A stretch of 32,000 nucleotides of DNA from Stappia sp. 28M-7 (GTDB taxonomy: Bacteria > Pseudomonadota > Alphaproteobacteria > Rhizobiales > Stappiaceae): NCBI RefSeq assembly GCF_014252955.1, contig NZ_JACMIA010000001.1, positions 1,974,258 to 2,006,257 of the forward strand, written 5' to 3'. Under the pieces are notes generated by a model that searched no databases, was not told the origin of the DNA, and saw only the letters and a list, made by a program, of their open reading frames with translations. Shown one piece after another: positions 1 through 32,000 of the stretch (positions within the stretch are counted from its first letter, which is position 1; the number at the start of each line of letters is the position of its first letter). The translations under genes were made by a program, and so were the position numbers.

Positions 1-341
1 GTCAAGGTGCCGAGGCGCGGGGCGAGGAAGGCGACGCCGAAACCGTCGGGCGCGCCGATCCGCACGGTGCCGGAGACTGCGACATCCGCATCGCCGATCT
101 CGGCGCGGGCCTCCAGCATCTCCGCCTCGATCCGCTCGGCGGTGGCGAGGAACCGCTCGCCGGCCGTCGTCAGCGCCGATCCGGTGGTGCGCCGGTCGAC
201 CAGCTTCACGCCGAGATCGTCCTCCAGCGCGCTGAGGCGGCGCGCCACCGTCGCGTGATTGACGCCGAGCGCTCTTGCGGCGGCCAGCAATTGTCCGCTG
301 CGCGCCACGGCGAGGAAAATGCGTGTATCGTCCCAGTTCAT
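1..341 (-). CDS. LysR-family transcriptional regulator, N-terminal part only (C-terminus lies beyond the left window edge)
   Basis: My reverse-complement translation from ATG (339-341) gives MNWDDTRIFLAVARSGQLLAAARALGVNHATVARRLSALEDDLGVKLVDRRTTGSALTTAGERFL... with no stop to the window edge. This is a typical LysR winged-HTH N-terminus. GGAG lies 7 nt upstream of the ATG. The gene is divergent from mmsA, the classic MmsR-mmsA arrangement. Confidence 0.8.
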   Translation of the reverse strand, partial: MNWDDTRIFLAVARSGQLLAAARALGVNHATVARRLSALEDDLGVKLVDRRTTGSALTTAGERFLATAERIEAEMLEARAEIGDADVAVSGTVRIGAPDGFGVAFLAPRLGTL

Positions 342-403
342 GCGCGTTCTCCGGCAGGCTTCGGGGGGCAGCTGCGGATCAGCGCTAGCATGGCTATAAA
401 TTT

Positions 404-437
404 CGCACAACGGATGCGGCTTTCCGCCTATTGTGCG
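404..437. promoter_or_regulatory. Inverted repeat CGCACAA-N20-TTGTGCG in the LysR/mmsA divergent intergenic region; candidate operator
   Basis: The 7-bp perfect arms were read directly at 404-410 and 431-437, between two divergent start codons (341 and 544). Function is inferred from position only. Confidence 0.25.
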
Positions 438-543
438 CAACAAAAAACGAAGGCATGACAGTGTCAGCCTCGAACGTGGCATCTGGCCGCGAGAAGCTGC
501 GCGCTCCATCGTGCGGGCTGCGCCACAAGGGAGAGAACGACCC

Positions 544-2043
544 ATGAAGACAATCGGACATTTCATCGGCGGCAAGCATGTCGAGGGCACCTCGGGCCGG
601 TTTGCCGACGTCTACAACCCGGCCACCGGTGAGGTTCAGGCCAAGGTGGCGCTCGCCTCGCAGGCAGAGCTGCGCGCCGCGGTCGAGAACGCCGCTGCCG
701 CCCAGCCGGCATGGGCCGCCCAGAACCCGCAGAAGCGCGCCCGCGTGCTGATGAAGTTCGTCGACCTGCTGCATCGCGACATGGACAAGCTCGCCGAGGC
801 GCTGTCGCGCGAGCACGGCAAGACCATTCCGGACGCCAAGGGCGACATCATCCGCGGTCTCGAGGTTGCCGAGTTCTGCATCGGCGCGCCGCACCTGCTG
901 AAGGGCGAGTTCACGGAAGGTGCGGGCCCCGGCATCGACATGTACTCCATGCGCCAGCCGCTGGGCGTCGTTGCCGGCATCACGCCGTTCAACTTCCCGG
1001 CGATGATCCCGATGTGGAAGTTCTGCCCGGCGATTGCCGCCGGCAACGCCTTCATCCTGAAGCCGTCGGAGCGTGACCCGTCCGTGCCGATGATGCTGGC
1101 CGAGCTGATGATCGAGGCGGGCCTGCCGGCCGGCGTCCTCAACGTCGTCAACGGCGACAAGGAAGCGGTCGACGGCGTCCTGGACGATCCGGACATCATG
1201 GCGGTCGGCTTCGTCGGCTCCACCTCCATCGCGGCCTACGTCTATTCGCGTGCCACCGCCAACGGCAAGCGCGCGCAGTGCTTCGGCGGCGCCAAGAACC
1301 ACATGATCATCATGCCGGATGCCGACATGGACCAGGCGGCCGATGCGCTGATCGGCGCCGGCTATGGTGCTGCCGGCGAGCGCTGCATGGCGATCTCGGT
1401 TGCCGTCCCGGTCGGCGAGGAAGCCGCCAACGCGCTGATGAAGCGCCTGATCCCGCGCGTCGAAGCGCTGAAGATCGGGCCTTACACCGCCGGCAACGAT
1501 GTCGACTTCGGCCCGCTCGTCACCGCCCAGGCGCTGGCTCGCGTCAAGGGCCTGGTCGACCAGGGCGTGAAGGAAGGCGCGACGCTCGCAGTCGACGGCC
1601 GCAACTTCACCATGCAGGGCTACGAGAACGGCTACTTCATGGGCGGCTGCCTGTTCGACAACGTCACCAAGGACATGTCGATCTACAAGGAAGAGATCTT
1701 CGGTCCGGTGCTCTCCGTCGTGCGCGCCAAGGACTATGACGAGGCGCTCGAGCTGCCGATGAGCCACGAATACGGCAACGGCACCGCGATCTTCACCCGC
1801 GACGGCGACACGGCCCGCGACTTCGCCAGCCGCATCAACATCGGCATGGTCGGCATCAACGTGCCGATCCCGGTGCCGCTCGCCTACCACACGTTCGGCG
1901 GCTGGAAGAAGTCCGGCTTCGGCGATCTCAACCAGCACGGCCCGGATGCGTTCCGCTTCTACACGCGGACGAAGACGGTGACCTCGCGCTGGCCGTCGGG
2001 CCTGAAGGACGGCGCCGAGTTCGTCATTCCGACCATGAAGTGA
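544..2043 (+). CDS. mmsA: CoA-acylating methylmalonate-semialdehyde dehydrogenase
   Basis: The ORF track frame 433-2043 is trimmed to ATG 544 (MKTIGHFIGGKHVEG...), preceded by AAGGGAGAG. Aldehyde dehydrogenase motifs are present (FNFPAMIPMWKF, VGFVGST, GERCMA catalytic Cys region, EEIFGPVL), and the N-terminus is MmsA-typical. Stop TGA at 2041-2043. Confidence 0.93.
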   Translation: MKTIGHFIGGKHVEGTSGRFADVYNPATGEVQAKVALASQAELRAAVENAAAAQPAWAAQNPQKRARVLMKFVDLLHRDMDKLAEALSREHGKTIPDAKGDIIRGLEVAEFCIGAPHLLKGEFTEGAGPGIDMYSMRQPLGVVAGITPFNFPAMIPMWKFCPAIAAGNAFILKPSERDPSVPMMLAELMIEAGLPAGVLNVVNGDKEAVDGVLDDPDIMAVGFVGSTSIAAYVYSRATANGKRAQCFGGAKNHMIIMPDADMDQAADALIGAGYGAAGERCMAISVAVPVGEEAANALMKRLIPRVEALKIGPYTAGNDVDFGPLVTAQALARVKGLVDQGVKEGATLAVDGRNFTMQGYENGYFMGGCLFDNVTKDMSIYKEEIFGPVLSVVRAKDYDEALELPMSHEYGNGTAIFTRDGDTARDFASRINIGMVGINVPIPVPLAYHTFGGWKKSGFGDLNQHGPDAFRFYTRTKTVTSRWPSGLKDGAEFVIPTMK

Positions 2044-2048
2044 GCCTT

Positions 2049-2072
2049 GGTCCGGCCCTTCGGGGCCGGACC
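2049..2072 (+). terminator. Perfect 10-bp GC-rich hairpin with TTCG tetraloop just after the mmsA stop; probable terminator or RNA-stabilising stem-loop (no U-tract)
   Basis: GGTCCGGCCC-TTCG-GGGCCGGACC was read directly, 6 nt after the stop codon. A second small hairpin, CGTGCC-GGT-GGCACG, follows at 2076-2090. Confidence 0.5.
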
Positions 2073-2413
2073 GATCGTGCCGGTGGCACGACCGCGAGTG
2101 CACGCGGGCGCCAGCCCGCGCCACGACCGCCACCCGGAAATATTGCGAAACCTGCTTCGGCCTGGCCGGGGCGGGTTTTTGTTTGCGCGAGGAGGGGAGC
2201 CGGTTGGCATGGCGCGGGAGCTTGAAAACGCTTCCTGATCCACCTGTCCGCCCGGCCTTCGGCGACACGTCCGCCTTGCTAAATATGCCGTGGCTTGTTT
2301 ACCTGTCGCCCAGGGGCAAACTGGGCTGGCATCGGGGTCGGGAGGCACTCTCCTCGTCGTCGGCGACTGGACGGAAAATTCACAGGTCGGGCAATACGGA
2401 AGCGAGTAGATTT

Positions 2414-3607
2414 ATGTCGAAGCGTGAAGTGGTGTTCCTGTCGGGGGTGCGTACGGCCATCGGGTCGTTCGGCGGTGCCTTGAAATCCGTGCCGCCGACC
2501 GAGCTCGGCGCCAAGGTCGCTGCCGAAGCTGTGCGCCGCTCGGGCGTCGAACCCCAAGAAATCGGCCATGTCGTCTTCGGCCATGTCATCAACACCGAGC
2601 CGCGCGACATGTATCTGGCGCGGGTTGCGGCAGTGGATGCCGGCATTCCGGTGGAAACCCCGGCGCTGACGCTGAACCGGCTTTGCGGTTCGGGCGCGCA
2701 GGCCATCGTCTCCGCCGCGCAGTCGATCCTGCTCGGCGATGCCGACTATGCGCTGGCGGGCGGCGCCGAATCCATGAGCCGTGCCCCGTTCTCCAGCCCC
2801 GGTGCCCGCTTCGGCGTGAAGATGGGCGATGCGGTGATGCACGACATGATGCTCGGCGCGCTGAATGATCCCTTCGGCGGCGGCCATATGGGCATCACGG
2901 CGGAGAATGTCGCCGCCCGCTACAACATCAGCCGCGAGGCGCAGGATTCGCTCGCGGTGGAGAGCCAGCATCGGGCGGGGCTCGCCATCCGGGACGGGCG
3001 CTTCAAGGAGCAGATCCTGCCGATCGAGGTGCAGGCCGGGCGCACCGCCGTCACCTTCGACACCGACGAGCATGTGCGGGCCGACACCTCGCCCTCGACG
3101 CTCAGCAGCCTGCGTCCGGTCTTCCGCAAGGACGGCTCGGTGACCGCCGGCAACTCGTCCGGCATCAATGACGGTGCGGCAGCGGTGGTGCTGGCCGACC
3201 GGGCGCTGGCGGAAGCGCGCGGGCTGAAGCCGATGGCCCGGCTGGTCGGCTATGCCCATGCGGGCGTCGAGCCGGACGTGATGGGCATCGGCCCGGTCCC
3301 GGCGGTGCAGAAGCTGTTCGAAAAGACCGGCCTCACGGCCGCCGATTTCGACCTCATCGAATCGAACGAGGCCTTCGCGGCGCAGGCCTGTGCGGTCATG
3401 CGCGAGCTCGGCTTCCCCTCCGACCGGGTCAACCCCAATGGCGGGGCCATCGCGCTTGGCCATCCGGTCGGCGCCACCGGCTGCATCATCACGGTCAAGG
3501 CGCTCTACGAGCTGGAGCGCACCGGCGGCCGCTACGGCCTGGTCACCATGTGCATCGGCGGCGGCCAGGGCATTGCGCTGGCCATCGAGAACCTGAACGT
3601 CGACTGA
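2414..3607 (+). CDS. Acetyl-CoA C-acetyltransferase / 3-ketoacyl-CoA thiolase
   Basis: Frame 2183-3607 is trimmed to ATG 2414 ([21 protein letters not shown]...). Thiolase signatures are present: [10 protein letters not shown] (active-site Cys), [30 protein letters not shown]. The upstream extension is Arg/Gly/Pro-rich and has no thiolase homology. Confidence 0.9.
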
Positions 3608-3615
3608 TCGGGCGC

Positions 3616-3644
3616 GGGGCCTTTTCCTTTGTTGAAAAGGCCCC
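3616..3644 (+). terminator. 10-bp stem hairpin after the thiolase stop; probable terminator
   Basis: GGGGCCTTTT-(9 nt loop)-AAAAGGCCCC was read directly, 9 nt after the stop. There is no clear U-tract. Confidence 0.5.
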
Positions 3645-3705
3645 ATCTGCCTGTCGGTCGCTGCCCGCCGCGGATAGGACGGGTGGGGCGTTGCGTTGCC
3701 CGATC

Positions 3706-4728
3706 ATGGAATCCAAGGACATGACCCTGTCGGCCCTGCGGCTTGCCGCCGCCCTTGTGCTCGTCCCGCTCGCGGGCGTTCCTTCCGCGCTCTCTCAAGC
3801 CGCTTTTCCTGACGGGGCTCCCTCCGGCGGGTTCTCTCTGTCGGACGGCGCGGACCATCCGCTCGCCGCGCGTGTCTGGTCCGTCGCAAGGTCCGCCTTC
3901 GTGCCGCCGGCCGAGGTCGAGCAGGTGGTCGCAGGCGCGCGCTTCGTGCTGCTCGGCGAGATCCACGACAACCCTGACCATCACGCGCTGCAGGCACGGC
4001 TGTTGGCGGCGGCGGCGGGGAAGGGCGCGCGCAAGCCCGCCGTGGTGCTGGAGATGCTGCCCCGCGACCGGCAGGGCGATGTCGATGCCTATCTCGTCGA
4101 GGGCAAGGGCACGGCGGAGGGTTTCGGCGAGGCACTTCGCTGGGCGGAGAGCGGCTGGCCGGATTATGCGATCTACCGGCCGGTGATCGAGGTCGCGGTC
4201 GCGCAGGGCTTGCCGGTCGTTGCCGGCGATACGCCGCGCGGCGAGCGCCGCAAGATCGCGGCGGAAGGCATGGCGGCGCTCGGCGCGGACGAGGTGGCGG
4301 CGCTGCGGCTTTCCGAGCCCTTGGGCGAGGCGGCGGACGGTGCCATGCTCGACACCCTGTTCGACGGGCATTGCGCAATGATGCCGCGCGAGGCGCTGAC
4401 CCCGCTCGTCGCCGTGCAGCGCCTGCGCGATGCAAGGCTTGCCGATGCGATGATTTCAGCGGGCGACGAAGGGGCTGTCCTGATCGCAGGCAGCGGCCAT
4501 GTCCGCAAGGATCTCGGCGTGCCGCGCTATCTCGAATGGCGGGCGCCGGACGCGAAGGCCGTTGCCGTCGGCTTCGTCGAGGTGAGGGAAGGCGAGAACG
4601 AGCCCTCGCTCTATGCGGGCGGAACCGCGGACCTTCCGCCCCCTTACGACTATCTCTGGTTCACGCCCCGCAAGGATCGCGGGGATCCTTGCGAGGAATT
4701 GAAGGAGCGGTTCGGCGGCAAGAAGTAA
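3706..4728 (+). CDS. ChaN-like (haem-binding uptake / Tiki superfamily, DUF399-type) secreted protein
   Basis: ATG 3706 (alternative ATG 3721) gives MESKDMTLSALRLAAALVLVPLAGVPSALSQAAF, a Sec-type signal peptide. FVLLGEIHDNPDHHALQ and VVLEML match my recollection of the ChaN/Cofac_haem_bdg family core. The family call is from memory, not from a search. Confidence 0.6.
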   Translation: MESKDMTLSALRLAAALVLVPLAGVPSALSQAAFPDGAPSGGFSLSDGADHPLAARVWSVARSAFVPPAEVEQVVAGARFVLLGEIHDNPDHHALQARLLAAAAGKGARKPAVVLEMLPRDRQGDVDAYLVEGKGTAEGFGEALRWAESGWPDYAIYRPVIEVAVAQGLPVVAGDTPRGERRKIAAEGMAALGADEVAALRLSEPLGEAADGAMLDTLFDGHCAMMPREALTPLVAVQRLRDARLADAMISAGDEGAVLIAGSGHVRKDLGVPRYLEWRAPDAKAVAVGFVEVREGENEPSLYAGGTADLPPPYDYLWFTPRKDRGDPCEELKERFGGKK

Positions 4729-4746
4729 GGGCCGCAGGCGAACGGC

Positions 4747-5073
4747 TCAGGGGGCCGGGGCGGCCGGTTGCGGCTGGGATGCCGGCGCCGCCACGGCGCC
4801 CGGACCCAGCAGGGCCAGATCGTAGCACTGCCGGATCTGCACGGCCTGGTCGGGCGTCAACTCCTGCCCCTGTACCGAGAATTCCTCGAACGTCACCTTG
4901 TAGTTCGAAGACGTGATGACCGAGTTTTGGGAGACGCGGTACGGCTTCGGCACATTGGCCTGCTCCACGCAATTTGCGTAAGCCATCAATTCCTTGGGGG
5001 CTTTTGCTCCGCCGCAGGCGGCAACCAGAGAGGCCGAGGCAAAAACAAGGGCAAGCGTAGTCAATCGGTGCAT
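4747..5073 (-). CDS. Small putative lipoprotein (108 aa), unknown function
   Basis: Within ORF 4747-5154(-), the start is placed at ATG 5071-5073 (MHRLTTLALVFASASLVAACGG), with a lipobox L-V-A-A-C and GGAAG 8 nt upstream. It has a Pro-rich C-terminus and no recognisable family. Confidence 0.5.
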   Translation of the reverse strand: MHRLTTLALVFASASLVAACGGAKAPKELMAYANCVEQANVPKPYRVSQNSVITSSNYKVTFEEFSVQGQELTPDQAVQIRQCYDLALLGPGAVAAPASQPQPAAPAP

Positions 5074-5190
5074 GCTGAACTTCCATGACATGAAATGAAA
5101 GACACTGTGACGGCCGCACCATAAGCGAGCATCGCCACGAGGTCTTCCCCTCATGTCATGTTTTTCGCCCGCCGTCAGGCGGCGGCGGGA

Positions 5191-7308
5191 TCAGCGCGAC
5201 GGGTCGCTGCCGGCGGCGGCAAGACGCGGCGTCTCGCCGGTCTCGTCGTCCGGGTCCTCGTCCTTGCGTGCGGCCGGGGCGTCGTCCTCGTCGTCGTCCT
5301 GGGCGTCGTCCTTCGTTGCCGCGCGCGGCGGAGCGGGCGGCCTCGGCGCCGGGGAACCGGCGGTGTCCGTCTGCGGCGCACCGGACGCCGGGCGCGCGTC
5401 CTGCGCGGCGGCTGCAGCCACCGCCGCAGACGGGGCCTCCGTTGCCTCCGGCCGGTCATAGGCGCTCTTGCGCCGTGCCAGCACCTTGGCCCGCGCCCGG
5501 TTGCGGCGGATGCGTCCGGCGATCCGGCGGGCGACCTTGTAGATGTCCTCGCGCGAGAAGAAGAAGGGCAGGGTCGGTTCCGCCGGCTCGACATGCTCGA
5601 CGGCAAGGCCGACGGCGGTGATGACGTGGTCGTCATCGATCGCGCGAACCACCAGGTCGATGTCGCCATAGGCGACGCGGTCGGTCGGCTCCACGTCGTC
5701 GCCGAGCTCGCGCATCATGAAGGCGCGCAAGGTCAGGTCCGCATCGCCCTTGTTGACGTGGAAGCCGTAGAGCGCGCCGAGCTCGGCCAGCCGGGTCTCC
5801 GGGTCGAGGTCGAAGTCGCCGAACAGCGCCGGGTCGTTCTCCTCCTGCGTCGCGGCGGCGAACAGCGTGTCGAGCACCGGCACCTGGCGCGGGCTGGCGA
5901 GGATGTAGAGCCGGTCGCCGGGCTGCGGCTTGCCGGCCTTCTGCAGGCGGATGTTGCGGCCCTCGCGCAGGATCAGCACCGGCCGCGCCCAGCGGGGAAT
6001 ACGCTCGCCCCGGGCGACCGGGCTCGCCGGATGGACGGTGTAGCCGACCAGTTCCAGGTCCTGGCCGCCGGGCAGCTCCAGCTCGATACGGTCGACCGGC
6101 CCCATGCGCGCGGGCACGGTCAGCTTCAGCCAGCGCGCCATGGGGCGGATCGTCCAGCCCTGCAGCACCAGCGAGGTCAGCACGATGAGGAACGTGACGT
6201 TGAAGATCTCCTGCGCGTTCGGCAGGCCGGAAATCAGCGGCAGGATGGCGAGCAGGATCGACACGGCTCCGCGCAGACCCACCCAGGACACGAAGGCGAT
6301 CTCGCTGCGGGAAAAGCCGAAGGGCATCAGGCACAGCCAGACCGCGAAGGGGCGGGCGAGGAAGATCAGCACGGCGGCAAGGCCGAAGCCCTGCACCGCC
6401 ACGTCGCCGAACTGCGAGGGCGCCGCCAGCAGGCCGAGCGTGACGAACATGCCGATCTGGCTGAGCCAGGTCGTGCCGCCCTGGAACTTCTTGAGCGAAG
6501 GCTGCTGGCGCATGCGGACATTGCCGCACAGGATGCCGGCGACATAGACCGCCAGGAAGCCGCTGCCGCCGACCAGGGTGGTCACGGTCATCAAGACCAG
6601 CGCCAGCGCCAGCACCAGGATGGGATAGAGCGCGGCTTCGAGCTTGATGCGATTGACGATCTGGACGATGGCATAGCCGCCGGCCAGGCCCGCCAGCAGG
6701 CCGAGGCCCATCTGCCGGACGAATTCCAGGATCATCTCGGCGCCGGCCGCCGCATCCGCTTCCATCGAGCCGGCGGTGATCATGCCGATCAGCGTCACCG
6801 TGAGGAAGATGGCCATGGGGTCGTTCGAGCCGGATTCGACTTCCAGCGTCGCGGAGATCATCTCGCGCAGGTTCACCCCGCCGACCCGAAGCAGGAAGAA
6901 CACCGCGGCCGCGTCGGTCGAGCCGACGATAGCGCCGAGCAGCAGCCCGTCGGTCCAGGCCCATCCGAACAGGTAGTGCGCCGCCGCGCCGACGACGCCC
7001 GCCGTCAGCACCACGCCCAGGGTCGCCAGCGCCACGGCGGGCGCTGCGGCCAGGCGGAACGTCGCCAGCCGGGTGCGGAATCCACTGTCGAACAGGATGA
7101 AGGTGAGGGCGATGGAACCGATGAAATAGGCGGCCCGGGTGTCGGAGAAGGCGATGCCGCCCGGTCCGTCCTCGCCGGCGGCAAGGCCGACCACGAGGAA
7201 CACCAGCAGCAACGGGGCGCCGATACGGAAGCTCACCAGCGATGTGAACACCGAAAGGGCGACGAGCCCGGCGGCGATCAGGATCAGCAGGTTGAGCGTC
7301 TCGAACAT
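5191..7308 (-). CDS. nhaP2: K+/H+ antiporter of the NhaP2/CvrA family (Na_H_exchanger + TrkA-C) with a long acidic/Pro-rich C-terminal tail
   Basis: The 705-aa ORF starts MFETLNLLILIAAGLVALSVF... It has multiple TM segments, LEVESGSNDPMAIFL and GLRGAVSI motifs typical of CPA1 NhaP2, and a C-terminal soluble RCK/TrkA-C-like part (GDRLYILASPRQ). Confidence 0.85.
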   Translation of the reverse strand: MFETLNLLILIAAGLVALSVFTSLVSFRIGAPLLLVFLVVGLAAGEDGPGGIAFSDTRAAYFIGSIALTFILFDSGFRTRLATFRLAAAPAVALATLGVVLTAGVVGAAAHYLFGWAWTDGLLLGAIVGSTDAAAVFFLLRVGGVNLREMISATLEVESGSNDPMAIFLTVTLIGMITAGSMEADAAAGAEMILEFVRQMGLGLLAGLAGGYAIVQIVNRIKLEAALYPILVLALALVLMTVTTLVGGSGFLAVYVAGILCGNVRMRQQPSLKKFQGGTTWLSQIGMFVTLGLLAAPSQFGDVAVQGFGLAAVLIFLARPFAVWLCLMPFGFSRSEIAFVSWVGLRGAVSILLAILPLISGLPNAQEIFNVTFLIVLTSLVLQGWTIRPMARWLKLTVPARMGPVDRIELELPGGQDLELVGYTVHPASPVARGERIPRWARPVLILREGRNIRLQKAGKPQPGDRLYILASPRQVPVLDTLFAAATQEENDPALFGDFDLDPETRLAELGALYGFHVNKGDADLTLRAFMMRELGDDVEPTDRVAYGDIDLVVRAIDDDHVITAVGLAVEHVEPAEPTLPFFFSREDIYKVARRIAGRIRRNRARAKVLARRKSAYDRPEATEAPSAAVAAAAAQDARPASGAPQTDTAGSPAPRPPAPPRAATKDDAQDDDEDDAPAARKDEDPDDETGETPRLAAAGSDPSR

Positions 7309-7433
7309 CGGCGGGCATTCTCCGGGCGCGTGCGATCGCGCCGTGTCTGGACCGTGACGACCTCTCGGTTATCGGCAAATCGCGCCCGAAGCGGGGCGTA
7401 CCACCGGTATTGTATTGATATGAGTTAAAAAAA

Positions 7434-7454
7434 TGGCGGTGCCAGGCACCGCCA
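7434..7454 (-). terminator. Rho-independent terminator for the saccharopine-dehydrogenase-family gene (bidirectional geometry)
   Basis: TGGCGGTGC-CAG-GCACCGCCA is a 9-bp perfect stem. The A7 run at 7427-7433 abuts the stem, giving a U7 tail on the minus-strand RNA. A T6 run at 7459-7464 lies on the plus side. The hairpin sits 26 nt downstream of the minus-strand stop at 7480. Confidence 0.75.
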
Positions 7455-7479
7455 CGCGTTTTTTGCAAACTTTTCCGCC

Positions 7480-8610
7480 TCACGCTGCCGCGCGTCGTGC
7501 CCCCGCCGGTGCGGCGCCGATCGCGCCACTGTCCTGGCCATAGGCGCGGCCGAAGCGGTTGGCGAGGAAGGCGTGGAGCGGGATTGCCTCCTGCGTGACG
7601 AAGCCGCGTGCCGGCAGCGTGCCGTCGCGCAGCATGTCCAGCGTCGCGCAGATGCCCGACGCGGTGGTGATCTGGATCGCGCTCCAGGTCTCGCCGCCGA
7701 CATCCTGCGCCGTCACCCGGTAGACCGCCGACATCTGCTCGCGCTGGTCGCCGCGCCGGCCCGAGGCGGTGATGAACACCAGCACCACGTCCTGCCGGGT
7801 GATCGGCACCGCCGTCTCCAGCACGTCGCGCATCAGGTCGCGCCGGTCCTTCAGGCCGAGGTCTGTCAGCAGCAGCCGCATGATGTCGCGGTGGCCGGGA
7901 TAGCGCACGGTGAGGTAGCGCAGGTTCCGCACCCGGCCCTGCAGCGTCTCGGCTAGCGAGCCGAGCCCGCCGGAGGTGTTGAACGCCTCGTAGTCGACGC
8001 CGTCCAGCGAGAAGGTCTCGTAGCCTTCCAGCGGCTGCAGCAGCGTCCGTTCGCCGTCCAGCACCGCCTCGCACGGATTGCAGTACTCGTTGATCAAGCC
8101 GTCCGTCGACCAGGTTAGATTGTATTTCAGCGCGTTCGTCGGGTAGCGGGGCAGGGCGCCGACCCGCAGGGTCAGGTTCTCCAGTGTGTCGAAGCGGCCG
8201 GCAAGGTCGTGCGCGGCGATGGAGACGAAGCCCGGTGCCAGGCCGCATTGCGGGGCAAAGGCCGTTTCCGCGTCCTGCGCCAGCTCTCTCACGGCCTTGG
8301 TCGAGGCGACGTCCTCGGTCAGGTCGAGATAATGCGCCCCGGCGCGCTTCGCGGCACGCGCGATGGTCTGGGTGAGGAAGAACGGGGCGGCCGACAGCAC
8401 CGCGCGGTGCCCGGCAAGCGCCTCTACCAGCGCCTCCTCGTCGGCGACATCCACTTGCGCAATGGCCACATCCGGGCGCCGTGCGGCGGCCAGCGCCGCC
8501 GCATCCCGGTCGGCGATGGTCACGCGGTAGTCGCCCGTCGCGGCGAGCAGGGCGGCGATGGTGCGGCCGATCTTTCCCGCACCAATGATCAGCACCGGCC
8601 AGACAGTCAT
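7480..8610 (-). CDS. Saccharopine dehydrogenase family NAD(P)-binding oxidoreductase
   Basis: The 376-aa ORF has an N-terminal Rossmann motif [14 protein letters not shown] and motifs [31 protein letters not shown] typical of the saccharopine dehydrogenase (Sacchrp_dh) family. GAGGAG RBS lies upstream of ATG 8610. Confidence 0.8.
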
Positions 8611-8701
8611 GACGAAAATCTCCTCTGGATATTGTTTCCATGAGGATATCTCGGCTCATGTCCGGGCATCAGGGCACAGTGCGTCGATTCTGACGCCGTT
8701 T

Positions 8702-8736
8702 CCGGCAATATGACGGAGTTTCCGTCTATATGCCGG
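8702..8736 (-). other. Composite hairpin spanning the AraC-gene stop codon (6-bp outer stem, 4x4 internal loop, 6-bp inner stem)
   Basis: CCGGCA-ATAT-GACGGA-GTT-TCCGTC-TATA-TGCCGG was read directly. The stop codon (8726-8728 on the minus strand) lies inside it. No U-tract follows on the minus strand. Confidence 0.3.
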
Positions 8737-9730
8737 TTACCTCCAGCCGGTTGCGGCGGACAAAGTCGGAGGGCGTCATGCCGTATTCGCGCAGGAACAG
8801 CTGCGAGAATCGGCTCGGATTGGCATAGCCCACCGCCAGCGCCGTCTCGGTCACCGTCGCCCCGTCGCGCGCCAGCAGCGTGCGCGCCTCCTCCATCCGC
8901 GACTTCTGCAGGAAGCTGTAGACCGGCAGGCCGAACTGCTGGCGGAACCCGTCCTTCAGCCGCTTTTCGCTGAGGCCGACGCAGATCGCGAGGTCGTGGA
9001 TGGTCCAGCTGCGGTCGAGCTGGCGCAACAGCGTGTTCTTCGCCTCGTTGAGCTTGCGCGAGTCGCGCAGGATCTTCGTCTTCTGGCAGAACAGCGGCTC
9101 GCGCATCATCGAGATCGCCGCGGTCAGCAGGTCGAGGCAGCGCGCCTCGATCGCCAGGTCCTCGCAGCAGCGGTCGAGCCCGCTGGCCACCAGCCCGGCG
9201 GCCAGCGCGTCGATCATTTCCGTCGCCGGGAACCGGCCGACCCAGAACGAGCCGGCGGCGGCGACGGTCAGCGGATGGCCGCCGAGCGCCTGCTCGAACA
9301 GGGCCATCGCATCGAGCCGGCGCAGGAATGCCTCGCTCACGCGGATCTCGATGCCGCGGAAGCGCGTGTCCGCCGGCACGTCGTAGACCCCGCAAATCGG
9401 CGTCTTGGAAAAGATCATCAGTGCCGAGCGCGGATCGTAGTCCAGCCGCACCGGATGCGGGTCGCCGTCCAGCGCGCGCAGCATGCTGCTGCCGGTCGCG
9501 TGCTGCAGGATGACGATGGTCAGGCCCGGCGCCATGTTGGCCGTGCGGCGGAAGCGGTCCTGCAATTGCAGGTCATAGACGGACAGTTCAAGCCCGAGCC
9601 GGATGCCGAAGCGACGGAACTCTCCGTCGACCGCCGTCTCCGTCAGGCCGCTGTGGCTTGGCTGCCGCGCCGCGAGATCGAGCTCGCTGGCAGCCTGGCT
9701 CAAAGGGCGCTCTTCGATGTTCAGAGCCAT
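8726..9730 (-). CDS. AraC-family transcriptional regulator, probable cluster-situated regulator (same genomic role as YbtA/PchR)
   Basis: The 334-aa ORF has a C-terminal double-HTH AraC signature (WTIHDLAICVGLSEKRLKDGFRQQFGLPVYSFLQKSRMEEARTLL ... ALAVGYANPSRFSQLFLREYGMTPSDF). GGGAGAGG RBS lies upstream of ATG 9730. It is divergent from the PKS-NRPS operon. Confidence 0.88.
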   Translation of the reverse strand: MALNIEERPLSQAASELDLAARQPSHSGLTETAVDGEFRRFGIRLGLELSVYDLQLQDRFRRTANMAPGLTIVILQHATGSSMLRALDGDPHPVRLDYDPRSALMIFSKTPICGVYDVPADTRFRGIEIRVSEAFLRRLDAMALFEQALGGHPLTVAAAGSFWVGRFPATEMIDALAAGLVASGLDRCCEDLAIEARCLDLLTAAISMMREPLFCQKTKILRDSRKLNEAKNTLLRQLDRSWTIHDLAICVGLSEKRLKDGFRQQFGLPVYSFLQKSRMEEARTLLARDGATVTETALAVGYANPSRFSQLFLREYGMTPSDFVRRNRLEVTGI

Positions 9731-9857
9731 TCGAACCTCTCCCAGGGCTGCGCACCAGAAAAGTGCCTAAGGCGGAAGGTGCACGCAAAAATAAGTATCC
9801 GATTGGGGCCGTGCCGGCCCGGATCGGGGTAGCGGGCCCGTCCATGATCTCCAATTC

Positions 9858-9874
9858 TTGACTGAAAAAGTCAA
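9858..9874. promoter_or_regulatory. Perfect palindrome TTGACT-GAAAA-AGTCAA; fits TGA-N9-TCA (RirA iron-responsive operator style); candidate metal-responsive operator
   Basis: Read directly in the lower-GC divergent intergenic region, 106 bp upstream of the PKS-NRPS ATG. TGA is at 9859-9861, N9 at 9862-9870, TCA at 9871-9873. The left arm also resembles a -35 hexamer. Confidence 0.35.
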
Positions 9875-9908
9875 CATTTAATCGCGCTCCCCCGAAACCC
9901 GCTTTTGC

Positions 9909-9928
9909 CGCGAATTGCGACATTCGCG
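9909..9928. promoter_or_regulatory. Second inverted repeat CGCGAAT-N6-ATTCGCG upstream of the PKS-NRPS gene; candidate regulator (AraC or other) site
   Basis: The 7-bp perfect arms were read directly. TGCGACA inside it (9916-9922) recurs as a direct repeat at 9954-9960. Confidence 0.25.
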
Positions 9929-9979
9929 TCAGGAAAACAGCGGGTTATCGCACTGCGACAGGTCAGCTGGAGTTTACGC

Positions 9980-11700
9980 ATGTCCGTTGTCTCGCCTGAG
10001 GTTCCCGCCGTCGAAACGCTGGTCGATGCCATTGCGCACTGGGCCGGGGAACGGGGGGAGGAGATCGCGCTCGACTTCCGCGCCCGCTCTGGCGCCGCGC
10101 CGGTGACGCTCACCTATGCGCAGCTGTCGGCGAGCGCCCGGGCGCTCGCCGCGCGGCTTTCGGAAAAGGGGAGCCGGGGCGAGCGGGTGCTGATCCTGCT
10201 GCCCTCCGGCATCGACTACGTGGTGGCGCTGCTGGGCTGCATGCAGGCCGGCTTCATCGGCGTTCCGGTCAACCTGCCGGGTCCCTCGCGGGTCCGCCGG
10301 GTGCTCGGCAAGGTCGGCCCGATAGCGGCAGACTGCCGGCCCGCCTTCATCGTCACCACTGAGGAGATCCGCCGCCAGTCGCAGGCCGACCTGGAGGCCT
10401 TCGCGCAGGAGGCCGGGGCTCGCGTCCTCATCCTCGATGCGCCGTGCGAGCGGTGCGCGTGGCAGGGTGATCCCCTTCGCGGCACGGACACCGCCTTCCT
10501 GCAATACACCTCTGGTTCCACCGGCGAGCCCAAGGGCGTGATCAACGGCCACGCGCCCCTGATGCGCAACCTGCGCTTCATCGCCCGCCTGCTGGCACCG
10601 AAAGAACGGCCCGTCGTCGTCAGCTGGCTTCCGCTCTATCACGACATGGGGCTGATCATGGGGGTGTTGGCGCCGCTGGTGGCCGGCGGCAAGGCCGTGG
10701 TCCTGTCGCCGACCTCCTTCGTCGCCGATCCACTCCACTGGCTTGAGGTGGCGTCGGCGGAAGGGGCGGGCATGATGCCGTGCCCGGCCTTCTCCATGGA
10801 TGCCTGCGTCGAGCGCTACGACGCTGCACGCTGCGCCGATCTCGATCTCAGCCGGGTGGAGAGCTTCATTCCCGCCGCCGAGCCGGTGCTGCCGCGCCAG
10901 GTCGCGGCCTTCCGCGACACCTTCGCCCCGCATGGGCTGAGGCCGGAGGCGATCCGCCCGGCCTACGGTCTTGCCGAGGCGACGCTGCTGGTGACCACCG
11001 GCTTCGAGCCCGCCGGCCCGCGCCATCTCGCCGTCGATACCGCCGCCCTGGAGGAGGGGCGCGTCGTTCCGGTCGCGGAGGCGGCGGCGGCTGCCTCGCG
11101 CATCTATGTCTCCAACGGCGCGGAGACGGACGGTCAAGACGTGCGGATCGTCGATCCGCAAACGCTGGAGACCCTGCCCGAAGGGCGGGTCGGCGAGATC
11201 TGGGTCGGCGGCGACGAGATCGCCTGGGGATACTGGGGCAACGAGGCGGCCAGCGCGGCGACCTTCCGTGCGGTTCCCGCCGACGGTGCGCCGGAGCATG
11301 CGTTCCTGCGCACCGGCGATCTCGGCTTCCTGCAGGACGGCCATCTCTATGTGACCGGCCGGCTCAAGGACATGATGATCCTGCGCGGCCAGTGCCACTA
11401 CCCCAACGACCTGGAGGCAAGTCTCGTCGGCGCGCATCCGGCCATCGTCGGCGGCGCAGCGGCGGCCTTCGCCGTCGAGGACGCACAGGGGCGCGAGGCG
11501 GTCGTGCTGGTGCAGGAGGTGCGCCGCGACGGATCCCTCGATACGGGCGAGGTCGAAAGCACCATCCGCGAGGTGATCGCGCGCGAGCACGGCCTGGCGC
11601 TCGCCGATGTTGTGCTCATCCGCAAGGGGACGTTGAAGCGCACCACCAGCGGCAAGGTCCGGCGGGCGGAGATGCGCCGCGCCTATCTTGCCGGCGAGCT
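9980..11700 (+). other. Domain: fatty acyl-AMP ligase (FAAL) loading domain
   Basis: Motifs: FLQYTSGSTGEPKGV (A3), SWLPLYHDMGLIMG (FAAL/FadD32-type motif), YGLAEATL, GDLGFLQDGHLYVTGRLKDMMILRGQCHYPNDLE. The domain is fused directly to a carrier domain. Confidence 0.85.
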
Positions 11701-14700
11701 GGTTCTTGCGGTGGCGCCCGTGGCCGACGAGCCGGCCTCCCGGCCGGCGCCGGCAGCGGACGGCTACCGCGCGCTGGTGGCGGAGATTGCCGCCCGCGCT
11801 CTCGGCCTCGGCTCGGCGCGCCGGATCGACCCGCAGGCGAGCCTTTTCGCTCTCGGCTTCGATTCCCTTGCCGCGACGCAGGCGATTGCCGCGCTCGAGG
11901 CCCGGCTCGGCCGCCAGCTGCCCGAAGGACTGCTCTTCGACCATCCGACGGTGGCATCGCTTGCCGACTGGCTGGCCCGCGCCGAACAGGCAGACAGCGA
12001 GCCTGCGCAGACGTCGGCCGCCTCCCGTGCCGATGCCCGAGCCGCATCCAGTTCCGCCCCGCGCGCCGAGCCGCTGGCGATTATCGGCCTGTCCTGCCTC
12101 TTTCCCGGAGGCGATGAGGACTTCGACGATCCCGCGCGCTTCTGGTCCTTCCTCATGGAGGGCGGCGATGCGGTGCGCCCGCTCAGCCCCGCGCGCTTTG
12201 CCCCGGAACCGGAGATCCCCGGCTTCGGTGCCTGCCTCACCCGCGTCGACGGGTTCGACGCAGCCTTCTTCGGCATGGGCGCGCGCGAGGCGATCAACAC
12301 CGATCCGCAGCAGCGCCTGCTGATGGAGGCCGCCTGGCATGCGCTGGAGGATGCGGGCATTCCCCCCTCAAGCCTTGCCGGCACGGATACTGGCGTCTTC
12401 ATCGGCATCGGCACGGGCGATTACGGCCACATTCCCTTCGCCACCGGCGACCGCTCCCACCTCGATCCCTATTACGGCACCGGCACGGCCTTTGCCGCCG
12501 CCGCCGGCCGGCTTTCCTTCTTCTTCGACTGGCACGGGCCGAGCCTTGCGGTCGACACGGCCTGCTCCGCCTCCCATGCCGCCGTTCACAGCGCCTGCCA
12601 GGCGCTGCGCCTTGGCGAATGCGGGGTGGCGCTGGCCGGCGGCGTCAAGCTGCAGATGTTGACCGAGATCGACGTGGTGCTGGCGCGCGCCGGCATGCTG
12701 GCCCCCGACGGGCGGTGCAAGACGTTCGATGCCTCGGCGGACGGCTATGTGCGCGGCGAGGGGCTCGGCATGGTGGTCCTGAAGCGCCTGTCCGACGCGC
12801 TGCGCGATGGCGACCCGATCCGGGCCGTCGTGCTGGAAAGCGTGCTGGCGCAGGACGGCGCCAGTGCCGGCCTGTCTGCGCCCAATGCCGCCGCGCAGCG
12901 CCGGATGATCGAGACGGCGCTGACGCGCGCCGGCCTGACGCCCGGCGATATCGACTATCTGGAGCTGCATGGCACCGGCACCCGGCTCGGCGATCCCATC
13001 GAATATCGCGCGGTGCGCGATGTCTTCGCCGGCCGGCCGCAGGACGATCCGCTCTATCTCGGCTCGGTGAAGACCAATATCGGCCATCTGGAAGCGGGAG
13101 CCGGCATCGCCGGCCTGATCAAGGCGGTGCTGGCGGTGGAGGCCGGGCAGATGCCGCCGCATCTCCACCTCAATGAGGTCAATCCGGAGATCGGCCTGGG
13201 CGAGATCCCGGCCGTGGTGCCGGACCGCGCGACCGACTGGCCGCGCCGGGGTTCCCTCCGGCGCGCCGGCGTCACCTCCTTCGGCTTTGCCGGCACCATC
13301 GGTCACATCCTGCTGGAACAGGCGCCAGAACAGGAGCCAGAACGGGCGTTGGAGCGCGCACAGGAGACCGAAGGGAGCGAAGCGGAGGGCAAGCCGCCGC
13401 TGCTCCTTGCCTTCTCCGCCCGCAGCCGCGAGGCGGCGGACGGCCTGCGCCGCGCCTTCGCCGAGCGCCTGTCGCAACCGGGCACAGACGCCCGCGCGCT
13501 GGTCAACGCGGCCGCCCATCACCGCGACCATGAGGCGGGGCACCGCATCGCCGTCGCCGCCGGCGATGCGGCGGGGCTCGTTGCCGAGCTGGAGCGCGCG
13601 GTCTGCGAGGAAAGTCCGGCTGCACCCGCCCGCGTCGCTTTCCTCTTCACCGGGCAGGGCGCGCAATATCCGGCCATGTGCCGGGGGCTCTACGAGGCCG
13701 AACCGGTCTTCCGCGAGGCCTTCGACCGCGCCGACGCTGCCCTGCAGCCGCATCTCGGCCGCTCGATCCGCGATCTCGTCTTCTCCGCCAGCGAGGACGA
13801 GCTTCGGCGCACGGAGTTTGCCCAGCCGGCGCTCTTCGCCGTCCAGTTCGCGCTGGCCCGGCTCTGGCGTGCCTTCGGCATCGAGCCCGCCGCCGTCATC
13901 GGCCACTCCATCGGCGAGTTCGCCGCTTTTGTTCATGCCGGGATGCTGGAGCTCAATGATGCAGCCCGCATCATCGCCCGTCGCGGCCGGTTGATGCAGG
14001 AGCTCCCCGAGGCCGGCGCGATGCTCGCCGTGCGCCTGCCCCAGGACGAGGCCGAGGCTCTTGCCGAAGAGCACGGCCTGTCGCTCGCCGCCGTCAACTC
14101 CTCCGCCGATGCGGTGCTTGCGGGAAGCGAGGACAAGGTGGACCGGCTCGCCGCCATGCTGGAGGGGCGGGGCGTCAGCGCCCGCCGCCTGCATGTCTCG
14201 CACGCTTTCCACTCGGCCTTGATGGAGCCGATGCTGGCGCCCTTTGCCGAGGTCGCCGGGGATATCGTTCTCGGCGATCCGCGCCTTCGGGTCTTCTCCA
14301 CCGTCACGGGGGCGGAACTGGAGCGGGCGCCCGGCGCCGACTACTGGGGCACCCAGGCGCGCCGCACCGTCCGCTATGCCGAGGCGCTCGCCCGCGCCTT
14401 CGAGGCCGGCTTCGACACCTTCGTCGAGATCGGCCCCCGGCCGGTGCTCACCATGCTGTCGCAGCGCGAGGCCCAGCACCACGATCTGACCGGCGCGCTG
14501 TTCCTGGCGAGCGCCGCGCCGGACGATGCCGGCGGCCTGATGCTGCGCCGCAGCCTTGCCGCGCTCTACCGGCGCGGCGTCGATGCCAATCGCGCGGCCG
14601 TGTTCCGGGGCGAGCGCGCGCGGCCCTCGCAGCTGCCGCTCTACCCTTTCGCGCACAAGTCCTATTGGCTCGACTACAGCGCCTCGCAGCCGACGCGTGC

Positions 14701-17700
14701 CGCCCTTCCGGCCCCGGGGCGCGACAGCTCCGGCGTGCTGCCGCTCTACCAGGTGGAGTGGGAGCAGGTCGAACTGCCCCCGGCTGCGCCCGCCGCCGCA
14801 TCTGTCCCCGGCGCTCCGCTGCTTGCCGTCGGCGGGTCGCCGGACCTTGTCCGCGCACTTCGCGCGGCCGCGCCGGGGCGGGAGATCGCCGCTTGCGGCA
14901 GCGATGAGCAATTCGCCGGAAATTCGGAACAGCCGATCGTCTGGCTCGATGGGTTCGGGGTCGAAGGGGAGGCCGCGGACCCTGCATCCTGCGTCTCGAA
15001 CTTGTGGAGGTTGATACGCCTTTCTCAAACCTTGCAGTCGACTTCGCAAAAATTCCGCATCCTTCTCCCGACCTGCGGAGCGCAGGGCGAAAACGGCACG
15101 AATGCGCCATTTCAGGCCGCATTCTGGGGGGCGGCGCGCTCGCTTTCGATCGAATGCCCGGATCTCCAGATCCTGCTTGTCGACATCGATCCGCGATGCG
15201 ATCCCGCCGGGATATTCACGGAGCTCCTGCCGCGCCTCGATGCCGTTTTCGAAGAGCAGGACATGCTGCAGGCGCGTGCCGACGGCTGGTTCTCGCCGCG
15301 CATAACGCCGCTCGAGGCCGCGGCCTCGCAAGATACCGGCGACCTGCCGGTCGACGGGGCATATCTCGTGTGCGGCGGGGCCGGCGCGACCGGTGCCCAT
15401 GTGGTCGAGTGGCTGGCTGCAAGGGGCGTGCGGCACATCGTCGTCACCGCCCGCAGTGCGCCGGGACCAAGGGTCCGCGCCGCCCATGAGCGTTTGCGGC
15501 TTGCCGGCGTCGACATTCGCCATGTCGAGGCGGATGTCGCCGACGAGGCGGCGATGGCCGCCGTTCTTGCCGGCATCGACGGGGACAACGTGCCGCTGCG
15601 CGGCGTCTTCCATTGCGCCGGCATAGGCCTTTTCGACACGCTCGAAGAGCTTGGCGAGGAGAATTTCTCGGCCGTTTTGCGCTCCAAGCTGGAGGGCTCG
15701 GCGGTGCTCCACCGCCTGACCGAGCACCGCACCGATCTTGCGGTCTTCGTGCTGTTTTCCTCCATCTCCGGCGTGTGGGGATCGCGCCTCCAGATCCATT
15801 ACGGCGCCGCCAATGCCTACCAGGATGCCCTTGTGCGCTCGCGCCGCGCCCGTGGTCTGCCCGGCTTGTCCATCGCCTGGGGGCCGTGGGGCGGCAAGGG
15901 CGGGCTCTCCGACCTGGAGGATAACCTTCTCGACCTGCTGCGGCGGGCCCGCATCCACAAGTTCGAACCGGCACGCGGCATCGCCACGCTGAACCGGCTC
16001 GTCGCGGGACCCGGCGGCAATGTCGTCGCCGTCGATGTGGAATGGCCGGCCTTCGCGCCGCTCTATCGCGCCTTCGGGCGCAGCGACTTGCTGGCCCGTG
16101 TCGCGCCGGCGCTTGCCGGGCCGGTGGAGGGCGAGCATCCGGACTGGTCGCGCCTGTCGGAAGACGAGCGTCGCCAGACGGTCGGCGCTTTCGTCGATGC
16201 GGCGCTGCGCGAGGTGCTGAAGGTCGATGCCGGGGTTCTGACCGACGAGGCGGACCTGATCGGCCTCGGCCTCGATTCCATTCTGGTGATGGACCTTGCC
16301 CGGATCGTCACCCGCGATCTTGGTCTTGCCTGCCCCTTGCGGGCGATCTTCGAGAACGCGACGCCTGGCCGGCTGCGCGCCCACCTCGTCGACCTCGCCG
16401 GAGAGGCGGAGCCGGCTCCAGGCGGCGGGGACACGTTGCCCGGCAGCGGCGGGCAGGGCCTGATCCTTGCCGATCCCAATGCCCGCCACGAGCCGTTCCC
16501 TCTCACCGAATTGCAATACGCCTACTGGGTGGGGCGCGATCCGAGACATGTCCTCGGGGGCATCGCCTGCCACGCCTATCTTGAGACCGAGCCGGATACC
16601 CCCTTCGACGTGACCCGTCTGGAGGATGCCTGGAACCTGCTGATCGCCCGCCACGACGCGCTTCGGCTGGTCGTCGACGACAGCGGCCGCCAGCGCATTC
16701 TGGAAGAGGTTCCGCGCTATCGCATCGAGGTAACGGATCTTTCCAACGCGGATCCGGACCGCATCGCCTATCACCTGCTGGAGATGCGCGAGACCCTGTC
16801 GCATCAGGTGCTCGATCCCTCGGCCTGGCCGATGTTCGACATCCGCCTGACGCGCATGCCCGGCGGCCGCGACCGCCTGCACATTTCCATCGACATGCTT
16901 ATCAACGATGCGATGAGCAGCCAGATCCTCTGGCAGGAATGGCAGGCGCTCTACCTTGCAGGCTCGCCCGAGGCCGCCGGCCTGCCGCCCTTCACCATCT
17001 CCTTCCGCGATTATGTCCTGGCCAAATCGGCCCCGGATGCGGAGCGCAAACGGCGCCAGGAGATCGACCGCGCCTACTGGATGGCGCAGCTCGACGAGCT
17101 GCCGCAAGGTCCGCAGCTGCCGCTGGCGCGTGCGCCGGAACATATCGGAGTGCCTCGCTTTTCCCGGCTTCAGGCAGGTCTCGACGCGTCCCGCTGGGAG
17201 GCGCTGAAGGCGCAGGCCCGCGCGGTCGGGGTGACCCCGGCTGGCCTTCTCGTCGGCGTCTTCGGCGAGGTGCTCGCCGCCTGGAGCGACCAGGCGCGCT
17301 TCTCGCTCAACCTGACGATCTTCGACCGTCTCGCCCTCCACGAGGACGTGCCCCGGCTGGTCGGCGACTTCACCTGCCTGACCCTGCTTCCGCTCGACTT
17401 CGGTACGGCCATGCCGCTCGGCGAGCGGTTGCGCGAGGTGCAGGGGCGCATGTTCGAGGCGCTGGAACACCGGACCTTCAGCGCGGTCGACGTGCTGCGC
17501 GAGTTGAACCGTGGCGGCTCCGGCCGGCAGTTTGCAGCGCCCGTGGTCTTCACCAGCCAGCTCGGCATGCAGGACCCCACCAAGGGCACGTCGGAAGGAG
17601 ACGTGCTCGGCCGGCTTGTCCACGGCATCACGCAGACGCCGCAGGTCTGGCTCGACCATCAGGCGGGCGAGCAGGACGGCGGGCTCGTCTACAACTGGGA

Positions 17701-20700
17701 CGTGGTCGACGGGCTGTTCCCGGCGGGACTCGTGGAAGGGATGTTCACGGCCTATGGGGCGGTGCTGGAGCGGCTGGCCGACGAGGCGCAGGCATGGGGC
17801 GAGCCGGTCGGCGACCTCAGGCCCGAGGACCAGAGAAAGGTGCGCCGTGCCGTCAACGAGACAGCACGCGAGTTGCCGCTCGACCTGCTCGATGCCCCGT
17901 TCTTCCGCAACGCGCAGGCCAGGCCGCAAGCTTTGGCGCTGATTTCCGGGGTGAGGTCCTACTCCTACGGCGAACTGGCCGGCTGGGTCGGCAAGCTTGC
18001 CGGCGGGCTCCGTCAGGCCGGCATCCGTCATGGCGAGCGTGTCGCCGTGCTGATGGAGAAGGGCCCCGAGCAGGCCGCCGCCTGCCTCGCCATCCTGTCG
18101 CAGGGCGGCGTGTATGTCCCCGTCGATCCGGCGATCCCCTCGCAGCGCTTTGCCAGCATCGTGGAGACGAGCGGGATCCGGCTCGCATTGACGCAGACGC
18201 GGCTGATCGGGCGGCTGCCGGAATTTTCCGGGAAACTCATCCCCGCCGACGAAGATGCCTGCAGGGACTTCGAGGAAGCGGGTCCGGCGAGCGGGCGCGC
18301 TCTCTCCGACGAGGCCTATGTCATCTACACCTCCGGCTCGACCGGAACGCCCAAGGGCGTGCTGATCGACCATCGCGGGGCCTCGAATACGGTCCTCGAC
18401 ATCAACGCCCGCTTCGGCGTCGATGAAAACGACCGCATCTTCGGTTTCTCGGCGCTCGGCTTCGACCTGTCGGTCTACGATCTCTTCGGCGGTTTCGCGG
18501 CCGGAGCGGCGCTCGTCCTGCCCGACCCGGAGGGAACGCACGATCCCTCGCACTGGGCGGAGCTGATCGCCCGCCACGGCGTCAGCGTGTGGAATTCCGT
18601 CCCGGCGGTCTGCGACCTGCTGCTCGGCGAGACGGAGGCAGACCTTTCCAGCTTGCGCCTCGTCCTGCTGTCAGGCGACTGGGTGCCGCTGAAACTGCCG
18701 GCGATCCTGCGCGAGCGGGTGCCGGGCGCACGGCTCATCGCCATGGGCGGGGCGACCGAGGCCTCGATCTGGTCCAACTGGTTCGAGGTGGAGGAGGTGC
18801 GTCCCGGCTGGACGTCGATCCCGTACGGCACACCGTTGTCCAACCAGAGCTACCGGGTGCTCGATACGCGCCTGCGCGATCGACCCGACTGGGTGATCGG
18901 CGACCTGCATATCGGGGGCGTCGGTCTTGCGCTCGGCTATGAGGGGGACAAGGAGCGGACCGAAGCCGCGTTCATCCGGCACCCGGACGGCGAGCCGCTC
19001 TACCGGACCGGCGACATGGCGCGCTACTGGCCGGACGGGGTCATCGAGTTCCTGGGCCGCCGCGATACCCAGGTGAAGATCGCCGGCCATCGCATCGAAC
19101 TCGGGGACATCGAGGCCGCTCTGGCCGGTCATGCGGGGATAAGGGACGCGGTGGTCGATGTCGTGGGCTCGCAGGAGCGCGGACGCCGGCTGGTCGCATG
19201 GCTTCGGCTCGAAGGCACTCACCCGGACTTCCACGAGGACCTGACCGCCGATCCCGTGGAGGCGGAAGCGATTGCCGCGTCCCTCGGGGATACGCTTGCC
19301 GGCGGCATGGCAGCCGTCGCCTTGCCGAAGGGCAGGACCGGTGCCTATGCGGACTGGCAGGCCGGGCTTGCGGCACGGATGCTTGCGGATCTCTTCGCCG
19401 GAGCGGGGCTGCTGGGTGAGGGGGAGAAGTCCTTCGACAAGCAGGACGCGGAGACCGCACTTGGACTTGCGGCGGAGTTCAGCCCGCTGCTCCCGCGCTG
19501 GCTCGCCCATCTGGAGCGGCTCGGCGTGGTGCGACGCGAGGGCGAGCGGTTCGCGCCCGGCGTGCTGCCGCTATCCTGGGGGGACATGGAGCGCCGGGCC
19601 GGCGAGGCGGGGCTCGCCCCCGCTCTGCTCTCCCGCGTCAAGGCGCTGGTGCCGGAGCTTGCCTCCGTGCTGCGCGGCGAGACGGATCCGCTGGAACTCT
19701 TCTACGCGGATGGGGCCGATCTCAGTCCCGAACGTCTGGCCCGGCTGCATCCTTGCGCGGTCGATGCCCATCGCCGGATCGGCGAAACGCTCGCGGCCAT
19801 GGCCGAGACCGCCGGTCGGCCCTTGCGCGTTCTCGAGATCGGCGCCCGCGCCGGCGTTGCCACCCGCGACTGGCTGGCGGGGCTGGTAGAGGCGGCGGGG
19901 GACCTGCCTGCGCACACGCGTGTCGATCTCGTGCTTGCTGATCCCTCGCCCTTGCTGCTGGCAGACGCCCTGCGCGACCTGCCGGGCGGGCTCCAGGCGG
20001 CAACCGTGGTGTTCGATCCCGAAGGCACCGTGCCGCCGGATCTCGAACCCAACAGCTTCGATGTCGTGCTTGCCTTCAACGCCCTGCACCGGGCGCGCGA
20101 TGTCGGTACCGTGCTGGCTGCCGTCCGCTCGCTGCTGAAACCGGCGGGGCACCTGCTGGCGGTGGAACTGACCGTCAACGGTCCGATGATCGACCTGACG
20201 GCCGGCGTGATCGAACGCGGCTTTGCCGGACTGGCGGACGGACGCAAGCAGAGCGGGCTGCCGTTGATGGCCGCTTCGGCCTGGACGCAGAGCCTCGATG
20301 AGGCCGGCTTCGACGCGGCCATGGCTCTCGACCCTGCCGATAACGGCGATCTCGCCGTGCTGGCCGCCCGCAACGCCGATCCGGCGGTGCGCTTCCGTCC
20401 CGAACGGGTGATCCGCCATCTGGAAGGACTGCTGCCGGCCTATATGGTTCCGCGCCAGGTGGTGCCGCTGGCCGCGCTGCCGCTGTCGGCCAACGGCAAG
20501 GTGGACCGCAAGCGCCTGCCGCTGCCGGGCGAGGTCGCGCCGGAGCAACAGGCGCTCGCCGCCCCGCGCAGCGAGAGCGAACGCCGGCTTGCCGCGATCT
20601 GGAGCGAGCTCCTCGGTCATGCGGTCGGGCGGGATGCCAATTTCTTCGCGGCCGGGGGCGACAGCCTGATCGCCGTGCGGATGGCCGAACGCATTCGCGC

Positions 20701-22561
20701 CGTCTTCGGACACAAGGTGAAGCTGCGCACCATCTTCGCGATGCAGGACCTTGCCGAACTCGCCGCCCATCTCGACGGGTTCGGCGACAGCGGTCAGGAC
20801 ATGCAGGACGATGCGCCGGTGCCGCTTGTCGTCGATCCGCACGCTCAGTTCGAGCCGTTCCCGCTGACCGACGTGCAGCAGGCCTATTTCATCGGCCGCC
20901 AGCCCGTGTTCCCGCTGGGCGGGGTGTCGACCCACATCTTCGCGGAAATTGAGGTGAGCGACCTGTCCGCAGAAGCGCTGGGCTGGGCGTGGAACCGGCT
21001 GGTGCAGCGTCACGGCATGTTGCGGGCGGTGATCGACGAGGCGGGCAACCAGCGGATCCTGCCGCAGGTTCCGGTCTTCTCGGCAATGACGTCGGACCTG
21101 ACGGAAGGCGACGAGGCAGCGCTCGAGCATTGGCTGGAGCGTCAGCGCCGGGAGATGAGCCACCGGGTCTACGACACGGCGCAATGGCCGCTGTTCGACG
21201 TGCGCATGGCCAAGCATGGCGGCGGCGTCAGGTTGCTGGTCAGTCTCGACAATCTCGTCTGCGACGGGCGCAGCATGGTCATGATCCTGTCCGAATGGGC
21301 AGCGCTTGCGCGCGACCGCGCAACGGTCCTGCCGCCGCTGGACCTGTCGTTCCGCGATGTGGTGCTGCACTGGGAGCGCGAGGAAAGCTCGCCCGCCCAT
21401 GCGGCGAGCCTGGAACACTGGTTCGCCCGCCTGCCGGACTTGCCGCCGGCGCCGAGCCTGCCCCTGCAGCGCAAGCCCGAGGACCTGACGCCGCCGCGCT
21501 TTGCACGCCTTGCCGGAACGCTCTCCCATGACGACTGGGCAGCCTTCCGCGCCAATGCGGCGGCGGCCGGCCTGTCTCCCAACGCGGCGCTTCTCTCCGC
21601 CTATGCGGCGAGCCTTCGCGGCGGCGGTGGCGGCGACCGCTTCAGTCTGAACCTGACGCTGTTCCGCCGCGATCCGATCCACCCGCAGATCGACCTTTTG
21701 GTCGGCGACTTCACCTCGCTGTTGCTGGTGCCGTTCGAGGCGCAGGCGGGAGATGGCTTTGCCGCTGCCGCCCGGCGCCTGCAGGACCGTCTGATGGAGG
21801 ATCTGGAGCATGCCCGCGTTTCGGCGGTGCGGGTGATGCGCGAGGCGGCAAGGCGCGGCACGGATGCGCAGGCCCTCGCCATTCCGGTGGTGTTCACCAG
21901 CGGCGTCGGCGTCGACAACACCGCATCGGACGGCAGCACGGCGGACTGGCTGGGGCGCTTCACCGGCGGCATCACCCAGACGCCGCAGGTGTGGATCGAC
22001 CACCAGGTCGTCGACCGGGACGGCGAGCTCGCCTTCAACTGGGACCATGTCGAAGGCCTGTTCGATGCCGAATGGATCGAAGGCGTGTTCAACGCCTATT
22101 GCCGGATGCTGGCCGATCTCGCCGCCGACCCGGGCGCGTGGCAGGCCCTGTTGCCCGCCGTCGATCCCGTCGCTGCCGGCGCCTTGCCGCACGCAGCCGA
22201 TGACGAGCCGGAGGCGGAACCGGCCGTTGCAGTCGATGCGCCTGTCGATGGCGAGATTGCCGACCTGATTGCCGATCTCCTGGCGCAGGAACTGGGCATC
22301 GGCGCGCCGGACCGGGAGGCGAGCTTCTTCGAGCTGGGGGCAACGTCGCTGACCTTGCTGCGGCTGCACCAGAAGCTGCGCAAGGCGTTGGCGCGCAATT
22401 TCCCCGTGGTCGCCATGTTCGCCCACCCTTGCGTCCAGGCACTCGCCGGGCACCTCGGGGCGCCGGAGCCGGCCCTTGCCGGCGAGGCCGGGCGTGCCGG
22501 CACGCGCCGGGCGGCGGGCCGGGCCAATGCCGAGCGCCGGCGCCGGGTGCGCGAGCTGTGA
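9980..22561 (+). CDS. Hybrid PKS-NRPS megasynthase: FAAL-ACP-KS-AT-KR-ACP-Cy-A(embedded MT-like)-PCP-Cy-PCP
   Basis: This is a single 12.6-kb open frame. The start is placed at ATG 9980 (MSVVSPEVPAVETLVDAIAHWAG...), with GGAG 7 nt upstream. All domain core motifs were read in the translation (see the domain features). Stop TGA at 22559-22561. Confidence 0.95.
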   Translation: MSVVSPEVPAVETLVDAIAHWAGERGEEIALDFRARSGAAPVTLTYAQLSASARALAARLSEKGSRGERVLILLPSGIDYVVALLGCMQAGFIGVPVNLPGPSRVRRVLGKVGPIAADCRPAFIVTTEEIRRQSQADLEAFAQEAGARVLILDAPCERCAWQGDPLRGTDTAFLQYTSGSTGEPKGVINGHAPLMRNLRFIARLLAPKERPVVVSWLPLYHDMGLIMGVLAPLVAGGKAVVLSPTSFVADPLHWLEVASAEGAGMMPCPAFSMDACVERYDAARCADLDLSRVESFIPAAEPVLPRQVAAFRDTFAPHGLRPEAIRPAYGLAEATLLVTTGFEPAGPRHLAVDTAALEEGRVVPVAEAAAAASRIYVSNGAETDGQDVRIVDPQTLETLPEGRVGEIWVGGDEIAWGYWGNEAASAATFRAVPADGAPEHAFLRTGDLGFLQDGHLYVTGRLKDMMILRGQCHYPNDLEASLVGAHPAIVGGAAAAFAVEDAQGREAVVLVQEVRRDGSLDTGEVESTIREVIAREHGLALADVVLIRKGTLKRTTSGKVRRAEMRRAYLAGELVLAVAPVADEPASRPAPAADGYRALVAEIAARALGLGSARRIDPQASLFALGFDSLAATQAIAALEARLGRQLPEGLLFDHPTVASLADWLARAEQADSEPAQTSAASRADARAASSSAPRAEPLAIIGLSCLFPGGDEDFDDPARFWSFLMEGGDAVRPLSPARFAPEPEIPGFGACLTRVDGFDAAFFGMGAREAINTDPQQRLLMEAAWHALEDAGIPPSSLAGTDTGVFIGIGTGDYGHIPFATGDRSHLDPYYGTGTAFAAAAGRLSFFFDWHGPSLAVDTACSASHAAVHSACQALRLGECGVALAGGVKLQMLTEIDVVLARAGMLAPDGRCKTFDASADGYVRGEGLGMVVLKRLSDALRDGDPIRAVVLESVLAQDGASAGLSAPNAAAQRRMIETALTRAGLTPGDIDYLELHGTGTRLGDPIEYRAVRDVFAGRPQDDPLYLGSVKTNIGHLEAGAGIAGLIKAVLAVEAGQMPPHLHLNEVNPEIGLGEIPAVVPDRATDWPRRGSLRRAGVTSFGFAGTIGHILLEQAPEQEPERALERAQETEGSEAEGKPPLLLAFSARSREAADGLRRAFAERLSQPGTDARALVNAAAHHRDHEAGHRIAVAAGDAAGLVAELERAVCEESPAAPARVAFLFTGQGAQYPAMCRGLYEAEPVFREAFDRADAALQPHLGRSIRDLVFSASEDELRRTEFAQPALFAVQFALARLWRAFGIEPAAVIGHSIGEFAAFVHAGMLELNDAARIIARRGRLMQELPEAGAMLAVRLPQDEAEALAEEHGLSLAAVNSSADAVLAGSEDKVDRLAAMLEGRGVSARRLHVSHAFHSALMEPMLAPFAEVAGDIVLGDPRLRVFSTVTGAELERAPGADYWGTQARRTVRYAEALARAFEAGFDTFVEIGPRPVLTMLSQREAQHHDLTGALFLASAAPDDAGGLMLRRSLAALYRRGVDANRAAVFRGERARPSQLPLYPFAHKSYWLDYSASQPTRAALPAPGRDSSGVLPLYQVEWEQVELPPAAPAAASVPGAPLLAVGGSPDLVRALRAAAPGREIAACGSDEQFAGNSEQPIVWLDGFGVEGEAADPASCVSNLWRLIRLSQTLQSTSQKFRILLPTCGAQGENGTNAPFQAAFWGAARSLSIECPDLQILLVDIDPRCDPAGIFTELLPRLDAVFEEQDMLQARADGWFSPRITPLEAAASQDTGDLPVDGAYLVCGGAGATGAHVVEWLAARGVRHIVVTARSAPGPRVRAAHERLRLAGVDIRHVEADVADEAAMAAVLAGIDGDNVPLRGVFHCAGIGLFDTLEELGEENFSAVLRSKLEGSAVLHRLTEHRTDLAVFVLFSSISGVWGSRLQIHYGAANAYQDALVRSRRARGLPGLSIAWGPWGGKGGLSDLEDNLLDLLRRARIHKFEPARGIATLNRLVAGPGGNVVAVDVEWPAFAPLYRAFGRSDLLARVAPALAGPVEGEHPDWSRLSEDERRQTVGAFVDAALREVLKVDAGVLTDEADLIGLGLDSILVMDLARIVTRDLGLACPLRAIFENATPGRLRAHLVDLAGEAEPAPGGGDTLPGSGGQGLILADPNARHEPFPLTELQYAYWVGRDPRHVLGGIACHAYLETEPDTPFDVTRLEDAWNLLIARHDALRLVVDDSGRQRILEEVPRYRIEVTDLSNADPDRIAYHLLEMRETLSHQVLDPSAWPMFDIRLTRMPGGRDRLHISIDMLINDAMSSQILWQEWQALYLAGSPEAAGLPPFTISFRDYVLAKSAPDAERKRRQEIDRAYWMAQLDELPQGPQLPLARAPEHIGVPRFSRLQAGLDASRWEALKAQARAVGVTPAGLLVGVFGEVLAAWSDQARFSLNLTIFDRLALHEDVPRLVGDFTCLTLLPLDFGTAMPLGERLREVQGRMFEALEHRTFSAVDVLRELNRGGSGRQFAAPVVFTSQLGMQDPTKGTSEGDVLGRLVHGITQTPQVWLDHQAGEQDGGLVYNWDVVDGLFPAGLVEGMFTAYGAVLERLADEAQAWGEPVGDLRPEDQRKVRRAVNETARELPLDLLDAPFFRNAQARPQALALISGVRSYSYGELAGWVGKLAGGLRQAGIRHGERVAVLMEKGPEQAAACLAILSQGGVYVPVDPAIPSQRFASIVETSGIRLALTQTRLIGRLPEFSGKLIPADEDACRDFEEAGPASGRALSDEAYVIYTSGSTGTPKGVLIDHRGASNTVLDINARFGVDENDRIFGFSALGFDLSVYDLFGGFAAGAALVLPDPEGTHDPSHWAELIARHGVSVWNSVPAVCDLLLGETEADLSSLRLVLLSGDWVPLKLPAILRERVPGARLIAMGGATEASIWSNWFEVEEVRPGWTSIPYGTPLSNQSYRVLDTRLRDRPDWVIGDLHIGGVGLALGYEGDKERTEAAFIRHPDGEPLYRTGDMARYWPDGVIEFLGRRDTQVKIAGHRIELGDIEAALAGHAGIRDAVVDVVGSQERGRRLVAWLRLEGTHPDFHEDLTADPVEAEAIAASLGDTLAGGMAAVALPKGRTGAYADWQAGLAARMLADLFAGAGLLGEGEKSFDKQDAETALGLAAEFSPLLPRWLAHLERLGVVRREGERFAPGVLPLSWGDMERRAGEAGLAPALLSRVKALVPELASVLRGETDPLELFYADGADLSPERLARLHPCAVDAHRRIGETLAAMAETAGRPLRVLEIGARAGVATRDWLAGLVEAAGDLPAHTRVDLVLADPSPLLLADALRDLPGGLQAATVVFDPEGTVPPDLEPNSFDVVLAFNALHRARDVGTVLAAVRSLLKPAGHLLAVELTVNGPMIDLTAGVIERGFAGLADGRKQSGLPLMAASAWTQSLDEAGFDAAMALDPADNGDLAVLAARNADPAVRFRPERVIRHLEGLLPAYMVPRQVVPLAALPLSANGKVDRKRLPLPGEVAPEQQALAAPRSESERRLAAIWSELLGHAVGRDANFFAAGGDSLIAVRMAERIRAVFGHKVKLRTIFAMQDLAELAAHLDGFGDSGQDMQDDAPVPLVVDPHAQFEPFPLTDVQQAYFIGRQPVFPLGGVSTHIFAEIEVSDLSAEALGWAWNRLVQRHGMLRAVIDEAGNQRILPQVPVFSAMTSDLTEGDEAALEHWLERQRREMSHRVYDTAQWPLFDVRMAKHGGGVRLLVSLDNLVCDGRSMVMILSEWAALARDRATVLPPLDLSFRDVVLHWEREESSPAHAASLEHWFARLPDLPPAPSLPLQRKPEDLTPPRFARLAGTLSHDDWAAFRANAAAAGLSPNAALLSAYAASLRGGGGGDRFSLNLTLFRRDPIHPQIDLLVGDFTSLLLVPFEAQAGDGFAAAARRLQDRLMEDLEHARVSAVRVMREAARRGTDAQALAIPVVFTSGVGVDNTASDGSTADWLGRFTGGITQTPQVWIDHQVVDRDGELAFNWDHVEGLFDAEWIEGVFNAYCRMLADLAADPGAWQALLPAVDPVAAGALPHAADDEPEAEPAVAVDAPVDGEIADLIADLLAQELGIGAPDREASFFELGATSLTLLRLHQKLRKALARNFPVVAMFAHPCVQALAGHLGAPEPALAGEAGRAGTRRAAGRANAERRRRVREL
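11760..11985 (+). other. Domain: ACP (loading)
   Basis: LFALGFDSLAATQAI, with the phosphopantetheinyl Ser codon at 11864-11866. Confidence 0.85.
12068..13325 (+). other. Domain: ketosynthase KS1 (catalytic C-H-H intact)
   Basis: PLAIIGLSCLFPG, DPQQRLLME, VDTACSAS (Cys codon 12563-12565), ELHGTGTRLGDPIE, KTNIGHLEAGAG. Confidence 0.92.
13634..14460 (+). other. Domain: acyltransferase, malonyl-CoA-type motifs
   Basis: FLFTGQGAQY, GHSIGEFAA (Ser codon 13907-13909), and a HAFH motif (14201-14212) that is associated with malonyl rather than methylmalonyl specificity. Confidence 0.88.
15050..15900 (+). other. Domain: ketoreductase KR1 (catalytic Tyr present)
   Basis: YLVCGGAGATGAHVVEWL (Rossmann), FSSISGVWGSRLQIHYGAANAY (Tyr codon 15800-15802). 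Confidence 0.85.
16165..16400 (+). other. Domain: ACP
   Basis: LIGLGLDSILVMDL, Ser codon 16277-16279. Confidence 0.85.
16490..17800 (+). other. Domain: heterocyclization (Cy1)
   Basis: The Cy N-terminal motif FPLTELQYAYWVGR is present, and DxxxxDxxS (DMLINDAMS, 16892-16918) replaces the HHxxxDG of a normal C domain. Also QTPQVWLDHQ. Confidence 0.9.
17888..20530 (+). other. Domain: adenylation domain, cysteine-type specificity pocket, interrupted between A8 and A9/A10
   Basis: AYVIYTSGSTGTPKGV, FDLSVYDLFG, VWNSVPA, LVLLSGDW, GGATEASIWS, YRTGDMARY, GRRDTQVKIAGHRIELGDIE ... LPAYMVP, ANGKVDRKRLP. Manual alignment to GrsA numbering gives the pocket DLYNLSMIWK, versus the Cys consensus DLYNLSLIWK as I recall it. 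Confidence 0.85.
19215..20400 (+). other. Domain: methyltransferase-like insertion (about 395 aa) inside the A domain, with an atypical SAM motif I
   Basis: LRVLEIGARAGVAT (G-A-R-A-G instead of GxGxG), FDVVLAFNALHRA, LLKPAGHLLAVE. The position between A8 and A9 matches the embedded MT of PchF and the MT-like insert of HMWP2. Confidence 0.7.
20575..20790 (+). other. Domain: PCP1
   Basis: FFAAGGDSLIAVRM, Ser codon 20663-20665. Confidence 0.88.
20852..22140 (+). other. Domain: heterocyclization (Cy2)
   Basis: FPLTDVQQAYFIGR, DNLVCDGRS (21248-21274), QTPQVWIDHQ. Confidence 0.9.
22245..22458 (+). other. Domain: PCP2 (C-terminal)
   Basis: FFELGATSLTLLRL, Ser codon 22346-22348. It is followed by an Arg-rich C-terminal tail. 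Confidence 0.8.
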
Positions 22562-22596
22562 ACCGCCATCTCCCTTCACTTCATTCAGGACGTCCC

Positions 22597-25500
22597 ATGC
22601 GCGCTTTCGACATGAGCCTCTTCACCGAGATCTATCAGGACGTGGAACCGGTCGCGATCATCGGGGCGGGATGCCGCTTCATGGGCGCGGCGGATCCCTT
22701 CACCTTCTGGCAGCGCCTTGCCGACGGCGAGGAGCTGTCCCGCCGGGTGACGGCGCAGGATCTTGCCGCCGCCGGGCTCGATCCGTCCTTGCTGGAGCGG
22801 GACGACTTCGTTCCCGTCGCCAGCGTCGTCGACGAAGCCGAGCATTTCGATGCGGAGCTGTTCGGCTACTCGCCGGCGGAGGCCGCGACCATCGACCCGC
22901 AGCAGCGCCTGTTCCTTGCCTGCTCGCGCGAGGCGCTGGACATGGCGGGGCTGGCCGAGACGGTGGCCGGCATGCGGGTCGGCGTCTTCGGCTCCGCGCG
23001 GATGAGCACCTTCTCGATGCCGCAGCCGGAGGACGTGCTGTCGGCCGGCCAGTCGCGGACCTTCCAGCGGCTGATCGGCAACGACAAGGACTATCTGGCA
23101 ACGCGCACCGCCTACAAGCTGGGCCTGACCGGGCCGGCGCTGACGGTCCAGACGGCATGCTCCAGCTCGCTGGTGGCGGTGCATGTGGCCTGCGAACAGC
23201 TGCGCAGCGGCGAATGCGATCTGGCGCTCGCCGGAGGCGCGGCGCTGACCTTTCCGATGGCCGCCGGCTATTTCCACCAGCCGGGCATGATCTTCTCGCC
23301 CGACGGGACCTGCCGGCCCTTCGATGCGGAGGCGTCCGGCACCTTCATCGGCAACGGTGTCGGCGTCGTGTTGCTGAAGCCGCTGCGCCGGGCGCTGGAG
23401 GATGGCGACGGCATCCTCGCGGTCATTCGCGGATCCGCGGTCAACAATGACGGCACCGACAAGGCCGGCTTCACCGCGCCTTCGCTGGCCGGGCAGCGGG
23501 CGGTGATCGAGGAGGCGATGGCGCTGGCCGGCGTCACCTCCGACAGCATCGGCATGGTCGAGACCCACGGTACGGCAACGCCGCTGGGCGATCCCATCGA
23601 ACTGAATGCGCTGGCCGAGGCCTTCGGCCGCGACACGCCGCGCCGTCACCCCTGCGCGCTCGGCGCGCTGAAGGCAAATACCGGGCACCTCGACACCGCC
23701 GCCGGCATCGGCGCGCTGATCAAGGCGGCGTTCAGCGTCCGCACCGGCCTCATCGCTCCCTGCCTGCATTTCCGAAAGCCCAATCCGGCGCTGGAGATCG
23801 ACGCAACGCCTTTCATGGTGCCGCAGGCGCTGCAGGCCTGGCCGGACGGGCCGAGGATTGCCGGCGTCAGCTCCTTCGGCATCGGCGGGACCAATTGCCA
23901 TGTGATCGTGGAGGACCTGCCGGAGCCGCTGAAGCCGGCACGGCTCAAGGCCGACGGTCCCTTGCAGCTGGCCCTGTCGGCGCCGGATCTGCCGGGGTTG
24001 CGGGCGCTGTCGCAGGCCCATGCCGATCTGCTTCTGGAAGGCGCCTACGAGGGCGAGCTGCCGCGCTACTGCGAAACGCTGGCCCGCCAGCACAAAGGCG
24101 CCCGGGGCGCGCGGCTGGAGATCGGCGGCGGCAACGGGCTGGAGCTTGCCCGCACACTGTCGCTGTTCGCCCGGACCGGCGGCGAGGACGCAGCTTTCGT
24201 GCAGGACAAGGACGCGGCGGCGCCGTGCTGGCGTGCCGGCCTGGCGGAGACGGAGGCTGAGCTGCCCGCCGGCCCTGCAGGACCGCGCGTCATCGCCCCC
24301 GTTGCTCCGCGCGTCGGTGGGCGCATCGCCCGGCCAGGTGCTCGCGAGGGCAGGGACGACGGTTGGGGTGAACTGGTGGCCAGTCTCCAGGAGGCCTCGC
24401 GCCTGCGCGCGGCCGAGCACGACTGGTCATCGCTGGACGCGGAAGGCGCGGCCGTCGCCCGCCTGCACGCCATCCATGTCGCCCATGCCTTCGACAGGCT
24501 CGGCGTCTTTGCGGACGGTGCCTGGCGCACGGTGGAGGAGGCGATGGCGGCGGGCGGCATTCTCCCGCATTACGCCCAGCTCACCGCTCGCTTGCTGCGC
24601 GATCTCGTGGACGAGGGGGTGCTCCGCCGCGAGGGAGACAGGTTCGGCGCGCTTCAAGTGCCGCCGATGGCCGAGGCCGCCCCGCTGCTCGACGACATGG
24701 CCGGGCGCGGCTATCGCCGCCTGACGGGCATGGTCGCCCGCGTCGGTCCGCAGCTTGCGCAGATGCTGACCGGGACGGTGGATGCGGTCTCGCTGGTGTT
24801 CCCGTCCGCCGCCATGGACGACGTGGAGGACATGTACGAGCGCCAGCGCGACAGCGTCTTCCTCAACGATCTTGCCGCCGATGCGGTCGCGGCCATCGTC
24901 GAGGCACTGCCGGCGGGCAAGCCCCTGCGCGTGCTGGAAATCGGCGCGGGAACCGGCGGCACCACGTCCGCGCTGCTGCCAGTCCTGCCGGCACGGCGGA
25001 CCCGCTACACCTTCACCGATATCGGGCCGCTGTTCCTGCGAAAGGCCCGCGACAAGTTCGCCGCTTTTCCGTTCCTCGACTTCGCGACGCTGGATATCGA
25101 GAAGGATCTCGCCGCACAGGGCTTCGAACCGGGCAGCTACGATCTCGTGGTGGCGGCCAATGTGCTGCACAACGGCCGCGACCTGACGCGAGTGCTCACC
25201 GATGTGCGGGGTCTTCTGGCGCCCGGCGGCGTTCTCCTGATGCGTGAGATTTCGCAGCCAAAGCCCTTGTTCGACTTCATTTTTGGTCCGCTGGTGCCGG
25301 TGCTCGACGATATCGAGGCGCGCGGCGGCGAGCTGTTCCCCTCGCTCGCCCGCTGGGGGGCTTTCCTCACCGGAGCCGGGTGGTCCGACTGGTCGTCCTT
25401 CCCGCCGGAAGGGCAGAAGGACGGCGCCATCGGCGAGACGATCCTGCTTGCCCGCAACGGGAAGCCGGCGGCGCCCGTGGCATCCACGTCCCTCGCAAAC

Positions 25501-28500
25501 CGGTCGGAGACGGTGTCGACGACCGATGCTGCGGGCCTGATCGCCGGGCTCGCCGCACGGGCCGGCGACGGGTTCTGGCGGTTCGAGGGCGTGCGGCTTG
25601 TCCCCGCAGCTAAACCGCAGGCCCTGCGTTGGACCAGTGTCGAGACCGAACTTGCCCTTGCAACGGAAACGGGGGCGGAGGTGATCGCGGCAAGGCCCGC
25701 CCGCTTTGCCGGGACCACGCTGCCGCCCATGCCCGGCGAGAACGCGGCCGCCGTCGCCGGATCGCTTGCCGAGGCCTTGCGTCCGGCATTGGCCGGGTTC
25801 GACGGGCAGGGACCGCTTGTCGCCGATGCGGTGAGCGGCACCGGCACCGATGTCTCGGGCGGCCGGCTGTCCGTCCGTTCGCACGACGCTGGCGGGCTGG
25901 GCATTGCCGTCTTCGACAAAACGGACTGGCCGGTCCTGTGGATCGACAATCTCCGCAGGGTCCGGCCGGCCGCCGCCGCGACACGCCCCCAGCTCTGCCA
26001 TTGGCGCTGGGAGGCTGCCAACTCCCGTGTGTCCGCGGGGCGTGTCGCGGCGGTGATCCCGTTCGAAACCGAGCTTTCGCTGCCGGCCGATGCGGGCGAC
26101 GGCGATACCTGTCTTGTCGATCTCACAAAGGCCGACGAGGGGCGGTCGCTTTCCGCTCTCTCTGCCGCCCTGGCTGCGCTGTTGCCTGCGGCGGCGAAAT
26201 CCGGCTGCCGGATCGTGCTGCTGACGCGCGGGGCATTGGCTGCCGTGCCCTGGGACCGGCCTTGTGCGCCGCTGATGGCCGGACTTGCCGGTCTCGTGCG
26301 GGTGGCGGCGCAGGAATATCCGGGCCTGGCGTTGCGACTCGTCGATGACGACGGCAGCCATGGCGAGGACGCGCTGCATCGGGCCTGCCTGGTCGAGGAC
26401 GGCGAGGCGGTCGTCGCCCTGCGCCGGGGGCGGCGCTTCGTGCCGCGCCTCATGGCGCAGGAGGCAGCTCCTTCCTCGTTCGGAGTGGAGCCGGACGGCC
26501 TGCATCTTCTGCTCGGCGGATTGTCGCCGATGGGCCTTGCAACGGCCGAATGGCTGGCCGGAAAAGGTGCGCGCAGCATCCGCATCGCCGCTCGCCGCAC
26601 CCCGTCGGAGGCAGAGGCGGCCCGGATCGCTGCGCTGACTGCTGCCGGGGTCGAGGTGGCCGTCGACAGCAACATCGATCTGGCCGATGCGGCCGCGACG
26701 GATCGGCTGCTCTCGGCCATCGAAGGGGGGACGCTCGCCTCGCTCTTCCACTTCGCTGGGCATCTGGAGGACAGGCCGCTCGCCTCCCTGGATGCTGCCG
26801 CGCTGGAACGGGTGCTGGCGCCCAAGCTGCGGCCGGCCGAAGCCCTGTGCCGGCATATCGCACGGCTGGCGCCTAGGCGCGTGGTTTTCGCTTCATCGGC
26901 CGCGACCGTCTTCGGCCCGGCGGGCCAGGGCGCGCACGCCATTGCCAATGCCGCTCTGGAAGGACTTGCAACCGCGCTGCGCGCGGACGGCATTGCAGCG
27001 ACCGCGCTTGCCTGGGGCTTCTGGGGTGACGGGCGCGCGGAGCGGGTACGGCTGGCGCAGGACCTTGCCGGCCGGGGCATGCTGACGCTCGCGCCGGACG
27101 AGGCGCTGTCGTTGATGGAAGCGGCGCTGGACCTCGGCCACGCGGTGGCAAGCCCGCTGCATGTCGACTGGCAGGCCCTGGCGGGTGCTGCGGGCGGGCG
27201 ACTGCCGCCGGCCCTGTCGCGAATGGCGCAGGCCGCACCGGCCCGCGAGCCGGCACTTGCGCATGGGGATACTGTCGAACCTGTCGGCATCGAGACCTGG
27301 CTTGTCGACCGTCTGGCGAGCCTGCTCGCTCTTCCGCGCGAGCGGATCGACATGCAGGCCAGCCTGCTGTCGCTGGGGATCGATTCCCTGATGATGCTGG
27401 AACTCGCGCAGGCGGTGAAAGGCGAACTGGGGCTCGAGCTTTCGGCAGCTTTCGCCTTGCAGGACCAGACGCCGGCCTCGCTTGCCCGGCACCTCGCTGA
27501 GGCTGGTGGCCAGCTCCCGCCGAAGGCGGCGGGCGCGGACCTTGCAGCCATCGTCATGAACCTGATCGCCGATCTTCTCTCGCTGCCTGCGGATACGGTG
27601 CGCCCCGAGAGCCGGCTGATCGACCTGGGGCTCGACTCCCTGCTGTTTCTCGACCTGTCCGAAAGGCTTGCCGCCGAGACCGGGCTGCGGCTGTCGGGCG
27701 AGGCGGCCATGCGCTTCGATACGGTCGGCGCGCTCATCGAGGGGATCCGCTCGCAGGGCGGTTCGCGGGAGGACGCGGAGGCAGGATCGCTGCGGGCGGC
27801 GCTCGCGGAACTGTCCGCCAGCCGCCAGGGGCTTCTGCTCGCGAATGGCGATCTCGCGCCGGTACCGGTACGCCCGGGCATGACTTGGTCGCTGTCGCCG
27901 CTCCAGCGGGCATGGTGGCTGGGCCGGCGGGCAGGCGCACCGCTCGGCGGCACCGCCCGGCACATGTATGTGGAATACGACAAGGAGACGGCGAGCTTCG
28001 ACCTCGACGCCTTCGAGCAGGCCTGGGCCCGGTTCGTGCAGCGCCACCCGGCCCTGCGCATGACCGTCGATGACGAGGGCAGGGCGGTGCCGGCCGATGT
28101 CGAGACGGTTCCTCCGATCGTCCGCGAGGACCTCTCCGGCCTGACCGACGCGGAGCGGGAGGAGCGGCTTGCCGAAACCCGCCGGCGCATGAGCGCACAG
28201 GCGTTCGACCTGTCCGCCTGGCCGTTTTTCGAATGGCGCGCGTCGCTGCTGCCGGAAGGGCGCCTGCGCCTGCACTTCGACATCGACACGACCTTCCTCG
28301 ATATCGAGAGCTTCCAGGTGATGTTGCGCGAGCTTGGTCGCCATGTGGGGGCGCCCGGTCAGGAGCTGCCGCCGCTGAGCTTTGCGGCGACTGACTACAT
28401 GCGCGGCATGGCGCTGGTGGGAAAGACGCAGGCCGCAGAACAGGCACGCGCAGCGGCTCGCAGGCGCCTTGCCGCCCTGCCGCCGGCGCCGGACCTGCCG

Positions 28501-29256
28501 CTTGCCGCGCTGCCCGAAACACTGCCGCCGCGGTTCGCCATCGAACGCCGGGCGCTCGACCGCGCGTCCTGGCTTTCGGTCCGGGATGCGGCGGCCGGCC
28601 GGGGCGTTTCCGGCACGGCGCTGGTGCTTGCGGCCTTCGCCGCCGGCTTGCGCAGGTGGTCGGCGGACACGGAGCGTTTCTCCCTGCAACTTGCCTATCC
28701 CGACCGCAAGCCGCTGCATGCGGAAGCGATGAACATCGCCTGCGAGGCGAGCGCGGCAATGGCGGTCCCGTTCGATTTCGCGGGGGCGCCGAGTTTCGGG
28801 GATCTCATGGAGCGAACCGAGGCGGCGATCCGCGAGAACCTGTCGCAGCTGCTGTGCGGAGGGCTCGCCGACGACACTGCGGCGGAGGACCTGCCGACGC
28901 TGATGTTCCCGGTGGCGATGACATCGCTGCTCGGCGTGCGGCAGGCCTATGCGCTGCCGGAAAGCGCCGACCCGCTGCTCGGCATGCCGGCCTATGAATA
29001 CGCGGCCCAGCCGCAGGTGGCGCTGCATTTCCAGGTGCTGGAGGAGGAGCGCGAGCTGCTGTGCAACATCGACGAGATCTCCGGACTGTTCCCGCAAGGG
29101 CTCGCCGCATCCGTCTTCGATACGGTGATGGCGATCCTCGCGAAGGGCGAGAAGGCATGGTCGCTGCCGCTGGAGGAGTTCGCCGGTACCGGTGCGCCCC
29201 GTGAGGGCGCCAGCTCCCTGCGCGCCTGGCTCGGAGGCTTTGGCCATGTCGGGTGA
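22597..29256 (+). CDS. Hybrid PKS-NRPS: KS-(AT-less linker)-C-methyltransferase-KR-like-ACP-ACP-Cy
   Basis: Frame 22429-29256 is trimmed to ATG 22597 (MRAFDMSLFTEIYQDVEPVAIIGAGCRF...), with AGGA 6 nt upstream. The start lies 36 nt after the gene 1 stop. Domain motifs are listed separately. Stop TGA at 29254-29256. Confidence 0.93.
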   Translation: MRAFDMSLFTEIYQDVEPVAIIGAGCRFMGAADPFTFWQRLADGEELSRRVTAQDLAAAGLDPSLLERDDFVPVASVVDEAEHFDAELFGYSPAEAATIDPQQRLFLACSREALDMAGLAETVAGMRVGVFGSARMSTFSMPQPEDVLSAGQSRTFQRLIGNDKDYLATRTAYKLGLTGPALTVQTACSSSLVAVHVACEQLRSGECDLALAGGAALTFPMAAGYFHQPGMIFSPDGTCRPFDAEASGTFIGNGVGVVLLKPLRRALEDGDGILAVIRGSAVNNDGTDKAGFTAPSLAGQRAVIEEAMALAGVTSDSIGMVETHGTATPLGDPIELNALAEAFGRDTPRRHPCALGALKANTGHLDTAAGIGALIKAAFSVRTGLIAPCLHFRKPNPALEIDATPFMVPQALQAWPDGPRIAGVSSFGIGGTNCHVIVEDLPEPLKPARLKADGPLQLALSAPDLPGLRALSQAHADLLLEGAYEGELPRYCETLARQHKGARGARLEIGGGNGLELARTLSLFARTGGEDAAFVQDKDAAAPCWRAGLAETEAELPAGPAGPRVIAPVAPRVGGRIARPGAREGRDDGWGELVASLQEASRLRAAEHDWSSLDAEGAAVARLHAIHVAHAFDRLGVFADGAWRTVEEAMAAGGILPHYAQLTARLLRDLVDEGVLRREGDRFGALQVPPMAEAAPLLDDMAGRGYRRLTGMVARVGPQLAQMLTGTVDAVSLVFPSAAMDDVEDMYERQRDSVFLNDLAADAVAAIVEALPAGKPLRVLEIGAGTGGTTSALLPVLPARRTRYTFTDIGPLFLRKARDKFAAFPFLDFATLDIEKDLAAQGFEPGSYDLVVAANVLHNGRDLTRVLTDVRGLLAPGGVLLMREISQPKPLFDFIFGPLVPVLDDIEARGGELFPSLARWGAFLTGAGWSDWSSFPPEGQKDGAIGETILLARNGKPAAPVASTSLANRSETVSTTDAAGLIAGLAARAGDGFWRFEGVRLVPAAKPQALRWTSVETELALATETGAEVIAARPARFAGTTLPPMPGENAAAVAGSLAEALRPALAGFDGQGPLVADAVSGTGTDVSGGRLSVRSHDAGGLGIAVFDKTDWPVLWIDNLRRVRPAAAATRPQLCHWRWEAANSRVSAGRVAAVIPFETELSLPADAGDGDTCLVDLTKADEGRSLSALSAALAALLPAAAKSGCRIVLLTRGALAAVPWDRPCAPLMAGLAGLVRVAAQEYPGLALRLVDDDGSHGEDALHRACLVEDGEAVVALRRGRRFVPRLMAQEAAPSSFGVEPDGLHLLLGGLSPMGLATAEWLAGKGARSIRIAARRTPSEAEAARIAALTAAGVEVAVDSNIDLADAAATDRLLSAIEGGTLASLFHFAGHLEDRPLASLDAAALERVLAPKLRPAEALCRHIARLAPRRVVFASSAATVFGPAGQGAHAIANAALEGLATALRADGIAATALAWGFWGDGRAERVRLAQDLAGRGMLTLAPDEALSLMEAALDLGHAVASPLHVDWQALAGAAGGRLPPALSRMAQAAPAREPALAHGDTVEPVGIETWLVDRLASLLALPRERIDMQASLLSLGIDSLMMLELAQAVKGELGLELSAAFALQDQTPASLARHLAEAGGQLPPKAAGADLAAIVMNLIADLLSLPADTVRPESRLIDLGLDSLLFLDLSERLAAETGLRLSGEAAMRFDTVGALIEGIRSQGGSREDAEAGSLRAALAELSASRQGLLLANGDLAPVPVRPGMTWSLSPLQRAWWLGRRAGAPLGGTARHMYVEYDKETASFDLDAFEQAWARFVQRHPALRMTVDDEGRAVPADVETVPPIVREDLSGLTDAEREERLAETRRRMSAQAFDLSAWPFFEWRASLLPEGRLRLHFDIDTTFLDIESFQVMLRELGRHVGAPGQELPPLSFAATDYMRGMALVGKTQAAEQARAAARRRLAALPPAPDLPLAALPETLPPRFAIERRALDRASWLSVRDAAAGRGVSGTALVLAAFAAGLRRWSADTERFSLQLAYPDRKPLHAEAMNIACEASAAMAVPFDFAGAPSFGDLMERTEAAIRENLSQLLCGGLADDTAAEDLPTLMFPVAMTSLLGVRQAYALPESADPLLGMPAYEYAAQPQVALHFQVLEEERELLCNIDEISGLFPQGLAASVFDTVMAILAKGEKAWSLPLEEFAGTGAPREGASSLRAWLGGFGHVG
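22651..23925 (+). other. Domain: ketosynthase KS2 (C-H-H intact)
   Basis: VAIIGAGCRF, DPQQRLFL, VQTACSSS (Cys codon 23158-23160), ETHGTATPLGDPIE, KANTGHLDTAAG, GIGGTNCHVIVE. Confidence 0.92.
24450..25465 (+). other. Domain: SAM-dependent C-methyltransferase (PKS cMT type)
   Basis: LRVLEIGAGTGGTT (intact GxGxG), YTFTDIGPLF, YDLVVAANVLHNGRD, LLAPGGVLLMRE. Confidence 0.85.
26200..27030 (+). other. Domain: KR-like, with catalytic Tyr replaced by His and a weakened NADPH motif
   Basis: The KR structural part is RIVLLTRGA...GLVRVAAQEYPGL. The Rossmann motif reads LLLGGLSPMGLATAEWL (GGxSxxG, not GGxGxxG). Lys (APKLRP) and Ser (FASSAATVFG) are present, but the expected Y reads H in GQGAHAIANAAL (His codon 26935-26937). 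Confidence 0.7.
27289..27505 (+). other. Domain: carrier protein (ACP3)
   Basis: LLSLGIDSLMMLEL, Ser codon 27385-27387. Confidence 0.85.
27541..27755 (+). other. Domain: second tandem carrier protein (ACP4, or a functional PCP)
   Basis: LIDLGLDSLLFLDL, Ser codon 27637-27639. Confidence 0.85.
27880..29253 (+). other. Domain: C-terminal heterocyclization-type domain (Cy3)
   Basis: LSPLQRAWWLGRR is a variant of FPLTxxQxAYxxGR. DxxxxDxxS is present as DTTFLDIES (28285-28311). The domain is full-length (about 455 aa) and runs to the stop codon. Confidence 0.8.
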
Positions 29257-30370
29257 GGTGCTGAACGTCGTCGTCTGCGGCACCTGCTTCGGCGAGCACT
29301 ACCTTGCCGCCATCGCACGGCTTGGCGGGGATGTCCGCCTGGCCGGCATCCTGGCGCGCGGGGGCGCTCGCTCGCGTGCGCTCGCCGCTCATCTGGACGT
29401 GCCGCTCTATCGGGACGTTGCGGACCTGCCGGCCGATATCGACGTGGCCTGCGTCGTTGTCCGCACCACGCTGTTCGGCGGCGACGGCAGCCGCCTTGCC
29501 GAGGCACTGCTGAAGCGCGGCATTCATGTGCTGCAGGAGCACCCCGTGCATCCGGGAGAGGTCGCCTCGCTGCGCCGGCAGGCGGAGGGCGCAGGCGTGC
29601 GCTACCACGTCAACAGCTTCTACCCGCATCTGCCGGCGTTCCGGCATTTCATCGCCTATGCGAGCGCGGCGGGCGAACGGGCCCCGGCGGCCTTTGCCGA
29701 AGTCACCACCAGCCCGCAGCTGCTCTATTCGGCGCTCGACAGCCTGGGGCGCAGCCTCGGCTCGCTGGCCGGGCTCGAATGCCTCGGCCCTCTGGTTCCG
29801 CCGTCCGAGGCGTTGCCGTTCCATGCCTTCCAGGGGCGGGTCGGCGGCATTCCCTTCTCATTGATGCTGCAATCCTGGCTCGACCCGTCCGACCCGGATC
29901 ACCACTCGCTGGTCATGCACCGCATGGCGGTCGGCTGGCCCGAGGGCGCGGTCAATCTGGTCAACAGTTTCGGCCCCGTCGTGTGGAGCCATTCGCTCTA
30001 TGCGCCCGACTATCGGCAGGACGGCGAGGCGAGCTCCTATCTGCTGTCGCCGGAGCGCCATGCCGGCTGTCGCCACTTCACGCAGCCGAGCGCCCATGTG
30101 CTGGGCTCGCCCGCCGGCGCGCCGTTCTGGGACGTGGTGCATGGCGAATTTCCCGAGGCGATCGGCCATGCGCTCGCCGAGCTGCGCTGCGCCATCGAGG
30201 CGCCGGGCAGCGTGCCCTGGCAGTCGGACGCCTATCTCGCCGACCTCGGCAAGGCCTGGCTGACCGTGTTGCGCCAGGCCGGACCGCCGCGCGAACGCGC
30301 CATGCCGGTGCCGCCGCCGCCCCATCCCGATCCCGTTGAATTCGCAAGGACCCTCACCGATGCCGACTGA
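29246..30370 (+). CDS. Thiazolinyl imide reductase (YbtU/Irp3/PchG family)
   Basis: ATG 29246 (MSGEVLNVVVCGTCFGEHYL...) has GGAGG 8 nt upstream and overlaps the gene 2 stop by 11 nt. Blocks match my memory of Irp3/YbtU: ARGGARSRALAAHLDVPLY, DVACVVVRTTLFGG, GIHVLQEHPVHPGEV, NSFYPH, TTSPQLLYSALD, LDPSDPDHHSLVMHRMAVGWPEG, FGPVVWSHSLY. Confidence 0.9.
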   Translation: MSGEVLNVVVCGTCFGEHYLAAIARLGGDVRLAGILARGGARSRALAAHLDVPLYRDVADLPADIDVACVVVRTTLFGGDGSRLAEALLKRGIHVLQEHPVHPGEVASLRRQAEGAGVRYHVNSFYPHLPAFRHFIAYASAAGERAPAAFAEVTTSPQLLYSALDSLGRSLGSLAGLECLGPLVPPSEALPFHAFQGRVGGIPFSLMLQSWLDPSDPDHHSLVMHRMAVGWPEGAVNLVNSFGPVVWSHSLYAPDYRQDGEASSYLLSPERHAGCRHFTQPSAHVLGSPAGAPFWDVVHGEFPEAIGHALAELRCAIEAPGSVPWQSDAYLADLGKAWLTVLRQAGPPRERAMPVPPPPHPDPVEFARTLTDAD

Positions 30371-31130
30371 ACCGGTCGCAGAGCGCACCCGCAGCGCCTA
30401 TTCCGCCCTCGACGAGGCTTTCGTGCAGGCCGGGCTCGACGGGCACGCGCATTTCCTCAACTGGGGCTATGAGCCGATTGCCGGGCTTGCCGACGGTGCC
30501 GTTCCCGGACTTGTGCAGCCGGGCGCCAACGAGGCGTGCGAGCGTCTCGTCGCCGAACTGGTGGGTCCCGTCTCGCTCGACGGTCTGCGGGTTGCGGACA
30601 TCGGCTGCGGCCGTGGTGGCGCGCTGGATGTCGTCCTGCGCCGGTTCCGCCCACTGTCGGCCATCGGGCTCGATCTCAGCGCCGACAACATCGCCGGGGC
30701 CCGGCGGTTGCTCTCCGGGCGACGCGTCCGCCTGCAGGTGGCCGATGCCTGTGCGCTGCCGCTGGGGGAGGCCAGCCAGGATGTCGTCCTCAACCTGGAA
30801 TCCTCCGGGGCCTATCCGGACATGGGCGCCTTCCTGCAGCACGTCCGGCGCGTGCTGGCGCCCGGCGGGTTGTTCCTGCACGGCGACCTCTGGCCGTCCG
30901 AGCTGGTCGGCCCGTTCATCGAGACGATGGAGGAGATGGGCTTCGTGCTGGAGAGCCTGCGCGACGTGACGCGGCAGGTGTGCCGCGCGCGCGACCGGAT
31001 GCCCGCCGGGCTGATGTCGCGCCTTGCCGGCAGCAGGGGCGCGGCAGAGGTGGAGGACTACTTCGCCGCACCCGGCTCGGCCATGTACGACTGCCTCGAC
31101 CGGGGCGCCATCGCCTATCTGCTTTGCCGC
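30360..31130 (+). other. Domain: class I SAM methyltransferase
   Basis: HFLNWGYEP, VADIGCGRGGALD (intact GxGxG, about 30591-30629), VVLNLES, LAPGGLFLHGD. Confidence 0.8.
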
Positions 31131-32000
31131 TGGCGGCGCGGCGAAGACCCGGGCGGAAGCGTGGACACGGGCCCGCTCGAGAGGCGCGCGGCGCGGATCG
31201 ATGCGCTGCTGGGCGAGGCGCGCGCCTCGCTTGCCGAGCGTGCCGACTGGTTCCCGTTCGGCGGGCCGAGACGAGGCGCCGACGTCAACATCCTCGCCTT
31301 TCCCCATGCGGTGGCCGGTGCCTCGGCCTTCAAGAACTGGCAGGCCCGGTTCCCGCGCGACTGGCAGGTCTCGCCGGTGCAGCTGCCCGGCCGCGAGGGA
31401 CGGATCGCCGAGCCGCCGTTCACCTCGCTGTCGGCGGCCGTCGAGGCCTTGCTGCCGAAGGTGAGACCCTACCGGGACACGCCGCTCGTTCTTCTCGGCT
31501 GGAGCCTTGGCAGCAAGATCGCGTTCGAGCTGGCGCACCGGCTGGAGCAGGAAGGCGTCTGCCAGCCGCTGCTGGTGGTGGCTGGCGTGTGTCCCGGACC
31601 GCATCAGCCGCTGCCGGATCTTCGCAGCTTTTTCGGCGAGGACGGCATGGAAACGCGGCTGCGGCTGCTCGGCGGAACGCCGGAGAACATCCTGTCGAGC
31701 GGCGAGATGCTGTCGGCGCTGCAAACGACGATGGAGGGCGATACCGCGATGGCGGCGAGCTATCGCAGCGAGGCGGTGATCCGCGCGCCGATGCTGGCGC
31801 TGTCCGCCACCGGCGATGAGCTCGTCTCAAAGGAGGCGGTGGAAAGCTGGCGGCCGCGCACGGCGGGAGGCTTCACCCATCGCCGGCTGGAGGGCGGACA
31901 TTTCATGGCGCGCGACGATGCGCCGACCGTCGCCGGCGTGGTGAAGGAGGCGGTCGCAGCGCGCCTGCGCCAGGGCTCCCGACAGGCGGAGGTCGCATGA
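30360..32000 (+). CDS. Fusion protein: class I SAM-dependent methyltransferase (N-terminal) + type II-like thioesterase (C-terminal)
   Basis: ATG 30360 (MPTEPVAERTRSAY...) has AAGGA 9 nt upstream and overlaps the gene 3 stop by 11 nt. The reading frame is continuous to TGA 31998-32000, the last bases of the window. Confidence 0.88.
   Translation: MPTEPVAERTRSAYSALDEAFVQAGLDGHAHFLNWGYEPIAGLADGAVPGLVQPGANEACERLVAELVGPVSLDGLRVADIGCGRGGALDVVLRRFRPLSAIGLDLSADNIAGARRLLSGRRVRLQVADACALPLGEASQDVVLNLESSGAYPDMGAFLQHVRRVLAPGGLFLHGDLWPSELVGPFIETMEEMGFVLESLRDVTRQVCRARDRMPAGLMSRLAGSRGAAEVEDYFAAPGSAMYDCLDRGAIAYLLCRWRRGEDPGGSVDTGPLERRAARIDALLGEARASLAERADWFPFGGPRRGADVNILAFPHAVAGASAFKNWQARFPRDWQVSPVQLPGREGRIAEPPFTSLSAAVEALLPKVRPYRDTPLVLLGWSLGSKIAFELAHRLEQEGVCQPLLVVAGVCPGPHQPLPDLRSFFGEDGMETRLRLLGGTPENILSSGEMLSALQTTMEGDTAMAASYRSEAVIRAPMLALSATGDELVSKEAVESWRPRTAGGFTHRRLEGGHFMARDDAPTVAGVVKEAVAARLRQGSRQAEVA
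31280..31960 (+). other. Domain: alpha/beta-hydrolase thioesterase, type II-like motifs
   Basis: NILAFPHAVAGASAFKNWQ (compare TEII CFPxAGGSAxxFxxW), GWSLGSKIAFE (Ser codon 31503-31505), GGHFM (His codon 31899-31901). Confidence 0.82.

Follow-up and report, generated by a model that had tools for sequence, protein, structure and literature searches.

The agrochelin (agr) locus of Stappia sp. 28M-7 and the altered terminal Cy-like domain of its AT-less polyketide synthase

Introduction

The yersiniabactin (HMWP2/HMWP1/Irp3/YbtT/YbtA) and pyochelin (PchE/PchF/PchG/PchC/PchR) systems share with the agrochelin (agr) cluster a Cy-A(MTe)-PCP-Cy-PCP block with one cysteine-activating A domain, an Irp3/PchG-type reductase and an AraC-type regulator, and the KS-cMT-KR chemistry of agr is as in HMWP1. 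The agr cluster differs from both in that an iterative PKS making an alkylsalicylate start replaces the salicylate synthase, aryl-AMP ligase and ArCP, the second PKS module has no cis-AT, a terminal MT-PCP-TE is absent, and the MT-TE is a discrete protein.

The micacocidin/massiliachelin family has been characterised since 2011–2019. In Ralstonia solanacearum and R. pseudosolanacearum, MicG is laid out like AgrB (KS-cMT-KR-ACP-ACP-Cy-like), and the mic locus also shares with agr the reductase, the MT-TE fusion, the AraC regulator and the TonB receptor. Unlike agr, it encodes MicH (2006 aa, Cy-A-MT-PCP-TE), adding a third, methylated thiazoline, and its gene order is split, with micH divergent and genes of an ABC transporter and a receptor between micG and micC; moreover, a PPTase domain may be fused to the Ralstonia MT-TE. 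The FAAL of MicC has been tested in vitro (PMC4334309), and the 6-pentylsalicyl moiety is formed from hexanoate and three malonyl units (PMC10291242). The massiliachelin cluster of Massilia sp. NR 4-1 (PMC6604713; PMC10291242) lacks MicH, like agr, and contains homologues of MicC and MicG and a thiazolinyl imide reductase; massiliachelin is made under iron limitation (PMC6604713), and shares its planar structure with agrochelin but is a different stereoisomer.

The agr cluster is already known: it was published, with its producing strain, product and MIBiG entry, in February 2026. Agrochelin from strain 28M-7 is documented by m/z 467.205 and NMR connectivity, agrochelin II being a 6-pentylsalicyl-thiazoline-N-methylthiazolidine-hydroxy-dimethylpropanoate (PMC12997852). 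The cluster and the compound are linked in Stappia by co-occurrence in one strain and by domain logic, the accessible part of PMC12997852 containing no gene knockout. In Stappia, succinate was the trigger of production; regulation by iron has been shown for Massilia, not for 28M-7.

Results

Identity of the locus

The window, that is, the whole analysed stretch of 32,000 nucleotides from Stappia sp. 28M-7 ("Stappia quadratibracata"), contains the following genes.

433..8610, no strand: left flank, outside the cluster (Pfam; aldehyde dehydrogenase, thiolase, then the next three genes)
3550-4728, plus strand: ChaN-family haem/iron lipoprotein (Pfam)
5191-7308, minus strand: K+/H+ antiporter (Pfam)
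7480-8610, minus strand: saccharopine dehydrogenase (Pfam)
8726..9730, minus strand: agrR, AraC-family transcription factor, 334 aa (Pfam HTH_18 and HTH_AraC; exactly MBC2859116.1)
9980..22561, plus strand: agrA, MicC homologue, 4193 aa (ATG start at 9980, RBS-like GGAG upstream)
22597..29256, plus strand: agrB, MicG homologue, 2219 aa (Pfam; length as in Table S14)
29246..30370, plus strand: agrC, thiazolinyl imide reductase of the Irp3/PchG type, 374 aa (Pfam GFO_IDH_MocA and Irp3-like_C; exactly MBC2859119.1)
30360..32000, plus strand: agrD, SAM-methyltransferase-thioesterase fusion, 546 aa, complete (Pfam; exactly MBC2859120.1)

With a probability of about 0.95, this is the agr cluster (MIBiG BGC0002764), which belongs to the micacocidin/massiliachelin family and lacks MicH. 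In an exact-sequence look-up four window proteins were 100% identical to MBC2859115.1, MBC2859116.1, MBC2859119.1 and MBC2859120.1 of Stappia sp. 28M-7; the first is exactly orf-1 of the flank, and the others are listed as agrR, agrC and agrD, respectively, in Table S14 of PMC12997852 (AEM 2026). The sizes of agrR, agrA, agrB, agrC and agrD (334, 4193, 2219, 374 and 546 aa) equal those in Table S14, AgrA and AgrB being matched to the published locus by their identical lengths, and the eight-residue insertion in the MTe domain reported for Stappia is found in AgrA of the window. Six flank genes match orf-6 to orf-1 of the same table in order and size. Hence the published cluster and the window show the same locus and the same flanking genes, the sole difference being that the window holds the first five of the nine agr genes, with agrE, agrT1, agrT2 and agrF beyond base 32000 (the window ends exactly with the agrD stop codon). 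A GC content near 70% and the mic-like layout had made Ralstonia or Massilia conceivable sources; the 51–54% identity to Ralstonia FAAL fragments, and then the Stappia matches, ruled these out. No GC shift is observed at the left border (0.65–0.70 in the flank, 0.67–0.73 in the cluster), as an earlier note on this DNA had remarked.

That note placed genes and domains essentially correctly throughout, as judged by Pfam, but considered the assembly line rearranged and non-canonical, and could match it to no characterised cluster. Compared with yersiniabactin and pyochelin, the locus does stand apart in its starter, its AT-less module, its tandem carriers and its discrete MT-TE, which would speak for a novel polythiazoline metallophore cluster unlike any characterised system. 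However, each flagged trait occurs in the characterised Ralstonia mic locus and in at least 25 alpha-, beta- and gammaproteobacterial loci, AgrA is collinear with MicC over 4177 of its 4193 residues, and the comparison with characterised clusters proposed in the note yields 100% identity to published agr accessions. As the window proteins are identical to those accessions (Table S14, PMC12997852), novelty of the cluster is refuted and we reject this reading, to which we assign practically no probability. The seemingly odd architecture is the documented norm of the family, since the locus is the published agr cluster cut at the window end.

Regulator and divergent promoter

The agrR gene is divergent from agrA and occupies the YbtA/PchR position. 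The divergent promoter region contains one further feature.

9858..9874, no strand: perfect palindrome TTGACTgaaaaAGTCAA (contains TGA-N9-TCA), agrR-agrA divergent promoter region

This palindrome is a putative regulator-binding site. It has a single match in the window, where 0.25 matches are expected even with two mismatches allowed, and no further copies were found in the window, before chaN, or in the agrE-agrT1 spacer of relatives. Transcription would be activated by AgrR.

AgrA

AgrA has the layout FAAL-ACP-KS-AT-KR-ACP fused to Cy1-A(Cys, with an embedded MT-like epimerase domain)-PCP1-Cy2-PCP2. Pfam reports two AMP-binding stretches (the FAAL, with a DIP2-like C-terminal part, and the NRPS A domain), KS, AT, KR, four PP-binding and two Condensation-type domains.

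9980..16400, plus strand: starter module (Pfam and motifs)
9980-11704, plus strand: FAAL (Pfam)
11777-11974, plus strand: starter ACP (GFDSL)
12068-13525, plus strand: KS (Pfam)
13640-14533, plus strand: AT (Pfam)
15356-15892, plus strand: KR (catalytic Tyr present, IHYGAAN)
about 16200-16400, plus strand: second ACP (GLDSI)
16472..22474, plus strand: NRPS part (Pfam and motifs)
16472-17854, plus strand: Cy1 (DMLIND)
17900-20524, plus strand: A domain (Pfam)
19766-20314 (ORF aa 3288-3470), plus strand: MT-like domain embedded in the A domain (Pfam; unmentioned in the earlier note)
19898..19921, plus strand: eight-residue insertion GDLPAHTR in the MT-like epimerase domain (alignment; absent from Ralstonia and Pantoea homologues)
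20654, plus strand: PCP1 (GGDSL)
20822-22204, plus strand: Cy2 (DNLVCD)
about 22277-22474, plus strand: PCP2 (GATSL)

AgrA is 48% identical to and collinear with Ralstonia MicC over 4177 aa (residues 13–4189), its FAAL part being 51–54% identical to Ralstonia FAAL fragments. Judging by MicC and the Massilia homologue, the starter module is probably an iterative PKS for 6-pentylsalicylate (PMC10291242, PMC4334309). Both Cy1 and Cy2 are canonical for the Asp-Thr dyad and GDFT motifs. There is exactly one NRPS A domain in the window; its specificity residues, placed by comparison with PheA, are tentatively read as D-L-Y-N-L-S-M-I-W-K, which is cysteine-like. According to PMC12997852, the eight-residue insertion is proposed to inactivate epimerisation, leading to the 14S configuration, and is missing in the MTe domain of Massilia.

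AgrB

AgrB comprises KS, an AT-less linker, cMT, KR, ACP1, ACP2 and a terminal Cy-like domain, and is collinear with Ralstonia MicG at 44–49% identity (MicG was reached via neighbouring genes and tblastn of plasmid records).

22645-24036, plus strand: KS (Pfam)
24037-24906, plus strand: AT-less linker, about 290 aa
24880-25266, plus strand: C-methyltransferase (Pfam)
26497-27027, plus strand: KR (Pfam)
26929..26949, plus strand: KR active-site stretch GAHAIAN (His at the expected catalytic Tyr position)
27298-27495, plus strand: ACP1 (Pfam)
27553-27741, plus strand: ACP2 (Pfam)
27874..29253, plus strand: terminal Cy-like domain (no acceptor carrier after it)

The stretch of about 290 aa after the KS has neither a Pfam AT match nor a GHSxG motif, in agreement with the earlier prediction of a second PKS module without cis-AT. 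The KR of Ralstonia MicG has the same His (GAHASAN), and a Tyr-to-His change in this family was remarked upon in PMC12997852.

AgrC, AgrD and downstream genes

AgrD has no carrier between its methyltransferase and thioesterase domains; this MT-TE family is conserved, and among its members are Ralstonia proteins of 584 aa and of 837 aa, the longer one containing a PPTase domain. Pfam shows the tandem carriers before the last Cy and the separate MT-TE, instead of a terminal MT-PCP-TE, that had been described earlier. It likewise confirms that a FAAL-ACP-KS-AT-KR-ACP module stands in place of salicylate synthase, aryl-AMP ligase and ArCP, and the FAAL, Cy and reductase assignments hold by Pfam and DxxxxD motifs. 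Genes for salicylate synthase, aryl-AMP ligase, TonB receptor, exporter, MbtH and PPTase are absent from the window. For the transport genes, noted before as absent, this is true of the window, but they are not missing from the cluster, being located just past base 32000 in relatives and in Table S14: in Stappia relatives (86–97% nucleotide identity) the genes after agrD encode a type II TE, an MFS exporter-type transporter, a TonB receptor and, finally, a FAD monooxygenase.

MicH (Cy-A-MT-PCP-TE) was found neither in the window, nor in the 10 kb downstream region of Stappia relatives with 86–97% nucleotide identity, nor in Table S14 of PMC12997852, which was covered for all nine agr genes and for flanking ORFs as far as orf +23. 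Thus, the MicH module of micacocidin proper is absent from the window and from this region of the Stappia relatives, while the yersiniabactin (HPI) type differs by its salicyl start genes, not found here, by the cis-AT of HMWP1, which AgrB lacks, and by its terminal Cy-MT-PCP-TE, as no PCP-TE follows the Cy-like domain ending AgrB. The MicC-type AgrA, the MicG-type AgrB, the reductase and MT-TE downstream and the lack of MicH are those of the agrochelin/massiliachelin type.

The reductase and MT-TE pair follows the synthetase genes in at least 25 related alpha-, beta- and gammaproteobacterial loci; neither Ralstonia nor Massilia sp. NR 4-1 was among the genomes recovered with the MT-TE profile. 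Comparison with Massilia sp. NR 4-1 was made via the Oxalobacteraceae proxies Undibacterium and Janthinobacterium rather than the Massilia sequence itself. In these genera the gene order agrA-agrB-reductase-MT-TE is as in agr, with about 40–58% protein identity, but, unlike in agr, the downstream region has other transport genes as well as a gene for a PPTase.

Terminal Cy-like domain of AgrB

The Asp-Thr catalytic dyad plays a role in Cy domains (PMC9547227). In the terminal domain of AgrB the DxxxxD motif (DTTFLD, 28285-28302) and the dyad Thr (PVAMTS) are kept, the catalytic Asp is changed to His (His2144, ALHFQ, 29020-29034), and GDFT is replaced by ACEAS (28738-28752), so that it departs from a functional Cy (PVVFTS ... 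QVxLDxQ dyad and GDFT). The catalytic Asp and GDFT are lost in all 27 AgrB/MicG homologues (27/27), the Cy of MicH, Cy1 and Cy2 being canonical, and the homologues have a conserved signature of their own, xxxxDIES and LH[FL]Q. The domain is full-length across alpha-, beta- and gammaproteobacteria. It occurs alongside MicH in Ralstonia and R. palustris BisB18, and also in clusters that lack MicH, such as those of Stappia, Undibacterium, Pantoea and Erwinia, where it has no acceptor carrier. Its dN/dS among Stappia is 0.16–0.24, indicating purifying selection; since this is about twice the value for Cy2 and KS, the constraint is weaker. A homology search with the AgrB C-terminus gave only remote NRPS matches of 26–33% identity, multi-kilobase synthetases seemingly not being returned.

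These data bear on whether ACP2 could be loaded with cysteine and the terminal domain build a third thiazoline without MicH, to give a three-ring, micacocidin-like product. A full-length, selectively maintained Cy-type domain that retains both DxxxxD and the Thr of the dyad, placed directly after two carriers, is what such a route would use; but loss of Asp and GDFT in 27/27 homologues, the same alteration in Ralstonia MicG, where the canonical Cy of MicH is available for the third ring, and the two-ring compounds with a free carboxylate from the MicH-less Stappia and Massilia make it highly improbable. The two-ring structure of agrochelin and massiliachelin follows from the lack of a MicH module.

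Degenerate X domains recruit P450s in glycopeptide synthetases. Similarly, with the same cluster and product, the terminal domain of AgrB might be active, either in hydrolytic release or in recruiting the AgrC reductase and the AgrD MT-TE. Its retention with and without MicH, its own signature, its dN/dS and the lack of a cis-TE in AgrB are consistent with this, but the dN/dS about twice that of Cy2 and KS, and two discrete thioesterases already on hand for release, leave such activity doubtful. Only tentatively, therefore, do we suggest that the domain may be neofunctionalised rather than a relic, and might release the chain or scaffold the trans-acting reductase and MT-TE. No discussion of this domain was found in the literature covered, which does not extend to the original mic publications (AEM 2011, Chem Biol 2013), so that it may already be described.

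Proposed pathway

For the two-ring agrochelin, the steps up to the AgrB module are proposed by homology to the characterised MicC, MicG, HMWP2 and PchG, whereas release and transport are conjectural. The FAAL of AgrA would load hexanoate on its ACP, and the iterative KS-AT-KR-ACP would add three malonyl units to give 6-pentylsalicyl-S-ACP. The single A domain is predicted to put L-Cys on PCP1 and PCP2, with Cy1 and Cy2 forming two thiazolines; the embedded MT-like epimerase with its insertion may be inactive. AgrC would reduce the second of these rings to a thiazolidine, and the methyltransferase half of AgrD probably N-methylates it. The AT-less AgrB module would then add one malonyl, loaded in trans from a presumed malonyl source, its cMT yielding the gem-dimethyl group and its KR the hydroxyl. 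Against this scheme, the KR has His for the catalytic Tyr, yet the product carries the C19 hydroxyl. Without MicH, a trans-acting thioesterase (the TE of AgrD or AgrE) may hydrolyse the chain off the AgrB ACP, releasing agrochelin II (C23H34N2O4S2), an alkylaryl-capped thiazoline/thiazolidine compound of the chelator class predicted by the earlier note. Export by the MFS protein AgrT1 and uptake by the TonB receptor AgrT2, both encoded just past base 32000, would follow. The conserved terminal Cy-like domain has no part in the pathway so proposed.

Discussion

The anomalies flagged in this locus are defining traits of the micacocidin/massiliachelin/agrochelin family. Besides Stappia, the architecture is widespread, occurring in Rhizobium, Rhodopseudomonas, Methylobacterium/Methylorubrum, Undibacterium, Janthinobacterium, Herbaspirillum, Pseudomonas, Pantoea, Erwinia and Winslowiella. 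The discovery value is small, and what the analysis isolates is a small mechanistic question, the conserved, altered terminal Cy-like domain and chain release.

Identity of the locus

The locus in the window is already known: it has been published and deposited, and its product characterised. Five genes of the cluster are found in the window.

Cluster genes in the window (domains by Pfam)
8726–9730, minus strand: agrR, AraC-family regulator ORF (334 aa)
ATG at 9980, stop at 22561, plus strand: agrA, with GGAG ahead of the start (4193 aa)
22597–29256, plus strand: agrB, KS, linker, C-methyltransferase, KR, carrier, carrier, C-type domain (2219 aa)
29246–30370, plus strand: agrC, Irp3/PchG-type thiazolinyl imide reductase (374 aa)
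30360–32000, plus strand: agrD, methyltransferase-thioesterase (MT-TE) fusion (546 aa)

PMC12997852 (AEM, February 2026) describes isolation of agrochelin II (m/z 467.205, agrochelin connectivity) from Stappia sp. 28M-7 (‘Stappia quadratibracata’) and assigns it to the agr cluster of nine genes (MIBiG BGC0002764). Its gene table, Table S14, gives agrR 334 aa, agrA 4193, agrB 2219, agrC 374 and agrD 546, followed by agrE (TE, 256), agrT1 (MFS, 421), agrT2 (TonB receptor, 672) and agrF (FAD monooxygenase, 384). The entries ahead of agrR are saccharopine dehydrogenase (376), K+/H+ antiporter (705), a 108-aa ORF, ChaN (335), thiolase (397) and methylmalonate-semialdehyde dehydrogenase (499). Among the results of the paper that were consulted, no Stappia gene knockout is reported. 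All five agr gene sizes in the window equal those of Table S14, and the flanking genes are also equal in kind and order. Exact-sequence matches from Stappia sp. 28M-7 were obtained for AgrR (MBC2859116.1), AgrC (MBC2859119.1) and AgrD (MBC2859120.1), as well as for the product of orf-1, the saccharopine dehydrogenase gene left of agrR (MBC2859115.1). As the accessions of AgrR, AgrC and AgrD are all printed in Table S14, the window is identified with the agr cluster of this strain.

The earlier note, made from the sequence alone, had claimed a novel polythiazoline metallophore-type cluster and proposed comparison with characterised clusters as a check. The chemistry class holds, agrochelin being known from the strain, but the novelty does not, given three proteins identical to published accessions. 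The transport and receptor genes called missing are indeed absent from the window, but they come directly after agrD in Stappia relatives (86–97% nucleotide identity to the last 11.6 kb of the window) and also, for the source strain itself, in Table S14. A second iron-related gene near agr encodes a ChaN-family haem/iron-regulated lipoprotein (3550–4728, plus strand); it is located 4 kb upstream of agrR and does not belong to the minimal cluster as published.

Domain organization and promoter region

Pfam bears out the previously proposed parts list and ORF placement, the sole omission being a methyltransferase-like (epimerase) domain inside the NRPS adenylation domain of agrA. Further Pfam matches in the agrA ORF are KS, AT, KR, two AMP-binding regions, two condensation-type domains and four carrier domains; one of the AMP-binding regions has the DIP2-like C-terminal part commonly seen in fatty acyl-AMP ligases (FAAL). 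Specificity residues of the AgrA adenylation domain, with positions mapped via a PheA reference sequence, are tentatively read as D-L-Y-N-L-S-M-I-W-K, one conservative change away from the Cys signature. The epimerase domain contains an eight-residue insertion, GDLPAHTR (19898–19921), peculiar to Stappia according to PMC12997852.

The mechanical ORF of agrA comprises 4218 codons from 9905, and the mechanical list starts agrB at TTG 22429, overlapping agrA and overstating the length (2275 vs. 2219 aa); the genes are separate, with a 35-bp gap between the agrA stop at 22561 and the agrB ATG at 22597. The second PKS module was correctly read as lacking a cis-AT, since the AgrB linker of roughly 290 aa after the KS has neither a Pfam AT match nor a GHSxG motif. 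Tandem carriers before the last Cy-type domain and a separate MT-TE fusion are likewise seen by Pfam; no carrier is matched between the two halves of agrD, and the agrD stop codon closes the window. The last AgrB domain has the DxxxxD motif of the Cy type, as seen in alignment with Cy1 and Cy2, the heterocyclisation domains of AgrA.

The second-module KR, in AgrB, has His at the catalytic Tyr site (GAHAIAN, 26929–26949), as does the KR of Ralstonia MicG (GAHASAN), while the iterative-module KR of AgrA retains Tyr (IHYGAAN, 15794–15814). Despite this His in AgrB and MicG, the corresponding hydroxyl is present in the products. A Tyr-to-His change in the agr/mic family is flagged in PMC12997852, where the proteins are named differently.

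The GC content is uniformly high, at 0.65–0.73 (1-kb windows), and does not shift at the left edge of the cluster, in agreement with the earlier reading of this border. A perfect 17-bp palindrome, TTGACTGAAAAAGTCAA, is present in a single copy in the window, at 9858–9874 in the divergent agrR–agrA promoter region. It is a candidate regulator-binding site that fits the TGA-N9-TCA form of the alphaproteobacterial RirA iron-responsive operator.

Comparison with micacocidin and massiliachelin loci

A FAAL-ACP-KS-AT-KR-ACP part fused to Cy-A-PCP-Cy-PCP is the distinguishing feature of MicC, an enzyme of micacocidin biosynthesis in Ralstonia solanacearum. The architecture had been thought to match no characterised cluster; in fact, AgrA aligns with MicC in a single piece (residues 13–4189, 48% identity), and AgrB is collinear with MicG at 44–49%. 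Identity of the FAAL part of AgrA to Ralstonia proteins is 51–54%, too low for Ralstonia to be the source of the window. The iterative PKS of MicC converts hexanoate to 6-pentylsalicylate (PMC10291242), and an in vitro test of the MicC FAAL has been reported (PMC4334309). Another characterised relative, the cluster for massiliachelin in Massilia sp. NR 4-1, keeps micC and micG and lacks the NRPS gene micH; its product, made under iron limitation, is an agrochelin epimer (PMC6604713).

The Ralstonia mic locus was pieced together from two records, those of R. pseudosolanacearum and of strain SL3103. In the former, micG (product of 2378 aa) precedes a pair of ABC transporter genes, the gene for a TonB receptor, and micC; the final 1215 residues of this MicG are KR-ACP-ACP-Cy-like, as in AgrB, with 46% identity in the Cy-like part. 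In the latter, the locus contains an AraC regulator gene, a divergent gene for the 2006-aa NRPS MicH (Cy-A-MT-PCP-TE), micG, transport genes, micC (4231 aa) and a reductase gene; in another Ralstonia strain, an MT-TE gene follows the reductase gene. In R. solanacearum SL3103 (CP022791.1, about 14452–21776), micG is represented by a pair of ORFs that overlap, 14452–19476 and 19446–21776, and is probably frameshifted; an IS5 transposase gene is found nearby, and this mic locus resides on a 2.13-Mb record labelled plasmid.

Distribution of the architecture

The MT-TE fusion constitutes a conserved family, with best identities to AgrD of 98% and 91% in the homology search. A Stappia sp. protein follows at 87%, Rhizobium sp. 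FKY42 at 63% and Ralstonia at about 39%; one of the Ralstonia proteins has an extra PPTase domain. Scanning one genome per species with the family profile yielded 29 loci, topped by three Stappia genomes (87–90%). Mapping of all window domains by tblastn in Stappia, Rhizobium, Rhodopseudomonas, Methylobacterium, Undibacterium, Janthinobacterium, Herbaspirillum, Pseudomonas, Pantoea, Erwinia, Winslowiella and a Psychromonadaceae MAG revealed a constant order, ...Cy2-PCP2 / KS-linker-cMT-KR-ACP(-ACP)-Cy-like / reductase / MT-TE, after which a second thioesterase usually comes. Given this single order and the Ralstonia mic layout, the flagged features, that is, the iterative-PKS starter, AT-less module, tandem carriers, trailing Cy-like domain and discrete MT-TE, are the normal architecture of the family.

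The agrA-agrB-reductase-MT-TE(-TE) order is seen at 35–60% identity in many beta- and gammaproteobacteria, including insect- and plant-associated Erwiniaceae. In Rhodopseudomonas palustris BisB18 (NC_007925.1), the MT-TE protein is longer (829 aa). The agr-like genes of this phototroph and a second thioesterase gene are followed by a Cy-A-MT-PCP NRPS gene resembling MicH/PchF (13145–17428), which suggests that its product has three rings and is micacocidin-like.

Proposed biosynthesis

By homology to characterised enzymes, hexanoate is activated and iteratively extended to 6-pentylsalicyl-S-ACP, Cys is condensed and cyclodehydrated in two rounds, the second ring is reduced by AgrC, and AgrB performs one malonyl extension, gem-dimethylation and ketoreduction. 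The MT half of AgrD may be the N-methylating enzyme, the chain may be released via the AgrD TE or AgrE, and malonyl for the AT-less AgrB may be supplied in trans. The absence of MicH, the third-ring NRPS module of micacocidin, accounts for a product with a carboxylate terminus behind its polyketide unit, in agreement with the isolated compounds.

Terminal Cy-like domain of AgrB

No acceptor carrier serves the C-terminal Cy-like domain (27874–29253), either in AgrB or in other clusters without MicH. The domain was aligned with 26 homologues, Cy1 and Cy2 of AgrA, and the MicH Cy.

Motif sites of the AgrB terminal domain (from the alignment)
28285–28302, plus strand: DxxxxD
28738–28752, plus strand: GDFT position
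29020–29034, plus strand: position of the dyad Asp

The Asp-Thr dyad is needed for cyclodehydration (PMC9547227). Its Asp is missing in all 27 AgrB/MicG terminal domains, being replaced by His, but by Asn in R. palustris BisB18; GDFT is also missing in 27 of 27, with [DE]A[ST] in its place. The dyad Thr and a family-specific xxxxDIES motif are conserved in these domains, and Cy1, Cy2 and the MicH Cy are canonical at all compared motif positions. The first Asp of DxxxxD is changed to Asn or Ser in Erwiniaceae and to His in Herbaspirillum.

The terminal domain is found both with a canonical MicH-type Cy (Ralstonia, BisB18) and without it. Among Stappia, its dN/dS is 0.16–0.24, compared to 0.08–0.11 for Cy2, 0.04–0.09 for KS and 0.19–0.27 for ACPs. 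With these values and its full length, the domain is constrained rather than decaying, that is, it is under purifying selection. It may serve in releasing the chain, in recruiting partners or in docking, and this altered domain is the sole residual point of modest interest at the agr locus.

What the first reader, a model, noticed from the sequence alone, without database searches (positions are those of the whole stretch)
9980..16400. FAAL-primed KS-AT-KR-ACP module fused in front of an HMWP2-like bis-heterocyclising NRPS
The order FAAL-ACP-KS-AT-KR-ACP-Cy-A-PCP-Cy-PCP is, as I recall it, the order reported for MicC of the Ralstonia micacocidin pathway. There a fatty-acid-primed single PKS module acts iteratively to build 6-pentylsalicylate in place of salicylate.

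The module here has no DH, ER, PT or TE, which leaves two readings. In one, it acts iteratively to make an alkyl-salicylate cap. In the other, a single malonyl extension plus ketoreduction gives a 3-hydroxyacyl cap on the first thiazoline. Either outcome is unusual for this chelator class, and the sequence alone cannot decide between them.
Basis: partly seen in the sequence, partly recalled or inferred. Interest (0 to 1): 0.75.

Follow-up and report, generated by a model that had tools for sequence, protein, structure and literature searches.

The report
Published agrochelin synthase AgrA (MicC-type)

Summary
One gene (9980-22561, + strand, 4193 aa) encodes FAAL-ACP-KS-AT-psiKR/KR-ACP-Cy-A(with an MT-like insert)-PCP-Cy-PCP. 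All catalytic motifs are intact and no DH, ER, PT/TH or TE is present. The span 9980-16400 is the FAAL-plus-PKS half.

Exact-sequence look-ups show the protein is MBC2859117.1, AgrA of Stappia sp. 28M-7. Its neighbours are MBC2859115, 116, 118, 119 and 120. That is the minimal agrochelin gene cluster (MIBiG BGC0002764) described in AEM 2026 (PMC12997852). The same strain yields agrochelin II (C23H34N2O4S2), which carries a 2-hydroxy-6-pentylphenyl-thiazoline cap.

AgrA aligns end to end with a Ralstonia solanacearum MicC ortholog (47.7 % identity, one BLASTP alignment). Its KS sits in a clade of MicC-type KSs with bootstrap 100. The cluster has no salicylate synthase or salicyl-AMP ligase.

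The iterative reading is therefore the supported one: hexanoate plus three malonyl units and one ketoreduction give 6-pentylsalicyl-S-ACP. The 3-hydroxyacyl reading is contradicted by the product. Verdict: correct call, already known, low interest. Side observations concern AgrB, a conserved palindrome upstream of agrA, and natural relatives lacking KR or AT.

The parts
8726..9730 (-). agrR, an AraC-family regulator transcribed divergently from agrA (334 aa)
   Evidence: Pfam HTH_18/HTH_AraC. Exact match to MBC2859116.1 of Stappia sp. 28M-7.
9858..9874 (.). Perfect palindrome TTGACTGAAAAAGTCAA in the agrR-agrA intergenic region; candidate iron-responsive operator
   Evidence: Identical at the same relative position in four other Stappia loci that are only about 88 % identical overall. 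It occurs once in the window. Its resemblance to the RirA-box form TGA-N9-TCA rests on my own knowledge and was not tested.
9980..22561 (+). agrA, whole gene (4193 aa): FAAL-ACP-KS-AT-psiKR/KR-ACP-Cy-A(MT-like)-PCP-Cy-PCP
   Evidence: Exact match to MBC2859117.1.
9980..11719 (+). FAAL domain (aa 1-580), the starter fatty-acid adenylating domain
   Evidence: The 15 best PDB hits (down to 3pbk) are FAAL-type enzymes, although the top three chains (7r7e-g) are deposited only as 'Polyketide synthase'; 7r7f scores 367 bits. The best NCBIfam models are fatty-acid--AMP ligases. Pfam finds a DIP2-like C-terminal domain. An insertion of about 26 aa follows YGLAEAT when compared with the Cys A domain.
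11777..11974 (+). ACP1 (aa 600-665, Ser629 in GFDSL), carrier for the starter acyl group
12068..13171 (+). KS (aa 697-1064; Cys862, His in HGTGT at 997, His in NIGH at 1033-1036)
   Evidence: Lies in the MicC-type KS clade with bootstrap 100.
13640..14533 (+). AT (aa 1221-1518; GHSIG with Ser1310; HAFH at 1408, the malonyl-type motif). It is the only AT in the window.
14735..16084 (+). psiKR plus catalytic KR (aa 1586-2035; GGAGATG at 1800, Lys1903, Ser1927/1928, Tyr1941)
   Evidence: Structure model and Foldseek search.
16175..16384 (+). ACP2 (about aa 2066-2135, Ser2100 in GLDSI), carrier of the growing and aromatised chain
16487..17809 (+). Cy1 heterocyclisation domain (DxxxxD at 2305)
17900..20560 (+). 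A domain interrupted by an MT-like (epimerase-type) domain at 19766-20314. That domain carries the Stappia-specific 8-aa insertion AGDLPAHT.
   Evidence: The insertion is described in PMC12997852.
20561..22459 (+). PCP1 (Ser3562), Cy2 (DxxxxD at 3757) and PCP2 (Ser4123)
22597..29256 (+). agrB (2219 aa): KS, no AT, C-MT, KR with His at the Tyr position, two ACPs, C-terminal Cy-like domain
   Evidence: Exact match to MBC2859118.1.
29246..30370 (+). agrC, an Irp3/YbtU-type thiazolinyl imide reductase (374 aa)
   Evidence: Exact match to MBC2859119.1.
30360..32000 (+). agrD, methyltransferase plus thioesterase (546 aa)
   Evidence: Exact match to MBC2859120.1.

Best explanation
The region encodes the N-terminal half of AgrA, the MicC-type hybrid PKS-NRPS of the agrochelin II pathway in Stappia sp. 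28M-7.

Proposed mechanism:
1. The FAAL domain adenylates hexanoate (with some tolerance for C5 and C7 acids) and loads it on ACP1. This is inferred from MicC and from the product.
2. The single KS-AT-KR-ACP2 module is used three times with malonyl units. The KR acts once, on one beta-keto group.
3. Aldol closure, dehydration and enolisation give 6-pentylsalicyl-S-ACP2.
4. No thioesterase or TH domain is needed, because the aryl thioester is passed directly to Cy1.
5. The HMWP2-like half (Cy-A-PCP-Cy-PCP) adds two cysteines as thiazolines.
6. AgrB, AgrC and AgrD then finish the molecule.

Shown here: identity of the gene, the architecture, intact catalytic residues, orthology to MicC, and absence of any salicylate-supplying gene.
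Taken from the literature: the product structure from this strain, and MicC acting as an iterative PKS.
Inferred: the timing of the ketoreduction and how ring closure is catalysed.
For: - Exact identity of AgrA and of five neighbouring proteins to Stappia sp. 28M-7 accessions MBC2859115-120. These are the accessions listed for the minimal agrochelin cluster in Table S14 of PMC12997852.
- The product of that strain is m/z 467.205. Its NMR connectivity matches agrochelin/massiliachelin, and its +/-14 Da analogues localise to the salicylate part.
- Massiliachelin NMR shows a phenol with an n-pentyl chain attached to a thiazoline.
- AgrA is collinear over its full length with Ralstonia MicC at 47.7 % identity. 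Per-domain identities are 49-65 % for FAAL, KS, AT, KR, Cy1, A and Cy2.
- KS1 lies in the MicC-type clade with bootstrap 100, which also contains Ralstonia-type P0041 and Massilia P0008.
- Catalytic residues of KS, AT and KR and the carrier serines are intact.
- No DH, TH or PT domain is hidden.
- No salicylate synthase or salicyl-AMP ligase occurs in the window or in the published cluster table.
- The literature describes MicC as an iterative PKS that makes 6-pentylsalicylate (PMC4797705), by three malonyl extensions of hexanoate (PMC10291242), with C6:0 activation by the FAAL shown in vitro (PMC11837247).
Against: - The link between this cluster and agrochelin II in strain 28M-7 rests on architecture and comparative genomics. 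The paper reports no knockout or heterologous expression.
- Iteration has been shown experimentally only for Ralstonia MicC, which shares 47.7 % identity.
- By sequence, KS-AT resembles non-iterative modular units most closely: CurL 665 bits and DEBS 581 bits, against MAS 491, LovB 398 and CTB1 355.
- KS1 is only modestly closer to clade members (57-66 % outside the Alphaproteobacteria) than to the KSs of proteins with an olefin-synthase-like (Ols-type) domain set (50-54 %).
Confidence: 0.93

Rival explanations
1. The PKS module acts once. Hexanoyl (or another acyl) plus one malonyl unit plus ketoreduction gives a 3-hydroxyacyl cap on the first thiazoline, as in ordinary FAAL-primed lipoinitiation or olefin-synthase-type modules.
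For: The domain set FAAL-ACP-KS-AT-KR-ACP is the same as that of the hits carrying sulfotransferase and hydrolase Pfam domains, which I read as single-pass olefin-synthase-type (Ols) proteins. KS-AT is most similar to non-iterative modular PKSs.
Against: - The metabolite of this strain is C23H34N2O4S2 with an aromatic 2-hydroxy-6-pentylphenyl unit. A 3-hydroxyacyl cap would give a different formula and no phenol.
- KS1 groups with MicC-type KSs and not with Ols-type KSs.
- Without the PKS there is no other source of the phenolate cap in the cluster.
Confidence: 0.03
2. The agr locus is not the source of agrochelin II. The PKS half is bypassed or inactive, and the aryl cap is supplied from elsewhere, for example free salicylate as in pyochelin.
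For: The assignment of cluster to compound in PMC12997852 is bioinformatic only. Trace features matching pyochelin were reported in the same extracts.
Against: - All catalytic and carrier residues of the PKS half are intact.
- There is no aryl carrier domain and no salicylate-activating enzyme. ACP2 sits exactly where HMWP2 carries its aryl carrier domain.
- antiSMASH found only one such cluster in the genome.
- The same architecture tracks pentyl-salicylate products in Ralstonia and Massilia.
Confidence: 0.03

Closest known systems
AgrA (MBC2859117.1), agrochelin synthase 1 of Stappia sp. 28M-7, MIBiG BGC0002764 (PMC12997852)
   Same: Identical sequence of 4193 aa. The flanking genes are also identical. 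The 8-aa insertion in the MT-like domain is present.
   Different: Nothing; it is the same gene. The paper does not dissect the PKS half in detail. It attributes a Tyr-to-His KR substitution to 'AgrA/MicC', whereas in the sequence that substitution is in AgrB-type KRs.
MicC of the Ralstonia solanacearum micacocidin pathway (iterative PKS fused to an NRPS)
   Same: Same domain order and end-to-end collinear alignment at 47.7 % identity. Same KS clade. Same companion genes: an AT-less second PKS, a thiazolinyl imide reductase, and an MT/TE protein.
   Different: Ralstonia has an extra NRPS (MicH) that adds a third thiazoline, and its gene order differs. The Stappia MT-like domain has the 8-aa insertion. 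The comparison used the ortholog from strain SL3103, not the biochemically studied GMI1000 protein.
MicC homolog RS02200 of Massilia sp. NR 4-1 (massiliachelin)
   Same: Same assembly-line logic, and a product with the same constitution as agrochelin. A Massilia sp. MB5 homolog (P0008) shares 47 % identity and falls in the same KS clade.
   Different: The products differ in stereochemistry. The NR 4-1 protein itself was not available for comparison.
HMWP2 (Irp2) of yersiniabactin and PchE of pyochelin
   Same: The C-terminal half, Cy-A(MT-like)-PCP-Cy-PCP with a single Cys-activating A domain.
   Different: In HMWP2 an aryl carrier domain is loaded with salicylate made by YbtS and activated by YbtE (established knowledge). 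Here a FAAL-PKS makes the aryl group in cis on ACP2.
6-methylsalicylic acid synthase (partially reducing iterative PKS)
   Same: Same chemical logic: a starter plus three malonyl units and one ketoreduction give a 6-alkylsalicylate (PMC4797705).
   Different: 6-MSAS has a TH/DH-like domain and releases free acid. AgrA/MicC has none and hands the thioester to an NRPS. Its KS-AT looks like a modular cis-AT type by sequence.
Proteins with an olefin-synthase (Ols)-like domain set: FAAL-ACP-KS-AT-KR-ACP-ST-TE
   Same: Identical first six domains; 34-37 % identity over 99 % of the query for most of these hits (P0116: 38 % over 74 %).
   Different: These are single-pass modules followed by a sulfotransferase and a TE. 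Their KSs lie outside the MicC clade, at 50-54 % identity. The Ols label was inferred from their Pfam domain lists only.

Membership tests
MicC-type FAAL-primed iterative PKS-NRPS (micacocidin/agrochelin/massiliachelin) | N-terminal fatty acyl-AMP ligase with the FAAL-type insertion, fused to an ACP | tested here: met
   The 15 best PDB hits (down to 3pbk) are FAAL-type enzymes. NCBIfam FAAL models score 367-420 bits against 159 bits for the best full-length match to an acyl-CoA ligase model, NF004837. An insertion of about 26 aa follows YGLAEAT. ACP1 carries the Ser of its DSL motif at residue 629.
MicC-type FAAL-primed iterative PKS-NRPS (micacocidin/agrochelin/massiliachelin) | A single KS-AT-KR-ACP module with intact catalytic residues and no DH, ER, TH/PT or TE | tested here: met
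   Pfam. Motifs Cys862/His/His, GHSIG, HAFH, GGAGATG, Lys1903 and Tyr1941. The model of residues 1526-2065 is a plain psiKR+KR didomain.
MicC-type FAAL-primed iterative PKS-NRPS (micacocidin/agrochelin/massiliachelin) | Direct fusion to Cy-A(MT-like)-PCP-Cy-PCP | tested here: met
   DxxxxD motifs at 2305 and 3757.
MicC-type FAAL-primed iterative PKS-NRPS (micacocidin/agrochelin/massiliachelin) | Full-length collinear homology to Ralstonia MicC, and KS in the same clade | tested here: met
   A single BLASTP alignment, 13-4189 against 11-4224, at 47.7 % identity. KS clade of 33 sequences with bootstrap 100.
MicC-type FAAL-primed iterative PKS-NRPS (micacocidin/agrochelin/massiliachelin) | Cluster context: thiazolinyl imide reductase, HMWP1-like PKS and MT/TE present; no salicylate synthase or salicyl-AMP ligase | tested here: met
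   for the window. Genes beyond position 32000 are known only from Table S14 of PMC12997852.
MicC-type FAAL-primed iterative PKS-NRPS (micacocidin/agrochelin/massiliachelin) | Iterative use of the module to yield a 6-alkylsalicyl thioester | not testable with these tools
   Supported indirectly by the published product of this strain and by literature on MicC. There is no enzymology for AgrA.
Agrochelin gene cluster of Stappia (MIBiG BGC0002764) | Sequence identity to the deposited proteins and the same gene order | tested here: met
   Exact matches to MBC2859115-120. Gene order and lengths equal Table S14.
Agrochelin gene cluster of Stappia (MIBiG BGC0002764) | Eight-residue insertion in the MT-like epimerisation domain | tested here: met
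   AGDLPAHT is present in the window and an equivalent 8-residue insertion (AAGEPART) is present in Stappia WLB 29. No insertion is present in Ralstonia, Massilia, Rhizobium, Rhodopseudomonas, Methylobacterium, Erwinia and the other aligned relatives.
6-MSAS-type partially reducing iterative PKS | KS-AT-TH(DH-like)-KR-ACP architecture with a TH domain for release | tested here: not met
   There is no TH/DH domain. The best KS-AT matches are modular PKSs. AgrA works like 6-MSAS but is not a member of that family.

The most novel reading that the evidence does not exclude
No TH, PT or DH domain exists, so ring closure and aromatisation of the ACP2-bound tetraketide must be catalysed by a domain not known for that job: the KR/psiKR, the KS, or the downstream Cy1. 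In addition, the lone AT of AgrA would also serve the AT-less AgrB module in trans. Either point would be a new catalytic role within a known pathway. My evidence neither shows nor excludes them.
Probability: 0.25. Interest if true: 0.45.

Novelty: already known. Interest (0 to 1): 0.1.

Why it matters
It matters mainly as a calibration point. A reader working from raw sequence correctly recognised a MicC-type lipo-aryl starter module.

The biology is published. The gene is agrA of the agrochelin II producer, and the alkyl-salicylate cap is a known variant of the yersiniabactin/pyochelin chelator class, with antimycoplasma and anti-staphylococcal relevance.

The residual scientific value lies in open mechanistic details: how aromatisation happens without a TH or PT domain, and how a module that looks modular by sequence is programmed to iterate exactly three times. 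The natural KR-less and AT-less relatives found here could help probe these questions.

Tried and rejected
- **Protein search with the whole PKS half.** It returned no full-length MicC-type proteins and no named Ralstonia protein.
- **Second protein search with the psiKR-KR-ACP2 stretch.** It gave only short generic KR fragments and no Ralstonia protein. Unproductive.
- **Genome-contig scan.** The two peptide patterns missed Ralstonia. MicC was obtained instead from a 'plasmid' record through tblastn.
- **The MicC ortholog obtained (strain SL3103).** It has an in-frame loss of about 36 aa covering the KR glycine motif. I therefore used the Ralstonia-type fragment P0041 (88 % identical) for the KR comparison.
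- **The look-up of encoding contigs with AgrC.** It found nothing. The exact-sequence cluster look-up did work.
- **Kreutzer 2011 (PMC3165373).** Not held. Kage 2013 could not be read, so statements about MicC enzymology are cited second-hand or marked as my own knowledge.
- **Using KS/KS-AT similarity to call 'iterative' versus 'modular'.** Rejected as uninformative. The best PDB matches are modular (CurL, DEBS), although the chemistry is iterative.
- **A hidden DH/TH/PT between AT and KR.** Considered and rejected on Pfam and structure evidence.
Full report
**What is there**

The window is about 70 % G+C. The long ORF listed from 9905 has its plausible start at the ATG at 9980, preceded by a GGAG-like site. 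It runs to 22561 and encodes 4193 aa.

Pfam gives AMP-binding plus a DIP2-like C-terminal domain, PP-binding, KS, AT, KR, PP-binding, Condensation, an AMP-binding domain with an embedded methyltransferase-like domain, PP-binding, Condensation, PP-binding.

**Motifs**

| Domain | Residues or motifs found |
|---|---|
| KS | Cys862 (DTACS), HGTGT at 997, NIGH at 1033 |
| AT | GHSIG (Ser1310), malonyl-type HAFH at 1408 |
| KR | GGAGATG at 1800, Lys1903, Ser1927/1928, Tyr1941 (HYGAAN) |
| Carrier serines | 629, 2100, 3562, 4123 |
| Cy1 and Cy2 | DxxxxD at 2305 and 3757 |

**FAAL call**

- The 15 best PDB matches (down to 3pbk) are FAAL-type enzymes: 7r7e-g (deposited only as 'Polyketide synthase'), FadD32, FadD23, FadD28, 3kxw and 3pbk. 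Acyl-CoA ligases come far behind.
- The best NCBIfam models are fatty-acid--AMP ligases.
- Compared with the Cys A domain of the same protein, the FAAL has about 26 extra residues directly after the YGLAEAT motif. That is where the FAAL-specific insertion lies (own knowledge, Arora et al. 2009).

**No hidden domain**

Pfam finds nothing in the AT-to-KR gap even at E <= 1. An AlphaFold model of residues 1526-2065 (pLDDT 82.5, pTM 0.83) matches ordinary psiKR+KR didomains of modular PKSs over about 490 columns (5xwv, E 1.8e-34, TM 0.83 on the target). The statement 'no DH, ER, PT or TE' is confirmed.

**Whose gene it is**

- A scan of species-representative genomes found three Stappia genomes at 93-95 % protein identity and 87-89 % nucleotide identity.
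- A literature search found PMC12997852 (AEM 2026), which describes the agrochelin cluster of Stappia 28M-7.
- Its Table S14 lists the same gene order and the same protein lengths as the window: 705, 376, 334, 4193, 2219, 374 and 546 aa.
- Exact-sequence look-ups then showed that the window's proteins are MBC2859115.1, 116.1, 117.1 (AgrA), 118.1, 119.1 and 120.1 of Stappia sp. 28M-7.
- The eight-residue insertion in the MT-like domain, which the paper reports as Stappia-specific, is present as AGDLPAHT.

The window is therefore the published locus of the producing strain.

**Relation to MicC**

A Ralstonia solanacearum mic locus was recovered from a record in the plasmid collection. AgrA aligns with its 4231-aa MicC ortholog in one BLASTP alignment, residues 13-4189 against 11-4224, at 47.7 % identity.

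Per-domain identities:

| Domain | Identity to MicC ortholog |
|---|---|
| FAAL | 53 % |
| KS | 65 % |
| AT | 49 % |
| KR | 50 % |
| Cy1 | 58 % |
| A | 61 % |
| Cy2 | 52 % |

In a neighbour-joining tree of 167 KS domains (408 columns, 100 bootstraps), KS1 falls in a clade of 33 KSs with bootstrap 100. Apart from a few contig-end fragments, these come from proteins in which a FAAL-primed KS is fused to Cy-type NRPS domains. The clade includes the Ralstonia-type fragment P0041 (88 % identical to SL3103 MicC) and Massilia sp. MB5 (P0008). KSs from proteins with an olefin-synthase-like (Ols-type) domain set and other FAAL-primed KSs lie outside it. Identity to KS1 is 57-99 % inside the clade and at most 57 % outside, with Ols-type KSs at 50-54 %.

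About 25 species representatives carry full-length collinear homologs. They span Alpha-, Beta- and Gammaproteobacteria.

**Which of the two readings**

The iterative reading is supported.

- The strain's metabolite, agrochelin II, has m/z 467.205 (C23H34N2O4S2). Its NMR connectivity equals that of agrochelin and massiliachelin.
- The massiliachelin NMR shows a phenol with an n-pentyl chain bound to a thiazoline.
- Analogues at +/-14 Da localise to the salicylate part, which fits relaxed starter choice by the FAAL.
- No salicylate synthase or salicyl-AMP ligase is present in the window or in the published cluster table. The PKS is therefore the only source of the aryl cap.
- The literature describes MicC as an iterative PKS that makes 6-pentylsalicylate without a TH domain (PMC4797705), by three malonyl extensions of hexanoate (PMC10291242), with in-vitro data for C6:0 activation (PMC11837247).
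- That the KR is required for aromatisation (Kage et al. 2013) is my own recollection. I could not read that paper.

A 3-hydroxyacyl cap is incompatible with the formula and with the aromatic signals.

One caveat remains. The cluster-to-compound link in 28M-7 is bioinformatic, and AgrA itself has no enzymology.

**A point about method**

By sequence, KS-AT is closest to non-iterative modular units: CurL 665 bits and DEBS 581 bits. Iterative enzymes score lower: MAS 491, Pks13 466, LovB 398, CTB1 355. A generic 'iterative clade' test would therefore have pointed the wrong way. Only membership of the MicC-specific clade is informative.

**Mechanism, with status**

1. FAAL loads hexanoate on ACP1 (inferred from MicC data).
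2. KS, AT and ACP2 perform three malonyl extensions (literature for MicC, inferred here).
3. The KR reduces one beta-keto group, by analogy with 6-MSAS. The timing is not established here.
4. C2-C7 aldol closure and aromatisation give 6-pentylsalicyl-S-ACP2. The catalyst is unknown.
5. Cy1 takes the thioester directly. This explains why no TE or TH domain is needed (inference).

**Verdict**

The iterative branch is right. The feature is already known, both as a family (micacocidin 2011/2013, massiliachelin 2019) and as this very gene (2026). Interest is low.

Noticed in passing
window 22597-29256 (agrB); also L038:6474-13516 and the downstream PKS genes of L001-L028: AgrB has no AT domain (Pfam finds none even at E <= 1). 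AgrA's AT is the only AT in the window, and in the 46-kb Ralstonia mic locus the only AT hit is MicC's. AgrB's two tandem ACPs (Ser1597, Ser1681) are therefore probably malonylated in trans, perhaps by the AgrA AT.
   Followed up: partly
window 22597-29256 (agrB KR, motif GQGAHAIAN) versus agrA KR (HYGAAN, Tyr1941): The AgrB-type KR has His at the catalytic Tyr position in every homolog examined (more than 25 loci). The AgrA/MicC-type KR always keeps the Tyr. PMC12997852 attributes the Tyr-to-His change to 'MicC' and 'AgrA'. In the sequence it belongs to the second PKS (AgrB and its Ralstonia counterpart).
   Followed up: yes
window about 27990-29256 (C-terminus of agrB) and 30360-32000 (agrD): AgrB ends in a Cy-like condensation domain (DxxxxD at residue 1897) with no A domain or PCP after it. 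AgrD is MT plus TE with no detectable carrier domain. This looks like a split and partly decayed HMWP1 terminus, which fits agrochelin lacking the third thiazoline.
   Followed up: partly
window 9858-9874: A perfect palindrome TTGACTGAAAAAGTCAA lies about 105 nt upstream of the agrA start. It is identical in four other Stappia loci that are otherwise about 88 % identical, and it occurs once in the window. It has the TGA-N9-TCA form of rhizobial RirA iron-responsive operators (own knowledge, untested).
   Followed up: partly
L039:14818-26115 (Haematospirillum jordaniae plasmid NZ_CP014527.1, WP_066137149.1); also L022, L023: A natural homolog in the same KS clade has FAAL-ACP-KS-AT-ACP-Cy-A(MT)-PCP-Cy-PCP with the whole psiKR/KR missing. 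If its module also iterates, it would be predicted to give a dihydroxy-alkylbenzoyl (resorcylate-type) cap.
   Followed up: partly
P0040 (3406 aa, NCBI, unnamed): Another clade member has FAAL-ACP-KS-ACP-Cy-A(MT)-PCP-Cy-PCP with neither AT nor KR. It is 55 % identical to AgrA over FAAL-ACP-KS.
   Followed up: partly
L038:19971-32666 (R. solanacearum SL3103, CP022791.1): This strain's MicC ortholog lacks about 36 residues that include the KR NADPH-binding glycine motif, compared with the 88 %-identical Ralstonia-type fragment P0041. This is either a strain-specific in-frame deletion or an assembly artefact. The mic locus also sits on a 2.1-Mb record labelled as a plasmid.
   Followed up: partly
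loci L004, L005, L017; hits H1-H4: Full-length MicC/AgrA-type genes are spread widely: Methylobacterium, Rhodopseudomonas palustris BisB18, Rhizobium (including a 1.2-Mb R. rhizoryzae replicon, where no gene is listed under the match in the PLSDB gene table), and plasmids of Burkholderia gladioli BSR3, Undibacterium and Serratia symbiotica. Many Erwinia, Pantoea and Winslowiella genomes also carry one.
   Followed up: no
window 3550-4728: [quoted passage not shown]
   Followed up: no
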